From positions 160,001 to 224,000 of the forward strand of contig CAVZKL010000017.1 of assembly GCA_963775895.1 (NCBI GenBank): a stretch of DNA of 64,000 nucleotides, written 5' to 3'. The notes beneath the pieces were generated by a model. The model was not told where the DNA came from and ran no database searches. It saw only the letters and a list, made by a program, of their open reading frames with translations. This stretch comes from Candidatus Bathyarchaeota archaeon. GTDB lineage: Archaea; Thermoproteota; Bathyarchaeia; Bathyarchaeales; Bathycorpusculaceae. Shown here in pieces: positions 1 to 64,000 of the stretch. The position numbers and the translations under genes are program-made. Every line of letters begins with the position of its first letter. Positions within the stretch are counted from its first letter, which is position 1.

Positions 1-13
1 AAAGTATGAACGC

Positions 14-433
14 ATGAACAAGAGAATACGCGATCTGCGCGTAGAAGTTGAGAACTTAAAGACCGAAAGCAGAGAATGCCACGAATCTCTCACTAACAAT
101 GCAAAGAAAAGCCAAGAACTTCATGAGAAAATGCTCGGAAAAGTCGAGGAGTTCAGAAGACTGCGAGCAGAAGCCGATAACGTGCACAAACAGTTTGTGG
201 CATCGAGAGAGAGTGCCCAGCCCGTGCAAGACGAAATTGCAGCTATCCTCACCGAAATTAAGAAACTAAAGGATGAGATGCGAGAAGAAGAGAAAAAGGA
301 AAAGAAGCAGAGTGAAGCTGAGTTGAGACAGACAATTGAAAGCAAGGCTAAAGAAAAGCTGAAGCGCGGCGAGAAACTGAGCTGGGAAGAATTCCAAGTT
401 CTTGCAGAAAAGGGAATTTCGACGCAAGATTAA
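14..433 (+). CDS. C-terminal part of an archaeal coiled-coil protein (COG1340-like), 5' end outside the window
   Basis: Glu/Lys-rich heptad sequence ending 'KLKRGEKLSWEEFQVL', typical of this family; lies upstream of the DUF373 gene. Confidence 0.65.
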   Translation: MNKRIRDLRVEVENLKTESRECHESLTNNAKKSQELHEKMLGKVEEFRRLRAEADNVHKQFVASRESAQPVQDEIAAILTEIKKLKDEMREEEKKEKKQSEAELRQTIESKAKEKLKRGEKLSWEEFQVLAEKGISTQD

Positions 434-448
434 AGTGATCACGCAACA

Positions 449-1651
449 GTGTACTACATGAATGAGATAAACATGAAAGCCGCTCCTGGAAACGAGCAAA
501 AACGTGTTCTTGTTCTTTGTGTTGACAGAGATGGTGATCTGGGAGCCAAGGCCGGCGTCAAGACCCCCGTGGTTGGAAGAGAAGAGAACCTGAACGCCGC
601 CGTATCCCTAGCCCTCAAAGATCCCGAGGAACCTGACGCAAACGCCATTTTCGAGGCGGTTCGTATATACGACCGCTTGAAGGCTGAAAACCGTCCTGAA
701 GAGACCGTTGAGGTGGCCAGTCTTTCTGGTTCTGAACTGGGCGGCATCAGCGCAGACAGGAAAGTCGTTGCCGAATTGAATGACCTATTGGGCTCGTTTC
801 AGGCGACCGAAGTAATACTGGTGTCCGACGGATACTCCGATGAAGCAGTGTTGCCCGTTATCCAATCTAGGGTGCCCGTGTCGTCGGTAAGGCGGATCGT
901 GGTTAAACACAGCGAGTCCATAGAAGAGACAGCTGCGCTGTTTACGCGATACCTGAGAGTTCTCGTGGATAGCCCGCGCTATTCTCGAATTGCATTAGGG
1001 GTGCCGGGTGTACTTATTCTCCTGCTGGGAATATTCTCCATTTTTGGATGGGTGCAGTATTATTTGATCGCGTTCGCCATTGTCTTGAGCGTGGTGCTTG
1101 TCGTTAGAGGTTTCGGCGTAGACAAGATGGCCAAGGATTTCTACAAATGGGCGAAAGAATACTCTCCGCCTCCATTGCGCGTTCAGATCTCGAACTTTTC
1201 CGCAATCGCCGGGGTGTTGCTATTTGTGCTCGGCGTGTATTTGGGAGGAGCCAAGGCTGCGTTAGAATTCACTGCACAACCCGACATAACATCCTATTTG
1301 ACAATACTTCCCAGACTTACGGGCTTCTTCATCGGGGATGCAATAACGCTCATCGTCATTGGCATATGCGTCGCCTTGCTTGGCAGAGCCATTCGATGGT
1401 ATCTTGAACACGACGCGCGTTTGTTGCGTAACGGCGCGTTGATCGTGACAATTGCATGGTCCAGACAGATTTTCCTGTCTGCTTCGGATTTGTTAAAAGG
1501 AGTCGAAGGCATCGAGAGAGTTGTCTTGGCTACAGTGATAGGCATCCTGATCGGAATAGCCTCAGTGCTCATAGTGTTTGTTCTGCACCGGAGAGCGAAG
1601 AAGTTCTTCCGTGAAGATGAACATCGGATGGAAGAATTCGGAGAAGAGTGA
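449..1651 (+). CDS. DUF373 family membrane protein
   Basis: N-terminal 'LVLCVDRDGDLG...DPEEPDANAIF' and 'VSDGYSDE' motifs followed by several TM helices. Confidence 0.85.
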   Translation: MYYMNEINMKAAPGNEQKRVLVLCVDRDGDLGAKAGVKTPVVGREENLNAAVSLALKDPEEPDANAIFEAVRIYDRLKAENRPEETVEVASLSGSELGGISADRKVVAELNDLLGSFQATEVILVSDGYSDEAVLPVIQSRVPVSSVRRIVVKHSESIEETAALFTRYLRVLVDSPRYSRIALGVPGVLILLLGIFSIFGWVQYYLIAFAIVLSVVLVVRGFGVDKMAKDFYKWAKEYSPPPLRVQISNFSAIAGVLLFVLGVYLGGAKAALEFTAQPDITSYLTILPRLTGFFIGDAITLIVIGICVALLGRAIRWYLEHDARLLRNGALIVTIAWSRQIFLSASDLLKGVEGIERVVLATVIGILIGIASVLIVFVLHRRAKKFFREDEHRMEEFGEE

Positions 1652-1661
1652 TGCCACGCGG

Positions 1662-1811
1662 ATGAACGGGACCGAGGAACGGCGCGCGACCGTCAACTGG
1701 CGTTGCAAGCCATCTTTTGAGCATTTGCATCCGATGACCGAGTGGAAAGTACCTCCAAGAGAATGGCAAGAACTAGGGAAACTCTTAATTGAGAGGATCA
1801 GGGTTTTTTGA
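1662..1811 (+). CDS. small hypothetical protein (~49 aa)
   Basis: ATG-initiated part of ORF 1578..1811 filling the gap between the DUF373 gene and uppS; no recognised motif. Confidence 0.35.
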   Translation: MNGTEERRATVNWRCKPSFEHLHPMTEWKVPPREWQELGKLLIERIRVF

Positions 1812-1869
1812 CATGAAACGCAAGGAAATCTCAGTGCGCCGAAGCACTTGAGAGTGCGGGGTTCGACTA

Positions 1870-2652
1870 GTGTTTAAGACGTTGCTTTCCGCCGTTGGGG
1901 CCTACAGGATTTACGAGGGATGGTTATGGCGTCAAGTTAAGGCTGGCGCCAAACCGGAACACATAGCCATTATTTTGGACGGTAACAGAAGGTGGGCTTC
2001 TGACAAGATTATGAACCCTTGGCTTGGACACGAAAAGGGCGCTGAGAAGGTTGAGGAGCTCCTTGATTGGTGCTTGAAACTGAACGTTAAATCAATGACG
2101 CTCTACGCGTTTTCAACAGAAAACTTCCGACGTCAACAGCTCGAGGTGGCCGAGATCATGCGGATCGCCGAGCAAAGTCTCAGGAAACTTCTGACGGACG
2201 AGCGCATACGAAAGAACAGGATAAGGGTGAAAGTCATCGGCAGAGTGAACTTGCTGCCAAAGAGCCTTCAGCGACTCATCGCAGACGTTGAAAAAGCCAC
2301 GCAGGACTACGATCAGCACTTCTTGAATTTCGCATTTGCCTACGGTGGAAGGGCCGAGATCGTGGATGCGGCAAGAAAGATCGCTGAGGAAGTTCATGAG
2401 GGCAAACTCGACCCTGAAAAAGTGGATGAAAAAACCTTTGAACAGTACCTTTACACTTCTCACATGCCCCAGCAAGATCCCGACCTCATTATCAGGACTT
2501 CGGGTGAGGCACGACTAAGTGGTTTTCTGCTCTGGCAGTCAGCCTACAGTGAACTGTGTTTTCTGGACGTCTATTGGCCAGATTTTCGCAAGATCGACCT
2601 GCTACGGTCCGTGAGGACTTTCCAGAAACGAAAGAGACGTTTCGGAGAATAA
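1870..2652 (+). CDS. uppS: cis-polyprenyl (undecaprenyl-type) diphosphate synthase
   Basis: 'HIAIILDGNRRWA', 'YAFSTENF', 'PDLIIRTSGEARLSGFLLWQSAYSE' motifs. Confidence 0.96.
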   Translation: MFKTLLSAVGAYRIYEGWLWRQVKAGAKPEHIAIILDGNRRWASDKIMNPWLGHEKGAEKVEELLDWCLKLNVKSMTLYAFSTENFRRQQLEVAEIMRIAEQSLRKLLTDERIRKNRIRVKVIGRVNLLPKSLQRLIADVEKATQDYDQHFLNFAFAYGGRAEIVDAARKIAEEVHEGKLDPEKVDEKTFEQYLYTSHMPQQDPDLIIRTSGEARLSGFLLWQSAYSELCFLDVYWPDFRKIDLLRSVRTFQKRKRRFGE

Positions 2653-2658
2653 CCAGGA

Positions 2659-3891
2659 TCAGGCTCTTTTGCGCGCGCTGACGATCGAGACCACGTCTCT
2701 GTCTTTCAGAATGTAGTCTTCACCAATGCGCTTCTTCTCACGAGCTTCAACTGCATAGATGAAGCCTTCACCGAGCTCCGTGTGAATTATGTACGCAAGC
2801 TGACGAGCCGTCGTTCCGTAGGGGACGAGGTAGGCGTCAGGCAGCACTCTTCCAGCGTGATCGCTCAAATGTTCAACGTCTTCAACGGGATAGACCGTTA
2901 TCATGCTCAACAATTTGAAGTAGGCGGTGTTGATCGCTTCCTGCACACCCGTTGAGCCGAAGTCCAGAAGGATTTTTTGTCTTATCGTCTCCAACGCCCT
3001 GATCTGGACCTCGTTGAGTCTTTCGGGTGCGCTGATCCCGAAGTTGCAGTCCCCAGGTCTGTAATCGATCAACTTTTTCTCCGCCGCTCTCCTCAGCGCG
3101 AGCTCCGCCTCCGAGCAGGCTGGAATCACGAGTTTATTGGCTTTCTTCAACCGTTCCAAGTTGGCTTCGGACGTGGGCAAGTCCATCTTGTTAGCAACGA
3201 TGAGTATAGGTTTAGAAACTTGCCTGAGCACATCCACGAACCTTAGGAAATCATCATCGCTCCAAAACGTCGGCTTGTCGGCGCTGAGGCCCGCTTTTCT
3301 TATCGCCTCAAGAAAGTGTGCGCGCTTTATTCCCAGTCCGCTTAACCGCTCTTCAAGCATCCCAACGAGGTCTTTCGACTCGGCTTCGGCTGTTCGTGCA
3401 ATTTTCAGCCAATCCTTCCTAAGAATCGAGGCCATCCACATCGTTATCTCGTGCTCAAGGAACTTCACGTCTTCCAAAGGATCATTCTCGCCAAGTTTGC
3501 AGAGTCTGCCTTCACAGTCCGTTCCACCCGAAGCGTCAACGATGTGTATCAGCGCGTCGGCCTTTCGAATCTCATCCAAGAACTGGTTGCCAAGCCCCTT
3601 TCCCTCCCAAGCTCCGGGCACGAGCCCCGCACAGTCGATGAAGTCGATGGGTATGAGTCTCACACCGTTCATACATATGGAGTTGGCAGGATTGTCAGTG
3701 ACATCGAATTCTTCGTGGACGCACGGCGTTCGAACGTAGCCTATTCCCCTGTTGGGTTTTATCGTCGTGAACGGATAGTTTGCGATCTCCGCGGGAGCCA
3801 GCGTTGCCGCACAGAAGAAAGTCGATTTCCCAGTGTTAGGTTTTCCAACGATTCCCAACAATTTCGAATAGGACTTCTGCATTTCCCTCAC
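2659..3891 (-). CDS. ychF: Obg/YchF-family GTPase/ATPase (archaeal) with C-terminal TGS domain
   Basis: 'GKPNTGKST', 'ANYPFTTI', 'DCAGLV', 'NKMD' G-motifs. Confidence 0.92.
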   Translation of the reverse strand: MREMQKSYSKLLGIVGKPNTGKSTFFCAATLAPAEIANYPFTTIKPNRGIGYVRTPCVHEEFDVTDNPANSICMNGVRLIPIDFIDCAGLVPGAWEGKGLGNQFLDEIRKADALIHIVDASGGTDCEGRLCKLGENDPLEDVKFLEHEITMWMASILRKDWLKIARTAEAESKDLVGMLEERLSGLGIKRAHFLEAIRKAGLSADKPTFWSDDDFLRFVDVLRQVSKPILIVANKMDLPTSEANLERLKKANKLVIPACSEAELALRRAAEKKLIDYRPGDCNFGISAPERLNEVQIRALETIRQKILLDFGSTGVQEAINTAYFKLLSMITVYPVEDVEHLSDHAGRVLPDAYLVPYGTTARQLAYIIHTELGEGFIYAVEAREKKRIGEDYILKDRDVVSIVSARKRA

Positions 3892-4015
3892 TCCCTGCCG
3901 TCAGTCCTCAGGTCAAATCTGCTTTTGCAGTTGTTAGATACCTTGGTGCGAGACTCTATATGGTTTGTGCTGGCAAGACTGACCTGAACAAATCAAAAGG
4001 AAAACACTCTCACGC

Positions 4016-4099
4016 CGTGCATATTTGGATCCTAATATTCATGATACATTGAAACCGAGGAGGGTAGGGTACACAATAAGCTTTTTTTCAGCGAATAAA
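4016..4099. repeat. Non-coding element, copy 1 (inverted copy at 22496..22578)
   Basis: 4016..4064 is the exact reverse complement of 22530..22578 (49 bp). GTACACAAT and CAGCGAATAAA blocks are also shared, with identical 11-nt spacing between them. Confidence 0.95.
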
Positions 4100-4152
4100 T
4101 CCCCGCACACTTCACCGTGCAACTAAGCCCATATGTCGAGCATCCTCACTTT

Positions 4153-5521
4153 CTAAGCTTCTCGGTCAACGATCTTCTTGATCTTTCTCAACGCAGGACT
4201 CAGCCTGACAGGATATCGACGAACACGCGTAAGCCTCTTGTAATCGTCAGGGAGTCGCGATAGGTTCTCAATAGTTGCTTCTCTGATCTCTTCCAGACTA
4301 GGCGCCTCACGCGAGGATCGTCCTCTTTCCATGACTCTAGTCAACAAAGATTCCCCAGCCACCTTCTCATTCTCCAACCCGATCACGTCCTGAACGTACC
4401 TTCCGTCCTCGTCGCTCTGCCTGAAAACCTGTTTCCTCCCCGGCAACGTGATCTTGCCCTCGCTCAATTTCATCGCCGGAACAAAAACCCCACGCTCAAA
4501 CATGCCCGACAGTTTATAGACAACGTCAACATAAGGCCTGTCAAAAGAAGTACTCATTCGCGTGCCAACTCCAAACGCATCGATCATCGGCGCCCTTTCT
4601 CAACAAATCCGCGATCACAAACTCGTCCAAATCTCCGGTCGCGAAGATCTTAACGTACTCAAGACCATGAGAATCCAGTATCCTCCTCACTTTCCTACTC
4701 AAACCCAGCAAATCACCGCTGTCGAGCCGAACGGCGTTCAACCTACGCCCCTCCTTCTCAAGCTCTTTAGCGACGACGGCAGCGTTCTCGGCGCCCTTCA
4801 ACGAATCGTAAGTGTCTATGAGCAGAGTTGAACTGTCCGGAAACGTCCTTGAAAAAGCTCTGAAAGCATCTATCTCATGGTCGAAGGACATGACGTAAGA
4901 ATGCGCCATAGTTCCAAACACAGGAATATTGTACTTCATGCCTGCAAGAACGTTGGAAGTACCGTCAGCTCCGACGAGATAGCTACACCTCGCCGCCTTC
5001 ATTCCAGCATCGGTTCCCTGACTTCTCCTCAGACCGAACTCCACCACAGACCTGCCCCGCGCCGCACAGACCACTCTGGAAGCTTTCGTAGCTAACATGG
5101 TCTGCAAGTTGACCGTGTTAAGAATGAACGTCTCAATCAACTGAGCTTCAATCATGGGCGCAGTGACCCTAATCAGGGGCTCGTGCGGAAAGACCACAGT
5201 TCCCTCACGAACGGCCCACACTTCACCCGTGAACCTGAAGTCTTCAAGATAATCAAGAAACTCCTCACTCAGCTTCCGTTTCCTCAAATACCCGATCTGC
5301 TCTTCACCGAACCTCACGTTTTCCAGATAAAGCAACACCTGCTCCAGCCCGGCGAAAATGAAGTACGACCTGTTGGGAGGCAGTTTTCGAATGAAAAGAT
5401 CAAACGTCGCGACTTCATTCCTCTCGTTTTCAAAATAACTTGCACACATTGTCAACTCATAAAAATCGGTCAAAAGATCCATGTTCGTTTCACTAACAAA
5501 GTCAAAGCCAGCTTTCTTCAT
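4153..5521 (-). CDS. pncB: Nicotinate phosphoribosyltransferase (apparent frameshift near 4590)
   Basis: 'LLTDFYELTM', 'EFGLRR', 'GTMAHSY', 'VRLDSGD' in ORF 4541..5521; C-terminus 'IDAFGVGT...VYKL...KITLPGRKQV' in ORF 4153..4587. Confidence 0.92.
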
Positions 5522-5650
5522 TCCGCACCCTCAGAAGCAATATTTTTGGCTGTTCACTTTAACCTATCTCTCCAAGCACTACAAAGTGTTTTTCCAGTGA
5601 ACGTTTATCTGGCTTCTTCACAGCCTTCCATCTGAGCTGGGGAGCTACGC

Positions 5651-6364
5651 ATGTCTATTTTGTCAACCAAAAAACTCAGACGTCTTTCCCTCGGTTTCCC
5701 CACTTTAGACGATGTTTTTACAGGATTTGAGCTCGGCGATTTTGCCGTCACACAAGGCAATGCAGCGCCATTCATGTCCTCGGTTCTTTCTGTCCGTGCT
5801 CAGTTACCAAGCGAGCGCGGAGGTTTAGAATCATCTGCCGTTTTCATCGATGGCGGCAACTCGTTTAGCCCCTATGAAGTTGCGGAAACCGCACGCGATT
5901 ACGGCTTGGATTGCAAGGCAACCTTGGAAAAAGTGTACGTTTCAAGGGCTTTCACCGCCTACCAGCTTTCATCACTAGTTCTTGACAAGGTTTGTTCCGT
6001 TCTGCGAAAGACTAGGACTAGACTACTGATCATCTCAGACATCACCTCTCTGTTTCTTGATCGCGACATGCCCAAACTTGAAGGAAGAGAACTCTTCATG
6101 AAACTCTGTTCAAAACTTTCTGCAATTGCATCCGAAAAGCAGACGATCGTTGTCGTCAGCTATTTTCCGCAAAGTCGATCCAGACAGAGTTTGTTCTTTG
6201 AAGCTGCTTTGTTCGGAAAATCCAACGTACTAATCACGTTAAAGAGGCGCGGACAAGCAGTAAGTGTCTTTTTGGAAGACCATCCTCACATCAAACCTTT
6301 CTGCATGGATTTTACCCCTGATAAACAGCACGGTCACATTTATGGAGGCACGAGTTTTGGGTAG
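5651..6364 (+). CDS. Inactivated RecA/RadA-fold ATPase associated with PolB2
   Basis: 'LSLGFPTLDD', 'VFIDGGNSFSPY', 'VSRAFTAYQL'; Walker A lysine absent; first gene of the PolB2 operon. Confidence 0.8.
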   Translation: MSILSTKKLRRLSLGFPTLDDVFTGFELGDFAVTQGNAAPFMSSVLSVRAQLPSERGGLESSAVFIDGGNSFSPYEVAETARDYGLDCKATLEKVYVSRAFTAYQLSSLVLDKVCSVLRKTRTRLLIISDITSLFLDRDMPKLEGRELFMKLCSKLSAIASEKQTIVVVSYFPQSRSRQSLFFEAALFGKSNVLITLKRRGQAVSVFLEDHPHIKPFCMDFTPDKQHGHIYGGTSFG

Positions 6365-6626
6365 AACCGTTCCGTCTTACAGACAAGCTTTAGAAGAGGA
6401 GATCATACGTTGGGAAGGCTTCAAGAGAGCTCTGCGAGACAAAGACGAAGAAGCGTTTGACAGAATGATGAACGCGTGCAGGATCTACGCGTCAGCGGGC
6501 GGCATGGCGACAAGACCTATACTCACCGAGGCGATGTTCATGTCCATCTTGCTGAGCCATCGGAAAGAACTAATGGAGATCCGGGAAAGTCTTGAGCGAC
6601 TTGAAAAAAGGCTTCGTCAAACTTAA
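6357..6626 (+). CDS. Small helical PolB2-associated protein (arCOG07300-like)
   Basis: 'GRTVPSYR...W..FKRALR..D...FD.M' signature; sits between the RadA-like gene and polB2; TTG start at 6357 inferred (ORF track 6264..6626). Confidence 0.8.
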   Translation: MGRTVPSYRQALEEEIIRWEGFKRALRDKDEEAFDRMMNACRIYASAGGMATRPILTEAMFMSILLSHRKELMEIRESLERLEKRLRQT

Positions 6627-8892
6627 TCCCGTTCGAGGATGGCTGTTTGACGTTTACCCTTCAGGCCCGGACGAGATTACTATCTGGCTTATTACAGAAA
6701 ATGGCGAACGCGTTCGATTCATTGATAGGTTTATCTTTAGAATTTATGTTTCTGGAAATCTTTCTGACCTCAACCGCTTAGCGGAAAAGACCAAGAGCAA
6801 CAATCTGATAACAGATTGTCGTCTCGTTGAAAAGAACGCCGATTTCATGGAAGGCCACAAGCACAAAGTCTTGGAAGTGAGCATCAAAGATCACACGAAA
6901 GTTTCATATTTAGCCACAGATCTGTTCAGGTTTGGCAATAACGGAAGCCTTCGTTTCTACAATGTTGATGTCACAGTTCCACAAGCCTATTTGTACGACA
7001 AAGATGTTTTCCCATTCGCACATGTTATGGTCGTCGCCTCTGGAAAACGACTTTGTTACGACTTGCTTGATTCGGTTGAAAGCGTCGATTATTCTCTCCC
7101 CAAACTGCGCTCGCTATGGCTCAAGGTGAGTGTCAAGAAAGAAGGAGTTTCACAAAAACCGACTGACAAGATAGATCGCCTTTCTTTGGAACATGATGGA
7201 AAGACAACGGTTATCGATGACGCCAATGAAGAAACGAAGATCCTTGAGCTTGTTAAAGCTTTCAAGAATTTAGATCCTGACGTGGTTTTCACGGAAGGTG
7301 GAGACTCCTTCTCGCTGCCCTATCTCGCTCATCGCGCCTTCGTCAACGGCGTACTGGATCGTTTTGTACTAAGCAGAGAAGACATTCCTTTGAAATTGAT
7401 CAAAGGCAAAGGAACAACCTTCTTCTCTTATGGTCGAGTTTACCACAAAGCTCCGATGCAGAGACTTTTCGGCAGAGTGCACATCGACGTTAACAACACG
7501 TTCATCTATTCCGCATGCGGTTTAGAAGGACTCATTGAGGTTTCAAGAACCTGCAGAGTTCCCATCCATCGCTCTTCAAGAGCTTCTATCGGAACAATAA
7601 TGTCTTCTCTACAGCTTTACACCGCGTGGAAAGATAGCACTCTGATTCCGTGGAAAAAGAACGAGCCAGAATCTTTCAAAACAGCGTGGGAATTGTTTGT
7701 TGCTGATCGCGGCGGTTTCATTTTTGAGCCCAAGATCGGCTTTCACACAGATATTTTCGAAGTTGACTTCACCTCTATGTTTCCTACACTAATGCTAACG
7801 CGGAACATTTCAGCTGAGACTGTCCTCTGCAAGTGCTGCCCAGACTCCAACAACCGAGTTCCAGAACTAGGCTACAACATTTGTGAAAAGAGGGAAGGGA
7901 TCGTTCCTAAAACTCTGAAGTTGCTCTTAAGGAAACGTTCGAGGTACAAGAGTCTGATGAGGGAAATTGAAGACCCGAACTTAAGGCACGTTTACAGCAT
8001 GCGGCAGGCTGCTCTTAAATGGATTTTAGTGACATGCTTCGGCTATTTAGGGTACAGAAACGCGCGTTTCGGAAAGGTTGACGCTCATATCGCCGTATGC
8101 GCTTTTGCCCGCGACGCATTATTGAAGACAGCTAGACTGGCCGAAGAGCATGGTTTTGAAGTTATTCACGGCATTGTAGATTCGCTGTGGCTGAAGAAAA
8201 TAAACGCCCACCCTGGAGAGATCGTTGATTTTTGTCATGAAACTTCAAAAGCCATTAACGTTAACTTGGGTCTTGAAGGGAAGTATCGGTGGATCGTTTT
8301 TCTACCCTCGAAAGTCTTGGAAGACGTTCCAGTTTTAAACAGGTATTACGGCGTGTTTGAGAACGGCGATATTAAGCTCAGAGGTGTTGAGGCCAGACGA
8401 GGAGACACGCCCATTCTAATTGTCAAAGCTCAGATGGAAATGATCAGGAAACTCGCAGGCGCAAACAGTCTGGCAAGTTTCAAAGAAAAAATCCCTGAAG
8501 CTTTGCACGTATTGAGAGCTTATGCAGATAAAGTGGTAGAAGGTGAAGTGGATTTACAGGAATTGCTAATTACCAAAAGAATCTCAAAAACGCCTACGAA
8601 CTATAGCCATGACGTTCTTCAGGCAATCGCGTCAAAACAGTTGGAGAAGGCAGGTTTTGAGGTGCACGCAGGACAAACCGTCCAGTATGTGATGACGAAT
8701 GTCGCATCTAAATGGGTCAATGAAAGGGTCACTGCAGAGCAACTCCTGAAGTCCAGCACCCATTACGACGTTAAGGAGTATATTAAACTCCTAATTTCAG
8801 CAGGAGAAACTCTATTCAACCTGTTCGGATACAACAAACGCTTTATTGAAACCGAAGCTCTATTCAATGAACGCCAGCAGATGCTTTCATAA
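6592..8892 (+). CDS. polB2: Family B DNA polymerase, PolB2 (Dpo2) group
   Basis: Motif A 'VDFTSMFP', motif B 'KWILVTCFGY', degenerate motif C 'HGIVDS' (instead of YGDTDS), degenerate exonuclease domain. Confidence 0.9.
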   Translation: MSDLKKGFVKLNPVRGWLFDVYPSGPDEITIWLITENGERVRFIDRFIFRIYVSGNLSDLNRLAEKTKSNNLITDCRLVEKNADFMEGHKHKVLEVSIKDHTKVSYLATDLFRFGNNGSLRFYNVDVTVPQAYLYDKDVFPFAHVMVVASGKRLCYDLLDSVESVDYSLPKLRSLWLKVSVKKEGVSQKPTDKIDRLSLEHDGKTTVIDDANEETKILELVKAFKNLDPDVVFTEGGDSFSLPYLAHRAFVNGVLDRFVLSREDIPLKLIKGKGTTFFSYGRVYHKAPMQRLFGRVHIDVNNTFIYSACGLEGLIEVSRTCRVPIHRSSRASIGTIMSSLQLYTAWKDSTLIPWKKNEPESFKTAWELFVADRGGFIFEPKIGFHTDIFEVDFTSMFPTLMLTRNISAETVLCKCCPDSNNRVPELGYNICEKREGIVPKTLKLLLRKRSRYKSLMREIEDPNLRHVYSMRQAALKWILVTCFGYLGYRNARFGKVDAHIAVCAFARDALLKTARLAEEHGFEVIHGIVDSLWLKKINAHPGEIVDFCHETSKAINVNLGLEGKYRWIVFLPSKVLEDVPVLNRYYGVFENGDIKLRGVEARRGDTPILIVKAQMEMIRKLAGANSLASFKEKIPEALHVLRAYADKVVEGEVDLQELLITKRISKTPTNYSHDVLQAIASKQLEKAGFEVHAGQTVQYVMTNVASKWVNERVTAEQLLKSSTHYDVKEYIKLLISAGETLFNLFGYNKRFIETEALFNERQQMLS

Positions 8893-8969
8893 CAATGGAT
8901 TCTATCGAAAAATCGCTAGTCTTAATAGTTTGGTGCGTCATTGTAATTTTTTCTAATCTGGTGTAACAA

Positions 8970-9932
8970 GTGGCACCTGTAATTCGCATGCAAAACCTGA
9001 CAAAAAAATACGAAAAAGTAACAGCAGTCGATCATCTGACCATGGATGTGGAAGAAGGCGAAATACTTGGGTTGCTGGGGCCTAACGGTGCAGGGAAAAC
9101 CACTGCGATCCTAATGCTTGCCACTGTAATTAGACCTACAGAAGGTACGGCCTTTGTAGGGGGATATGATATACGCAAGCAGCCTGAAAAAGTGCGAGGC
9201 ATGCTAGGCATCGCGTTTCAGGAACCGAAGATGCTGTGGGTTTCTACTCCATGGGACCTGGTCAACTGGCACGCGAAAGTCTGCGGTCTTTCAACTGAAG
9301 AAAGGAAACGGCGGGTCAAAGAGGTGTTAAATGCCGTGGAGATGTGGGACGCGCGACGAAAGAACGTCAGCGAACTTTCGGGTGGCATGCGAAAACGAGT
9401 TGAAATGGCCAAGGTATTGGTTCAAAGACCGAAGATCGCGATAGTGGATGAGCCCACTGCGCAGATCGATATCGTTGGCAAGCACAGAATCTGGAACATG
9501 CTCCTAGAACTTCGAGACGAAGGCTCGACGATCATTTTGGCGACAAATGAGCTTTACGAAGCTGACCAGCTCTCAGATCGCGTTGGAATATTACACAGGG
9601 GAAGACTATTGGTATGTGACACTCCGAAAGAGCTGAAAGACAGTATCGTGGGCGGCGACATAATGGACCTGCAGTTTGAGAAGGACGCACCTCCGGGGAT
9701 AGTTGTTGAACTCAAGACACTCCGAGAGGTCGCTGATATAACACAGCTTAAACCGACTAGCATGCGCATCTACCTGAACAAGGTCGAGGAGATTGTTCCG
9801 CGAATAATGAACCTTTTCGCCAAGAAGAACGTTCAGATCACGTCTGTGAGAATGAGTGAACCTAGTTTGGATGACGTTTTCGCACACTATACAGGTCTCA
9901 CGATTGAAGAGGCACAGAAGGATGAGGAGTGA
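8970..9932 (+). CDS. ABC-2 type exporter ATP-binding protein (DrrA-like)
   Basis: 'GPNGAGKTT', 'LSGGM', 'IVDEPT'. Confidence 0.92.
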   Translation: MAPVIRMQNLTKKYEKVTAVDHLTMDVEEGEILGLLGPNGAGKTTAILMLATVIRPTEGTAFVGGYDIRKQPEKVRGMLGIAFQEPKMLWVSTPWDLVNWHAKVCGLSTEERKRRVKEVLNAVEMWDARRKNVSELSGGMRKRVEMAKVLVQRPKIAIVDEPTAQIDIVGKHRIWNMLLELRDEGSTIILATNELYEADQLSDRVGILHRGRLLVCDTPKELKDSIVGGDIMDLQFEKDAPPGIVVELKTLREVADITQLKPTSMRIYLNKVEEIVPRIMNLFAKKNVQITSVRMSEPSLDDVFAHYTGLTIEEAQKDEE

Positions 9933-9948
9933 GAAATAGACGAACAAG

Positions 9949-10716
9949 TTGCTCCTTGTCATTGAAAGGGACGTTCGTCTTTTCTTTCAGTACAAGTTCA
10001 TAATTATTCTGAGAGCTATCTGGTTCGTTGCACAGATTGTCTTGTTCGGATTGATTGCGTCCAACATGATGAACGTGAACGTCGTCAAAGACTACTTCCG
10101 TTACTATGTTGCGGGACTTTCGGTAATGACATTGTATTCCGCAGCAATATTCATCGGCTTCGACATCTATGAAGAAGCTGAACACGGCGTTTTTGAGTAC
10201 TTACTCAGTCTGCCGGTTTCTAGAAGACAGCTCGTTCTCGGCAGGTCGATAGGTGGAGGATTGAGGTCATTCATATACGTAGGACCGCTAATCGCCATTT
10301 CACTTTACGTCATAGGATCACTTAATCCACTTCAGTTCCTCGTTTCATTACTTGCGTTGTTTCTGTTTTCATTTGGCGTCTCCGGATTTAGCATAACGTT
10401 GGCAGTCATGATAAAATCAAGTGACAGATTCGACATACTAATGGGAGTATTAGACGCGTTGATCGTTCGTCTTAGCACAGCTATGTATCCTTTGGTAATT
10501 GTAATGAAAGCCAACCCTGCTTACGGTGAATTGGCCACGTTTAATCCCGTGACCTTCGCAGCAGACCTATTCCGTTGGGGAACAGGCCTAGAAAGCATAA
10601 TAACGATCAGCAACCCGCTGTTATCCTTGTTGGGCGTTGTTATTTTCTTCGGTCTATTCACCTATTTCGGCGTCGTGATCTATGAGAGACGTATTGAAGG
10701 CGGTGGATGGCGATGA
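9949..10716 (+). CDS. ABC-2 type permease
   Basis: About 6 TM helices, 'EYLLSLPVSR', 'NPVT'; downstream of the ATPase. Confidence 0.88.
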   Translation: MLLVIERDVRLFFQYKFIIILRAIWFVAQIVLFGLIASNMMNVNVVKDYFRYYVAGLSVMTLYSAAIFIGFDIYEEAEHGVFEYLLSLPVSRRQLVLGRSIGGGLRSFIYVGPLIAISLYVIGSLNPLQFLVSLLALFLFSFGVSGFSITLAVMIKSSDRFDILMGVLDALIVRLSTAMYPLVIVMKANPAYGELATFNPVTFAADLFRWGTGLESIITISNPLLSLLGVVIFFGLFTYFGVVIYERRIEGGGWR

Positions 10717-11495
10717 AGAAAGGAATCCTCCACATCGTTGAGCATGATCTGACGAACTTTTTCCGCTACAAGTGGTGGCTGGCAGGATTAATCGCCATGA
10801 ACCTTGCTGACTTATTCATAATGGCAATAGTTTACAACAATATGCTCAAACCAGACATAACAACGGAAATCAAGAGCTACTTCGACTTCTTTGCTCCAGG
10901 CTTAGCAGTGACAGGTTTGTTTGCATCGGCGTTTATGATTGGACGTGAAGTCAATGTTGAGAGACGAAGAGAAATTCACCATTACATGTTGAGCCTGCCG
11001 ATGTCACGAATAGAACTGGCGGTCGGACGAGTGATCTCGGGAGGCGTACGAGGATTGATCTACATGACCCCCTTGCTTCTGACTTGTTTTGTGTTTCTGG
11101 GGTTTCCATCATTGCCTCAGTTGCTTCTTATTTTGGCAATGCTCTTCCTTTTGGCGATGGGAATTTCGGGATTGAGTATATCAATCGCGGTGTCAACAGG
11201 AAGCTTTGAGAAATTCGTTACGGCGAGAGGCTTGGTATACTATACACTTTTCTTTTGTAGTAGCGTTTTCTACCCTCTGTCGGTCATTCAAAACCTAGGC
11301 CAGACTGGACAGTTTCCAAGTATTCTCGTGAGCTTTGCTGAAGTGAATCCTCTGAGCAGCGGTTCCGACATGATCCGCAATTTCTTGCTCGGCTATCCAG
11401 ATTTCTCGCAATACTGGATGGTCTCAGCTCTGATTTTTGCTGCAATATTCACCGGCTGTGCCATAGTCGCTTATATAAAAATCCTTGCGAGATAG
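10707..11495 (+). CDS. ABC-2 type permease (second subunit)
   Basis: Paralogous to the preceding gene: 'YMLSLPMSR', 'FYPL', 'NPLS'. Confidence 0.88.
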   Translation: MAMKKGILHIVEHDLTNFFRYKWWLAGLIAMNLADLFIMAIVYNNMLKPDITTEIKSYFDFFAPGLAVTGLFASAFMIGREVNVERRREIHHYMLSLPMSRIELAVGRVISGGVRGLIYMTPLLLTCFVFLGFPSLPQLLLILAMLFLLAMGISGLSISIAVSTGSFEKFVTARGLVYYTLFFCSSVFYPLSVIQNLGQTGQFPSILVSFAEVNPLSSGSDMIRNFLLGYPDFSQYWMVSALIFAAIFTGCAIVAYIKILAR

Positions 11496-11624
11496 AGTGT
11501 CGACTTTGACTTAGTCAAGTTAACGTGCACTTGATCCCGTGTTTTGACGACCACGTTGGCAAGCATCAACTATATCTGCATAAACCACAGAATCTATTGT
11601 TTGTCGTTATTGCCAGGTGAAAGA

Positions 11625-13327
11625 TTGAGGACGGGCGTCGAACCTCGAGAGGCAGGATTAATTCGTGAAGTCATGAGTTTCTGCAGTCATGCTGCCAAAC
11701 CCTGCCAGATCGTTGCTGCTTTGATCAGAAGTGACTATGCATCGATATACCCGACGGCTCGAACGGTCATGCAAGTTCTAGCCGTGATCCGAGATTTTCA
11801 ACCAAGACTAATGAACTACGTGAAGGTCATTGGAGGAGTGAACGTTTCAGTCTTGGGAGTAGACCAATGGGTCTTTGAAAGAGACATTGACAGGGGATTC
11901 CTAGGAGAAGCCTTGGCTGGCGCTCTAGTTTTTCCTTATTCCACATTGATGAATGAAGGCTATTTTCGCCTGGAGGAGAAAAAACTAAAGAAACGGCTGA
12001 TAACGGAACTTCTCGAGAGTCTTATTCTTGATTTCCCTGAACTATCATATGATCTGCGCATCAAGCCCGAGTACTTCATGTACGAAACGATGCTTACGAG
12101 AGGGCGACTATTTCCTCCAACGTTGTACGCGCTTGCGGACTTGATGACTGACAGGCCGAGAAGATATCGAGTGTTCCCTGCGTGGTTTTCTTGAAGCCGA
12201 CGAAAGAACTCGAACAGAATGGAATACTCTACAAAACCGATGGTTATTTGAGAATCTCTAAAGAGTTTGTTGACCGTGTCCGTGCGCGAAAAATGCGATT
12301 CATGGACCTCTTCAGAACAGGACAAAGAGCTTTGTTTACGGCTGCGCTGGGGCTTTTCCCGCAGATCTTTGATGCTATGTCCCGTAATCGCAACGAGTTT
12401 CTGAAACTCCAGAAGGCTTTCTTGGACGAATCTAAGATCATGCAGAGCATCGAGGATCCAGAGAACTATGTGTATGTTCCCACATCGAGCGGGCTCGTCT
12501 CCCTTGCAAATAGAATGGACATTGAAGCATATGCAAGAAAAGAATTATCCACTGACAAAGATGCTCAGATCAAAATCAAGAGCATCGGAGGCATTCTGAA
12601 CGACGTTTATTCGGTCGAGTTGCTAACGAAGGATCGCCATAGAAAGGTGATAGTGAAGAGATTTAGGGAGTGGGCAAATTTCAAGTGGTTCCCGCTTACA
12701 CTATGGTCAGCTGGAACAAGAACATTCGCCATGGCGGGAATATCGAGATTGGAGAAAGAATGGGCTATTAACCGTCTGCTCGATTCTCACGGTTTTGCCG
12801 TTCCGAAATTGCTGCATATCAGCCCTGCAGAACGTCTTGTGGTCATGGAGTATGTCGAGGGCGAAAACCTGAGCAAAGTTGTCAGACGCGTTATGAGTGC
12901 AAGAAATGACGAGGATCTTAAGGTTGACTTCGAGATTATAAGGAGAGTCGGTGGAACGTTTGCTCGTGTTCATTCTTTGAACGTTGCTCTGGGAGACACA
13001 AAACCAGAGAATGTGCTGGTGGGAAAGAACGGTGAAATTTGCCTGATGGATTTCGAACAGTCTAGCCGAAACGGTGATTTGGTATGGGATATCGCAGAGT
13101 TCATGTACTACTCTGGGCATTATGTGTCTCCGCTTCTTGACACAACGAAGATTCAAATGTTCGGTGAGACTTTCGTGAGAGGCTATTTGGAATCGGGTGG
13201 AAAAGCCAACATCGTCAGAAGTGCGGGTAGCCCCAAGTACACGAAGGTTTTCAGTGTTTTTACGTTTCCACACGTCATGTTCGTTCTTTCCAATATTTGC
13301 AGAAAAGCGAAGGAGTTGAAGGCGTAG
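11625..13327 (+). CDS. Kdo/RIO/Bud32-like kinase with large N-terminal domain (apparent frameshift near 12160)
   Basis: Kinase elements 'VIVKRF', 'VMEYVEG', 'LGDTKPENV', 'MDFEQ'; N-terminal part in ORF 11544..12194; TTG start after GGTGA SD. Confidence 0.7.
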
Positions 13328-13329
13328 CG

Positions 13330-14668
13330 ATGGTACAGCTTGAGACACGTCTGACTTTCTACGGTGGCGTGAATGAAATTGGTGGAAACAAAATACTCCT
13401 GAAAGACGGCGATACCAAGATCTTCTTCGATTTTGGCATGTCATTCGGAATGAAAAGACTGTTCTACTCGCCTCCCTTTCTTTCGCCGAAGAGCGAAAAA
13501 AGTCTTCAGGAATTCGGCATTCTACCAAGACTGGACGGGGTTTACAGATTTGATGAGAAACAACCAGATGTTGATGCGATCTTCATCTCTCACGGGCATT
13601 TGGACCATTGTGCCTACCTCTCCTTTGTAAAACGCGAAATTCCAATATATTGCGGCCAAACTACCAACATCATTCTCCAGTCATTGGGAGACATAAGACG
13701 GACGGACCTAGAATTCGACGTGCGAGGGCTGAATTTCAACACATTCAGAACTGGAGAAAAAATACGCTGCGGCAATTTGGAAATCGAGCCAATTCACGTA
13801 GACCACTCAGTTCCCGGCGCGTATGGTTTTGTCGTCCATACTTCGAATGGATCGCTGGCTTACACGGGCGACTTCAGGCATCACGGCGCAAAAAGCGAAA
13901 TGACTGATGATTTCACTGAGAAAGCATGTGAATCCGAGGTCAGGACGATTATTACTGAAGCTACGAACATGACAGGCGCTTCAGTGTCTACTGAACGCGA
14001 GGTAGAAAGCAAACTGGACGCCGTCGTTAGTAATTCAAAAGGGATTGTGCTTGCGGAGTTTGCTTACGCAGATGTTGATCGCTTCAACAGTTTCCTCCAC
14101 GTAGCCAAAAAAAACAACCGATGTCTCGCGATTTCCCTCAGGCAAGCCTATCTGCTGGAAGCACTTCGTGCTGACAAGGGCCTGCGGCTTCCGAACATTA
14201 ATGATGAGAGCATCTTGATTTTTCGAAAGTCGAAGACCAGCAGTTACAAATGGGAAAAACAGTTGGCTGATCGATACGCTGACAAGGTAAAAGGGGCGTT
14301 CGAACTCTCGAAGCAACAGGGCAATGTCATCTTGGCAATGTCTTTCTATGATCTTGAAGAGCTTGTTGAGATCCGACCGAACGCCGGGAAGCTGTTATGT
14401 ACTGTCCGCGTCCGAACCGTTCAATGAGGAAATGGAGATAGACTTCGAAAGATTGGTGAACTGGCTCGACCATTATGGACTTCCGCAGTATCACGTGCAC
14501 GTTTCAGGACACATAATGCCCCTGCAGTTAAGGTCGGCTATTGAAAAAATCAATGCAAAAACTGTTTTTCCTGTTCACACTGAGAACGCGCAATTGTTCA
14601 ATAGGTTCATGCAGGATTCAAAGAGGAAAGTGATCTTGACTGAGAAAGAAAAGGAATACAGGCTCTAG
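13330..14668 (+). CDS. MBL-fold beta-CASP / RNase J-like hydrolase (apparent frameshift near 14380)
   Basis: 'GGVNEIGGN', 'SHGHLDH', 'VDHSVPGA', 'YTGDFR', and in the second frame 'HVSGH', 'PVHTE'. Confidence 0.85.
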
Positions 14669-14755
14669 CCTATCAGAAGTGATTGCTCCGAGAGTCGAGT
14701 TGATGGACAAAGGGTTTTATGGCTAGAAGAGCACAATATAACAAGAGTTGATAGA

Positions 14756-14995
14756 ATGCCGATGGCGTTTGTTCTCATCAACACTGAACTAGGAACTGAA
14801 ATGGACGTTCTGAAAAACGTGAGAAAAGTGAAGGGGGTCGAAGAAGCTTTCGCTGTCTATGGAACTTATGACATAGTCGTTCGTGTCAAGGCGGACACGA
14901 TGGAACGCCTCAAAGAAACCGTGTCAGCTCAAGTTAGAAAGGTTAACAATGTTAGAGCCACTTTGACGCTGATGTCTTCAGAGGATTCAAAGTAG
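14756..14995 (+). CDS. Stand-alone Lrp/AsnC ligand-binding (RAM) domain protein
   Basis: 'AFVLINTE.G', 'VYGTYDIVVRV'; no HTH. Confidence 0.9.
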   Translation: MPMAFVLINTELGTEMDVLKNVRKVKGVEEAFAVYGTYDIVVRVKADTMERLKETVSAQVRKVNNVRATLTLMSSEDSK

Positions 14996-15049
14996 CATCC
15001 AAATCCCATTTTTTGTCCTTTTGAAGGAAATATCTGTTAGAAGCGTCAT

Positions 15050-16232
15050 TCAATTTGAATAGACTCCGAAACGCCACGATTCTTCTTTCTCGTAAAGGCT
15101 CCTGAGCACATCAGTGGCTATTTGTCTATCGACTGTGAGAAGCAGTTTTGCGATGTGCTTGCACAGCCTTTTCGTTGAATTGATCTTCTTCCAATCAGCG
15201 CAGTCGTGAAGCATGAGATTTGTCTCCCATGTCTATTGTTATATGGTATTCTTTCAACGTCGCTTCGATCAGGTCCTGGGTTTGTTTCGTCACTCGTAAC
15301 TCGATGTCTTCGATTTGTTCCGCTCGTTTCAACCGTTCTGGCGAAACAAAGTGGGCAATCAGGCTAGTGAAATCCATGTTTCTCGGAGGAACAAAAGCTT
15401 CGAGCGTGGAGCATGTCTGTTCCTCTTGCTTTTTGCGATAGTCTTCCAATCTCCTCTTTGCGTCCACTTGCTTCGGTTCGATCACTCCGAGAATCTCCAT
15501 TATTTGCAGGCAGTTTTCAACGGCGTAACCGTGATAATGGTTGTTGAAGTAGCCATAGACCTTGTCAACTTTGTTTGCAACTTCGTTGACTTTTGGGGCC
15601 CACGGCTGTAATTCCTCTACACTGTACAGGTAGTTGTACCATGGTCCATTGCCGTGTCCGTGCCATCTAAAATAGGCAATGTTGGACGTGACGTGAATTT
15701 CTGGGGGAAGCAGTGGTTCGTCGACTATCGCGTAGGCCACCCTGTATTTTTCAAGAAGCGCCCACGTCTCGTTCTTCAGCCACGAAGGGTGACGAAACTC
15801 AACCGCAAATCTGATGTGGGTTGGGAGGAGCTTGAAGAAGTCTTCCATTTGTTTGGGTCTGTAGTCGAATCTTGGAGGAAGCTGGATCAGTATACAGCCT
15901 AGTTTCCCGCTTAGAAAGAGAGGCTCCATCAGTTCCGTGAACTTCTCCAAATCCTTTTCTATTCCCTCTGCTAGATTCAGCTTTTTTTCATGAGTGATCA
16001 GCCCAGGCAGTTTTGCCGTGTACACGAAACTCTCAGGTGAGTACCGGGCCCAACCCATGACTGTACCCTTGTTTGGATAGCGGTAGAAAGTGGAGTCTAT
16101 CTCAACGCTTTTGAAAACGTTTGAATACGCTCTGAGCATACTTTTGTCCGACTTTGAATAGAATGGACCTATCCACTCTTTGTAGCTCCAGCCAGAAGTT
16201 CCCAGAAGTACCTTGTCGGAAGCTTTAATCAC
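15050..16232 (-). CDS. DUF72 (YecE-like) protein with C-terminal SWIM-like Zn finger (apparent frameshift near 15220)
   Basis: 'GTSGWSY', 'VEIDSTFY', 'QLPP', 'EFRHPSW', 'YFRWHG', 'FNNH'; the alternative frame continues 'LHDCADW...LCKHIAK' to TGA at 15050. Confidence 0.8.
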
Positions 16233-16237
16233 TTTAA

Positions 16238-17174
16238 TCACTCTATTATTGATTTCATTTTTTCTGCGACTTCTGATAGAGCTATCGTAGGTTCCTTCGG
16301 GGATTTTCCTCAAACATTCCGCCACATGAATTCTCTCAGTCTTGCTCAGATCGAATAGTTTCCATCCTTGACTGTGTATTAGCTGCTGTTTCGTCGCAGG
16401 GAAGCATGCGTCTTCTCTTAGCACCTCTTCTAATGAGGCGATTCCAGTTGAATTTGTTATCGATGGGAACTTGCCAGTTTGTTTGTAGGACTTCAACCTG
16501 ACAGCGTCTTTGTACATTCTTACAAAGTGAAAGCTCATGACTATCTTCTTGGATCTGCTACTGGTCGCCTTTCTATCTATTTCTACTAATTCCCCGTCAG
16601 TTGGTTGGTAAACGTTGTGTTCACCCTTGCCGAACAGCCTTGTGTACAGTACGTCTGAATCGTAAGCTGGGGTCTCGCCTTTCGAAAGGTCAACCGAGTG
16701 AATGATGTTAAAGTCCTGCATCACCTTGAGAAGTCCGCTAGGCAGATCGGCGCTTGGAGTTCTTCTGATTTCGAGCGCCAGTCTCAGACTTCCCAGATTC
16801 AGCGAACGCAGGGTTTGGCGAACGTTTTCAATCGTTGTTTCATTTAGTTCAAATGCTGGAGGTGCTTGAAGATGAAGGATTTCAGCGTTCAGCACATTGC
16901 AAATCCGTTTCATCTTCTCAAAGGATTCGAAAACCTCCTTTTCAGGCTTGAGTCTGTGCTTATGCGTAATCGATCTGTGTGCTCTGACCGAAAATTGAAA
17001 GTCGGTGAGTACCATTTTTCGCCAGCTCTCTGCTTCAGCAAGAGGAGGGATTTGATAGAAGGTCGAGTTGACCTCCACAAAATTGAAAACTTTCGAATAC
17101 GCTACTAACGACTTTAATTTCGGAACTTGAAAGTACGCCCACCCGCCAGCTCCAATGAGGTATTCTGTCAACAA
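16238..17174 (-). CDS. Divergent DUF72 protein with C-terminal DUF2795-like helical domain
   Basis: 'IGAGGWAY', 'VEVNSTFY', 'YTRLFG'; tail 'FPATKQQLI...LRKIPEGTYDS'. Removing one base near 16282 gives a natural end 'SLSEVAEKMKSIIE*' at 16238. Confidence 0.75.
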
Positions 17175-17322
17175 ACGTCTCCTTGTAATTATAGTTCATT
17201 GACAGTCTCAAAAACCTTGGGATTGGGCGATCGCGGTGAGTGTTTAGCCTTGATACTGATCTCGGATTATTATGCGATGTAGAGTGCGATGATTCAGAAT
17301 GTATAATTGGTAGTATGGACTC

Positions 17323-17580
17323 ATGCTACTCACGATAGCGATGACGACGACTACGCGACAGGATCGCCGAACGCAGGTGCTTTTTCACACTCTTGGTCTC
17401 AGTTGTATAGGCGGCGCAATATTTCTGCAGATTTTGGTTTTCACTGACATACTCACTAATGGCTATTTTATGGCGGTGGAACACAACTTCGTAATTTTGA
17501 CTTTTGAAGTGCTTCTGACGGTCTTCTCGTTCATCTATTTTATTTATATGTATCAGCGCTTCATTCGGTCCATAAGATAA
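17323..17580 (+). CDS. small membrane protein (2 TM)
   Basis: Two hydrophobic helices and a basic C-terminus. Confidence 0.6.
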   Translation: MLLTIAMTTTTRQDRRTQVLFHTLGLSCIGGAIFLQILVFTDILTNGYFMAVEHNFVILTFEVLLTVFSFIYFIYMYQRFIRSIR

Positions 17581-17695
17581 ATCAAAGTGTTGATTCTTTT
17601 TGATGACTGTTTTCAGATTTTGTTACGATCGATGGAAAATGTTAAATAACGTTTCCGCAGAACACGGTCAGTAGTCGCTCTCTGATGGTGAAGTA

Positions 17696-18433
17696 ATGAG
17701 GGCTTTCCGCTTGATTAGACTATTGCTGCTCGTATTGCCTCTGACTTTAGTTTTGCTCAACTCCGCGAGTGTACTTGCCGCGGAGGAGAAAATGAAGAGT
17801 TTTTTCAATTCTGAGATGACTGGAGTCACGATTGGGGTCAAGGCAACGCAACTCGTCGAACCGGGGCAAAGCGTGACTGTAGTTATGACTGTGAATACAA
17901 CTTTCCACGTACATATTGAGCGAATCGGTCTGGAGATATTCGGCTTTGTAAACGGCACGGACCAGCTTTCAATAGGAAACATGTCCGATGGCGACTTTGA
18001 CCTGAACGACACTCTGAAAGAGTACGTTATCACAACCACTGTTCCAAACAATGTGTGGGGTTCCACCTACGGAGAGATAAGATTAACCTACTCAGTCAAC
18101 ATGGGTGGGGCTATACTCCAATTTCCGAATATCATCAACGGTTTTCCATTAACCCCCGTGGAAAACACATTAGTCAAGAGCCTTGAAGAACAGATCAAGA
18201 GCTTGAATGAGAGCTATAGCCAATTGTCCCAAATGTATGCGAACTTGACCAACGCGTTCGTCAACCTGAACCAAAGCTACTGGAATCTACAAGGAAATTA
18301 TACTTCTGCACAAAACAGCCTAGGGGAACTGGACAACACCCGGCGTCTATCGACGATCTTGGCGATAACTACAGTTTTCTTCTTAGCTACAACGGTCTAT
18401 ATCGTAGTGAGAAGACCAAGAGATTACTGGTAA
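17696..18433 (+). CDS. Secreted, C-terminally anchored surface protein (beta-sandwich plus coiled coil)
   Basis: N-terminal signal peptide, N-glycosylation sequons, heptad region, C-terminal TM followed by 'RRPRDYW'. Confidence 0.75.
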   Translation: MRAFRLIRLLLLVLPLTLVLLNSASVLAAEEKMKSFFNSEMTGVTIGVKATQLVEPGQSVTVVMTVNTTFHVHIERIGLEIFGFVNGTDQLSIGNMSDGDFDLNDTLKEYVITTTVPNNVWGSTYGEIRLTYSVNMGGAILQFPNIINGFPLTPVENTLVKSLEEQIKSLNESYSQLSQMYANLTNAFVNLNQSYWNLQGNYTSAQNSLGELDNTRRLSTILAITTVFFLATTVYIVVRRPRDYW

Positions 18434-18498
18434 ATCGTGCTTTGCAGCAGAACAGTCTAGCACGTTTCAATATTGAAAAATTCGCTTGAATCCGTTCC

Positions 18499-19792
18499 CT
18501 ACTTCTCGTGAAGTTTCTGAGCTGCGACGAAGGCTAGTCCATTTTTCGTGAGAGCTTCCGCGGTTCTGTTCACAGCATCGTGTTTGTCAAGGTAGTTCAA
18601 TAGCAGCTGCGGCATCAGTCCTTCCATCGAGAATATCTTTTTTGGGCCTGAAGTAGTCGAGGATATCCGATGCATGCTTTCTCTTGACTTCGGTTGCTGG
18701 AAGCCCACCTTCATGTTTTGCGCCGATGTTTCTGACATGGTCTGCAAGTTCGAGAAGTTCGCTAGTTCGGTCGTAAGGCTCTCGGACTATGCTCTTGTAC
18801 GCTTCCGTTATGTGATGCTCGATGCGAACTACGTTTTCAAAGTCAAAGAAGTCTCTCACGTAAGCAGCAAGTTCTATCGTCTGATTATTAACGGAGTTGG
18901 AAAGGTTGAAGCCGATAAGGGGCGTCGACCCATCTTCCCTGCTGAAGAGTTTCGCCGTCAATAACGTCCAGAGTATAGAGTACGGGTTGTCAATTCCCAG
19001 AAACACCGATATCTTGAATTCAATGTCGATGCCTAGCTTACGTAGCCAATATCCGAGCAAAACGGTTCCAGCGTTCGTGTTTAGTACTTGCGTGACCCCG
19101 TACTCAGTGTAGTAGTGCAGGAACTCGTCGACCCATTTCAACGAATACTCGTTCGGTGCTCCTACACCTCCGAAGTAGCCTGTTATCGTTTCGGGTCCAC
19201 CCAGGTGAACATTTATTGGTTTGCCATCCGGCCCCGATAGGGTTCCCTTCGTGTCCAAAGTCTGCACGTAAGAAGCTCCGATGATCTGCATTGACGCGGC
19301 GAAAGCAAGAATGTCGCCGTCTTCCACCTGTTCCTTCATTGAGCGTACGCGAATGTACCGACCGGGCATCAGTTCCTGTTTTTTGATGGCTTGCTTCGCT
19401 TCCTCGATGAGCCATGGGAAAAAGTTGAGGGCGCTGATTTCCAGGGTGACGGGAAAAGATTCGTCAAACTTCATCGATTCCGCTTTTTTTCCGAGGATCT
19501 TCTTTCTGTAATCGTGTATACTAATAAAAGCTTCTTTGTCGCGTTGATTGCTGAGCCATTCAAGATCCTTTGTGAATGATGATTTCTTTTTCTTGAGCCT
19601 GTTCATCAGGTTGTCAATCTTGCGAGCGTCTTCGGCTTTCTTGTTAATCTCTTTGACGCCGCCATACTTGTCGATGATTTCGAGCAGTCCGTTAACGAGG
19701 GGATTGTCCTTTTTCAGCAAGAACTTGTTAATTTCATCGAGATTTTGGTGGTCTATGCGTAGTTTGTCCCTAAGGTTAATCAAGATATTCAT
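18499..19792 (-). CDS. Conserved-looking hypothetical protein (~430 aa, apparent frameshift near 18625)
   Basis: Long ORF 18587..19792 with globular composition and Gly/His motifs ('NVHLGGPETITGYFGGVG', 'RIEHHITE', 'KHEGG'); C-terminus in ORF 18499..18747. Confidence 0.75.
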
Positions 19793-19922
19793 CCTCTCTG
19801 TTGCGATAACCTGTTCACAGCTTATTGTTTATAGTATTTTCGGAAAGAACGAATTCGATTGTTTTTTCGACAAAAATGAACTTAAATAATATAAGACCGA
19901 TGAACGTCTAAGAGGTCGTGGA

Positions 19923-21407
19923 TTGCTTATGTTCAAGCCTGAAGGAATTTTCCCCGCTTTGGTGACACCGTTTACCGATGATGGAAGTGGCGTTGATGAA
20001 CAAAGGCTGCGAGCGCTAGTTGACCATTGCATCGAGATGGGGGTTCACGGAGTCGTTCCATGTGGAACGACCGGCGAGTCTGTTAATTTGACGGTCGAAG
20101 AGAAGAAACGGGTCATCAGGATCGTGGTTGATGAGGTCAACGGAAAGGTTCCGGTCATAGCTGGGACAGGTTCCAGCGGGACGGACCAGACTGTTGAAAT
20201 GACGAAGTATGCCAAGGACGCTGGAGTGACGGCTGCTTTGATCGTCACGCCTTATTACTTGAAGCCTGCGGACCGCGGAATTTACGAACACTACAGCACC
20301 ATAGCGAGTGAAGTTGACTTGCCGATAATATTGTACAACATTCCGCAGTGCACGGGGTTGGATTTGCCTTGGCAGATGGTGGAAGACCTTGCCCAGATAC
20401 CGAACATCGTTGGTGTCAAAGACAGCAGTGGACAGTTGAAGTTCATACTGGCCGTTCTGGAAAAGGTCAGAGACAAGATAAATGTGCTTTGTGGACACGA
20501 TGAAGTTGTGATGGCTGGTCTAGCTGCGGGTTGTTCTGGCGCCATACTTGCCAGTGCTAATGTGATCCCTGACGTTTGGGTTCAAATGTACAACCATGTC
20601 AAAATGGGTGAGCTTCAGCAAGCTCGCGAGCTTCAGTACAAGATCCAAAAAATAGCCAGGATAATCGCCGGAAGCGGAGCGGTTGGAACAAAAGAGGCTT
20701 TGAACATGATGAAAATCAAGGTGGGGCCCGTCAGAAAACCTCTCAGTGTGGGTGGAGAGTTGACGTATGAATCAAGAGAGGAACTGCGTCTTGACCTGGA
20801 AAAGATCGGAAAGATAAAGCCTAGGGTAATATCCTTCGAGATGCCAGAGAAGCCGATCGAAGAACGGTTCGCGGCAGTCGAGATAACACCCGAGATCATC
20901 AAGGACTGGAATTTGCGAGTCGGGGAAGCTTTGGCGGGACAGGGTGCAGAAGTGGCACACATCGATCTTCTGATCGGCAGAAAAGATGGTCCTGTTGCTG
21001 CGGCTCTTGCGACTGCGAAAGCGACGCCGGAATCGGGACACGAGCCTTTGCTTGCAATTCTGGAGCCTAATCTTTCCGTCAAGCCTGTGACTCTGATCGT
21101 GCCAACTGTTACTATAACGAGTATGCGGCAGGCAAGTATGGTTTATGGTCCGGCGCAGACTGCGGTGGCAAAAGCCGTTGTTGACAGCGTTGCAGATGGG
21201 ACAATTCCCAAAGCCGCAGTAGACGAATTGGTGATAATCGCGAACGTGTTCGTTCATCCGACTGCGGTCGATAGACAGAGAGTCTACATCAACAATTACA
21301 AGGCGATGCGACATGCTATTCGCAAAACTGTGGAAGGCAGACCGAGTATTGACGAGCTCATAGAGAACAAGGATCGTTCGAAGCATCCGTTTAAGTATGG
21401 TCCGTAG
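19923..21407 (+). CDS. DapA/NAL-family class I aldolase fused to formaldehyde-activating enzyme (Fae) domain
   Basis: N-terminal domain 'GTTGES', 'YNIP', 'GVKDSSG'; C-terminal domain from ~20919 'VGEALAG.G.EVAHIDLLIG...GPAQ.AVAKAV.DSV..G.IP...NY.A...AI...HPF'. Confidence 0.9.
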   Translation: MLMFKPEGIFPALVTPFTDDGSGVDEQRLRALVDHCIEMGVHGVVPCGTTGESVNLTVEEKKRVIRIVVDEVNGKVPVIAGTGSSGTDQTVEMTKYAKDAGVTAALIVTPYYLKPADRGIYEHYSTIASEVDLPIILYNIPQCTGLDLPWQMVEDLAQIPNIVGVKDSSGQLKFILAVLEKVRDKINVLCGHDEVVMAGLAAGCSGAILASANVIPDVWVQMYNHVKMGELQQARELQYKIQKIARIIAGSGAVGTKEALNMMKIKVGPVRKPLSVGGELTYESREELRLDLEKIGKIKPRVISFEMPEKPIEERFAAVEITPEIIKDWNLRVGEALAGQGAEVAHIDLLIGRKDGPVAAALATAKATPESGHEPLLAILEPNLSVKPVTLIVPTVTITSMRQASMVYGPAQTAVAKAVVDSVADGTIPKAAVDELVIIANVFVHPTAVDRQRVYINNYKAMRHAIRKTVEGRPSIDELIENKDRSKHPFKYGP

Positions 21408-22216
21408 TGAGCGCAGTGATAGACGACCTGATTGTCGAGGGGCAGTACGTACTTCTCGAATTGAGTCAGCGCAAGACCTACTTGGTCAAGGTTGAAAAGG
21501 GCAAGAGTTTTCACACGCACAAAGGGTTTGTGACGTTGGACAACTTGATTGGAAAAGCGTATGGCTCAACCATATCGAGTAGTCTGGGTTTCGAGTTTGT
21601 TGCTCTGAAACCCATGCTTCGTGATTACATTTTGAAGTGTGCGAGGCAGACGCAGATCATGTATCCCAAGGACATTGCTCTGATAGTTATGTTCAGTGGA
21701 ATTGGACCTGGGAGTCGTGTGGTTGAAGCAGGAACTGGTACGGCAGCGATGACTACGGCCTTGGCGCATTATGTTAAGCCGAGTGGCAAGGTTTACAGTT
21801 ACGAGATCAGGGAAGAATTTCGGGTAACGGCTGAGAAGAATCTTGTCAGGGCTGGGTTGATTGATTTTGTGGAATTGAAGAACAAGGACGTAACGGCAGG
21901 AATAGATGAGGAAAAAGTGGACGCTGTGATTCTTGACCTCGCTGTTCCATGGCTGGTGGTTCCACGTGCATACGATGCTCTGAAAGCCAGCGGGACGATA
22001 GTCTCGTTCAGTCCAACGATAGATCAGGTTGTGAGAACCGTTGACGCGCTCAGGGAGAATAGCTTCACTGACATCGAGACCGTTGAATGTTTGATGCGGG
22101 GTATGCAGGTGGAAATCGGAAGAACTCGTCCCCAGACACTGATGACCGGTCACTCAGGTTACATCACGAACGCGCGCAAGAAAGTCAGGACCGGTGCATC
22201 AGACGAGCCAGCGTAA
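21407..22216 (+). CDS. trmI: tRNA (adenine-58-N1)-methyltransferase
   Basis: 'TQIMYPKD', 'VVEAGTGT', 'AVILDL..PW', 'SFSPTIDQV', 'GHSGY'. Confidence 0.93.
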   Translation: MSAVIDDLIVEGQYVLLELSQRKTYLVKVEKGKSFHTHKGFVTLDNLIGKAYGSTISSSLGFEFVALKPMLRDYILKCARQTQIMYPKDIALIVMFSGIGPGSRVVEAGTGTAAMTTALAHYVKPSGKVYSYEIREEFRVTAEKNLVRAGLIDFVELKNKDVTAGIDEEKVDAVILDLAVPWLVVPRAYDALKASGTIVSFSPTIDQVVRTVDALRENSFTDIETVECLMRGMQVEIGRTRPQTLMTGHSGYITNARKKVRTGASDEPA

Positions 22217-22495
22217 CTGGGTTCTAAATGTGAGTATTTGCATAGAGGATTCTTCTAGAAGCTTGTTTCAGAAACGATAAATCATCTGGTTCTGCGTATC
22301 ATGATTCTGTAGAGAGAAATTCAGGAGTTGAAAGGAGAGGGGAGACGTGGATTGCGCATCCATTTAGGGGTGCGCGGTCCAATAAAGCCGAGGACTTTCT
22401 AGTTGCGTGCGCGTCACTCGAGTTTGGATTATTGAACTGAGAAATCGTTTGTCTCATGCGGGTTTTGAAATTCAAAATGGTCGTCAAGGTTTAGG

Positions 22496-22578
22496 TTTAT
22501 TCGCTGTTTTTTCAGCCATTGTGTACCTCCCCTCCTCGGTTTCAATGTATCATGAATATTAGGATCCAAATATGCACG
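22496..22578. repeat. Non-coding element, copy 2 (inverted copy at 4016..4099)
   Basis: Same alignment as copy 1; intergenic between trmI and the small ORF at 22948. Confidence 0.95.
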
Positions 22579-22947
22579 AGTGCTCTCGGTTTTTTCGCCC
22601 GTGAATGTGAGGGTACTTTCTGCTTGGGCTGGGTGAGTCGGCTGAGATGAGGTGCAAAATTGGCTGTCAAGTGCCGTCCGTGTAACTCTGAGCTTTCATC
22701 TTTCTCTTCAATCTAATGCCTTTTCATCATCCGGCATGAGAAAGTTATCTGCGTCAGGGATAAAAACGTTCGCAAACTCCTCTGCAAAAATCTTCTGCAC
22801 GAATCGGTGGGTCCGAGCTTGCTAGCCGTGATACCGCGTTTTCACTTCTGGGATGACGTATACTGTTCTGGAATACACATTTTTGATTCATAAATGAGTT
22901 AAGTAGCCTTAGCCTATTCTCAGCGTAAACAATGGGGGAAAAATACG

Positions 22948-23130
22948 TTGAAAAAAACGTTCACCATTAAGGAAAGAAAAGAACTGCAATCCAAAATGTC
23001 CAAGGTTTTACACGGTAACATCGATGGACTTTCGACAGAATTGCAAAGAATATTGCTAGACGACCTAGTGACAGCCTTTCAAAATAGAATGAACGTGCTA
23101 ATCCGTGCACAGGCGAAGGGTAGCTGCTAA
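22948..23130 (+). CDS. small helical hypothetical protein
   Basis: 60-aa amphipathic ORF 'LSTELQRILLDDLVTAFQNRM' with purine-rich upstream SD. Confidence 0.65.
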   Translation: MKKTFTIKERKELQSKMSKVLHGNIDGLSTELQRILLDDLVTAFQNRMNVLIRAQAKGSC

Positions 23131-23217
23131 CGAGGATCAAGGAGAAAAAACACTTACTACCGATACATAAAAGCTTTATATGGAGAGGTTTGAAATAAGG
23201 CAAAAGGTGTTTGGAAG

Positions 23218-23511
23218 ATGAGACGCTCCAAACTTGAAATGTATATCGACATACTCAAGGTATTGGCTCAACGTGGTCCACTGAAGCTAACTCACATCAT
23301 GTACAAGGCTAACGTCAACTGCAGCGTTTTGAAGGAATACTTGGACTTTTTGATTCAGCAAAACCTGGTTGAGGAACGTGCTGTAGGCAAACAACGCACA
23401 GTTTATGCTGTGACCCAAAGAGGCATAACGGTACTAAAGTACTTCAGAGAACTGAAACTAGTTCTTCCGATCGTCGAAGAAGCCAGAAACCGAGTTCCAG
23501 TACCGTTTTAA
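23218..23511 (+). CDS. Winged-helix transcription regulator (HTH_45-like)
   Basis: 'RRSKLEMYIDIL...LTHIMYKANVN...YLDFL...YAVTQRG'. Confidence 0.9.
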   Translation: MRRSKLEMYIDILKVLAQRGPLKLTHIMYKANVNCSVLKEYLDFLIQQNLVEERAVGKQRTVYAVTQRGITVLKYFRELKLVLPIVEEARNRVPVPF

Positions 23512-23762
23512 GCTGCCTCCCCAACTTTTTTAGCCAGATTCATCTTTTCATCAAACCATTCTACATCCTAGAATCAGATCTGTCTCAGAATTTCCGGCTT
23601 TGCTACGTTGTCTTGCACGGCGACGCCAAGCATGCGCGGCTGGATGGTCATCCTGTTGTGCTGGTTTATCTTGGAAATCAGTATGCGTGTTTCGTAAGAC
23701 TTAATAAATGCGCACCGCATAACGCTATTGTACACGTGTAAAACACTAAGAGGAAGACGCAT

Positions 23763-24140
23763 TTGTCCAAAGAACAGGTTCTTGGAAATAAGCCGCTATC
23801 GGTCCTAGAAAAGATACGCGAAAACCTCGAAAAGCTGAACGAAAAAGTGGAGATCATGATTGAGCTTCAGAAGCACGACCGAAAAGATGTTCAACAACCT
23901 CTCTCGGATGCACCATTAGACGTCATGACGTTGCTTTCGATGCCCGACCATCTGAGAAAGACCGCCATGACAGTTTGCCGACTAGGACGGGCGACTGCTG
24001 ACGAAACAGCGGACCAGACAAAAAGGGCAAGAGCCGTGGAAAGTGCGTACCTAAATCAACTCGTAATCATGGGACACCTTAAGAAGGAGAGAAACGGCAG
24101 AAAGGCCTACTTCTTCGTCGAGAGGGAGAACCAGAAGTGA
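23763..24140 (+). CDS. Coiled-coil plus winged-helix DNA-binding protein
   Basis: N-terminal heptads; 'ATADETA..TKRARAVESAYLNQLV.MG.L.K...GRKAYF'; stop overlaps the MinD/ParA start. Confidence 0.8.
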   Translation: MSKEQVLGNKPLSVLEKIRENLEKLNEKVEIMIELQKHDRKDVQQPLSDAPLDVMTLLSMPDHLRKTAMTVCRLGRATADETADQTKRARAVESAYLNQLVIMGHLKKERNGRKAYFFVERENQK

Positions 24141-24919
24141 TGAAAGTGGGCAAAATAATCGCTGTACACTCGTACAAGGGCGGCACGGGCAAAACACTTC
24201 TGTCAATAAACCTCGCCGCGACTTTCGCGAAACATGGAAAAAAAGTCTGCCTATTCGATCTTGACTTTCGCGCTCCAAGCCTTGCGACGCTGTTCAAGAT
24301 TGACAAAGCCGAGTTCTGGCTCAACGATTACCTAAACGGACTCTGTGAAATCAACAAGGTTCTCATAGATTTGAGCCACAGAATCGACAATGGCGGCCAA
24401 CTCGTCGTGGGCTTAGCCAACCCCTCAACCGAAGCCATCAGAGATATGTCAGCCAAGGACAGAAAATGGGAGATGCATGCTCTCGGAAGGCTACTCGCAC
24501 TCAAAACTTCATTACTCGGCGAAAACGGCTTTGACTACTTGATCTGCGACACGAGTCCGGGTCTTCAATACTCTTCCATAAACGCGATCGTAAGCGCAGA
24601 TCTAGTGCTCGTGGCGACAACGTTCGACAGATCAGACGTGGATGGAACGAGACGCATGTTAAGAGAGCTGTATGATCTGTTCGAAAAGAAAACAGAAATC
24701 GTGCTGAACAAGGTCCTCGATGGATCTGCCAAGACGGACAAAGAGGAAGCAAAAGCAAAGCTCAAAGAGGTGTATCAAGTCCCACTCTTAGGGATCATAC
24801 CGTGTTTCTGTGACGTCCTCAAAGCCGAAGGCAGCATCGTTTTCGCACAGGACAAGCCTGACCACCCATTTACACGAATCTTGAACGAAATGAGTATCAA
24901 AATAGACGGATTAGGCTGA
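24137..24919 (+). CDS. MinD/ParA family ATPase
   Basis: Deviant Walker A 'SYKGGTGKT', 'DLDFRAP', 'ICDTSPG', 'VLNK'. Confidence 0.92.
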   Translation: MMKVGKIIAVHSYKGGTGKTLLSINLAATFAKHGKKVCLFDLDFRAPSLATLFKIDKAEFWLNDYLNGLCEINKVLIDLSHRIDNGGQLVVGLANPSTEAIRDMSAKDRKWEMHALGRLLALKTSLLGENGFDYLICDTSPGLQYSSINAIVSADLVLVATTFDRSDVDGTRRMLRELYDLFEKKTEIVLNKVLDGSAKTDKEEAKAKLKEVYQVPLLGIIPCFCDVLKAEGSIVFAQDKPDHPFTRILNEMSIKIDGLG

Positions 24920-25074
24920 TCTCAAGTCTTTTCCGCATCAGATTTTTTTCTTCTATGATGCAGATAGTGCCCAAAATCAAGTCTACGCCCATTTATTCTG
25001 CGCAAGTCTACAGATCAAAACTCTTATACAACTGAAAGCTACTGTAACCATTCCTCAGGATTAATGGAGACAAT

Positions 25075-25698
25075 TTGCTATTGCAAAATTCGGCAATCGT
25101 GCTTGCTGGTGGGATCTCGAGCAGAATAGGCGAAGACAAAGGACTAGTCGAGCTTGCGAGAAAACCATTAATAAAACACGTACTTGACAGAACAGAGAAC
25201 CTAGTTGATGAAAAGATCGTCGTAGTAAAATCGAAAAACCAGGCTGAAAAATACAAATGCGTTCTGGGCTCAGACGTCAAGCTTACTGTCGACAAAGTTG
25301 GCCTGCGCAGTCCACTCGTGGGCGCAGTCGCTGGTTTTGAAAGCGCACGGGGAGTTTATTCGATTCTTCTCTCCTGTGATGCACCTTTTGTTTCGAAAGA
25401 AATTCTTCAACTCTTACTCGAATTGTGCGTAAACAAGAACGCTGCAATCCCCCGATGGCCAAACTGCTTCACAGAACCATTGCAGGCTGTTTATTGCACC
25501 AAACCCGCGCTCGAGGCTGCAAGCGATAGTCTATGTTCCGGCAACCTAAGACTTCAGGGCATGGTAGATCGGTTGAAGAACGTGCGCTACGTTTCAACGC
25601 TCGTGCTCGAGCAGCTTGATCCTAGGTTGGACACGTTCTTCAACGTGAACACAACACTCGACCTGAAGAGAGCAGAGTCCATTCTGAAAATTCACTGA
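25075..25698 (+). CDS. mobA: Molybdenum cofactor guanylyltransferase
   Basis: 'IVLAGGISSRIGEDKG', 'SCDAPF', 'EPLQAVY', 'FFNVNT..DL'. Confidence 0.9.
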   Translation: MLLQNSAIVLAGGISSRIGEDKGLVELARKPLIKHVLDRTENLVDEKIVVVKSKNQAEKYKCVLGSDVKLTVDKVGLRSPLVGAVAGFESARGVYSILLSCDAPFVSKEILQLLLELCVNKNAAIPRWPNCFTEPLQAVYCTKPALEAASDSLCSGNLRLQGMVDRLKNVRYVSTLVLEQLDPRLDTFFNVNTTLDLKRAESILKIH

Positions 25699-25778
25699 GC
25701 TACTTGCATGAACGATTCCGTTAAGAAGCATATAAACGAGAGAACGTCTCACTTCAATACCCAAGGCAAGGCGTCAAA

Positions 25779-26509
25779 TTGTCGACAAAGAACGGCGGGC
25801 AGTTATCGGATTTGAACTTTCACCCTTTGACTCCTGAGCTTTGGACGGATCTTGAAACTCTCTTTGGTCCTCGAGGAGCTTGTGGAGGCTGCTGGTGCAT
25901 GTGGTGGCGACTTCCAACATCCAAGTTCATGAAGAACAGAGGCGAGTCAAACAGAACTGCATTGAAAGAAATAGTCAATCTGGGCCGTTGTCCTGGAATC
26001 CTTGCCTATATAAGGAAGCAACCAATCGGATGGTGCGCTCTTGCTCCCAGGGAGGAATACCCGAAACTCGAGCGATCTCGCATTCTTAAAAGGGTTGATG
26101 AAAGTCGGTATGGTCCGTGGTCTGTTTTTTCGTTGACAAGAAGTTCAGGCGAAGCGGGCTCACAGTCAAATTACTGGAAGCGGCCAAGGTCTATGTCGAA
26201 AATAAAGGCGGTGCGGTCATGGAAGGCTACCCGCTGGATCTTAAGGCAAAGAAAACACCCGACGCATTTGCTTATACAGGGCTTTTGCCGACGTTTCTTA
26301 AAGCAGGTTTTGTGGAGGTGGCACGAAGGAGCCAGAACCGGCCGATAATGAGATTTCGTGTCGGAACAGATTGCGAAGAAGGCGGGTCAACAAAATCGTT
26401 TCAAAAACCGCATCTCTCAGGCCACGTACGCAAAGCTTTTATAGGGGAATCCACAAAATCAGACATTTTCGACATGCCAATGTATAAGTCACGGTGCAGC
26501 TTCAAATGA
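25779..26509 (+). CDS. GNAT family N-acetyltransferase (apparent frameshift near 26105)
   Basis: 'CGGCWCMWWR', 'PIGWC..APR'; second frame 'VCFFVDKKFRRSG', 'EGYP', 'F.KAGF.EVAR'. Confidence 0.8.
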
Positions 26510-27258
26510 ATATTGAAACAAACCTGCTAATCACACTACTAAAACTGACCAAAGACGGACCTGTTTCACAAGAAATGATAAATAAAGATGCAAGAATCCC
26601 CAAGCAGGTGAGCACCAAATTGCTTCAAACACTACAAAATAGTCATCTGGTTTATGTGCACGACAAGATCGTTGAAGTCGGCGATCTGGAACGCTTGGAA
26701 ATTGCCGTAAAGGCGATCAAGTCAGGTGCCGACCTTGAAAGGGTGAGTGATCTTCTTCAATGGAAGGAGTTCGAGGCAATGGCGGCCGTTGCCTATGAGA
26801 ACAATGGCTATGCCGTGCAAAGAAACGTGCGCTTCAAACAGGGAGGACGCAGATGGGAAATCGACGTCGTCGGATACAGAAAACCGCTAGTGGTCTGTAC
26901 AGATTGTAAACACTGGCACCACAGACTTTGCAGCTCTACGATAGATAGAATCGTGAGCGACCAAGTAACGCGTGTGCGCGCACTAATACGATCTCTACCT
27001 GATCCGAAAATAAAGATACCGACTGAATCGTTGAACACTCTGGAGTTTGTGCCTGTTGTCCTTTCTCTTATTGCCGACGAGCCGAAGTTTCACGAGAGAG
27101 TTCCTATTGTTTCGATTCTGCAGTTGCAGGACTTCTTGAATCATCTGCCTACACACATCAATTCTCTGCTTTGCATCAGGGTGGACGACCTCGGTACGTC
27201 TATCGGTCGCCAAAAGAAAATCACAGACAAGGGTTTTTCACAGTCTGAGCCATCCTAG
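26506..27258 (+). CDS. wHTH plus Mrr-like PD-(D/E)XK restriction endonuclease-fold protein
   Basis: 'LQWKEFEAM', 'WEIDVVG', 'CTDCKHW'. Confidence 0.8.
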   Translation: MNIETNLLITLLKLTKDGPVSQEMINKDARIPKQVSTKLLQTLQNSHLVYVHDKIVEVGDLERLEIAVKAIKSGADLERVSDLLQWKEFEAMAAVAYENNGYAVQRNVRFKQGGRRWEIDVVGYRKPLVVCTDCKHWHHRLCSSTIDRIVSDQVTRVRALIRSLPDPKIKIPTESLNTLEFVPVVLSLIADEPKFHERVPIVSILQLQDFLNHLPTHINSLLCIRVDDLGTSIGRQKKITDKGFSQSEPS

Positions 27259-27265
27259 ATCGAAT

Positions 27266-29135
27266 TTAGTCTCTGCCTAGAACTTCGATGAGTGGCTTAC
27301 GTGCAAACCTTAGGGCCGGATAGAGGCTTGACAGCAATGTTATCATGAGCGCGATCGCCTGCAATCCCGCAATCTGGAGAATGGTGAAATTCGTGATGAC
27401 AGGGTCGGGAATCAAAATCAAGAGAGTTACGATCGTTCCAATCGAGATTCCGATGCCATAGCTTGAAAATAGGATGAGCAGGCTCTGTTCGGAGATCATA
27501 CTAAACACATTTTTAGATTGCGCTCCCACCGCCCTCATGACGCCAAATTCGTGACGTTGTTCATCTATAGCCAATATGACGTAACATATGAGGCAAAGAG
27601 ACGCTGAAACAAGAGAGAACAACGGAATGACCATCACCGTCGACCAAGTATAACCCAAGAACCCCAGACTTCCAGTTAGGAAATCGTCAAGGTCCAAGAC
27701 GCTAAAATCCTTGGCGAAGGTTTTAACGGTGGCGTTTATCTGCTGCAGCATTTCAGATTTGTTGAATGATGGATCCATACTCAGCAAAACGAAATTTGGT
27801 CCTAGGATGCCAGTTGCAGTTCGCAAAACGTCATAATTGACGTACGTGACATTGCCGTTGTTCAATGGATCAATGCACACGCCAACGATGTCAAAATCAG
27901 AACCAAAAACCCTTAGCTTCTGAACCAGTGGCTCAGAAAGCAGTGTTCCTGAAAGTGTGTCGCCCACGACAACCTCATGACTTTGGCTGGAGCCAAGTTG
28001 CCTACCGTCTATATACCATTTCCCCAACGTTTCTTGCGGGTCAATTCCGATGATTAATGATTTACCCTCACGACTGTCTCCAACGGTCTGGATGTTTTGA
28101 CTGGTTTCCCCCAGTACGTATCCCTGCACTTCTTGCACGGTTGCTTCGGTAACTAATCGTTTTTCAACCTTCGTGACGCCGTTGAGAGACATCAACCCCG
28201 CGATTAGATCCTGAGGAACTATATACCTCGTATCCGTATAGTTGAACCCTGCAAGAGACGTGTGCGCGTAGAACTGCTTCAAAAGGAGCGAATAACGATC
28301 ACACATCTCCGTCTGTGCAACCAGAACAATGTTGGTGCCCGTCGCCTTCTCAACCCAGCTTTGCGTTGTTTGATTAGCGATGAGCCCTCCTGCTATTCCA
28401 ACTGTAACGAGCGTGAAGACTATGCTCATACAAAGAACGATCTTGACAGTTGCGGATCGCCTACGAATCACTCCTCGCAGAGCGACCGCGAATGTCATAC
28501 GTCGGCTTGAAAGAGTTCTGAATTCTGTCTTTGCCATCGTACCGAATCGATATTCAGGAGACATGGCGTTCACTGGTGTCATTCTTGACGCCCTAAAGAC
28601 GGATGTGGTTCCAACGGCTAGGCCGATTGCAAGGAACAGCACGAACACGACCACGATGGATCCCAGATTCAATTCGAAAGGGTCCCATTTGAAACCCGAG
28701 AAGGCTCAAAAAATTCGATGATGCATAGCCTGCAAGGACTCCCAAGATTATCCCGAGAAAGCAACCTAGAAAGACTATGATGAGCAATTCTGTGAGAAAG
28801 TATCCGAATACAAGGTCACATGGACAACCTACCGCTTTGATCAATCCAATGTCTCTGACTCGCTGGGACATCATCAAAGAAATCATGAAAAAGACCATGA
28901 CCACTCCTGCGCATACTATCAAGACCGTCAAGAGTAGGATGAAAGGAGAAAAGATGCGTGAAAACCCCAGAGTTAACTTGTCTTCAACAGTGAGAGAAAG
29001 GCCAGAACCAATGTTCTCGGCGAAGAGAAGCAGAAAAAGCGTTGATCCGACGGAGAGTGCCAAGCTCACGACGACCAAGGTTGTCTGCAGTTTTCTCCTG
29101 AGCAGATCGTTGACAGGAAATGATGTTTCACTCAT
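27266..29135 (-). CDS. FtsX/MacB-like ABC permease (apparent frameshift near 28675)
   Basis: Two FtsX motifs ('QRVRDIGLIKAVG', 'EQRHEFGVMRAVGA') and an extracellular MacB-like domain; split across ORFs 28593..29135 and 27266..28672. Confidence 0.85.
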
Positions 29136-29817
29136 GCCGATTCATCAGCTTGCCAGCTTCTAACCACAGACTCTGATGGGCTCTCTCGAATATTCGCTCG
29201 TCATGAGTGGCGACCACGATGGTTTTTCCATCTTTGTTTAACGAACCAAGGATCTCCACAATTCTTGCACTGATTTCTTCGTCAAGGTTGCCGGTGGGCT
29301 CGTCAACCAGAAGCAACGGAGGATCGTTTGCCAACGCTCGGGCAAATGCCACTCGCTGCTGTTCGCCTCCACTCAACTGAAATGGGAAGTGCTGAGACCT
29401 TTCCTGCAACCCCATCGATTCAAGGAGCTGTTCAACCCTATCTTTGACGTGTTCCTCGGGCTTTCGAAGCCACTCCATCGGAAACGCTATGTTTTCGGCG
29501 ACAGTCAGAGTTGAGACCAGGTTGTAAGATTGAAAGACAAAACCAATCTTGTTACATCTGAAATCTGACAGGAAATCCTCATTTCTCGAGTTCAAATCCT
29601 CTCCAAAAACCAGAATCTGGCCGCTTGTGGGTCTGTCGATGCCTCCGATTATGTTGAGAAGTGTCGTTTTTCCTGAGCCTGATGGTCCGCCAATAACCAC
29701 CAGATTGCCCATATGTACCTCGAGGTCAACATCCTTCAGGACTTCGAGTTCTGACTCTTTCGTCCCGTAGACCTTGCGCAAGGCAGACGCAGCAACAACA
29801 ATTTCATCATTGCTCAT
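29128..29817 (-). CDS. ABC transporter ATP-binding protein (LolD/MacB type)
   Basis: 'GPSGSGKTT', '[10 protein letters not shown]', 'VDEPTGNLD', 'ATHD'. Confidence 0.93.
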
Positions 29818-29821
29818 TTTT

Positions 29822-30253
29822 TCATCTTCTTTCTGTCAAGATTATGTTTCCGCGGTCTCTTTTGAGTATTCTTAGCTTATCTGGTAGCTTTGCCTTTTCA
29901 TAGTCTTTCCAAGGTACTTCTTTGAAAATCCATCTTTTGCCAAGATGAGCTGCGAGAACCGCGTGCTTGTGGTCGTTGGCCAAGGGAATCAATTCGTCGA
30001 GAAACCTGAAAAGTTTGTCAACTTGCTGCTTTGGAAAATACGCGTAGTACGTAGCGTTCTTAACTTCGAAAGCGTAGACGTCCGCATCTTTTCGAGCCAT
30101 TATGTCAGGCAGAGGGTTGAGGCTTGGATTGCTGACGGGAACACGAACGGAATGGTACCCGTTCTTCTGAAGTAGCTTGACCAATGCATTTTCGCTATAG
30201 AAGCCGCGCTTGCGCCACCGGCGAATAGCGTCTTTGTCGATCTCTCTGACCAT
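29822..30253 (-). CDS. Hjc-like Holliday junction resolvase / PD-(D/E)XK nuclease
   Basis: 'G...E..L...L...GY..VR.P.S....LPDIMA......AFEVK'. Confidence 0.8.
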   Translation of the reverse strand: MVREIDKDAIRRWRKRGFYSENALVKLLQKNGYHSVRVPVSNPSLNPLPDIMARKDADVYAFEVKNATYYAYFPKQQVDKLFRFLDELIPLANDHKHAVLAAHLGKRWIFKEVPWKDYEKAKLPDKLRILKRDRGNIILTERR

Positions 30254-30325
30254 TCGGAGTTGCCTCTGATAGAACCAGAACTATTGTTGATGGAACTTCG
30301 GATAAAAGAGTATTGAATCTCCCTA

Positions 30326-32575
30326 TTAGGACGTTCTGCGTTTCCAAGCTTGAATTGGTATGCTGAGCACAGGCCTTTCGATAAGGCATTCCCTCAAGTA
30401 GTCTTCGAGAGTGGCGGCCGGCACGACTCTGATCTTGTAGTCTTTGACATCGACCGAGTTTTCATAGTTTTTCTGCGGAATCACTACTTTCGTGAACCCC
30501 CAAGCTTCGGCAGCCTTTATCTTCTCGTAGACTCCGCCCACAGCAGTGATCTGAATAGAATCTCCGACGCCCAGGTTAATCTCTCCAGTTACGGCCACGT
30601 CCTGTTTTATTGGTTTCCCTTCGATGAGGGAGCATAGCAGTATCGTCATAGTGACGCCTGCTGACGGTCCATCTACCCCGTATGATTGAGCAAAATCAAT
30701 GTGGGTGAGATAATCTTGTGCTATGTCAAGGCCGTATTTTCGAAGAATTACACTCCTAACCTTTGCTATACTGTCTGAGATGAAGCTTTGACCCTTTGCA
30801 ACTCCCGTGACGTGGTAGTAGCCTCTAATGGAATAGTCTCTGGGAAGTGCATTTCTTCGGACCATTTGAGCTTTCACGTTCAGCACGCTGCCCGTCATCT
30901 CGCCACTGTACGGATCAGTGACCACCGCCAGTCCGTGAATCTGACCCAGTTTCTGCCCCTTGGGCTCAATCTCCAGCAGCTTGCCCCTTTCCTGCATGTT
31001 GTGTTCGAGGATCTGTCTTTGGATTGTCTTGCAGTGCTGTTCAACGGCTTCTATGACATGACGTTTTTGCACTATACTCCCGTCTTCGTTCATCGCCAAA
31101 GTTGAAGCTGTTTTGATTATGGCGATTAATGGTCTGAACCTAGTCGTGAGAGCGTCTTTCTTGTCGCTCCTTCGTCTCCCTTCCTCAACGATTTCCTCAC
31201 ATGCTTCTCTGCTGAACGGAATTAGGTTGAAGCGTTTGACTTCCTGCGCGACAAACTGCACGTATTTGCGCCTATTTTCAACGGTGCTCGGCATGTCATT
31301 GTTCATCCGCACAACTTTGCCGTAACCATATATTCTGTCCATCAAGGCAGGATGCATTTGTGCTATACTGTCAAAATTGCCCGCACCCACTAGGAAGGTT
31401 ATTGCTGGAACTGGCTCTGTCGAAACTGCCATTGCAGCAGTGTCTCCCCCGTTAAGCTTTCCTCTCAGGGTTATGGGCAGTCGCCCGTCCTCCAACACGG
31501 TCAGCAAAGTAACGGCTTCTTCGGGGTCAAGGTTTTTTACTTCATCTATGAAAAGTATCCCCAAAGAAGCGACATGGACATCTCCCGCACTCACTCTCTG
31601 GTGCTCGGGAGTGCCTAAGCCCCCTGTCTGATACGGATCCCAAGCTATTGAACCAAAGAGTTGAGCGCTTCTATGTCCCGTCGCGTCTATGAAGGGAGCG
31701 TGCCCTGAGCTGTTATCTATGAGCAGTTTGGGCACGTCGGATTGTTGGGCTCCACCAATGCCCTTTAGATTTCCGCTTCCACCGAGTTTCGTAAACCACC
31801 AAGTGAAAATTCCGAAGAATATTAGACTTCCGCCAGGGATGAACGTCAAGGGGACGACTCCGACGAACTTGTCGACCAAGTAGTCTACGAAATTGGGGTA
31901 GATATCATGCAACGGTTGACCTGCGTACATGGGATTTGCTATCCAAGTCGTCCATCCTTGGTACATAAAGTAGAATCCTAGGGCTATTAAGAAGAGACCT
32001 ATTGAAACCATTAGGATCTGAAGGCTTTTCAGTCCGACCCTAGTGACGAACTTCCTTTTCAGCTCTTTCAACTGTTCCTTCTGCAGTATTTTCTTTGCTT
32101 CGCCCGCCTTGTGGATTGTTATCTTTGGTGTACTTGGCAATAGCTGGTTTTTCCAGCAGAGAGTATCCGTCAATTGTATGCCCTGTTCCTTGTAGACTTG
32201 CGTCAACTTCTCTGCCAGCGCCCTGCCGATCAAAGACTTGCCAGTTCCTGGGTCGCCTAGAAGCATTAGATAAGGTCCGGGACTGATGAGTGTCTTTGGC
32301 GAAGATTTCGTCTTGTCAGGTGTGCCCCAGTTTTCGTACCATTTGTTCTTTTCAAGCCATTTTAGTTTGTGCACCCACTCGTCCAGACACAAGAAGCACT
32401 CCTTAAGGGCTGGATCCTGCCCTATCGCCCAGTTTATCAGATTATCGTCAACCGGGAAACCCTCGGTGCTTTTGAAATTCCCCCAGTCCCAAGTCACGCT
32501 GACTTTTCTCCCACCTACATTCCGCTCGAGAACCTCAACGTCGGTTCCAAAAGGACCTGGGGACAACAGTGGCAC
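30326..32575 (-). CDS. lonB: Membrane-anchored archaeal Lon protease (LonB architecture)
   Basis: Walker A 'GDPGTGKS', TM insertion, 'LFGSI..DP.Q.GGL', Walker B 'LFIDE', catalytic Ser 'DGPSAG' and Lys 'VGGVYEKIKAA'. Confidence 0.9.
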   Translation of the reverse strand: MPLLSPGPFGTDVEVLERNVGGRKVSVTWDWGNFKSTEGFPVDDNLINWAIGQDPALKECFLCLDEWVHKLKWLEKNKWYENWGTPDKTKSSPKTLISPGPYLMLLGDPGTGKSLIGRALAEKLTQVYKEQGIQLTDTLCWKNQLLPSTPKITIHKAGEAKKILQKEQLKELKRKFVTRVGLKSLQILMVSIGLFLIALGFYFMYQGWTTWIANPMYAGQPLHDIYPNFVDYLVDKFVGVVPLTFIPGGSLIFFGIFTWWFTKLGGSGNLKGIGGAQQSDVPKLLIDNSSGHAPFIDATGHRSAQLFGSIAWDPYQTGGLGTPEHQRVSAGDVHVASLGILFIDEVKNLDPEEAVTLLTVLEDGRLPITLRGKLNGGDTAAMAVSTEPVPAITFLVGAGNFDSIAQMHPALMDRIYGYGKVVRMNNDMPSTVENRRKYVQFVAQEVKRFNLIPFSREACEEIVEEGRRRSDKKDALTTRFRPLIAIIKTASTLAMNEDGSIVQKRHVIEAVEQHCKTIQRQILEHNMQERGKLLEIEPKGQKLGQIHGLAVVTDPYSGEMTGSVLNVKAQMVRRNALPRDYSIRGYYHVTGVAKGQSFISDSIAKVRSVILRKYGLDIAQDYLTHIDFAQSYGVDGPSAGVTMTILLCSLIEGKPIKQDVAVTGEINLGVGDSIQITAVGGVYEKIKAAEAWGFTKVVIPQKNYENSVDVKDYKIRVVPAATLEDYLRECLIERPVLSIPIQAWKRRTS

Positions 32576-33840
32576 CTTTCTTTTTTCCTTTCTCTGTCAA
32601 GGAAATGACGCGGTGGACAATTAAAGCGGTATTTCTAAATCAAGAATATGATGGAACCGAAAACAACCGCTTCCCGCCTTACCAAACCGCGTGCGCGTTG
32701 CTGCACATGAGTGAGCTTCGATTCAAAACTGCCTTTTGGCGATGCTTTTGTATACAAATAGAGTCGCTAGATTTTTCGACGAGCGAAAACCTCTATTTTC
32801 AAAAATCGGCGAATTCCTTCCATAATCCTCCGATAACAAGGAAGATTACAATACGAAGGTTCCTCGTACTTCCCATGCCTTTAGGGGACTCGGAACTTTT
32901 GGGGCTAGACACAAAACAAAGGGCCTCAAAACAAGTCGTTTTGAGCTAAAGCTTGGATTTTCTGGGAGGTTCTATGACTGATGCTAACGCGATACCATGG
33001 TTAATCAGGGCCTCATATAAAAACCGACGAAAATCTCCATGCGAAGCCAACGCCTCTCACCTTCGGAATTCCTTCGACCTTTTTGCTGAAATCTTTGCCA
33101 AAACGCAAGGGGCGCGCCCTCTTTTCAATCAAACATAGACTTCGAGCAAAACAGATACGGAATCCCGCAGATTAATTCAGCTGAGCGAAAAGTCGCGGAA
33201 AATTCCAAATACGTGATGGACCATGAACAAGAGTCAAGCAGACCGACGTGAGGCAAATGCCCTCTGGGTTCAACCAAATTCTAAAGGATTCGAGTGAACG
33301 TTTTGGATACCTTGATGCCAACCATGTCACGAGGAGCCAATCTTCCCCTTGATTCATGTGCCGGTCGCCCTCTGACGGAGGCAAATTCTGGCTTGCCTTT
33401 CATGAGCCACTGTCTTTGTTCTGGCTAGTGTAGGCAAAATAGGCGATAATCGTGCGTCGTTCAAGTCTCTGCATTACACTTCAGTGATATTGGTTGTCAT
33501 AGTAATAGGTGATGTCAGATCATATCACCAGAGTACTCCTGCCTAACACTTTTCTTGAATCGTATACGGAAGCATCAACGTGAGTCAGTATTTTCCAGGT
33601 GATCAAACTTGTACAGATGGGGTGCACTCTCACTTCGCGCGCTCATGCTGTTGTTCGACTGGCTGAGCTAAGCTAGGAATCCAGTCTAAGGAAAGTGCTA
33701 GACGTTTGAAACTGTTAGCAAGAATCTTCTCGACGGGTTGAAGATCCCAACAATCTAGCAGGTCAGTCTCTCTAAAGAAAAACATTTCAGAAAGATGGCG
33801 TATAACCATTCGGGGTAAAATGACTGCCGAGGAATGATAA

Positions 33841-34257
33841 ATGCCTGAGATGAAGGTGTTCAATGTTACTCATAGCTTCTCAACGAGAGGAGAAGGAGAG
33901 TTTGTAGATTTGACTGACACGGTGCAGAAGTCAATTGAGAAATCGGGGGTCAAGAGCGGGTTTGTGCACGTCTTCGCGCCTCACGCTACGGGTGTATTGC
34001 TTTTGACAGAGAATGAGCCTGCCTTGCTAGAGGACATCCGATTGTTTATTGATAAAGCGGCCCCAAGAAGCGGCAACTACAGACATCCTTCGAACGCGCA
34101 TGCACACTTAAGGTCGATTCTGTTTCCCCCTGACAAGACGATACCGGTGGTTGACGGTCGGGGGAGTTTTGGCACGTGGCAGTCTCTTCTGTTTCTGGAA
34201 ACGGACGTTTACTCTCGTCGCAGGACTGTTGTCATCCAAGTTATCGGCGAGAACTAA
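33841..34257 (+). CDS. yjbQ: YjbQ/UPF0047 secondary thiamine-phosphate synthase-like protein
   Basis: 'PHATG....ENEP', 'NAHAHLRS', 'GTWQS..F.E.D'. Confidence 0.92.
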   Translation: MPEMKVFNVTHSFSTRGEGEFVDLTDTVQKSIEKSGVKSGFVHVFAPHATGVLLLTENEPALLEDIRLFIDKAAPRSGNYRHPSNAHAHLRSILFPPDKTIPVVDGRGSFGTWQSLLFLETDVYSRRRTVVIQVIGEN

Positions 34258-34433
34258 CCTTCTAAGCTTAGATTAGGGTGCTACGTCGAACTAATGAAAT
34301 GGTGATTTCCTAGTCACATCTTTGAAAGCCGATGTGCATCCAAGGAAATCGAATGCTTTCGCGTTGCCGGCGAATTGCAAAAGAGTTATTAGCCTCAGAA
34401 CTTGTTTTTGATCGCGCGCGGTGAGCTTGCAAT

Positions 34434-35276
34434 TTGTCTTTTGAAATTCAAGAGTTGCCCGATCTCATACGAATAATTGTTCTTGTGGATCTTCGTAATG
34501 CAAAAACTGTCCAGAAGTCTTGGTTGAAGGGCCGGCTTGACAGGGTGTGCACGGGGTACACTTGCATAGAAATGCGCGACCTGGACAAGACTCTGTTGGA
34601 CATGGTTTCTGAGGGGTTGATTCACGACGATCGCGGAATGATACACGCTACCGAGCAGGGCACGAAGCTCGGGAAGGAATGGGCTAGTTTGCTTTTGAAA
34701 AAGGAGCCGATTCTCGAAGTAGTGGCTGGATTGGTCGATGGTTCGATCACGAGTCTCGTGGTGATTCTGTCAGCGTTCTTTGCATCCCTCGCCATGCGAA
34801 CCGCAGTATTCGCTGCTTTCTTGACCTTGTCTTCGGTTTCAATAACGAATTTTTCCAGCTTTCTGCTTGGGGGGATAACGGAGGATCTTGCTGATATGAT
34901 AAGCCTCCAAACGTTAATGAACTACAGTCTTAGTGACATTCCTGACAAAACGGAGCGGGAGAAATCGCTTAACCTCGTGAAAGATCTGTTTACTCTCCTG
35001 CATAAAGAGATCAGCAGATCGAACCTTGTGGCTGCAATAATCTGTGGGGTCACGACTTTTCTTGCTGGGGTACTTCCTGTAGTTACATACTTTTTGTTTC
35101 CGAAACCGTTGAACCTCGTTGTGTCGCTCACTTTAGTCGGAGTCGTGGTCGGCGTTTTTCTTGTGCGTTATCGTTCGAGGAGATCCAGAGTGCATTGGAA
35201 GGTCACATTGCTTGAGACGGTTGTGATTGTCGTCATTGCGGTTATCGCGTCGTTGCTCGTGGGCGGCATTGCGTAA
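34434..35276 (+). CDS. N-terminal wHTH-like domain fused to VIT1/CCC1-like membrane domain
   Basis: 'EVVAGLVDGSITSL' VIT1 signature and ~5 TM helices; N-terminus 'L..MVSEGLI......ATEQG' resembles a wHTH wing. Confidence 0.65.
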   Translation: MSFEIQELPDLIRIIVLVDLRNAKTVQKSWLKGRLDRVCTGYTCIEMRDLDKTLLDMVSEGLIHDDRGMIHATEQGTKLGKEWASLLLKKEPILEVVAGLVDGSITSLVVILSAFFASLAMRTAVFAAFLTLSSVSITNFSSFLLGGITEDLADMISLQTLMNYSLSDIPDKTEREKSLNLVKDLFTLLHKEISRSNLVAAIICGVTTFLAGVLPVVTYFLFPKPLNLVVSLTLVGVVVGVFLVRYRSRRSRVHWKVTLLETVVIVVIAVIASLLVGGIA

Positions 35277-35604
35277 GAGATCTGAGCGCCGCTTCACTTC
35301 GATTCCTTCCGCCGGCAATTGCATGGACGTTACCCCAATTGGTGTTAATTCACTAGGACATGTTCGCAAGCGTGGGATTGAGATTTGCGCTTATTTTGCA
35401 TATTGGGCAAGATCGCTTAAGCTTCGAAAGATTCGCTCCAGCCAAAATGCTCCGCAAGGTCTAGAACTAGCGACATCATGAGAGAATGTTCGGGATCTTT
35501 CCGTCATATAACGTTCTTTCTGCGGATCTGAAAAACGTTTGAACAGTTTGAAGTGGTACAGTCCCGCTTTTTGTCTCGAGCTATTTAAGGTTCGGTGTAA
35601 TACG

Positions 35605-35700
35605 AAAAACGCTCAAGACTAAGAGAGGGTCCCACGATTCAACCCTGTCGCAAGCTGACAGGCACCAGTTGCATTTATCGGGTTGAACCGAGAAACCCCT
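35605..35700 (-). ncRNA. Candidate structured small RNA (unknown family)
   Basis: Nested stems that close fully with G-U pairs only on the minus strand; TTTTATTA TATA-like box at 35720..35727; T5 run at 35605..35609. Confidence 0.5.
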
Positions 35701-36017
35701 TCATGGCTGTGCGGCGCCCTAATAAAAGCATTTCCAACGGTTGTCTATCGCTGGTCTCAAATGCGAACATTGAAAAACTCTCGTGTCATCTAAACGCAAT
35801 CCATTTCAACCCTCTTAACACGGATTAACTTTGGAGCAGTTTGGTCCAATCAAGGTGCGTGCAAGTTATGTTGAGGGAAGAGGCGGAGAAGCGTCTTATG
35901 CAAGTAATGTGCGTCTGAGAACTAGATTTAAGTTTTGTCAACTGGAGGTGCGTCATAGCTAGGTTATAGAATCTGTTATAAATGTTGCAGTTTCAAGAGA
36001 TGTTATCAGGATGAACT

Positions 36018-37286
36018 ATGGAACTGAAGAGAACTCTGAATCTTTTGGATGCTACGGCAATTGGCATCGGGGCGATAGTCGGTGCAGGAATCTTCGTTGT
36101 GCTGGGTATCGCTGTAGGCTATGCGGGGCCAGCGGTCATCATTTCAATGATAATTGCGGGAACCGTTGCCCTTTTTACCGCTCTTAGTTTTGCTGAACTG
36201 AGCTCAGCAGTTCCAAAACAGGGAGGTACCTACGCGTACACTTATGAAATGATCTCTCCTTTCGTCGCGTTCATTTCGGGTTCTTTGTGGCTCTGTGGAC
36301 AAACGGTGGGGGGAGCAGCTGTAAGCCTAGGTCTCGCGAGTTACTTCGTGGCTATATTCCCATCTTTTCCACTGAAAGTCGTTGCAGTTTCAGCTGCTTT
36401 GGTTTTGACGGGGTTGAACCTGACGGGAACCAAACATTCTGCAGTCGTAAACAACATCTTGGTTACGATAAAAATCGTCGTACTCGGCGTCTTTATTGGT
36501 TTTGGAATCTTTCAACTGCATTCAAGCAACTATTCACAATTCGCGCCAAATGGCGTTATTGGAATCCTTCAGGGAGCGGGCTTCATTTTCTTTGCCTACA
36601 TAGGTTTTGGCAGGATAGCGGCGCTTGGTGAGGAGGTAAAGAACCCAAAGAGGACTTTGCCGCTTGCAATCTTGCTGGCTTTGTTCATTTCCGTGATCCT
36701 GTACGTTTCCACGGGCTTTGTCGCGACTGGGCTTGTAAACTACCGAATTATGGCAGGATCCGGATCTCCACTCACCGACGCTGCAAGAGCGACAGGCAAC
36801 ATTGCCCTAATTGACACTGTCTCGTTTGGTGCCCTCGTTGCTACTGTCAGCGTCCTTTTGACAAACCTGATCGGTTTGTCCAGAGTTACGTTTGCGATGG
36901 CGAGGAACGGGCAGCTTCCAAAATCTTTGGCAACAGTCCATTCGAAGCTCGGAACCCCGTACGTTTCAATCCTAATCACAGGAGCGCTGATGGCTGTTTT
37001 GGCGTTCGTTTCAGATCTTAGACAAACCGCGGCAATAACGAGTTTGTCATTACTCTCTACTCATATTCTTCTACACGTTTCCGCGATAAGACTCAGGAGA
37101 AGAGTGCCCGACCTGAAAACATTCAAGGCGCCGCTGTATCCGGTGATCCCTTGCCTCGGTTTGATCAGCTGTGCTATTCTCATGTTCTCGTTGCCAATAG
37201 AGGCATGGATATTCTTAGCAGGTTTTGTTGTCACAGTCTCAGCCTACTATCTGCTGAGAAATAGGCACATGCATGTTCGCGCGTAA
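36018..37286 (+). CDS. APC family amino acid permease
   Basis: 'GAIVGAGIF', 'FAELSSAVPKQGG.Y.Y', 'FFAYIGF...A.LGEE.KNP'. Confidence 0.92.
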   Translation: MELKRTLNLLDATAIGIGAIVGAGIFVVLGIAVGYAGPAVIISMIIAGTVALFTALSFAELSSAVPKQGGTYAYTYEMISPFVAFISGSLWLCGQTVGGAAVSLGLASYFVAIFPSFPLKVVAVSAALVLTGLNLTGTKHSAVVNNILVTIKIVVLGVFIGFGIFQLHSSNYSQFAPNGVIGILQGAGFIFFAYIGFGRIAALGEEVKNPKRTLPLAILLALFISVILYVSTGFVATGLVNYRIMAGSGSPLTDAARATGNIALIDTVSFGALVATVSVLLTNLIGLSRVTFAMARNGQLPKSLATVHSKLGTPYVSILITGALMAVLAFVSDLRQTAAITSLSLLSTHILLHVSAIRLRRRVPDLKTFKAPLYPVIPCLGLISCAILMFSLPIEAWIFLAGFVVTVSAYYLLRNRHMHVRA

Positions 37287-37443
37287 CCGTTGCTTGTGAG
37301 TTTTGTTGATGCTTGTGTATTCAGAAGTCCGCCGTTTCAAGCGCGTCGGAGGCGTATTGATTGTCAATACATATTTTCAGAGTGGATTCTTAATTCTGAA
37401 CAGTTATTAGGATTCAGAATGAATCACGTGTCGAGGAACAGGG

Positions 37444-37635
37444 ATGGCTCTGCAGAAGAGAACTGCAATAGTAGCCCTAATAGTGGCGGCGGCCCTCGCG
37501 GTAGCTGCAGTTCTACTGATTCCTGTAGTTTTTGGAATTCTCACATCCAGTCAAACTATCCCGTCTAACGGCATCATAAATTCTCAGTTTTCCACAATTA
37601 ACAGAAGCTTTTTGCTCTCCCTTGGGATGCCATAG
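37444..37635 (+). CDS. Short signal-peptide/TM protein, possibly a truncated surface protein
   Basis: Basic N-terminus, hydrophobic helix, 'SQTIPSNGII'; stop abuts the convergent PAP2 gene. Confidence 0.45.
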   Translation: MALQKRTAIVALIVAAALAVAAVLLIPVVFGILTSSQTIPSNGIINSQFSTINRSFLLSLGMP

Positions 37636-37636
37636 C

Positions 37637-38311
37637 CTATGTTGTTCTCTCTTCCTTCGTATGCGCCAAAGACCAATGCTTCTTGAAAAATGAAAGTCCA
37701 AGGTTCGCGAATTGCTGTGCCGCAAGTGATAGGAATATTCCCCCCACAACATCTGTCGGATAGTGCGCCCCTAGAACGATTCTGCTCAGAGAAACCAAGA
37801 ATATTATCAGCGTTGCCAACAGCTCTTTGGTCCTGCTTTTTCTCGACAGAATTAAGAATCCGCCTGCGGCTCTGGAGACATGACCCGAAGGATAAGAAAA
37901 AGAGGAGATAATATCTTGCCCATAGACGTTCAAACCTGGGCAGTCTGGCCTCGGACGGGCAAAAACCATCTTGGTGAAATAGGTGAGCGCGGTCGTTATG
38001 ACCAAAAAAATCGCGACTTCCACTGCAGAACCAAGGTACTTTCTTGATTTGAAGTATGAATAAAGCAAGTAGACTGAGCCCAAAACGACCCACAGATAAA
38101 AATCACCCAAATAAGTCACAATCTGAAAGAATTGTAGACCCACAGTTTTCTGAGCGAAATTCTGCACGTCCAAAACGATATGGCATTCTATTCCGTTAAG
38201 GGGTATTAGGGCAACGAATACGCCTATCAGCAATGTCAAAAACAAGTAGATTGCTGCTGCAACACGAGGGCTACTTAGCTGGGGTTGGTTCATGTGAGTG
38301 GCTCTTGCCAT
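37637..38311 (-). CDS. PAP2 family membrane phosphatase
   Basis: 'K..FARPRP', 'SYPSGH', 'SRIVLGAHYPTDV'. Confidence 0.92.
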   Translation of the reverse strand: MARATHMNQPQLSSPRVAAAIYLFLTLLIGVFVALIPLNGIECHIVLDVQNFAQKTVGLQFFQIVTYLGDFYLWVVLGSVYLLYSYFKSRKYLGSAVEVAIFLVITTALTYFTKMVFARPRPDCPGLNVYGQDIISSFSYPSGHVSRAAGGFLILSRKSRTKELLATLIIFLVSLSRIVLGAHYPTDVVGGIFLSLAAQQFANLGLSFFKKHWSLAHTKEERTT

Positions 38312-38462
38312 GATGGCGGACTTTGGGCTTTAAACGTTTTCTCGTAGCACTCAGTGGGCGCTTCTAGCGTTACCCATTGTCGAGCACTCGAAAAGCAAAC
38401 TCAAACAGAGACATCCTTATGCAACTTAGATCTAGGAGTTTCTCTGCCCTGTGAAATTAAGA

Positions 38463-38498
38463 TCTAGAAAGAGCGCCCTGTGTTGGGCGCGTTCTAGA
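38463..38498 (-). terminator. Hairpin immediately after the catalase stop codon
   Basis: TCTAGAA..GCGCCC-TGTGTT-GGGCGC..TTCTAGA inverted repeat, followed by TCTTTC on the minus strand. Confidence 0.55.
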
Positions 38499-39943
38499 GT
38501 TTCAGCTTGTTTGACACCCGTTTGCCAAGCTCAGGGTCAGCTTTGGTTAGGTTTTCGACCATGCGTTTCTGAATCGTCTTGTGAGCCTTTCCCAGCGAAT
38601 CAGCAATGTTATCGACCAAATGGTCCTGATCCACTTTGCCGAGTGAACGATAGCGTTGGCCTGCTTGTTTGAAGTCGTTGGTCAGACTGATTTTCTGGCG
38701 TCCGATTTTGCCTTTGAGATTTTCGTGAGTCTTGGCGGTGGCTTGTGCTTCTTTTGGCATTCCTCCTGCCAGCGTGTTGGGTTCGTAGTTGACTGTTCCT
38801 CCTTTGTAGGGCGCGTATTGCATGGTTCCGTCGCGCTCATTGTTGTTGACGGGCGCTTGCGATCTGTTGATTGGGAGTTGCAGATAATTAACGCCTAAGC
38901 GATGTCTCTGCGTGTCCGCATATGAGAACGTCCTTCCCTGCAACAGCTTATCGGCGGAGAAATCGATACCAGGTACAATGGAAGCCGGACAGAAAGCAGC
39001 TTGTTCTGTTTCAGCGAAGAAGTTTTCAGGATTGCGGATCAGCACCATTTTGCCAACTGGCATAAGCGGGAACTTGTCTTCAGGCCAAGTCTTTGTGGCA
39101 TCCAGAGGGTCGAAATCCTGTTTCAACTCGTCAGTTATCTCCATAATCTGCACGTGCAATTCATATTCTACGGCTTTGCCAGAGGCAATCGTTTCATACA
39201 AGTCTCGGGTGGCAATGTCAGGATCTTCGCCTGCTAGACGGGTGGCTTCATGGCGATCAATAGTCTCTATTCCTGCCTTTGGCTTCCAATGATACTTGAC
39301 GTAGACAGCCTTGCCCTTGGCGTTTACCCACTTGTAGGTGTTGACGCCGAAGCCTTCCATTCTTCTGTAGTTCTTGACGGTTCCCCTATCGGAAAAGAGC
39401 CAAGTGATCATATGTGTCGATTCGGGGGTCAGCGAGATGAAATCCCAAAAACGACTGTTCGCCGACGAGCTCGTCGGATAACCCGTGTCAGGAGCAGGCT
39501 TGAAAGCATGAACCATATCAGGGAATTTGATGGCGTCTCTGATAAAGAAAACAGGCAAGTTGTTGCCCACCAAGATCGTAGTTTCCTTCTTCAGTGTAGA
39601 ACTTCACGGCAAAGCCTCTCGGGTCGCGGGCTGTGTCCGCGGATCCTCGTGAGCCGACCACCGTAGAGAAGCGGACGAATACTGGAGTCTTCACCTTCGG
39701 GTCCTGAAGGAATTTCGCGCAGGTGTGCTTTGCCATGCTTTTGTAAACTTGGAAGTAGCCATGTGCGCCCGCGCCTTTGGCGTGAACCACACGTTCAGGG
39801 ATGCGCTCGCGGTCGAAGTGAGCGAGTTTCTCGATCAAGTGCACATCCTGTAGGAGCACAGGCCCTCGTTCACCCGCAGTGAGTGAATTTTGATTATCTG
39901 AGACAGGAACACCCTGGTTTGTCGTAAGATGCTTATCTTTCAT
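38494..39943 (-). CDS. katA: Monofunctional haem catalase (apparent frameshift near 39568)
   Basis: '[15 protein letters not shown]', 'VRFSTV', 'VGNN.PVFFIRD', '[17 protein letters not shown]'; GGAGGTG SD upstream. Confidence 0.95.
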
Positions 39944-40014
39944 AAAACTTGCACCTCCTTTTTCATACAGTGTAACGTCTTAAGATTTGAAGAACTTTAA
40001 GGTTTATTTAAGAC

Positions 40015-40031
40015 TTATTATTATCTAATAA
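40015..40031. promoter_or_regulatory. AT-rich inverted repeat, candidate PerR/Fur operator
   Basis: TTATTA-N5-TAATAA between divergent katA and perR. Confidence 0.5.
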
Positions 40032-40036
40032 AAAGT

Positions 40037-40531
40037 ATGAGTCGCTCTCAGAAATCAGACGTTTTGATAATCGAAACCCTTCGCAAGAAAGGATACAAGG
40101 CCACTCCACAAAGGATTGCGATCTGCCGATTTGCGCTCCAAAATCGAGACCATCCTACTGCGCAGAAAATATATGATGAAGTCAAGAAAGTTCATCCAAC
40201 GGTAAGCCTTGCCACAGTCTACAAAACCCTTCGAATCCTGACGGAGCATGCGCTAATCCAGGAACTGGATTTTCCAGAAGGACAAGCAAGATTTGATTCC
40301 TATGTGCAACCTCACGTAAACTTGATCTGCACGCGATGTGGCAACATCCAGGATTTAGACGATCCTGCTGCTCGAGAAACGATAATAGGAATAGCTGCCA
40401 AAGCAGAATTCACTCATACAGGACAACGCCTAGACATTTATGGCATCTGCAAAACGTGTCAAAGCAACCCAAAAACAAGTACGACCGGACTTAACAAACT
40501 TCCTAGCGCGCACCCGTCAAGCAAAGAATAA
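40037..40531 (+). CDS. perR: Fur family regulator, PerR-like
   Basis: 'TPQR.AI', 'HPTA..IY', 'SLATVYKTL', 'RFD', 'H..L.C..CG', 'GICKTC'; divergent from catalase. Confidence 0.85.
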   Translation: MSRSQKSDVLIIETLRKKGYKATPQRIAICRFALQNRDHPTAQKIYDEVKKVHPTVSLATVYKTLRILTEHALIQELDFPEGQARFDSYVQPHVNLICTRCGNIQDLDDPAARETIIGIAAKAEFTHTGQRLDIYGICKTCQSNPKTSTTGLNKLPSAHPSSKE

Positions 40532-40589
40532 TGAGTCAGCTTCATCTACAGTCTATTGGTCCGTTGGTTTGGAGAAAACTGTCAAGGCA

Positions 40590-41310
40590 ATGTATGAGCG
40601 GCTGGCTGATTTTCTAGTTGAGAATTTGAATTTCGAAAATGTGTCCACTATTCTTGAGGCTGGATGTGGAAGCGGCCAGCTCACCGTGCCCTTTGCTAAG
40701 AGGATCAAGCATGTTAAACCGAGTTTCAGATTCACAGCGCTTGACCTGTTTGCAGGCCCCTTACAGGCGAGATATCGACATTTTGAAGAATCGTATTCGA
40801 GAGGAGGGGCTCGAAGGATTGATAATCCCAGTGAACACGGATGTAAGAAACATGGATGTCATTGCGGGCAAGAGCATTGATCTCGTTGTTTCTAACGAAA
40901 CCCTTTGTGAGCTTGACAGGACTGGTCTTGAGATAGCTCTTCGAGAGTTTCATCGGGTGTTGAGACCGGGCAGCCAAATGGTACATGCAGAGTTGATTAA
41001 CTCGTTCGAAAATGATGCTCAGAGGCTGGTGATTGAGGCTGACATGCACTCTTTGGAGACGTCTTTGCCGAGACCAGAATGCTTTTCTCCGTGTTCCGAT
41101 GACGTCGCTGCCCTTTTGCACAAGATTGGGTTCAAAAACATAAGGGTAAGATATTTCGAAACGAACGTCAGATTCAAGGATCTCGACGTGGCATTGAGGA
41201 AACTAAGACAGTGGAATGTTGATCCTGTGTTCGTCAAGGAGCACCTGCGGGGCATCAAGAGATATGGACTGGAATATCCGATGGAGCATCTGATTTTCTG
41301 CAGCAGGTAG
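40590..41310 (+). CDS. Class I SAM-dependent methyltransferase (apparent frameshift near 40758; start uncertain)
   Basis: 'ILEAGCGSG' in ORF 40440..40880; 'SIDLVVS', 'EFHRVLRPG' in ORF 40639..41310. Confidence 0.8.
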
Positions 41311-41745
41311 GAAACGAGCGCTCACTTCAACAGACAAGATCTTTCTAGAAAATAGAAACGCCCAAGTTGGGTCTAAGCCAGAACGATTTGCCTCAGCTCG
41401 GCCGAACCTTCGCATCGGAATTCTGTTCCGTTTGATGCTATCTTGCGACACAGACCCAGCAGGCGATTGTCCATTGGGCTTTGACTACTCGTCCAAGCGT
41501 GCTCCCCAACTTGGGCAGCAGTACTGTTCTCGGAGAAGAATATAACTGTTGTTTACAAAGTCCACTATCACTCTAACGCCGAGCTATCTCCGATTTTCAC
41601 ATCAGAAATGTAACTCGGCCACGTTGATTGGGACAGATTTGTTTTTTTACGGTAGGTATAAAAGGCAAAAAGCGTTTCGCTCCAAGACTGAATTTTCAGA
41701 GGCCATGATAAACCTATTAATATTCAGTGCACGTGCATAAGGCCA

Positions 41746-42441
41746 TTGCAAAAAGGAAAAACAGTGATGGACAGAACAGAGAAATTTGGAGAAGATTTAG
41801 AACTCTTGGCGTCAAAACTGAGCCAAGGTTTGCAGCCAAAAGAAAAAGATTGCCTGATTGAACTCAAGAATCACCTCCTCGAGCTTCAGAAATCAAACGT
41901 TGTAAAAATCAACCACTCAGTCATGGAACTCGTCTGCGCCAAACCGCTCTTGCAGAAAGGATACACTGTTCACGTGGAGCATGAACTGGAGCCAGCGCTA
42001 ACTTGTGACCTGTATGCAACGAAAGGCGATGGAAACCATATTATAGAAATTGAAACGGGTTACATTCCGCCAGAACACGCCTTAGACCCATCGACATATC
42101 TCCTCGCAAGAATTGCCAGCAAGATAACTAGATACAGCAACCACACGGGCAAATTCGCGTTGGGCACACCGCCTCACTACGTTCTGCCAATACCCCAACC
42201 ACTACTGACCGCCCCCAGAGACAGAACACTGGAAAACCTGAAGACCATCAAATCCCTTTGTGACCTCTACTACACGAACCCGCCGGTCAGCCTCGATGAA
42301 GTGAGAAATGCCAGACTGCACAGCATCTACATAATCGATGTGGACGGCCTAACAGCCCAAGAGACCGATCCAGAAGCCTATATGGGAAACAAACACAGCA
42401 ACCTTGCCAGCGTTATATCGACAGACGAACGCTCAGTGTAG
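41746..42441 (+). CDS. Archaeal hypothetical protein with PD-(D/E)XK-like motif
   Basis: 'VHVEHEL...CDLYA.KG....IIEIETGY.PPEHALDP'. Confidence 0.7.
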   Translation: MQKGKTVMDRTEKFGEDLELLASKLSQGLQPKEKDCLIELKNHLLELQKSNVVKINHSVMELVCAKPLLQKGYTVHVEHELEPALTCDLYATKGDGNHIIEIETGYIPPEHALDPSTYLLARIASKITRYSNHTGKFALGTPPHYVLPIPQPLLTAPRDRTLENLKTIKSLCDLYYTNPPVSLDEVRNARLHSIYIIDVDGLTAQETDPEAYMGNKHSNLASVISTDERSV

Positions 42442-42601
42442 GAAACACGTGCGTTCCGCATTAATCTTAGTCTGAAGAGTTCCACCGCGTTCCTGTAGAA
42501 TATCTTTCCTTTCTATGTTGCATCAATTTCTCGCGAGTTGACCAAATCTACGTGTTTTCTTATGCTGCACATGACGTAATCTGTTCGCGCGGGCGAGCCA
42601 G

Positions 42602-43360
42602 TTACCTAACGGTTTCATAATTCCTGTCAAAAGGTCGTCGCCGTAAATAGAACGACCCATAGTTTCTCCACCACAGCAAATAGCTCTTCAACACGCCCCA
42701 TCGTTTGAGCCTCCTTGAAGATTCATAAACCACCGTCTCTAAAAGAGCAATCCTTCCTCTCTGTGAAAGCTTCAGAATAAGCTCAGTTATTTCCAGTATT
42801 GCAAGCCTTTCGTTGAATCCGCCAGCTTTCAAGAAAGACTCCCTCTGAACTGCCAGAACATCGCCTCTATTGTAGAACCTTAAAAAGAGCCTGTGTCTTG
42901 TGCAGTTTCTGACAAAAACATCATCTAAGGAATAGAACAATCTTTCGGAAGTGGAAAGAGCGTGGGATTGTGATTTTCGAGGCTGAACACGAGAAATCGC
43001 GGCCACAACGGCTTCGTCTTCAAAAGTCCTCATCACTTCTTCAAGCAGATTAGCAGGAACGATAACATCGGCATCAATAAAAAGGAGAATGTTTCCTGAT
43101 GCCTGCGCCGCCCCGAAATTCCTTGCCTTTGAGACTCCTCGATCCGTAAACCTGAAGACTTTGTCGGAAAACGGTCTGGCTAATTCAAGGGTTCTGTCTT
43201 GCCCAGAATCCACGACGAGGATTTCGCTGTCAATTCCTTTAGATTCAGCGATTGATTTGGCTTTGGCCATATGGACCAGTGTTTCTTTAACGTATTCTTC
43301 TTCTTGATACGTTGGGACAATCATCGAAATATCCAAGTTCCGGCCTTTCTTTTCTGTCAA
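42602..43360 (-). CDS. Glycosyltransferase family 2
   Basis: 'IVPTYQEE', 'VVDSG.D.T', 'ARNFGA', 'FIDAD', 'GGFNE', 'SSRR'. Confidence 0.92.
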   Translation of the reverse strand: MTEKKGRNLDISMIVPTYQEEEYVKETLVHMAKAKSIAESKGIDSEILVVDSGQDRTLELARPFSDKVFRFTDRGVSKARNFGAAQASGNILLFIDADVIVPANLLEEVMRTFEDEAVVAAISRVQPRKSQSHALSTSERLFYSLDDVFVRNCTRHRLFLRFYNRGDVLAVQRESFLKAGGFNERLAILEITELILKLSQRGRIALLETVVYESSRRLKRWGVLKSYLLWWRNYGSFYLRRRPFDRNYETVR

Positions 43361-43457
43361 ACTGAACTCTACTAAAAGTCTTTTAACTAATAAACGTCTT
43401 TAGAAAACAAGTGTCAAAGCACCTAGGAAAATCGCACCAAGGAGAACCAAGGATACA

Positions 43458-44868
43458 TTGAGGATTTGTTTGATCGACCCCCTAGGAAGAGTCAAAGGAC
43501 TGAATGTCGGGCTGGGATGTCTGTCTTCTTCACTCATGCAGAAGGGTCACCGAGTAGTAGTCTTGGATCTTAACAACAATACCCGAAACGTCAAGGAAAG
43601 ACTGAACAGAATCAAAGACTCTGACGTGATTGGTGTTTCAATAAAGTCTTCAACTGCTCAAGTCAGCCGTGAAATCGGGGAAGCGTTGGGAAGGAAGGAT
43701 CTTGTTTGCGGCGGAGCCCACATCACTATAGACGGTCCCTCTTTTCTCAGGAACAGCCCGAGCTTCAAATCTGGTGCTATCGGTGAAGCCGAAGAGACAG
43801 CAGTTGAACTGATAGCGGCTCTCAAAAGTAGAGCTACTCTTCGAGGTGTCAAGGGATTAATCTTCAAGGAAGGAGAAAATTTAGTAGTCAACCCGAGACG
43901 GACCGTTTATTGATGATTTAGACTCTCTGCCCAACCCAAACTATGAGTCGTTCGACTCCTTCACAGGTTCCATTCTACACTACCCTCTAGTTACGAGCAG
44001 AGGATGCCCGCACAACTGCATATACTGTTGCGTCGGTGAAGTTTCAGGAAGAAGATGGAGAGGACGGTCTCCTGAACGCATAATTGAAGAGCTGGAGCAC
44101 GCTAAATCAACGTACAGAACAAGAAGCTTCGAGATAACGGACGATAACTTCACTCAAGACCTGCGCAGGGCAAAGAAAATCTGTCAATTAATAATCGACC
44201 ATGGACTGAAGTTGAAGTGGGCCTGCTACAATGGAATTAGGGCTGATAGGCTCGACGAAGAACTGGTGGCCTTAATGAAAGAGTCAGGCTGCAATAACAT
44301 CAGCATAGGAGTTGAGAGTTTCGACAGGGACGTTTTCGACAGAATAGGGAAGGGTGAAACGCTCGACGACATTCAGCAGGCGATTAGATTACTCAACAAA
44401 CACGAAATAGAAGTCGACGGCTCCTTCATAATCGGCCTCCCAGGAGACAACCTGAAGAAAACAATCGCGTCTATAGAGCTCTGCAAGAAAATGCCCTTTA
44501 ACAAGACCATGTGGAATCTTTTCGTACCCTACCCAGGCACAAGAGCCTGGACTTGGGTTAACAAAGAAGGAAAGATTCTTCGAGATTGGACGGAAGGCTT
44601 CCATTTCGGCGCAGAAGTAAAGCCCGTTTTTGAAACAAAGGACTTCACTGAAACAGAGAGAATCCACGCCTACAAAATGGCAAACGTAAAATGCAAAGGT
44701 TACTTCGCGCTCATCAACTCTGAAAAATCTCTCGTTGCCAACGCATTCGATATTACCAGACTAATCCTGAAGTACGATGCTCGAAATATCGTATCTCACA
44801 TTGCTCACGTCCTGAAAAATGCGGCGGAAGCTCGCAGCCGCATCAGAGAATATGAAAAGATAGTATGA
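43458..44868 (+). CDS. B12-binding radical SAM protein (apparent frameshift near 43900)
   Basis: B12-binding 'VCGGAHIT...GEAE'; 'SRGCPHNCIYC' CxxxCxxC near 44000; 'DDNF', 'GVES', 'FIIGLPG', 'PYPGT'. Confidence 0.9.
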
Positions 44869-45138
44869 AACCTGAACGGTTGGCAAATACCCTGCTTGCC
44901 CACATCGATAGGACCAACAACCCTGTCATCAATGGCACGCTGAGAGGCGCGCGTTATTCGAGCCTTTTGTCATCATGGAAGGCGCGCAGCTCTTCCGAAA
45001 GCGCAAATAACAAGACCCAACAAAAATATATACCCCCAGGGGTGTGGGTAAACCGCAGCAAGCTGTCCAGGAGGTCTAGGCCTGATAGGCCTGAAAGAAT
45101 CCGTGGTGTTACGGAATCACGGAGAACAACATCAAAGT

Positions 45139-45215
45139 GGCCGGGGTGAGGTAGCCTGGTAGCCTATAGGCCTGTGGAGCCTAGCGCCCGGGTTCAATTC
45201 CCGGCCCCGGCCCCA
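45139..45215 (+). tRNA. tRNA-His(GTG), intronless, with G-1 and CCA encoded
   Basis: Acceptor stem GCCGGGG/CCCCGGC, anticodon arm TAGGC-CTGTGGA-GCCTA, T arm CCGGG-TTCAATT-CCCGG, C73, CCA. Confidence 0.96.
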
Positions 45216-45241
45216 TAACGCGCCGCACGCGAGTCGAGATC

Positions 45242-46237
45242 TCAGATTGGTGGTTTCTGGAACTTCTTTTTTTCTTCACTCAGTTTCATCCAAGCCTCAA
45301 ACTCCTTCGACGGCGGATTTTCTTGGAACAATTTCTTGCGACTAGCCTCAAGGAAACAGTTCTTCTCGCCTGCGTACTCTGCTGCGGTTTGAAGCGTCGA
45401 GCCCGAACGGTAAGTCTCATAGAGTGTTCCTACCATTTTCTGCTGCCACTCCTCATCCCTCAGGATATGGTGGTCCAAGATCACGTGTGAAATCTGCTGC
45501 ACGATTCTATCTAGGTTTGCAAGGCTAGCATCGATTTGGCTTTCACTAACTCTTGACGGGGCAAGATAGAGTGGGGGTCCCCCCATCATCAATAGCTGAG
45601 GGTTCTCTTGGAGAATTATCTCCAATGTGCGAGTTGACATGGGACCTTGAACGTCGGGCGCGAACAGGAATTTTTCGCCCTCGAACGAAATGGTGACCAT
45701 CAGGACCCATCCCATCTCAGAATTTTCCGGCCCGTGAAAGACGGGTTCGGAGAACTTCACTTTTGTCTCTCCAAAAACAAAGGTCTGCCCATCTGCGTTG
45801 GAAGTCTTTGCAGCATATTTTCCACCTGTTCTAGCAAACATCCATCCTCGTTCACGCTGACTGTAATTCACTGTCTCGCGCGGGTTCTTCAGAAAAACTG
45901 TTTTATCCTGATAAATCTGCTTCGCAGTCTCGTCGGCTTGTGTCCAGTTGACGAGCCAGTCTTCAAACGAAGGTGTGTGATGATCGTAATGATAATGGCT
46001 TATCGTTACGACCTCCGCCTTTTCTGCCGCCTCCGAAATCTTTCTGCGACATTGGATAATAGCCTCAAACTCTTTAGGATGCGGAGGAAGGCCAAAACGG
46101 TTTGGACACAACGAGACTCCCGCGTCGAGGAGGATTCGCAGGTCCGGAGTCTCAACGTAGGTGCACATCGAACGAACTCCGAAACTCTCAGCGGCCAGCG
46201 GTACAACCCGAATCTTCTTCAACATCAATGCTCCCAC
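45242..46237 (-). CDS. UPF0282 MBL-fold metallohydrolase
   Basis: 'LAAESFGVRSM', 'SHYHYDH', 'PDVQGP', 'LDHH.LRD'. Confidence 0.88.
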   Translation of the reverse strand: MGALMLKKIRVVPLAAESFGVRSMCTYVETPDLRILLDAGVSLCPNRFGLPPHPKEFEAIIQCRRKISEAAEKAEVVTISHYHYDHHTPSFEDWLVNWTQADETAKQIYQDKTVFLKNPRETVNYSQRERGWMFARTGGKYAAKTSNADGQTFVFGETKVKFSEPVFHGPENSEMGWVLMVTISFEGEKFLFAPDVQGPMSTRTLEIILQENPQLLMMGGPPLYLAPSRVSESQIDASLANLDRIVQQISHVILDHHILRDEEWQQKMVGTLYETYRSGSTLQTAAEYAGEKNCFLEASRKKLFQENPPSKEFEAWMKLSEEKKKFQKPPI

Positions 46238-46479
46238 GTTTTTTCAAGGCGTGTATAACGCTTTTTATCCAAGCTACTTTTAGTTTTGCATAGCGTGCGA
46301 TGAAGACTCTGGCCCCATGAAACAAGATGATTGTGATCTTGAGTGCTGAGCGTCGCTAATGCTCTCTTCAGGTTCATGACGAACTTGGAGAGGGCGTCAA
46401 ACCCACAGGCACATCCCAATCTGGGCTGTCCGCCCGCAGCATTCAAAAGAAACCAGCCTGTTGTGGCGGATTTCTCGCA

Positions 46480-47061
46480 CTACTTGTCTTCAGGAGGTTT
46501 TTCCCAGATTTCAAGCATCTTTTTCTTGAGTTCTCTGCGCTTTCTATGCAGGAATCGGTAGACAGTGCTGTGCATGCTGCCTTTCACGAGCATTCCTATT
46601 GCTTCTCGGGCCACTTCCACTTGATCCAGAGTTCCGATCATGCCGACGGTGTGTCCGTACACCGCGACGCTCGCACCCGTCAATTCCTCGATTATCCTGC
46701 GGGTCTTTCCGTTCATTCCTATTATGCGCCCTTTCACGCGTTTAAGGTCGGCTTCGGACTTCCCGAAAACAACTCGCAGGTCAAGAAGCTCCAAGACGGC
46801 ATCTTCATCTCTAACCAGTCGGAAGGCGTGTTCAGGCGAAAATCCTCTGCCCAAGGCTGTGACAACGTCCTTCGCCCTGAAAAGAGTCGAAGGATCAGTC
46901 GCCTTTTCGGACACCGTTATGTTTACGTCGCCCGCGTCGCTGTCGATCTCCAGTTCGACCTGGAGTTTTTCCTCGATGTTCTTCTTCGTCGTCCCGTCTG
47001 GACCTATGACGACCCCCACGCGTTCCTTAGGAATTCGCACAAAAGTGTTAGCTCTAGGCAT
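46480..47061 (-). CDS. dim2: KH-domain pre-rRNA processing protein Dim2/Pno1
   Basis: 'RIPKERVGVVIGPDG', 'GRGFSPE.A', 'KGRIIG.NG', 'G..HSTVY'. Confidence 0.92.
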   Translation of the reverse strand: MPRANTFVRIPKERVGVVIGPDGTTKKNIEEKLQVELEIDSDAGDVNITVSEKATDPSTLFRAKDVVTALGRGFSPEHAFRLVRDEDAVLELLDLRVVFGKSEADLKRVKGRIIGMNGKTRRIIEELTGASVAVYGHTVGMIGTLDQVEVAREAIGMLVKGSMHSTVYRFLHRKRRELKKKMLEIWEKPPEDK

Positions 47062-47852
47062 AACCAGTCACCCTCTTGTAACATTCATCAACACTGGGAA
47101 CCTTGACTCCCAAGCGGTTAAAGTACTTGTTCAAGTTGGTCAGGTCTCTTCGAAGCAGAAACTCGGCCATTCGGATGCACGAGCGGAACTGCTTGAGCCA
47201 TGTCGAAAATCACCGTTCGCCCTTTCCACATCATGATGTTGTATTCACTCAGGTCTCCATGCACCAGCTCGGCTTTGCGATAAAGCCTCTCCAGAAACGT
47301 CAAGAGTTCCTCGTACACTTTTCCGGGATTCTTCGGAGTTTTCTCTTTGAAGGAAGGAGCGCTTTCTCCGTTCTCACCTATGAACTGCATGATGAGCACG
47401 TTGTTTTTCACGGCGATCGGATAGGGAACTCTGACCCTAGCCCTTGCGGCCAACTCCAGGTTCTTGAATTCCTTCTGAGCCCAAGCAAAAATCAGGGAGC
47501 GTGTGTCATGTCTGACTCCTTGGAAACGAGGATCGCCCTCAATGTACTTCACTATTCCCTTCCGAAATTCCGAGGATACGACTAGATAGATTTTTATCGC
47601 AAGCTCGTTTCCTGACTTGTCTTTTCCCCAGTAGACTCTGGCTTCCTTCCCGGCTTTGACGACTCCGTGTATTTCGTTTATCGTTCCCTTGTTCATGAAG
47701 TCATAAACAACCATGAGGGTGGACTTGTCGAAGACTTCTTCCATCACTTCGTATTCTTCGCTTCTCTTCTCCTTCATCAACTGGTCCTTTTCGTAGGTCT
47801 TCTCGTCCTCAAGGAGTCTCTTGTCAACGTTCTTCCGATAAGTCACATGCAT
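47054..47852 (-). CDS. rio1: RIO1 serine/threonine kinase (apparent frameshift near 47170)
   Basis: 'GKEA.VY', 'AIKIY', 'WAQKEF.NL', 'LVHGDLSEYN', 'FDMAQAV'; corrected frame ends at TAG 47054. Confidence 0.92.
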
Positions 47853-47878
47853 CCCTTATTTTGATGTCAAAAGGAAAA

Positions 47879-48184
47879 CTAGATTGTTATGTGTCCTTGT
47901 CTTCGAAGTTGTTCTGCCTGAGCCTTAGTGTACCGCCAGATCAAATCTCCCCGCTCGTCACTCTGAAAATCCCACGGAGAAACCAGAACGATGTCTCCTT
48001 CACGAATCCAAACTCTTCTCTTCATCTTTCCGCGTATTCGGCACAACCGTTCGTGACCATCCTGACACTTCACACGGATACGGTCATACCCAAGCAGTTT
48101 GACTGCTACCCCAAGCACATCGTTCGCAGAAGGAAGCACCAGCCTGTTCAGTTCGCCTTCCGACAGAACCTTCTTCTTACCCAA
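47879..48184 (-). CDS. eif1a: Translation initiation factor aIF-1A
   Basis: 'C.DG..RLCRIRGKMKRRVWIREGD.VLV.PWDFQ'. Confidence 0.96.
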   Translation of the reverse strand: MGKKKVLSEGELNRLVLPSANDVLGVAVKLLGYDRIRVKCQDGHERLCRIRGKMKRRVWIREGDIVLVSPWDFQSDERGDLIWRYTKAQAEQLRRQGHITI

Positions 48185-48267
48185 TGAAGCACCTCGATCA
48201 CGTTATCTTACAAGAAGTATGATTTCTTCCTTTTAAAACTATGTTCACAGCAACCAGTAACCCAATT

Positions 48268-48564
48268 TTATATCTTTACTATTTGTGCGTGTGGAACGCC
48301 TTCAATGTTCAAGACCGCTTCTGGATGAACAAAGCCCCTTTCTATCGCTTTCTTTACGACGTTCTTGCCCACCATGTTCACTATGGTGGAAGCCTCTATC
48401 AGATCGACTGCCTCATCGACGGCGACTCTTCTGCCCTTGTAGAAGTCTTCCTTGACGCAGAAGCTTATTTTACCCTCACGAAGCGTTTTTCCAAGAATTT
48501 CAACGTCACACATGCACAGCAGAACGTTTCGGCCAATCTTTTTCAGGTTCATGTAAACCTGCAA
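48268..48564 (-). CDS. DUF424 family protein
   Basis: 'CD.EILGK', 'FY.G', 'VNMVG', 'I.GVPHAQ'; usual neighbour of aIF2-beta. Confidence 0.88.
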   Translation of the reverse strand: MQVYMNLKKIGRNVLLCMCDVEILGKTLREGKISFCVKEDFYKGRRVAVDEAVDLIEASTIVNMVGKNVVKKAIERGFVHPEAVLNIEGVPHAQIVKI

Positions 48565-48577
48565 CGGACAAACGCTC

Positions 48578-48988
48578 TCAGAGCTGCTTCACAGAGGACT
48601 TCGCGCCACAAGCCTGGCAAACTACAAACGAAAGACGCTTTTCCTTCACGACCTTCGTGTCTGGACGCTTGCACACAGGACACACGACGAACGTTTCCAA
48701 GTACCTCTGCATCAACCTTTCAAACGTGTCCTCCTGGAATTTGCCTTGGAAAATAACCCTGTTGCCCTGCATCGTCGCCGCAGTCGCCATCTCACGGCTC
48801 AGGAATTTCAACAGATGCTGCGGGTCACGATCCAACGCATCGGCAATTTCCTTAAAGTTGAAGATGACCGTTCGCATGCCTATCTTCGCATATTGCAGTT
48901 TGGGAATCTCTAAGCGCTCACGTTTCGACGCCACCTCAGGCACCTGAGCGCGCGCCCTCTTCAGCAAAGATTCGTAATCGTATTCCAT
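48578..48988 (-). CDS. eif2b: Translation initiation factor aIF-2 beta
   Basis: 'YESLLKRA', 'NF.EIA..L.RDP.H', Zn ribbon 'CPVCKRPDT...CQACGA'. Confidence 0.95.
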   Translation of the reverse strand: MEYDYESLLKRARAQVPEVASKRERLEIPKLQYAKIGMRTVIFNFKEIADALDRDPQHLLKFLSREMATAATMQGNRVIFQGKFQEDTFERLMQRYLETFVVCPVCKRPDTKVVKEKRLSFVVCQACGAKSSVKQL

Positions 48989-49159
48989 CCAGTAAACCTC
49001 CAAGAAGACCAAACTGCAACATACTATTTAAGAATTATAAGGCAAAAGGAGGAATCGAAAAATCAACACTGTGACCACTGGGCCGCCGGAAACCACAAAC
49101 CCTGGAATGGATTGGGTGATATTTGGAAAACGATAAAAACAGACGTCGACAGATAGAAT

Positions 49160-49684
49160 TTGAGGATGAAGATGGGTTACATCTATTTGTACACCGGGAC
49201 TGGCGCCGGAAAAACAACAAACGCTCTAGGCTTGGCGCTACGTTCAGTTGGCCACAAACACAAGGTCGTCATCGTACAGTTCATGAAGTGGTGGAAGAAC
49301 ACTGGCGAATTCAAGATACAGAAGATGCTGGAGCCTTACTATGAAATCTACCAGTTCGGACGAAAGGGCTGGATCGGTCTCAGCAACCTGAACGACGAGG
49401 ACAAGAAGCTGGCGATGAAAGCATTGAAATTCGCCGAAAAGGCAGTCGCTGAAAAGAAGCCCGCTCTGCTTGTTCTTGATGAAATAAACTTGGCTCTCTA
49501 CTGTCAACTACTCGACGTGAAGAATGTCATCGACTTTCTGGACAGAGTTCCCAAGGAAACGGACGTGGTCCTGACTGGACGATTCGCTCCCGACGAACTC
49601 ATAGGGCGCGCCGACTTCGTTAACGAAGTGAAAGACCTGAAATACCCGAAGAATATCGTGACGACGATCGGGATCCAGTATTAG
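49160..49684 (+). CDS. cobO: Cob(I)yrinic acid a,c-diamide adenosyltransferase (CobA/BtuR type)
   Basis: 'YTGTGAGKTT.A.G.ALR..G', 'VQFMK', 'VLDEIN', 'VLTGR'. Confidence 0.9.
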   Translation: MRMKMGYIYLYTGTGAGKTTNALGLALRSVGHKHKVVIVQFMKWWKNTGEFKIQKMLEPYYEIYQFGRKGWIGLSNLNDEDKKLAMKALKFAEKAVAEKKPALLVLDEINLALYCQLLDVKNVIDFLDRVPKETDVVLTGRFAPDELIGRADFVNEVKDLKYPKNIVTTIGIQY

Positions 49685-49833
49685 TTCTGAACAAGTGAAC
49701 GTTGAAAACAAGATTCCTCACCACATAGCCCTGATTTGCCTCTTCTTCGTGATCTCAATCTTTTTTTGTGAGTCAGTCTGAAAAGCTTAAAGAAGCCCCT
49801 GCAGGCTACAGATTAATCCACAGCGGTGAAACC

Positions 49834-51242
49834 GTGACCAAACTGAGTCACCCCTACATTCCAAACTCTGTTCCTGCAACAAAGGAACAGATGATGCGCG
49901 AGATCGGCGTAAAAAGCATCGACGAACTGTACAGAGACATTCCCGACAAGTTCGGCGTTGAAGAAAAAACTCGACATACCACAGCATGGTTTGTCCGAAT
50001 TTGACGTGAAGAGACACGTTGAGAAACTGCTTTCAAAAAACGCAACGAGCAACAACATGTCCGTTTTTCTCGGTGCGGGATGCTGGCCCCATTATGTACC
50101 GGCTGTCGTTGAAGAGATCATTGGTCGCAGCGAGCTACTCACCTCGTACACTCCTTACCAGCCTGAAACCTCACAGGGCATGCTGCAAGCCCTTTTCGAA
50201 TATCAGAGCATGATCTGCGAGTTGACGAGCATGCCCGTCGCAAACTGCTCAATGTACGATTGGGCTTCAGCGTTGGGTGAGGCGGCAAGAATGGCGACGA
50301 GGGTTAAGGGAAAAACTGAGATTCTTGTTCCGAAACTGATCCATCCTGAAAGGCTGGCAACTTTAAAGGTATACGCAAGCCCAGCGGGAATCAGCATCAA
50401 CGAGGTGGACTACGAAAAGGAAAGCGGCGGACTGGATCTCAGAGATCTGAAGCGAAAGATCTCGGACAAGACGGCGGCAATTTACGTCGAAAATCCCTCA
50501 TATCTGGGAATAATCGAATCACAAGTTGACGACATCGCCAGGGAAGTAGCATCTCACGATGCTCTCTTTATAGTCGGTGTTGACCCTACATCGCTTGGCG
50601 TGTTGAAGCCACCAGGTGAATACGGTGCAGACGTCGTTGTGGGCGAAGCACAACCTCTTGGAAACTCTATGAACTTTGGAGGTCCTCTTCTGGGAATCAT
50701 GGCCTGCAGGGACGACATGACGCTCATCCGACAAATGCCGGGCAGAATAATCGGTCTGACGACAACTCAAGATAGCACGAGACAGGGCTTCTGTATGACG
50801 ATGCAAACAAGAGAGCAACACATCAGACGTGAAAGAGCCACTTCAAACATCTGCACGAACGAGGCGCTTTGTGCCGTCGCTTCCGCCGTTTACGTTGCTT
50901 TGCTCGGACCAGAAGGCTTGCGCAAACTCGGAGAAACGGTCATGCTACAAGTCCAACTATGCAATGCGTCTTCTTTCACAGGTAGAAAACGTGAGGACAC
51001 CTGTTTTCAAGTCGGCACACTTCAAGGAATTCACGGTCAATTTCGACGACGCAGGCCTAACGGTAGAAACAGTCAACCAGAAACTTCTGAAGCAGCACAT
51101 CCAGGGAGGAAGGGACGTATCTGAACAGTTCCCAGAACTGGGGCAGACCGCACTGTTCTGCGTGACCGAGATCCATTCGAAAGAGGAGATACACCAGTTG
51201 GCAACAGCGCTGAAAGACATCGTGGGAGGGAAGGTGAACTGA
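49834..51242 (+). CDS. gcvPA: Glycine dehydrogenase subunit 1 (apparent frameshifts near 49955 and 50947)
   Basis: 'HPYIP', 'FLGAG...HY.P', 'YTPYQPETSQG', 'REQHIRRERATSNICTN', 'CVTE'. Confidence 0.93.
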
Positions 51243-52778
51243 ACACGTACAGACAAGCGCAGTGGAATGAGCCGGTCATTTTCAACCTCGGAAAAAAGGG
51301 CAGGATAGGACACGTTCCGCCCAGAGGCTGAAGAAGAAATCAAGAGACCGTCGGCGACCTAAACAAGATCATTCCCAAGAACATGATGAGAACAGACAAG
51401 CTGAGCCTCCCAGAGCTTTCAGAGGTTGAAGTTGCACGCCACTTCTTGCGACTGTCGCAGATGAACTTCGGTGTCGACTCAGGGTTCTATCCTCTTGGGA
51501 GCTGCACCATGAAATACAACCCCAAGATCAACGATGTAATAGCAAGCTTGTCAGGATTAAAAGACACGCACCCCTATCAAGACGAAGAAACGGCACAGGG
51601 CATACTCGAGATTTTGTTCAGACTGGAAAGATGGCTGAGCGAGATCACGGGCACCGAAGAAGTTTGTTTGCAGCCTGCTGCGGGTGCTCACGGCGAACTG
51701 CTCGGCACCCTGTTGATGCATGCCTGCCTCAAAGCGAACGGCGAGTGCGAAAAAAGGACGGAAGTCATCGTCCCAGATTCTGCTCACGGAACAAACCCGG
51801 CGAGTGCTGCAATGGCAGGGTTCAAAGTGGTTGTCTTGCCATCTGATTCCGACGGCTGTATGGACGTGGACGCGCTAAAATCAACTGTCTCCGAGAAGAC
51901 GGCAGGACTGATGCTTACAAACCCAAACACTCTGGGGTTGTTTGAAAAGAACATAGAGGAAGTAGCCGAGATCGTGCATGAAGCAGGAGGCCTGCTTTAT
52001 TATGACGGCGCGAACCTCAACCCGCTTCTGGGCAAAGCCCGTCCTGGGGACATGGGGTTTGACATAGTGCACATCAACATCCACAAAACCTTCAGTACAC
52101 CTCACGGCGGCGGTGGTCCGGGAGCTGGCCCCGTCGGCGTGTCGAAAGACTTGGCGAAGTTCTTACCGATCCCTCGCGTGGTGTTTGACGGGCAAAAATA
52201 CCGCTTAGATTATGAAAGGCCACATAGCATCGGAAAGATAAGAAGCTTTTACGGAAACGTTGCAGTGCTAGTCAGAGCCTACGTTTACATACTCAGCATG
52301 GGCTTTGAAGGGCTTGAAGGAAGCAGCTGAAGTGTCAGTGCTGAACGCCAACTATGTCATGAAAAAACTGAAAGGGATCAGAGGTTTAACGCTACCGTAC
52401 GACTCAGATAAGCCAAGAAAACACGAATGCGTCATCAGTGCCAAACTGCTGAAAGACGAGACTGGCGTTTCAGCCACGAACATTGCAAAACGTCTCCTCG
52501 ACTACGGGTTACATGCACCGACCATTTACTTTCCGCAAATCGTTGACGAGGCGTTGATGATTGAACCCACGGAAACCTACGAGAAAGAGGAAATAGACAA
52601 GTTCGTTGAGGTCATCAGCAAAATCTGTCAAGAAGCGTACACGAACCCAGCCATCGTCCTGAATGCTCCGTACAACACGTCGGTTTCAAGATTGGATGAG
52701 GTCAAGGCATCACACCCCAAGACGATGACCCTTAGCTGGCGAATGTACGAGACCAAACAACGAGAAAAAGCGGAATGA
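51239..52778 (+). CDS. gcvPB: Glycine dehydrogenase subunit 2 (apparent frameshifts near 51325 and 52318; start inferred)
   Basis: '[12 protein letters not shown]', 'QPAAGAHGE', '[10 protein letters not shown]', PLP Lys '[16 protein letters not shown]', 'LMIEPTE'. Confidence 0.93.
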
Positions 52779-52828
52779 AGAGCAATACGTATATATGGAT
52801 TCTTCGGTGGTTAACTCTACCATAAAAA

Positions 52829-53143
52829 GTGTGGATGTGCTGGAGTTTGACTGAGATAGAAGACAAAGTCCGTGCATCAGTCGGTCAAGTTGTAGATCCT
52901 GAAACGGGCATGACTTTTGCAGACATGGAAATGATAACCAACGTCAAAGAGGAGTCGCCTGGCGTCGTGAAGGTTGAATTCGTACCCTCAAGTCCTTTCT
53001 GTCCTATAGCGTTCAAGTTGGCAGCAGACATCAAAGGCGCGGCGTTGAAGGTTCCAGGCGTGAAGAAAGCAATGGTTTACTGTCGCGGCCATCAAATGGA
53101 ACAACAAATAAATGAAATGACCAACAAAGATCAACAGAAATAG
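52829..53143 (+). CDS. DUF59/PaaD-like Fe-S cluster assembly protein
   Basis: 'V.DPETG', 'PSSPFCP.A'. Confidence 0.85.
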   Translation: MWMCWSLTEIEDKVRASVGQVVDPETGMTFADMEMITNVKEESPGVVKVEFVPSSPFCPIAFKLAADIKGAALKVPGVKKAMVYCRGHQMEQQINEMTNKDQQK

Positions 53144-53379
53144 CCTCATTATTTTCTCATTCTTTTGTTCAAGAAAAGCAATCAATATGCTAGTCTGTAA
53201 CAAGACCTGATATCGTCCGTGCAGTTGTTCGAAAGCACTTCGCCACTAGATGAAACAGGACGCTCGCTATGTGCGGGCAAAAAGAAGGGACTTCCGTTGA
53301 TGCTTTTGTATACAGGCAATATTCAGTGCAACTTTGCATGGCGAAGAGACATGAAAAAGACGCAGTGTTTTGATAACGC

Positions 53380-53509
53380 ATGCGCTAGTTTCGTCTTTGT
53401 CCACTACTGCGGGTTTGATGTTTGGGCTACGTTCTAGTAGCGTGTTGGCATTATCCATTGCTGAACCCGAGCCAACTGCTATGAAATCGTATGCCTTCAG
53501 ATTGGACAC
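53380..53509 (-). pseudogene. N-terminal remnant of a flavin disulfide oxidoreductase (dihydrolipoamide dehydrogenase-like)
   Basis: 'YDFIAVGSGSA...VVDKDE' FAD-binding start; homology stops before the redox CxxxxC. Confidence 0.5.
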
Positions 53510-53660
53510 CGCGCGTTGACGATTGTGATGTGGGTTCTTAAAGGCTGCTTTCGAGACGGACTGTGTCTTCTCAAACTGTTGATTGCAAATCGTTTTTTAG
53601 GGACCGAAACGCTATGATTCTTGTGAGGGAGCGTTCCTGTCCCGCAGAACAATTCTAGCC

Positions 53661-56600
53661 ATGATATCTGCTTTTGTGTTGATTGGCACGCTCACCTCCG
53701 GGTTTAGCGTTAGATTTCTCGCGTTTCCAAACGTTGCCTCAAAACTGGAATCGTCAAACTCTATCGTGCTGAAATTTGATTTCTGCACACCTGTGATTGC
53801 CGAGGATGTCGCAGGAGACTCTGTAACGATGTCTGGGCTGCCTGAGTACGGCGCTCCCGGAGAGCCTGTTTTACCCTTCAAGCTGGTCAAGGCGCTGATT
53901 CCCCAGGGAAAAGAGGCGACGCATGTTGACGTAACACCTGGTAACAGAAAAGTGCTAGGAGGCCCGTTCAAACTGGCGTACGGAAAGACCCCTATGCCCA
54001 TTTCTTCAAATGACACAGTGCTCGACAAACCGAATGAGACGATCTACGACAGCACGAATCCTTTTCCAGATTCACTGTTTTCAGACCTGTCGGAACAATA
54101 TCTAAGGGGATACAAAATACTGCTTGGGAAAATAAATCCAGTCCAGTACGTTCCAAGAACGGGCGAATTGTACTGTTTTGAAACGATAACCCTCACGGTG
54201 ACTCTGAAAGAGACCGGTGATGTGTCTCCATTCTTCAGAAATCTTCCTGAGGACAGAGAGCTGGCTCTGAGCATGCTTGATAATAGTGAAGCAGCGGGAA
54301 CGTACTCTCAGACTTCTACGAGTATGCGCGCTACTTCGACTCTGTCCTCAAATCATTATGATTACGTGCTGATAACCAGCAACGCTCTCCGCTCTTCATT
54401 TCAACCACTGGTGGATTGGAGAAACCAGAATGGACTGAACGCAACCATCGTGCTAATTGAAGACATCATGAAGAACCCAAATTACAACTCTAACGGACAG
54501 TTCGGTGACGGATCTGGCAGCCCAAAGTTCAATGATACCCAAGCTTACATCAGAAATTTCATAAAGGATGCATATGCAAACTGGGGAACCGAATACGTCC
54601 TGTTAGGCGGCGGTGACGACATTATCCCTGCGAGAGGAGTGTACGACTACGCCGGTGACTACAGCGGAAACTACACTGACTACAACATTCCATGTGACAT
54701 GTACTACGGAGCTCTGGATGGGAGTTGGGATACGAATAATGACACGACATTCGGAGAAGCCATCTATCACTCAACAGGTCCTCAGAACGGAACGGCTGGA
54801 GAGGAAGCGGATTTCTTCGCAGAAGTGTACGTCGGCAGAGCCCCTGTCGACACTGCGCAGGAAGCAACAAATTTCGTTGACAAAACAATAGCGTACGAAC
54901 AATCAACTCAAACGGCTTACCTAAAGAAAGATCTGCTAATAGGCACAAAACTCGACGACATCACCGAGGGCGGAGATGGACTTGACGCCGTCACAGACTT
55001 GGTACCTCAATACACGGCTACGAGACTGTACTCAAGAGATGGAACGTTTAACAGCCTCGCTGTAATCGGCGAAATGAACGCTGGCACGCACGTTGTAATC
55101 AATGATGGACATTCAAACTACCAGACAGTAATGGGATTGTCCATTTCGGACGTTGACAACTTGAACAACACCGAGTACTTCTTTGCTTACAGCCTAGGCT
55201 GCTACTCGGCCGCCTTCGACCAGGCCACGAGTGGAGCCCAAGGGGCCATTGCCGAGCACTTTGTTTTCAGCTCACACGGCGCTTTTGCTTACATAGGCAA
55301 TTCAAGATACGGTTGGTATTGTTCAGGCTCTCTCGACGGGCCAGGAGAACGATATGAAAGATCATTTTTCTCAGTGCTCAACAGTGGAACAAGAAACTTG
55401 GGAAAGGCTTTGCAGCTCTCAAAAGAGGAGGAACCGATACTTGACAGGTGGACTTACTTCGACCTTAATTTGCTCGGAGACCCCGCAACCCAAATAGTCA
55501 CGCAGTTCAGTGCACCAACAGCTCATCTTCAAACCAGGACAGACTTGCTTGCTCCGCCCCGAGTCGGTGGACTCGCGGAGATCCTAGGTACAGGAAGACG
55601 TGGCACAGCGACTGGCGCGACTTTCAGCAATTTCACGATCGATTTTGGTCTCGGAACAGCTCCGACGTCTTGGGCGACTACTGGAATCAGTCTAGTCAAT
55701 GGCGGCGCGAGCGAGGTTGTAAACGGAACTTTGGCAACGTGGAACACACAATTAATTGCACAAAACACTTACACGCTCAGACTGACCGTTTACGATGCAA
55801 ACGGATCCATTGGGCTGGACAGGCAGATAGTCCAGGTCAGCACAAACTCGCTTCCAGCACACATTAGAGCTGACGGGAGCGTCGATCCGCCCACTGCCCC
55901 AATTCAGCGTAACGGAAACCTGTATACATTAACTGGCAACATCTATAGCGACAGTGAAGGAATCATGATTGAAAGAAACAGCACTGTTCTAGACGGAGCA
56001 GGCTACGCTATTCAAGGCAGTGGAGGAGGAGGAGCTGGAATATACTTGTCAGGAATGAACAATATCACAGTCAAGAACATAGCGATCGAAGCACACCTGT
56101 ACGGCGTCTACATGCAACAATGCTCCAACAACACAATTCTTGAAAGCAACATACAGAACAACACCCACGGCATATTCCTTTTAGAATCTTCGAACAACAG
56201 CATGATGAAAAACAACGTGACAAACAATTACGACGGCATAAGCTTGCTGTCCTTCTCGAACAACAACAGCATAACGATGTGCAGAATAACAGGCAACAAT
56301 GGCAACCTTGGAAACGGCCTCTACTTCTACATGTCGTCAAACAACCTCATTTACCACAACATGTTTGCCGCTAACAGAATCCCAGTCTACGATGGTGCAT
56401 GGGACTGTGCTGATCCCGAACTCATTTCTCCGTCAATTAACACGTGGGACAATGGCTACCCGTCAGGTGGGAACTACTGGGACGACTACAATGGCGTTGA
56501 CCAGTACAAAGGACCGTACCAGAACCTAACAGGAAGCGACGGGATAGGAGACAGCGCTTACGTGATTGATATGAACAATAGAGACCACTTTCCGTTAACG

Positions 56601-57137
56601 AGCTTCTACCAGCCTGACCACGACGTGGCTGTCACGGATATTATGCCTCTGAAGACCGTCGGCGGACAAGGTTACTGCGTCAACGTGAGCGTAACTATCA
56701 GAAATTATGGCACATTTGACGAGAGCTTCAACCTGTCAGTTTTTGCGAACTCAACTGTCATAAACCGAACGGGAACAATCCTAAGAGCCGCAAACGCAGC
56801 CGTGATGATCTTTACATGGAACACATCTGGTTTTGCATATGGAAACTGGAGCATAAAAGTCGTGGCTGACACGGTACCAGGAGAGACAAACACGACCAAT
56901 AATGTGATGATTGCAGTGTTGCTCATTCACGTTGGCTATGCCGGAGACGTTTCAGGCGCGACGCCAGGAGCCTATGATGGCGTGGTCAACATGAAAGACG
57001 TAGCCTACATGATCATGCTGTTCAACTCCAAACAAGGAGCACACAATTGGAGTCCGAACGCGGATGTCAACAATGACGGTGTCGTCAACATGCGGGACGT
57101 AGCTATAGCCATAAGCAACTTCAACAAGCATGAGTAG
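53661..57137 (+). CDS. Secreted C25 (gingipain-like) cysteine peptidase with beta-helix (NosD-like), CARDB and dockerin-like domains
   Basis: Propeptide 'PGEP.LP'; 'EYVLLGG', 'VGRAP', catalytic 'GHS' and 'GC..AAF', 'LLGDP'; Asn-rich beta-helix; 'SGGNYW.DY'; two 'D.N.DG.VNM.D' EF-like repeats. Confidence 0.9.
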   Translation: MISAFVLIGTLTSGFSVRFLAFPNVASKLESSNSIVLKFDFCTPVIAEDVAGDSVTMSGLPEYGAPGEPVLPFKLVKALIPQGKEATHVDVTPGNRKVLGGPFKLAYGKTPMPISSNDTVLDKPNETIYDSTNPFPDSLFSDLSEQYLRGYKILLGKINPVQYVPRTGELYCFETITLTVTLKETGDVSPFFRNLPEDRELALSMLDNSEAAGTYSQTSTSMRATSTLSSNHYDYVLITSNALRSSFQPLVDWRNQNGLNATIVLIEDIMKNPNYNSNGQFGDGSGSPKFNDTQAYIRNFIKDAYANWGTEYVLLGGGDDIIPARGVYDYAGDYSGNYTDYNIPCDMYYGALDGSWDTNNDTTFGEAIYHSTGPQNGTAGEEADFFAEVYVGRAPVDTAQEATNFVDKTIAYEQSTQTAYLKKDLLIGTKLDDITEGGDGLDAVTDLVPQYTATRLYSRDGTFNSLAVIGEMNAGTHVVINDGHSNYQTVMGLSISDVDNLNNTEYFFAYSLGCYSAAFDQATSGAQGAIAEHFVFSSHGAFAYIGNSRYGWYCSGSLDGPGERYERSFFSVLNSGTRNLGKALQLSKEEEPILDRWTYFDLNLLGDPATQIVTQFSAPTAHLQTRTDLLAPPRVGGLAEILGTGRRGTATGATFSNFTIDFGLGTAPTSWATTGISLVNGGASEVVNGTLATWNTQLIAQNTYTLRLTVYDANGSIGLDRQIVQVSTNSLPAHIRADGSVDPPTAPIQRNGNLYTLTGNIYSDSEGIMIERNSTVLDGAGYAIQGSGGGGAGIYLSGMNNITVKNIAIEAHLYGVYMQQCSNNTILESNIQNNTHGIFLLESSNNSMMKNNVTNNYDGISLLSFSNNNSITMCRITGNNGNLGNGLYFYMSSNNLIYHNMFAANRIPVYDGAWDCADPELISPSINTWDNGYPSGGNYWDDYNGVDQYKGPYQNLTGSDGIGDSAYVIDMNNRDHFPLTSFYQPDHDVAVTDIMPLKTVGGQGYCVNVSVTIRNYGTFDESFNLSVFANSTVINRTGTILRAANAAVMIFTWNTSGFAYGNWSIKVVADTVPGETNTTNNVMIAVLLIHVGYAGDVSGATPGAYDGVVNMKDVAYMIMLFNSKQGAHNWSPNADVNNDGVVNMRDVAIAISNFNKHE

Positions 57138-57286
57138 AACGAGCGTCTTTTCAGGAAAACTGGAAATTTCGTAAGCCTCAAAACGTCAAATTGTAGTGCT
57201 CAAAGGCAAGTCTGCTTTACCAAAAGCCTTAAGTGTGGTCGTAATGTTATGGTTGAATCGTCGAAAAAATAGGATGTTGAATAAGA

Positions 57287-57787
57287 TTGGCAGTGGAAGG
57301 TTTTACAGGAGCTAGACAACCCGTAGACGCAAAAGTAGGCGAACTGAACCCCTCTTCAAGAGCTGTGAACGTGCTCGCAAAAGTCTTATCCAGAAGCGAA
57401 GTCAGAAACGTTGCTGCTGGAAGAGACGGAGAACCGCACAAAGTCAGCGACGCACTGGTTGGAGACGAAACAGGATGCATATACTTAACTCTCTGGGATG
57501 ACAATATCGAAAAGGTCCACGACGGTGACACAGTAACCGTCAAGAATGGTTACATAAACCTTTTCAGAGGCAACATGCGCTTGAACGTTGGACGATATGG
57601 AACTCTGGAAATCGCTGAAACACCCCTCGCAGGAGATGTGAACACCGAAAACAACGTGTCAACGCAGGTGTACGAACAACCCAGAAGACCGTTCAGAGGC
57701 GGCCGAGGAGACTTCGGCGGCGGAAGACGGGATTTCGGCGGACGAGACAGAGACAGAAGAGGCGGCTACAGACCGAGACGCTACTAG
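57287..57787 (+). CDS. ssb: Single OB-fold single-stranded DNA-binding protein with Arg/Gly-rich tail
   Basis: 'VGDETG.I.LTLW', 'GD.V.VKNGY..LF.G...LNVGRYG'; RGG/RD tail. Confidence 0.9.
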   Translation: MAVEGFTGARQPVDAKVGELNPSSRAVNVLAKVLSRSEVRNVAAGRDGEPHKVSDALVGDETGCIYLTLWDDNIEKVHDGDTVTVKNGYINLFRGNMRLNVGRYGTLEIAETPLAGDVNTENNVSTQVYEQPRRPFRGGRGDFGGGRRDFGGRDRDRRGGYRPRRY

Positions 57788-57968
57788 AAACGCCTCCCGT
57801 CTGAAGTACTTACCCCACTATTTTCTTCTCCCTCTACAAGAAAGAGTATCCTCTATTCTGAATCCGAAGGATCAAAACGTTCAGCATGTATCTTCCAGCA
57901 ACGGCTACCGCAACGTTTAAAGGCTGTGCGCTAAGAACAACAACATTCCACGCAAGGAGAAAAGTTGA

Positions 57969-59354
57969 ATGTCTAAATCAGGAAACAAAGAAGTGAAACC
58001 CACAGTTGAAGAACTTCTCGCAAAAGCCAAAAAACCCGCGATGCTAGCATCACCATTACACAGGTTCTATGAAGGAAAAGTCCAAGTAATGCCAAAATGC
58101 GCAGTGACAAGTGCCAAAGACTTCGCAATATGGTACACCCCAGGCGTCGCAACGCCATGCAAAGAAATCCAAGCCGACGTTGAGAAGTCCTTTGAACTTA
58201 CCAACCGCTGGAACTACGTTGCGGTCGTCTCAGACGGAACACGTGTCTTGGGATTGGGTGACATAGGCCCAGAAGCGGCGTTGCCCGTCATGGAAGGGAA
58301 AGCTCTTCTTTTCAAATACCTCGGCGGTGTTGACGCTTTCCCGATATGCGTCAGGACAAAAGACCCTAATGAAATAGTGAGACTCTGTGAGTTGATTGAA
58401 CCGACATTCGGCGGCATTAACCTTGAGGACATAGAGAAGCCGAAATGCTTCCAAGTGCTTGAAAAAGCACGAGAGAAACTCAGAATTCCAGTGTGGCACG
58501 ATGACCAGCAGGGAACGGCCACCGTGATACTCGCAGGACTCATGAACGCGTTCAAGATAGTTGGTAAAAACCCGAAGAAAACCATAATAACACTAGTTGG
58601 CGCCGGATCAGCAAATTTACGCACTGCTTACGTACTGATAAGATGGGGAGTGAAACCCGGCAACATACTCTTAGTCGACACGAAAGGACTCGTGTACCCG
58701 GGCAGAAAGGACATTACACAGAAGGACGATCCGTGGAAATACGAATTGGCACAGAAGACGAACGGGGAAAACAGAACCGGAGACATAGCCGCAGCTTTCA
58801 AGGGTGTCGACGCTGTGGTTGCAGCTTCGAAGCCTGGTCCAGGCACGATAAAGAAGGAATGGATAAAGACGATGGCAGACGACGCTGTGGTGTTCGCGTG
58901 CGCTAACCCGATCCCCGAGATATGGCCGTGGGAGGCCGAAGAAGGAGGGGCGCGGATAGTCGCCACAGGACGAAGCGACTTTCCAAACCAAGTGAACAAC
59001 AGTTTGGGGTTTCCAGGCATATTCCGTGGAGTTCTCGATGTAAAGGCAAAAACGGTCACTGATGATATGTGCATTGCCGCCGCAGAAGAACTCGCCAGAT
59101 TCGCTGAAGAACGGGGAATGCATGAAAAAGACATACTGCCCCGCATGGAAGAATGGGAAGTGTTTCCACGTGAAGCCGTCGCATGCGCCCTGAAATCGAT
59201 TGACCAAGGGGTTGCCAGAGTAAAACCCAGTAAGAACGAACTCTACGAGAGGGCAAAGTCGATAATTCAGAACGCCCGCGAATCGCTCAATGCGTTGATG
59301 AAACAAGGACTCATCAAACCAATGCCGCCAGAAGACAAAATTCTCGGCAAGTAG
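57969..59354 (+). CDS. mae: NAD(P)-dependent malic enzyme
   Basis: 'YTPGVA', 'SDGTRVLGLGDIG', 'MEGKA', 'NLEDI', 'HDDQQGT', 'ANPIPE', 'TGRSDFPNQVNN'. Confidence 0.95.
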   Translation: MSKSGNKEVKPTVEELLAKAKKPAMLASPLHRFYEGKVQVMPKCAVTSAKDFAIWYTPGVATPCKEIQADVEKSFELTNRWNYVAVVSDGTRVLGLGDIGPEAALPVMEGKALLFKYLGGVDAFPICVRTKDPNEIVRLCELIEPTFGGINLEDIEKPKCFQVLEKAREKLRIPVWHDDQQGTATVILAGLMNAFKIVGKNPKKTIITLVGAGSANLRTAYVLIRWGVKPGNILLVDTKGLVYPGRKDITQKDDPWKYELAQKTNGENRTGDIAAAFKGVDAVVAASKPGPGTIKKEWIKTMADDAVVFACANPIPEIWPWEAEEGGARIVATGRSDFPNQVNNSLGFPGIFRGVLDVKAKTVTDDMCIAAAEELARFAEERGMHEKDILPRMEEWEVFPREAVACALKSIDQGVARVKPSKNELYERAKSIIQNARESLNALMKQGLIKPMPPEDKILGK

Positions 59355-59467
59355 AGCGCACAAATGACGCATAGGCACAAACAAAGCTAAACCCTCTTTT
59401 TTTTGCTTCGCGATTGTAGAAAATTATTTAAAGAGTTCCATAGAAGATAGATACGGGAGAAAACAAC

Positions 59468-59968
59468 ATGCGTTCAGACTACGCGTTGTACGCAGTGGCA
59501 ATAATATGCCTGATCATAACTATCGCTGTAGCCGCCTACGCAACTATGAGTGCACCAAGTCAAAATCTCTGGATAATAGTACCTGCAGTTTTTGCTCTCG
59601 CCTTCATTGGGATAGGTTATACTCAAAGGCCTAGAGAAGAGGCAACCGTACATCCCATTGTCGCTCCACCTCCGCCACCTCCGAAACAACCAACGCCATT
59701 GGCAACAAGAACCACAGAAGTTGTGCAGGAGACAAAAGTAGAACCTTTGCCAGCACCAGTAGTCGAAGTCAAACCTCTATCCCTAGGACTCTTGGACGTA
59801 AAGGGAATAAAAGACAAACGTGCACAGCAACTGAAAGCAATAGGAATAAGCACGGTTGAAGACTTGGCAAAAGCCTCACCACAAGACTTGGCTGCAAAGC
59901 TGAAGATAGCCCCGTATTTCACTGGACAATGGATAGAAAACGCCAAGAAACTTGTTCAGAAGTCCTGA
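59468..59968 (+). CDS. Membrane-anchored helix-hairpin-helix (DUF4332-like) protein
   Basis: 2 TM helices, Pro-rich linker, 'L.DVKGI....A.QL.AIGI.TVEDLA...W...A'. Confidence 0.75.
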   Translation: MRSDYALYAVAIICLIITIAVAAYATMSAPSQNLWIIVPAVFALAFIGIGYTQRPREEATVHPIVAPPPPPPKQPTPLATRTTEVVQETKVEPLPAPVVEVKPLSLGLLDVKGIKDKRAQQLKAIGISTVEDLAKASPQDLAAKLKIAPYFTGQWIENAKKLVQKS

Positions 59969-60130
59969 GAAAGGTTCGGAAGAAAAGCTCTCGACGCGAA
60001 GCAATCCAGATTCCTACTTAATGGCATCTCGAAGTGCAAACTCGCAACCTGAACAGCCGTGGCTTCATTGAGCCAAAGTTCCCCTTTTTCAAATGAATCG
60101 TTTGGGCAGATTCGCCCGTGTGTATGTTTT

Positions 60131-60391
60131 CTATATAGAAATTCTCACTATGTTTCTTCTCTCTAGCCTTTTCAGCGCATCCAAAAATTCGCTCTTTTTC
60201 TTGCCAGTGAGTTTGAAATCTTGAATCATATCCCCCACAGGCATCCTAGGATCGCCCAGACCTGCATTTCGTCGATAGAGGTTCCTGACTATCGACCTCT
60301 CAAGCTTGCCGCACCTCCAAGTGGTGTTACGTATCAGAATCACGATGGCTCTGACGAGCTTCTGCGTGTCACTACTGCTCTTTCCAGGCAA
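60131..60391 (-). CDS. small basic hypothetical protein
   Basis: 86-aa ORF ending 'EFLDALKRLERRNIVRI' (HTH-like). Confidence 0.55.
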   Translation of the reverse strand: MPGKSSSDTQKLVRAIVILIRNTTWRCGKLERSIVRNLYRRNAGLGDPRMPVGDMIQDFKLTGKKKSEFLDALKRLERRNIVRISI

Positions 60392-60476
60392 TTTTCTTCA
60401 CAGCTACATCAGAATTATGTGGACAGAAGCCTTTTAGGGTTTGCGTTGCTAAACAGGTTTACGCAAGTGATAGTCA

Positions 60477-60902
60477 ATGCTCACAGGAAGAGTAGAAAAG
60501 ATACATTTCACCCGTTTCAATGAAGACGACGACCTGATTGAATCAGTAAAGAGAGCAGCCGAAGAAAAATCCATCAAAGCAGGAGCCTTCTTCATCATAG
60601 GAGCGTTGAAACACGTAGTTGTAGGACATTACAAAGAAAGAAAATACACTACTATCAAGTTGAACGGACACTTCGAAATAGTTTCATGCACTGGGAACAT
60701 AGCTCTCGATGAAGAAAAACAGACAATCGTTCACGCACACATCGTTGTCTCAAACGAGAAGGGTGAGACTTTTGGCGGCCACTTGTTTCAAGGAAACTGC
60801 GTGGGTCCAACAGCGGAGCTTGTAATGTTCGAAGCCGAGGACGTTAGCCTTTTAAAAGTCTATGATGAGGCGACTAACCTCAAACTCTTGAAACTAAGTT
60901 AG
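60477..60902 (+). CDS. PPC/DUF296 domain protein
   Basis: 'IGAL', 'EIVS..GNI', 'HAHIV', 'GGHL..G', 'T.E'. Confidence 0.9.
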   Translation: MLTGRVEKIHFTRFNEDDDLIESVKRAAEEKSIKAGAFFIIGALKHVVVGHYKERKYTTIKLNGHFEIVSCTGNIALDEEKQTIVHAHIVVSNEKGETFGGHLFQGNCVGPTAELVMFEAEDVSLLKVYDEATNLKLLKLS

Positions 60903-61346
60903 AGTTTTCTTCAGGCATATCCCATGAGCTTTGCCATAATAATGATCAAGCTTGCCGATGACTCTGTAGCCTAGCCGCAAATAGAGTCGGATTGCAGGTG
61001 CATTATCTTCTCTTACTTCCAAGTATAATGCCTCAACAGATTTCTTGGAAAAGATTTTCTCGATTTCATTCATCAATAGTCGCCCAAACCCTCTACGGCG
61101 ATACGACGGAACCACATCTACGGTCAACACGTGGCCATAGAACGCTTTTTTATCGACGTATATGATGCCAATGACGAATCCTACAATTTTGCCTTCCACG
61201 CGAGCAACAAGACTCACGGTGTTGTAGTCATCGAGCAATTGAGAAATCTGTTCGTTAGTGAACGCTTCCTCGTCGAAGCATTCCTTCTCGATTTCGTACA
61301 GTCTTTTCAGGTCTTTGGATCTTGCGTCTTCAAGTACTGCTACCAT
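60894..61346 (-). CDS. rimI: RimI/Ard1-like N-acetyltransferase
   Basis: 'V.V.P.YRRRG.G', 'LEVREDN..AI.LY...GY', 'YY'. Confidence 0.88.
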   Translation of the reverse strand: MVAVLEDARSKDLKRLYEIEKECFDEEAFTNEQISQLLDDYNTVSLVARVEGKIVGFVIGIIYVDKKAFYGHVLTVDVVPSYRRRGFGRLLMNEIEKIFSKKSVEALYLEVREDNAPAIRLYLRLGYRVIGKLDHYYGKAHGICLKKTLT

Positions 61347-61395
61347 AACATACTATCCTCAGACTGTTTCCAAGAGAGAACTTGGGCCTCGTTCC

Positions 61396-62475
61396 TTATT
61401 TGAAGCTTGTTTTCTCATCAACACGCGTAACTATGCCTTTTATGCCCAGCCATTGCATGGCGCCAAAACCGATGAAGAACCTCAACCACAGGGTCAACAA
61501 ACGCGTCAAAATTGTCACGGTCGCGCTGACAAGCCCAGGCACACCGAACGCGATGAGCAACGTCGTCAAGGTTATCTCGGGAAGACCCACCTCAAAGGGA
61601 ACCCCTATAGGTATGGATTTAACGCCTACGAAGATCGAAGTTACCACGATTATTGCGACCAAGCTGATCTGAGTGTAACCGATTGACAGGAATGTGAAAT
61701 AGAAGATCAGGATAGACATCAGCCATGCCACTACGGAACAGGACACTGCGATCATCAGGGTCTTGGGGGCATGAATATACTCTCTTATTGCAACGTGAAA
61801 AGCTTTGTGAATTTCGACAACTTCTTCCCGGAACGTCGCAAGCTTGACGCGTCCCCTGCTGATCCACTCCACGAATCTGATCAGACCGTCGAGCATACGA
61901 AAAGTCCATCGTTCTTTGAAACTAAAAGAAAGTATCAGTACGAAAAAAAGACAAATTACTGTTATCAAAAAGAGCATCAGACTGAGAAGCATGCCATAAA
62001 GAAGACTTTGTAGAAGAAGAAACACCGCCCCCGCTAACAGCGTGCCCAGGTTTATCGCCATTCCGATCAGTCTTTGAGCCACCACGGATGCCGTCGCCCT
62101 GCCAGCAGTTCCATCTTGCGCCTTGTTCACGTAGTAGATCCTGGCAAGCTCTCCGCTAACGGATTCGGCCGGAATCAGCGTGTCAACGAATATACTTACC
62201 CACACGAGCGCAACAGACTTCGACAAGGAGAGCTCCACAGAAAGAAACCTGAGTAGTGAATACCAAGCAAGTGCGAAGAAAAACACGTCTAGCATGGATA
62301 CGATCACTGCGACCATGTAGCGTTGCAGATTCACTCGACTAATTGCATTGGCTATGTCCTGGATCGGGACATTGAATATGTATACGTAGACGAAGAAGGC
62401 TACCAGACCGATTATGGGCAGGAGCAGAGTTCTCCGAGTGACTCTGTATCTTGGAACGGTCAAAACACTTCGCAC
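61396..62475 (-). CDS. UPF0104 / lysylphosphatidylglycerol synthase TM (flippase-like) protein
   Basis: 'IP...VSGE.AR', 'ASV..QR', 'G.PE', 'RL.T.W'; multiple TM helices. Confidence 0.85.
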   Translation of the reverse strand: MRSVLTVPRYRVTRRTLLLPIIGLVAFFVYVYIFNVPIQDIANAISRVNLQRYMVAVIVSMLDVFFFALAWYSLLRFLSVELSLSKSVALVWVSIFVDTLIPAESVSGELARIYYVNKAQDGTAGRATASVVAQRLIGMAINLGTLLAGAVFLLLQSLLYGMLLSLMLFLITVICLFFVLILSFSFKERWTFRMLDGLIRFVEWISRGRVKLATFREEVVEIHKAFHVAIREYIHAPKTLMIAVSCSVVAWLMSILIFYFTFLSIGYTQISLVAIIVVTSIFVGVKSIPIGVPFEVGLPEITLTTLLIAFGVPGLVSATVTILTRLLTLWLRFFIGFGAMQWLGIKGIVTRVDEKTSFK

Positions 62476-62835
62476 CTTATCAATGAAGGCAAAGAGACCG
62501 ATACCTGCATTATATATTTTGCCAGTTTCTCGGTATTAAGAACACGTTCGCGTGAAATTCCCAGAAGGACTCGAGTACTAAACACGTTGACGCGGCCGTA
62601 CGAGAATTGGACCTAGCAAAAAGCAACGTGTCGAAAAGAAAACCAAAGAAGGTGCTTCGCGGGGCAGAAAGAGAAAGAATATTCTCGTGCTAGTACATCG
62701 GAGGAAAAGTTTCTCGAAAATGTCCAAACGTCGCAGACAGGCGCTATCCACAGTAACTTCCTGACCTCTTTGAAGCCTTGAAATTTCTTAAATATTACGA
62801 ACGTGTGGAGTCATTGAGCAAAGGTAGAATGCGAT

Positions 62836-63867
62836 ATGTCAACGATTGTCAGAGAGATTGAACTTAAAAGAATTCATCCCTCAAAGCTCAACCCGAGGCT
62901 TGAGATGAACGTAGCCCGACTCGGTGAATTGGCATCAAGCATAAAGGAAGTGGGACTTCTCCAGCCGATTATTGTGAGACCAGTGGAAGAAGACTATGAA
63001 GTTGTTCTCGGTGAAAGGAGATACAGAGCCTCACAACAAGCAGGACTAACAAAAATACCTACGATCGTTCGAGATTACACCGATGACGAAGTTGTTCAAC
63101 TAAATCTCGTTGAAAACATTCAAAGGGAAGAGTTGAGCGCCATAGAAAAGGGGCAAGTCTGCAAATACCTTCTCGAAAATTGCGCAGACAAATATCCTTC
63201 GCAAACCTCCGTGGCGAAGAAAATAGGCGTAAGCGCCGAAGCAGTCTCACTCTGGCTGCACGCAGTCGAGATCGTACCCAAAGAAGCACAACAATACATT
63301 GCTCCTTCTGCACTTTCTGGAGAGGTGCCAGAGGGGAAGATCGACTACTCAACAGCCGTGAAAATAGGCCGCTCAGTTGAAGAACCCGAGAGACAGGTTG
63401 AGCTGATCAAAAAGCTGGCCGAGAAGAAACTTCCGAAAAAAGATAGGACACAAGTCATTGAAAAAATATCAACGCAACCCGAAAAGAGTGTTGAACAAGC
63501 AATCAAGGAAATCGTAGAAACACCGTACGAAATGCAGTTTGAAGCCGTTGACAAGGAGCCGCTGCTAAAGGGAATAAAAACCCAGACTTCAAGAACAGAT
63601 ATTCCTAACGCGAGAGTCAAAACGGGCTCGATCGTGCGTGCTGTTGTCTGGGAACCGAACGTCGCTGATCTGCGCATAACATCAATCGAAAGGAAGAAAC
63701 TCAAATATTTCAATGATGAAGACGCCAAAAGAGAAGGCGGTTACACTCTAGAACAATTCAAGAAAGTTTGGAAGAAAACCCACGGCGAATGGGACGAAGA
63801 TCAACTGGTCTACGTCATTCTTTTTGAAAAACTAAACACTAACCTCCGTTCGCCCACAATTGACTGA
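62836..63867 (+). CDS. ParB/Spo0J-family protein with C-terminal ASCH domain
   Basis: 'LASSIKEVGLLQPIIVR', 'GERRYRA', 'ENIQRE.L', HTH; C-terminal 'G.KTQT.R...DA.REG....F...W....V.VI.F'. Confidence 0.88.
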   Translation: MSTIVREIELKRIHPSKLNPRLEMNVARLGELASSIKEVGLLQPIIVRPVEEDYEVVLGERRYRASQQAGLTKIPTIVRDYTDDEVVQLNLVENIQREELSAIEKGQVCKYLLENCADKYPSQTSVAKKIGVSAEAVSLWLHAVEIVPKEAQQYIAPSALSGEVPEGKIDYSTAVKIGRSVEEPERQVELIKKLAEKKLPKKDRTQVIEKISTQPEKSVEQAIKEIVETPYEMQFEAVDKEPLLKGIKTQTSRTDIPNARVKTGSIVRAVVWEPNVADLRITSIERKKLKYFNDEDAKREGGYTLEQFKKVWKKTHGEWDEDQLVYVILFEKLNTNLRSPTID

Positions 63868-64000
63868 CTCGTCCTAGAGAAGAACTGTCGCGGTTGCGAT
63901 TGAGCAGAAATCACTCAAACTCGGTCCCATCAGACAATGTACCTGTCGGATTTCTCAAAATCCTTGACGATTTCCATAACCCTCTTCGGCACATTGACCG

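Follow-up and report, generated by a model that had tools for sequence, protein, structure and literature searches.

Dispersed copies of the start of a virus-related gene in a Bathyarchaeia genome: candidate pac-like sites that precede one-sided strand skew

Why should the same short sequence occur twice, in opposite orientations, between the genes of an archaeal chromosome? The question is raised by a stretch of 64,000 nucleotides (termed here the window) from a Bathyarchaeia genome that is 89% complete (termed here G000). Nucleotides 22530-22578 are the exact reverse complement of nucleotides 4016-4064 (49/49 nt), and both copies lie between genes, as the original prediction, made from the letters of the window, had held. 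In a repeat search of the window the inverted arms reach 53 nt at 98% identity (4016-4068 / 22526-22578), far above the other 24 inverted pairs among those listed (20-32 nt, 71-90%); the likeness between the two copies extends to CAGCGAATAAA (4089-4099 / 22496-22506). The copies and their surroundings are:

2659..3891, minus strand: Obg-like GTPase gene, adjoining copy 1 on the left
4016..4099, plus strand: repeat copy 1, which belongs to the major tail subfamily and stems from the 5' end of a terS-like gene (likely small terminase, see below)
4021..4038, plus strand: 18-bp palindrome of copy 1, one mismatch
4045..4064, plus strand: second block, TACATTGAAACC plus a G-run, which sets the direction of the element
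4065..4099, plus strand: genome-specific tail of copy 1, different in relatives
4100..6000, plus strand: tract downstream of copy 1, poor in G on the plus strand
4153..5521, minus strand: nicotinate phosphoribosyltransferase in two frames, right neighbour of copy 1
20000..22495, minus strand: downstream tract of copy 2
21407..22216, plus strand: TrmI-like tRNA methyltransferase, neighbour downstream of copy 2
22496..22578, minus strand: copy 2 of the repeat
22556..22573, minus strand: palindrome of copy 2
23218..23511, plus strand: winged-helix gene, neighbour upstream of copy 2

What had been taken for a duplicated pair is part of a larger family: a copy-number search finds 36 copies in G000, of which 34 lie within one mismatch of the master sequence over 35 nt. 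A profile scan of the same genome found no degenerate copies beyond these 36, and a half-site scan gave three doubtful matches. The copies are spaced 1.3-113 kb apart within contigs, and even spacing at a headful distance was not seen among them. Nine of the ten same-genus genomes carry the repeat, at 3-14 copies each, and amplified copies of the motif occur in several genera. The conserved palindrome measures 18 bp (4021-4038) rather than having the 11-6-11 form first proposed, the outer CGTGC arm being variable among copies; it is perfect in many relatives and is the best-conserved block across genera. What had been described as a diverged 11-nt spacer consists of two tail subfamilies (28/36 and 7/36, with one other copy), and on the element's other side, where weaker similarity had been described, no shared flank was recovered. 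Literature searches found no description of this repeat, though a mention in supplements or subscription papers is possible.

That copy 1 is an assembly artefact is contradicted by its presence, with the same left flank, in two relatives (G005 and G009). Contigs from public sequencing runs, one of which may be the source sample, enter both copies from the inner side; no listed contig spans a whole copy. A weak joint between 22282 and 22672 in runs X1 and X4 (short side 20 letters) may represent an empty allele of copy 2. None of the public runs listed as containing the sequence was an RNA run.

The origin of the element emerges on translation. Its core reads as LDPNIHDTLKPRRG, a sequence with which the proteins of one Bathyarchaeia family begin. 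G000 itself encodes an intact 123-aa member of this family (G000:C22:54200, minus strand), whose start is identical to copy 2 over 83 nt. Judged by sequence, the element reproduces, at scattered sites, the opening ~45-85 bases of a virus-related gene; by origin, what had been called non-coding is the start of a reading frame. The source gene is likely a small terminase (terS), a name that rests on gene position and size. The encoded protein is small and all-helical; it has no significant Pfam, PHROG, PDB or BFVD match, and neither family, fold nor solved structures link it to any known TerS. Two models used in fold searches returned nothing at E <= 0.001, and its Atlas neighbours are mostly viral, with some DUF8136 proteins at 16-29%. 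Selection on the DNA of the element, as originally proposed, is supported: among 64 distinct frames, which are related to one another, the 14 core codons show half the synonymous variation of the remaining 103 (0.157 vs 0.316), and the motif is retained in copies that lack the gene--that is, the signal is kept as DNA.

Relatives of this gene immediately precede the large terminase gene in tailed viruses, and integrase genes in capsid-less, satellite-like elements. In all five viral contigs found, a family member directly precedes a Terminase_6N gene; likewise the terS-like gene stands directly before terL at five of six distant genus loci examined, and for 10 of the 32 matches in genomes that were also searched for TerL. 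The palindromic motif lies at the gene start in five loci (L125, L126, L127, L251 and L256), and two genomes (G048 and G381) each contain a terL-linked copy alongside gene-less copies of a matching variant at scattered sites. A separate subclade instead directly precedes a tyrosine integrase (eight loci: L190, L196, L201, L204, L208, L209, L225 and L227), together with primase-like or HTH genes (PriCT in L196) and with no capsid gene in the 6-kb flanks; judging from this gene content, these integrase-linked, capsid-less elements appear satellite-like. No TerL was found in G000 (89% complete). In metagenomes the gene likewise had no TerL next to it (80 of 80 loci); of the 76 loci that include a core, just 36 extend for at least 1.5 kb downstream. 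The exact genus pattern had 0 matches in viral contigs.

The copies are further distinguished by what follows them. Downstream of copies in G000 the keto skew is -0.157 (negative in 32/35; random 0.001 +/- 0.014): one strand is poor in G and T regardless of gene direction, an effect that fades by ~4 kb and that is seen at fourfold sites in genes of either orientation. The plus-strand GC skew is -0.25 and -0.19 in the tract downstream of copy 1 (4100..6000) and +0.21, +0.19 and +0.11 in that of copy 2 (20000..22495). Compared with relatives lacking a copy there, G>A plus T>C changes exceed the reverse by 63:15 and 65:28 in the copy 1 tract; the directional changes in the copy 2 tract, against four relatives, are 63:29, 51:19, 58:32 and 43:34. 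Overall the ratio is 1577:1133 downstream of copies vs 1525:1372 upstream. Among the 31 strongest tracts, 17 begin at a correctly oriented copy and one at a wrongly oriented copy (random mean 1.6); 14 of the 31 occur without any copy, and the 250-500 bp upstream of copies are skewed in the same way as the downstream DNA. In most of the viruses the same skew begins at the motif: fourfold sites in the terL genes of L125 and L256 contain 6-8% G+T; the corresponding values for five terL genes of proviruses lacking the palindrome are 34-57%. In several relatives the skew is weak (G001 -0.001, G005 -0.011; negative in 36/58, mean -0.036), it is near zero in G381 and in the viruses L127 and L128, and in L126 and L129 its sign flips after ~2 kb.

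Because most copies precede a one-sided mutation trail, they likely act as packaging start points: the reading that we favor, with moderate confidence, is that the dispersed copies are pac-like sites: the terminase of a virus or satellite would cleave the host chromosome there and package the DNA that lies downstream. According to PMC11226127 and PMC11260489, the pac of phage P22 lies within terS, with cuts spread across 120 bp, and pac-like sites in the host cause the DNA downstream of them to be packaged. On the favored reading, the small protein would be TerS and would bind the motif; TerL from an infecting virus would cut in a zone around it; in the recipient cell the packaged end would be resected 5'->3', leaving the bottom strand single-stranded and subject to deamination, and hence the top strand C/A-rich; and short end fragments joined into new sites would generate new copies. 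The site would thus spread because it heads each transferred fragment.

Of the functions first suggested for the element, an operator for a dimeric regulator comes closest, the element probably being a palindromic protein-binding site; the other three suggestions (an origin box, an invertible segment and a small RNA) fared poorly, as described below. As an alternative to packaging, the motif would be a viral control site--either a late-operon operator or a nick site--bound by the small protein or by another viral factor; nicking of the top strand and subsequent in-place repair of the gap would create the skew, with neither packaging nor transfer, and copies would be spread by repair templating or kept as decoys. 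The palindrome does head the terS-terL operon, intact solo terS-like genes far from any terL are under purifying selection, and a nick with a 5'->3' gap would yield the same strand polarity. An operator alone, however, leaves unexplained both the repeated amplification in several genera and the occurrence of the motif in viruses as well as in satellites with integrases; the cis element that the two usually have in common is a packaging signal (as described in PMC8494744 and PMC12829572). The control-site explanation is considered unlikely.

It is very unlikely that the small protein binds the element as a polar replication-fork barrier, at which forks coming from downstream would stall and leave the lagging-strand template single-stranded: the polarity of the skew would also fit a fork moving toward the copy, but the copies in the complete genome G001 follow no order of orientation, copies shift place between species, and the motif itself lies within a terminase operon. 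For a fork starting at a copy the sign of the skew is wrong, which weighs against an Orc1/Cdc6 origin box. The GAAAC plus G-run of the element resembles such boxes, and one copy lies ~1.9 kb past cdc6; yet the native repeats before the single cdc6 gene differ from it in sequence and spacing, reading TTCCA(G/T)(A/T)GGAA. As for a multicopy small RNA or leader, there was no Rfam match to the element (over the window, Rfam recognized one tRNA only), and folding z-scores (+0.36 to -1.63) were unremarkable. Both an origin box and a small RNA are extremely improbable.

How copies come and go was examined by comparing relatives. The site of copy 2 is empty in G001, G002, G005 and G008. At the copy 1 position, the Obg-like GTPase gene adjoins the site in G005 and G009 and also a half site in G004, which stops at the palindrome centre. 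Of the 17 junctions with two anchors at which a relative has a copy, 11 are syntenic, and all 11 are empty in G000; in five of the six that are not syntenic, the shared flank carries a copy in G000. From copy to copy, left and right flanks occur in different pairings, with median shared lengths of ~56 bp on the left and ~66 bp on the right. The exchanged flanks and the copies at non-syntenic junctions would fit a symmetric site-specific recombination site, if the tyrosine recombinases of the genome (10 integrase matches in G000) used it to shuffle flanks and invert segments; moreover, the junction between the Obg-like GTPase and nicotinate phosphoribosyltransferase genes at copy 1 is a rearrangement breakpoint, an inversion, and the half site ends at the palindrome centre. 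Nevertheless, synteny breaks are not enriched at copy junctions (6/17 vs 19/39 other wide gaps, p = 0.40), cut-and-repair or homologous exchange accounts equally well for the shuffling, and neither the one-sided kilobase skew nor the terS origin is explained. Nor is the window segment inverted relative to its right flank: in G001 and G005 nucleotides 4100-22495 are colinear with that flank, as they are in G002 and G008 through the empty copy 2 site, which runs counter to the earlier suggestion of an invertible segment at 4100..22495, since in relatives lacking copy 2 the orientation to the genes beyond it is unchanged. Among the public-run joints listed there was no inversion joint. A recombination site is, like the fork barrier, very unlikely. 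A Xer-dif-type site was rejected because conserved 11-6-11 arms are absent and the outer arms vary; a CRISPR repeat or casposon end was likewise rejected, the copies in G000 being solitary with a constant tail and the only Cas1 match being a weak one of 52 codons.

Presence or absence among relatives, shortness, intergenic location and copy number also recall MITE- or REP-like elements, or passive remnants of decayed satellites, that were moved by a transposase in trans or left behind. This too is highly improbable, though, as the element has no terminal inverted repeats (TIRs), and it has no target-site duplication (TSD), because the shared-word length matches that of shuffled sequences (5.22 vs 5.14 +/- 0.18). 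Among the transposase families searched in G000 (89% complete), Y1 (RAYT, PF01797), IS110 and DDE_Tnp_1 were not found; furthermore, the cores remain near-identical despite flank turnover, and directional changes follow the copy.

Returning to packaging, a more far-reaching proposal can be made tentatively, at somewhat less than even confidence: a viral pac site would have escaped via satellites into archaeal chromosomes as a self-spreading signal, which would multiply without a transposase since each cut by the terminase places it at the front of the fragment that is transferred. Its tens of copies would make passing viruses whole-chromosome gene-transfer agents, the kilobase trails would record past transduction, and such signals would have arisen repeatedly, from different viral terS lineages, within one archaeal family. 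If true, this defines a class of repeat spread by terminase rather than by transposase, and provides candidate pac sites and small terminases for viruses of an abundant uncultured archaeal class. Two questions could then be put to the test: whether selection or accident accounts for pac-like sites in hosts, as PMC11260489 asks, and what amount of chromosomal DNA is carried by archaeal viruses; polar strand skew would serve as a marker of DNA-end processing readable from genomes alone. Whether or not packaging is involved, it is unusual for a repeat to bias mutation on one strand of the adjoining genes over 4 kb.

Among known systems, prokaryotic MITEs and REP/REPIN sequences are short, intergenic, multicopy, non-autonomous and palindromic, and the element shares its shortness, palindrome, intergenic location, multiple copies and lack of autonomy with them; unlike them, it has ragged ends, a coding origin and a polar skew, and no TIR, TSD or matching transposase was found. 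The DNA uptake sequences of Neisseria and Haemophilus are transfer signals present in thousands of copies and tied to competence. Here, as there, a transfer signal may accumulate by promoting its own transfer; unlike uptake sequences, however, the present copies number in the tens, are virus-derived, would be tied to capsid packaging and arrive as insertions with flanks. PICI and SaPI satellites have a TerS and a pac site of their own and, like lateral transduction, are treated in PMC8494744 and PMC12829572. Comparable to them, the elements here bear an integrase, appear to be capsid-less and carry the terS-like gene with its motif, and they would depend on the TerL of a helper; they differ in being archaeal, in having the terS-like gene directly before the integrase, and in that the gene, followed by the motif on its own, appears to have left the satellite and increased in copy number. 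Other counterparts are P22 pac and the Salmonella pseudo-pac sites, where, as presented in PMC11226127 and PMC11260489, the small terminase gene contains a short signal with a direction, which has look-alikes in the host chromosome that affect downstream DNA; the P22 cut zone (~120 bp) is also close to the shared-flank lengths found here. Salmonella, by the same accounts, has ~9-10 degenerate 17-mers that are conserved in place. Here, where packaging is a putative role, there are instead 36 near-identical copies of 45-85 bp that come from the gene itself, are gained and lost between species, have been amplified in several genera and are followed by a kilobase mutation trail.

The element is a real feature, a virus-derived site amplified across the chromosome, and is probably recognised by a terminase. 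An exact inverted match of 49 bp is present in the window as noted, with similarity extending to about 85 bp; the duplicated pair inferred from it does consist of two inverted copies, but these belong to a family of 36 copies found by BLAST of the whole genome, to which a profile scan of the same assembly (1.77 Mb in 28 contigs, 89% complete) added none. The window copies are:

Window 4016..4099, forward strand: copy 1
Window 22496..22578, reverse strand: copy 2

As proposed for this pair, the family's neighbours are unrelated, and all gene orientations occur. Two copies with long common flanks at about 90% identity (C2:5553 and C16:2758, by contig and position) may be a strain duplicate. The window's genes are archaeal, and the named homologues reached via a same-genus genome are from Candidatus Bathyarchaeia. 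The sequence GCGCGC lies within 200 bp of 11 of the 36 copies, about 6 being expected from its genome-wide, not intergenic, density. The repeat is not described in the literature searched, including parts of two Bathyarchaeia papers, supplements apart (PMC10848311, PMC11697101).

Nine of ten same-genus genomes contain 3-14 matches each, which have in common a core of ~46 bp (defined from 62 loci, with six further listed matches left out) that comprises an 18-bp palindrome, TACATTGAAACC and a G-run, the tails varying by subfamily. A strict core pattern occurs in 8 of 401 class genomes, and a looser two-block pattern in 44/201 family genomes and 17/70 genera, reversed controls giving zero; the match totals behind these figures count overlapping hits and do not give copy numbers. 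Other genera have their own variants: those of genomes G222 and G381 are often doubled head to tail at a spacing of about 61 bp, and that of G016 is a deletion form joining the palindrome to the G-run, which suggests that these two parts are the minimal signal. Loci exemplifying particular forms are:

L233, L237, L241, L244, L254, L255: head-to-tail doublets with a 60-63 bp period (G381, G222)
L232, L235, L239, L243, L246, L253: amplified G016 form, palindrome and G-run only
L015, L020, L030, L035, L041, L047, L052, L065: a tail family that includes roughly 20 bp from the 3' end of a tRNA and has been copied to several loci

The source of the element is indicated by one tail family that continues into a reading frame, homologues of which start with LDPNIHDTLKPRRG, the core translated from its TTG. 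The genome has one intact frame of this kind (123 aa, on contig C22), to which window copy 2 is identical over 83 nt; the C22-type tail occurs in 7 of 36 copies and a derived tail in 28. Among the best 80 of 139 metagenome loci, the frame is at least 109 aa long in 71 of the 76 that bear the core, and contexts vary, none having an adjoining large terminase gene (terL). In one metagenome contig a heliorhodopsin gene (L146:4955-5758) adjoins a solo gene of this family. The protein is small and all-helical, and no match to known TerS was found by family, sequence or fold; the label 'terS-like' is given by gene position. Distant family members lie directly 5' of Terminase_6N genes in all five viral contigs and in 5/6 genus loci (with a portal gene next in four), as do 10 of the 32 matches in genomes searched with both queries, many of the rest being solo, satellite-like or cut off by a contig end. 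At the gene start the palindromic motif is present in viral loci L125, L126, L127, L251 and L256; portal-linked proviruses retain only a GAAAA..G-run remnant. In genomes G048 and G381 one variant occurs both as a terL-linked copy and as dispersed copies that lack the gene. In one virus lineage (L256:400-15400; L125-L129) terS-terL closes the tail module, the tape-measure-like gene is very short and an ABC-ATPase/GNAT gene lies 3' of terL; in G048 host genes interrupt this type, which could reflect decay or GTA-like domestication.

In a further subclade the terS-like gene is immediately followed by a tyrosine integrase gene and accompanied by primase-like or HTH genes, a layout like that of PICIs as outlined in parts of PMC8494744 and PMC12829572. 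In a 38-row tree, 15 of 17 solo genes, including that of this genome, fall on a supported branch near the satellite-like genes; because the tree has long branches and no fixed root, an order from virus to satellite to solo gene is only suggested.

Conservation acts at the DNA level as well: synonymous variation is 0.157 in the 14 core codons vs 0.316 elsewhere (64 distinct intact frames of at least 110 aa with core score at least 27), and 13 of the 14 lie under the same-residue mean, the p of 0.001 overstating the significance because the sequences are related. Gene-less copies retain the core: of the 36, 21 match the master exactly, 13 differ from it at one position and 2 at two.

The copies differ in place between relatives. 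Relatives offer 17 junctions at which a copy has an ortholog to either side. Eleven of these are syntenic with this genome, where every one of the 11 is empty; for five of the other six, this genome has a copy at the shared flank. Synteny breaks at copy junctions are no more frequent than at other wide gaps (19/39; p = 0.40). Sites with the element mostly exceed empty ones by about 100-370 bp, and paralogous copies have short common flanks (median 56 bp on the left, in 60/96; 66 bp on the right, in 79/96), left and right occurring in mixed combinations. Tests of the copies found neither TIRs nor TSDs, and searches of this genome for Y1, IS110 and DDE_Tnp_1 transposases gave no match.

The copy 2 site is empty in four relatives (G001, G002, G005, G008), and the stretch that runs from NAPRTase past TrmI to an HTH gene is colinear in G001 and G005, so that an invertible cassette between the two window copies, one of the options considered, is not supported. 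Copy 1 is the older, its GTPase flank occurring also in relatives G005 and G009. A third relative (G004) has a half site there ending at the palindrome centre. Copy 1 also marks one breakpoint of an inversion of roughly 70-90 kb, the second breakpoint lying beyond the contig. Other features of the window, and one outside it, are:

Window 4153-5521: NAPRTase gene split over two frames
Window 5651-8892: RadA-like gene, then family B polymerase, similar to the archaeal PolB2 repair operon
Window 13297-14668: metallo-beta-lactamase-fold gene split over two frames
Window 15195-17174: 659-aa frame with two DUF72 domains
Window 19923-21407: formaldehyde-activating enzyme fused to a DHDPS-family domain
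Window 49958-52778: glycine cleavage P genes split over two frames
C18:25400-25750, same genome: AT-rich gap ahead of the only cdc6 gene, containing three TTCCA(G/T)(A/T)GGAA repeats; likely the chromosomal origin

Public contigs differ by one base at some places in the split-frame genes (e.g., window 14383), so that some of these splits may be assembly errors; differences of the same kind in the two-DUF72 frame suggest that it may be two genes.

What happens at the element is suggested by strand composition. Read along the strand of the element, (G+T-A-C) has a mean of -0.157 at 0.1-3 kb downstream and is negative for 32 of 35 copies; the upstream mean is -0.022 and that of random sites 0.001 +/- 0.014. 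Fourfold sites are skewed in genes both co- and anti-oriented to the element. The skew sets in 250-500 bp upstream, peaks at -0.24 and has faded by 4-5 kb. Seventeen of the 31 strongest tracts begin at a copy of the right polarity and one at a copy of the wrong polarity (random mean 1.6); the other 14 have no copy, and four of them lie over integrase genes. Strong tracts with neither a copy nor an integrase match at their head, which may mark lost copies or a second signal, are C2:10500, C15:25750-43750, C18:57500, C18:98250, C18:108750, C27:42500 and C28:12000. When relatives' full sites are compared with empty orthologs here, G>A plus T>C changes stand to the reverse as 1577:1133 downstream and 1525:1372 upstream, with the opposite sense at 2 of 11 loci. 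Among the viruses, L125, L126, L129, L251 and L256 show an onset of the skew at the motif (with a reversal of sign after 2 kb in L126 and L129), and L127 and L128 show none; the skew is absent from five proviruses without the palindrome, and weak in G001, G005 and G381.

A C/A-rich top strand implies single-stranded exposure of the bottom strand (C>T, A>G). Resection 5'->3' from a DNA end at the motif would expose the bottom strand most near the motif, and on the downstream arm only. In-place repair of a break predicts an additional signal of opposite sign upstream, and none is seen; forks or transcripts that began at the motif would produce a skew of the wrong sign. The main rival, a nick with gap repair in place, yields the same polarity. 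Survival of one arm only is consistent with headful packaging that begins at a pac site and proceeds toward terL, with delivery to a new cell. TerL matches occur in 5/10 same-genus and 35/61 family genomes; because a search of this genome (89% complete) gave none, TerL would be supplied by infecting viruses. Binding, cutting, packaging and the route of copy-making at the element are all things that we infer; the element would work like a pac site and is a putative member of that class. In phage P22, according to part of PMC11226127, pac likewise lies within terS and cuts fall in a 120-bp zone, and pac-like sites in host chromosomes drive transduction of the DNA downstream of them (PMC11260489, in part).

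Follow-up and report, generated by a model that had tools for sequence, protein, structure and literature searches.

What does an enzyme do that carries a class I aldolase of the DHDPS family and a Fae domain on a single polypeptide? This question is raised by a gene in a stretch of 64,000 nucleotides from a Candidatus Bathyarchaeota archaeon (assembly GCA_963775895.1, contig CAVZKL010000017.1, positions 160,001 to 224,000), which we refer to as the window. An earlier note on the window had described one intact 494-aa reading frame joining a DapA-like barrel to a complete Fae domain, and this description was borne out by the ORF listing, Pfam and NCBIfam. The frame is uninterrupted over 19923..21407 on the forward strand in both the ORF listing and the translation, and the motifs GTTGE (residues 48-52), YNIPQCTG (at exactly nt 20334..20357), VKDSSG and AHIDL are every one present (Table 1). 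Translation probably starts at ATG 19929, the third codon, giving a protein of 492 aa, the length of most among the 120 homologues listed in the database.

Table 1. Coordinates of the aldolase-Fae fusion, its parts and its immediate neighbors in the window.
Feature	Position	Strand	Details
Partner gene	18587..19792	-	401 aa, no named family; divergent to fusion
Intergenic region	19793..19922	.	130 bp between the divergent partner and fusion genes
Aldolase-Fae fusion ORF	19923..21407	+	494 codons from TTG, stop included
DHDPS-family class I aldolase TIM barrel	19938..20801	+	Residues 6-293; Pfam PF00701, E 1.8e-82
YNIPQCTG	20334..20357	+	Residues 138-145; catalytic Tyr138; Cys143 at the E. coli DHDPS Arg138 position
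Schiff-base Lys166 codon (VKDSSG)	20418..20420	+	Translation; 2YXG alignment
Linker	20802..20918	+	Residues 294-332; AF2 model with two short strands, 301-305 and 312-316
Fae domain	20919..21392	+	Residues 333-490; Pfam PF08714, E 2.1e-61
His346 codon (AHIDL)	20958-20960	+	Same motif aligned in 1Y5Y
TrmI/GCD14-type tRNA methyltransferase gene	21407..22216	+	GTG start overlaps fusion stop by one base

The aldolase half is a close structural relative of DHDPS. Its AF2 model superimposes on M. jannaschii DapA (2YXG) with a TM of 0.96 and an rmsd of 1.4 A, and in the alignment to 2YXG, Cys143 of the fusion stands opposite the Arg of YNVPSRT. Databases name the fusion 4-hydroxy-tetrahydrodipicolinate synthase because it scores above the curated equivalog cut-off of the NCBIfam dapA model TIGR00674 (260.3 bits, cut-off 206.15). 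The Fae half matches PF08714 over model positions 1-158 of 159 (207 bits), scores 216.5 bits against the NCBIfam Fae model TIGR03126 (cut-off 118), and aligns with the Fae of M. extorquens (1Y5Y, 169 aa) over residues 5-166 of the latter. Fae is a homopentamer that binds tetrahydromethanopterin (H4MPT) between subunits, and the His of its AHIDL motif has a catalytic role; DHDPS assembles as dimers or tetramers. The whole fusion was modeled by AF2 as one confident two-domain body (pTM 0.89). A Foldseek search with this model returned DHDPS chains alone among the matches listed, so the Fae fold was established by sequence instead. Both domains look catalytically intact.

Presence of the fusion in related genomes was a check named beforehand, and we found it in 44 of 151 Bathyarchaeia genomes, leaving 107 without it; these and the other phyletic counts given below come from related, incomplete MAGs and are hence not independent. 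Both Pfam domains occur in all of the at least 120 database homologues listed, and the junction is spanned without a break by contigs from two other studies (18590-21148 and 18587-21407). Given these homologues, the 44 genomes and the independent contigs, an assembly artefact is excluded. Beyond Bathyarchaeia, the fusion is known from Asgard archaea, Thermoplasmata and some bacteria.

We defined a type-1 family as an Arg138-less DHDPS-clade aldolase, a Fae domain with its His and a C-terminal HPF(R/K)Y.P tail, all in one ORF; the fusion at 19923..21407 has every one of these features. It is established that Arg138 of E. coli DHDPS binds aspartate semialdehyde through its carboxylate. Among the 44 fused homologues, the corresponding column holds C in 30, V in six, L in five, A in two and Y in one, and never R. 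Tyr138 and Lys166 are each kept in 43/44, and the Fae His346 in 44/44. Position 192, after Gly191, is bulky in this set, with H in 26, W in 13 and Y in three. Together, the small or hydrophobic residue at the Arg site and the His, Trp or Tyr at position 192 suggest a small, uncharged aldehyde as substrate. The N-domain phylogeny called for in the earlier note was run on 140 DHDPS-family representatives and places the fused N-domains in a clade of their own (support 0.988), made up of 15 fused representatives and three short solo proteins. Arg at the 138 site is found in none of this clade and in 58 solo proteins of the tree, from which the fused clade is separate while branching among DapA relatives.

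These results bear on whether the protein is a genuine lysine-pathway DapA with nothing more than a Fae domain added, as database annotation would have it, a reading we consider very improbable. The score against TIGR00674, the closest solved structures, which are DHDPS, and the name given by those sources that name the fusion all favor it, and the fusion shares its fold and its catalytic Thr, Tyr and Lys with DapA from M. jannaschii (2YXG) and E. coli (1DHP). Against it, the fusion differs from DapA in having no Arg138 equivalent, in falling in its own clade and in carrying Fae. Gene content points the same way. A separate Arg-containing dapA with asd and dapB was looked for, and the fusion turned out to be the sole DHDPS-family gene of the source genome (G000), which is 88.8% complete and in which profile searches found no dapB over the cut-off, no lysA and no asd. 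Across Bathyarchaeia, dapB occurs in 0/44 fusion-bearing genomes compared with 39 of the 107 others, such that fusion and dapB are never together in the 151 genomes searched. The view of the earlier note that this is not a true DHDPS is thus upheld by the missing Arg138 in all 44 homologues, the lack of DAP partner genes and the separate clade.

We propose instead that the N-domain would act as a Schiff-base (class I) pyruvate aldolase of a distinct clade and the C-domain as Fae, in a bifunctional enzyme. The aldolase would make or break the C3-C4 bond of 4-hydroxy-2-oxobutanoate (HOB), according to HOB <-> pyruvate + formaldehyde, while Fae, fused to it, would load the formaldehyde onto, or free it from, H4MPT. 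Summed, the two steps would give HOB + H4MPT <-> pyruvate + 5,10-methylene-H4MPT + H2O. A divergent, TIM-barrel-like partner may complete a two-gene module by making or consuming the C4 acid. The Fae partner and the lost arginine are the two observations that suggest HOB and formaldehyde as substrates. We give somewhat better than even chances to an HOB-cleaving or HOB-forming aldolase coupled by Fae to H4MPT and working in a module with the partner, for which we infer the substrate, the channelling and the direction.

A precedent for Fae fused to a formaldehyde-handling aldolase is Fae-Hps of methanogens and other archaea (NF009833). As in the aldolase-Fae fusion, Fae and an aldolase there share one polypeptide in an H4MPT organism, and the aldolase handles free formaldehyde, as we propose for ours. 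The two differ in that the partner of Fae in our fusion is a DHDPS-family Schiff-base pyruvate aldolase and not the OMP-decarboxylase-fold Hps, and in that Fae is C-terminal in the fusion but N-terminal in Fae-Hps. Against NF009833, the fusion matches with its Fae part only (model positions 2-161 of 392), at 178.6 bits compared with a cut-off of 274. A Fae-Hps is also encoded in the source genome, on contig C18. Mch, the sole H4MPT marker tested, is encoded in the source genome (409 bits; G000:C17:29019-29957) and also in all four other fusion genomes examined.

The partner gene upstream of the fusion had been missed by the earlier note. Partners of ~400-430 aa lie within two genes of the fusion in 50/95 loci, and 61/95 loci have either this or a second, ~316-aa partner type within that distance. 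The larger type is present in 19 of the 44 fusion-bearing Bathyarchaeia genomes and in none of the 107 others; in the order to which the window belongs, it is present in 10/10 fusion-bearing genomes compared with 0/24. The partner in the window gave no Pfam match even at E 10 and no match at or above 0.9 in the ESM Atlas. AF2 modeled it, at a pLDDT of only 69.7, as a TIM-barrel-like fold that carries a helical bundle at its N-terminus, and Foldseek against the PDB returned generic TIM barrels alone, at E > 0.001. Joining the ~427-aa and ~316-aa partner types was considered and rejected, as hhalign gave a weak match (probability 28.8%, E 6e-4) and there were no HMM cross-matches. Beyond the partner gene, we found no class-wide conserved operon: neighbors of the fusion vary by lineage and include the TrmI-type methyltransferase in the window's order, Ribophorin-I-like proteins, an S9 peptidase, a peroxiredoxin and others. 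The TrmI-type cluster (c2) lies downstream of the fusion in 33 loci; this pairing is syntenic within the window's order, and the two genes are probably functionally unrelated.

The earlier note had linked the fusion to homoserine-type carbon. This link is indirectly supported: genes for threonine synthesis lie next to the fusion in some lineages, and in the window's order asd and hom are nearly complementary to it in distribution. No homoserine-using enzyme was found in the source genome. Adjacency takes several forms. In one bathyarchaeal genome (G031), an operon runs ACT-domain protein, fusion, thrB (201.7 bits), thrC (376 bits), and asd and hom were not found. An Anaerolineales locus (L113) has thrC (598 bits) directly after the fusion pair, and another Bathyarchaeon (G135) has hom immediately before a broken copy of the fusion. 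In total, thr genes adjoin the fusion in four of ~100 loci, two of these four having been selected after the adjacency had been noticed; thrB/thrC or thrC stands beside it in two Bathyarchaeia genomes and one Anaerolineales genome. A further genome (G012) combines the fusion with adjacent thrB and thrC, and searches of it found neither aspartate kinase nor asd nor hom. Within the window's order, asd occurs in one of ten fusion-bearing genomes compared with 24/24 others, and hom in one of ten compared with 23/24; the fusion here replaces asd and hom almost perfectly. Thirteen genomes have thrB without asd and hom, and nine of them carry the fusion. The other four are exceptions without the fusion, and in one of these (G075) we observed a 707-aa DHDPS ORF without a Fae domain. 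The absence of a TIGR00191 thrB match is itself uninformative, because in one family (f11) thrB is found in 0/14 genomes despite asd in 14/14 and thrC in 13/14. A bypass of Asd and Hom is also not general, since Hom was found in 10/19 fusion-bearing genomes of other phyla, that of the Anaerolineales locus among them.

Which way the reaction would run may differ between lineages. Where the fusion lies beside thrB-thrC and asd and hom are missing, it is more likely that the same reaction supplies homoserine. As searches of the source genome turned up no homoserine consumer, we lean slightly toward cleavage for this organism; pyruvate and a C1 unit would then enter the H4MPT Wood-Ljungdahl pathway. 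Synthesis in this organism too, with pyruvate and methylene-H4MPT giving HOB and then homoserine in place of aspartate kinase, Asd and Hom, strikes us as unlikely. The near-complementary distribution of asd and hom, the fusion-thrB-thrC operon, the thrC of the Anaerolineales locus and the thrB-thrC pair without aspartate kinase, asd and hom would all fit such a role, as would the thrC-family genes that 4/10 fusion-bearing genomes of the order keep, with scores of 216-234 bits, above the cut-off. These surviving genes, however, belong to a type found elsewhere together with a thrC of ~380 bits, and no thrC match was found at the threshold used in two of the genomes (G110 and G124). In the source genome, only 88.8% complete, neither thrB nor thrC reached the cut-off, HcyBio was not found and PLP enzymes of the Cys/Met family gave weak, generic matches at most; its hom-like gene is without approximately the first 80 residues. 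A homocysteine-forming enzyme was likewise not found in five fusion-bearing genomes of the order, with no HcyBio and only weak Cys_Met_Meta_PP matches. The broader proposal is that the fusion is a natural H4MPT-dependent 'pyruvate hydroxymethyltransferase', which with a transaminase would give an aspartate-independent, ATP-saving route leading from pyruvate and Wood-Ljungdahl C1 to homoserine and threonine; this route would repeatedly have taken over from aspartate kinase, Asd and Hom, and its reverse would be C4-acid catabolism. We put this forward tentatively and with some doubt.

Two further alternatives concern the substrate. The aldolase could use another aldehyde or 2-oxo acid, for instance a sugar acid of the KDG type, or 2-oxobutanoate in the role of nucleophile, with Fae serving only as a co-expressed general scavenger of formaldehyde and the two domains chemically uncoupled. 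Enzymes of the DHDPS family do cleave many 4-hydroxy-2-oxo acids, one locus (L108) has an enolase-superfamily sugar-acid dehydratase after the fusion pair, and the source genome already possesses Fae-Hps. But 15 of the 18 representatives of the aldolase clade are Fae-fused and the three solo ones are short, paralogues with a degenerate Fae domain stand in tandem with an intact fusion, and the AF2 model is a confident two-domain body. With the residues at the Arg site and at position 192 pointing to a small uncharged aldehyde, we judge such a substrate to be improbable. The other alternative starts from ketopantoate, the 3,3-dimethyl analogue of HOB, which PanB forms by the same formal chemistry with methylene-THF. 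By this analogy the fusion might be an H4MPT-dependent stand-in for PanB, converting alpha-ketoisovalerate and methylene-H4MPT to ketopantoate. A stand-in would be expected to alternate with panB, yet panB goes with the fusion, occurring in 22/44 fusion-bearing genomes and 27/107 others, and in the window's order in 6/10 compared with 1/24. On account of this co-occurrence we rejected the PanB-analogue idea, to which we assign hardly any probability.

HOB cleavage or formation coupled to Fae stands as our preferred reading: the fusion probably interconverts HOB with pyruvate and carrier-bound C1, for which engineered pathways are the known setting. Engineered HOB aldolases are promiscuous native enzymes that work with free formaldehyde or THF in engineered hosts, and related chemistry is known from the synthetic homoserine cycle and from promiscuous HOB cleavage by PanB. 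All share with our proposal the interconversion of HOB with pyruvate and formaldehyde, linked to homoserine or to pterin-bound C1. Unlike the engineered aldolases, the fusion would be of class I, dedicated by nature to this reaction and coupled to H4MPT. Our literature searches agree with the earlier note that no characterized enzyme with this architecture is known, and they found no paper describing an aldolase-Fae fusion, although Bathyarchaeia supplementary tables, which they did not cover, may list the gene under K numbers. 2-Keto-4-hydroxybutyrate aldolases are described as class II metal aldolases (for example PMC10022506 and PMC10992282).

Two wrong counts of the fusion are routine, one as a 'DapA' of lysine synthesis and one as a 'fae' of formaldehyde detoxification; a passage of Hou et al. 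2023, for one, counts fae as formaldehyde detoxification (PMC10321748). The fusion also draws attention to a very conserved partner enzyme of no named family. Annotation is the basis on which carbon flow is reconstructed for Bathyarchaeia and Asgard archaea, which rank among the most abundant cells of anoxic sediments. If our proposal is true, the fusion would be a new node between the H4MPT Wood-Ljungdahl pathway and pyruvate and C4 metabolism, and may explain why thrB and thrC are kept in lineages without aspartate kinase, Asd and Hom. Synthetic C1-assimilation projects, which now rely on promiscuous aldolases for this reaction, would also gain a natural enzyme dedicated to it. Running toward homoserine, the fusion would represent a natural counterpart of the synthetic homoserine cycle in energy-starved sediment archaea, namely Bathyarchaeia and possibly Asgard archaea; running in reverse with its orphan partner, it would let C4 acids enter the C1 pool by a catabolic route not described before.

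The aldolase-Fae gene is a single open frame, and both of its parts are readily recognized. Pfam assigns residues 6-293 to DHDPS (E 1.8e-82) and residues 333-490 to Fae (E 2.1e-61), in keeping with an earlier note that had read one intact 494-aa ORF with both domains here. The motifs it listed are all present where it had placed them, YNIPQCTG at residues 138-145 (nt 20334-20357) included. The third codon of the frame is an ATG (19929) which, if used as the start, would give 492 aa, the length of most of the best 120 database homologs. In NCBIfam, the protein exceeds the cut-offs for dapA (260.3, cut-off 206) and for the Fae domain (216.5, cut-off 118) and falls under that for Fae-Hps, where the match is limited to the Fae part of the model. 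The fusion is no artifact, since all of the best 120 homologs listed, 84-96% identical to it, carry both Pfam domains, and the domain junction is bridged by contigs of two other studies. These contigs, X1 record 1 (18590-21148) and X7 record 23 (18587-21407), run unbroken through the divergent partner gene, the intergenic region and the junction. At 19862, within this intergenic region, the contigs of all four runs compared omit one base.

Features of the window, its genome and related loci (positions without a handle are those of the window; G, genome, G000 being that of the window; C, contig; L, locus)
Feature	Position	Strand	Description
Aldolase-Fae fusion ORF	19923..21407	+	single open frame, 494 codons
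Partner, 401-aa protein	18587..19792	-	divergent, upstream of fusion
659-aa ORF	15195-17174	-	two DUF72 stretches, best 343-560
hom-like gene	G000:C20:6083-6613 (L007 1471-2223)	-	250-273-aa frame
Fae-Hps	G000:C18:56909-57385 (L002 829-2250)	-	473-aa ORF, Fae begins only at residue 92
Second Mch-like copy	G000:C27:62972-63906	+	two separate matches, one with in-frame TAG
Tandem fusion paralogs	L034 5998-8936	-	
Tandem fusion paralogs	L035 1197-4121	+	
Fusion pair and flanking genes	L108 4496-11578		Thermodesulfobacteriota MAG
Long DHDPS-domain ORF	L120 2808-4931	-	genome G075
thrC-family paralog	G008:C3:11341-12306		
thrC-family paralog	G142:C37:3480-4445		
thrC-family paralog	G031:C1:116634-117605		

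The nearest solved protein to the fusion is M. jannaschii DapA (2YXG), and a confident AF2 model (pLDDT 90.7, pTM 0.89) has a barrel that superposes on DHDPS structures, with a TM of 0.96 to 2YXG. The Fae part aligns with residues 5-166 of the 169-aa M. extorquens Fae. In the alignment to 2YXG, Cys143 stands opposite the Arg of YNVPSRT, the carboxylate-binding Arg of DHDPS. Among 44 aligned fusions, drawn from Bathyarchaeia, Asgard archaea, Thermoplasmata and bacteria, the residues at this site are C30 V6 L5 A2 Y1 and never Arg (0/44); Tyr138 and Lys166 are each retained in 43/44 and Fae His346 in 44/44. A phylogeny of the N-domain, as the earlier note had proposed, was built with FastTree from 140 representatives and gathers 15 fused N-domains and three short solo proteins into one clade of their own (support 0.988), in which no member has the Arg, found in 58 solo proteins of the same tree. 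The Arg column, the separate clade and the distribution of dapB (0/44 fusion-bearing Bathyarchaeia genomes versus 39/107 others) together uphold the view that this is not a true DHDPS.

A separate Arg-containing dapA with asd and dapB, which the note had suggested seeking, was not found: the 1.77 Mb genome of the window, 88.8% complete and Bathyarchaeal judging by the names of its nearest relatives, yielded no second DHDPS-family gene, no dapB, thrB or thrC over cut-off, no lysA, asd or HcyBio, and no convincing Cys/Met PLP enzyme. Contig C18 carries its second Fae, as part of a canonical Fae-Hps gene, and Mch, a marker of the tetrahydromethanopterin (H4MPT) C1 pathway, is also present in the genome. 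The hom-like gene matches only residues 81-337 of a 341-aa Bathyarchaeial Hom, lacking ~80 first residues, and its Rossmann N-terminus seems to be missing. The Fae-Hps ORF has either an N-terminal extension of ~90 aa or an internal true start. Pseudogene formation, a frameshift or read-through may explain the split Mch-like copy, and the 659-aa ORF resembles a DUF72 protein that has been duplicated or fused.

The fold, the intact Schiff-base machinery and the lost Arg point to a pyruvate aldolase that would take a small, uncharged aldehyde, and the near-obligatory fusion to Fae suggests formaldehyde as that aldehyde. That would make 4-hydroxy-2-oxobutanoate (HOB), the keto acid corresponding to homoserine, the product. 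Interconversion of pyruvate plus formaldehyde with HOB is our best inference, one that we place just on the probable side. A PanB-like role is disfavored because PanB is found together with the fusion (22/44 fusion-bearing genomes versus 27/107 others).

Among 151 Bathyarchaeia genomes, asd occurs in 12/44 with the fusion versus 78/107 without, and hom in 10/44 versus 82/107; within the window's order the figures are 1/10 versus 24/24 for asd and 1/10 versus 23/24 for hom, although these counts, like that for dapB, are not independent, as the genomes are related and incomplete. Thirteen genomes have thrB without asd and hom, nine of them with the fusion and four without. Absence of TIGR00191 thrB says little, since whole families with asd and thrC also lack it. 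Lower-scoring thrC-family genes (216-234 bits) persist in 4/10 fusion-bearing genomes of the window's order. A thrC-family paralog (about 213-234 bits, open frames of 470-600 aa) is common in Bathyarchaeia, frequently in addition to a ~380-bit thrC beside hom. The scarcity of hom alongside the fusion is not general, with hom found in 10/19 fusion-bearing genomes of other phyla, an Anaerolineales genome among them.

Gene neighbors lend the HOB/homoserine reading indirect support, with two of the four thr-linked loci picked because they had already been noticed. In G031, a Bathyarchaeia genome (96% complete) in which searches recovered neither asd nor hom, the gene for an ACT-domain protein is followed by the fusion, thrB and thrC, in that order. 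Another, G012 (97% complete; no aspartate kinase, asd or hom found), has the fusion and adjacent thrB-thrC. In the Anaerolineales genome thrC immediately follows a fusion pair, a further Bathyarchaeon has a Thr/Ser-dehydratase-like gene downstream of its fusion, and in G135 hom precedes a broken fusion copy. For the window's organism we lean slightly toward cleavage of a C4 acid that the partner enzyme would supply; for G031, G012 and genomes like them, synthesis that would provide homoserine is the better fit.

Even with the threshold relaxed to E 10, Pfam gives no match to the partner protein. Members of its family (~427 aa) are encoded no more than two genes from the fusion in 50 of 95 loci, and an unnamed ~316-aa protein occupies its place in a further 11. 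The gene is divergent in Bathyarchaeia and on the same strand, upstream, in Asgard archaea, with 62-66% identity between the two groups. It occurs in 19/151 class genomes, every one fusion-bearing, and in the window's order in 10/10 fusion-bearing genomes versus 0/24 others. The protein is modeled (pLDDT 69.7) as a bundle of helices leading into alternating strands and helices, and its structural matches are only weak, generic TIM-barrel ones. Contigs of all four runs compared have one base fewer at 18622-18624, in the last ~12 codons, and homologs match only to ~residue 389 of 401; the C-terminus in the window may be frameshifted, by assembly error or real mutation.

A search of 1.84 billion representatives, made without a profile, listed ~13 clusters of full-length fusions at 35-55% identity. 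A scan limited to a single genome for each species retained 80 loci, which come from Bathyarchaeia, Promethearchaeota, Thor-, Hod- and Heimdallarchaeota and Thermoplasmata, and from Anaerolineae and other Chloroflexota, Thermodesulfobacteriota and one Myxococcales MAG. The distribution survey advised in the earlier note finds the fusion in 44/151 Bathyarchaeia genomes as well as in other archaea and bacteria. Type 1 fusions, the window's protein among them, have the Fae His, NVFVHP, NNYKA and a C-terminal HPF(R/K)Y.P tail; type 2 fusions (~470-480 aa) have neither the Fae His nor the tail. In bacteria, Thermoplasmata and some Bathyarchaeia, a type 2 gene lies immediately upstream of a type 1 gene. 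Such tandem paralogs (L034, L035, L095, L098, L099, L104, L106, L113 and others), in which the downstream copy is intact at ~495 aa, look like subfunctionalized subunits of a hetero-oligomer. A few family members (P0129, P0134) lack the Schiff-base Lys instead of the Fae His. The L108 pair is flanked by two MttB-family genes (trimethylamine methyltransferase-like, 389 bits, under cut-off) and by an enolase-superfamily sugar-acid dehydratase-like gene. Long ORFs that join a DHDPS domain to ~400 more residues without a Pfam match occur in G075 (DHDPS at residues 416-697, Fae absent) and as P0140 (757 aa).

The nearest known system is Fae-Hps by logic and DapA by sequence, but the fusion is a member of neither. 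To our knowledge, the proposed net reaction is known only from engineered pathways. A literature search found no paper with Fae and DHDPS/DapA terms together, which agrees with the earlier note's statement that no enzyme of this architecture is known to have been characterized. Two papers that mention both Bathyarchaeia and Fae (PMC10321748, PMC11631310) treat fae as a marker of formaldehyde detoxification or assimilation, with no mention of the fusion in their passages on it. What appears to be new is another aldolase partner for Fae, accompanied by a conserved orphan enzyme, and the fusion has real consequences for annotating sediment archaea.
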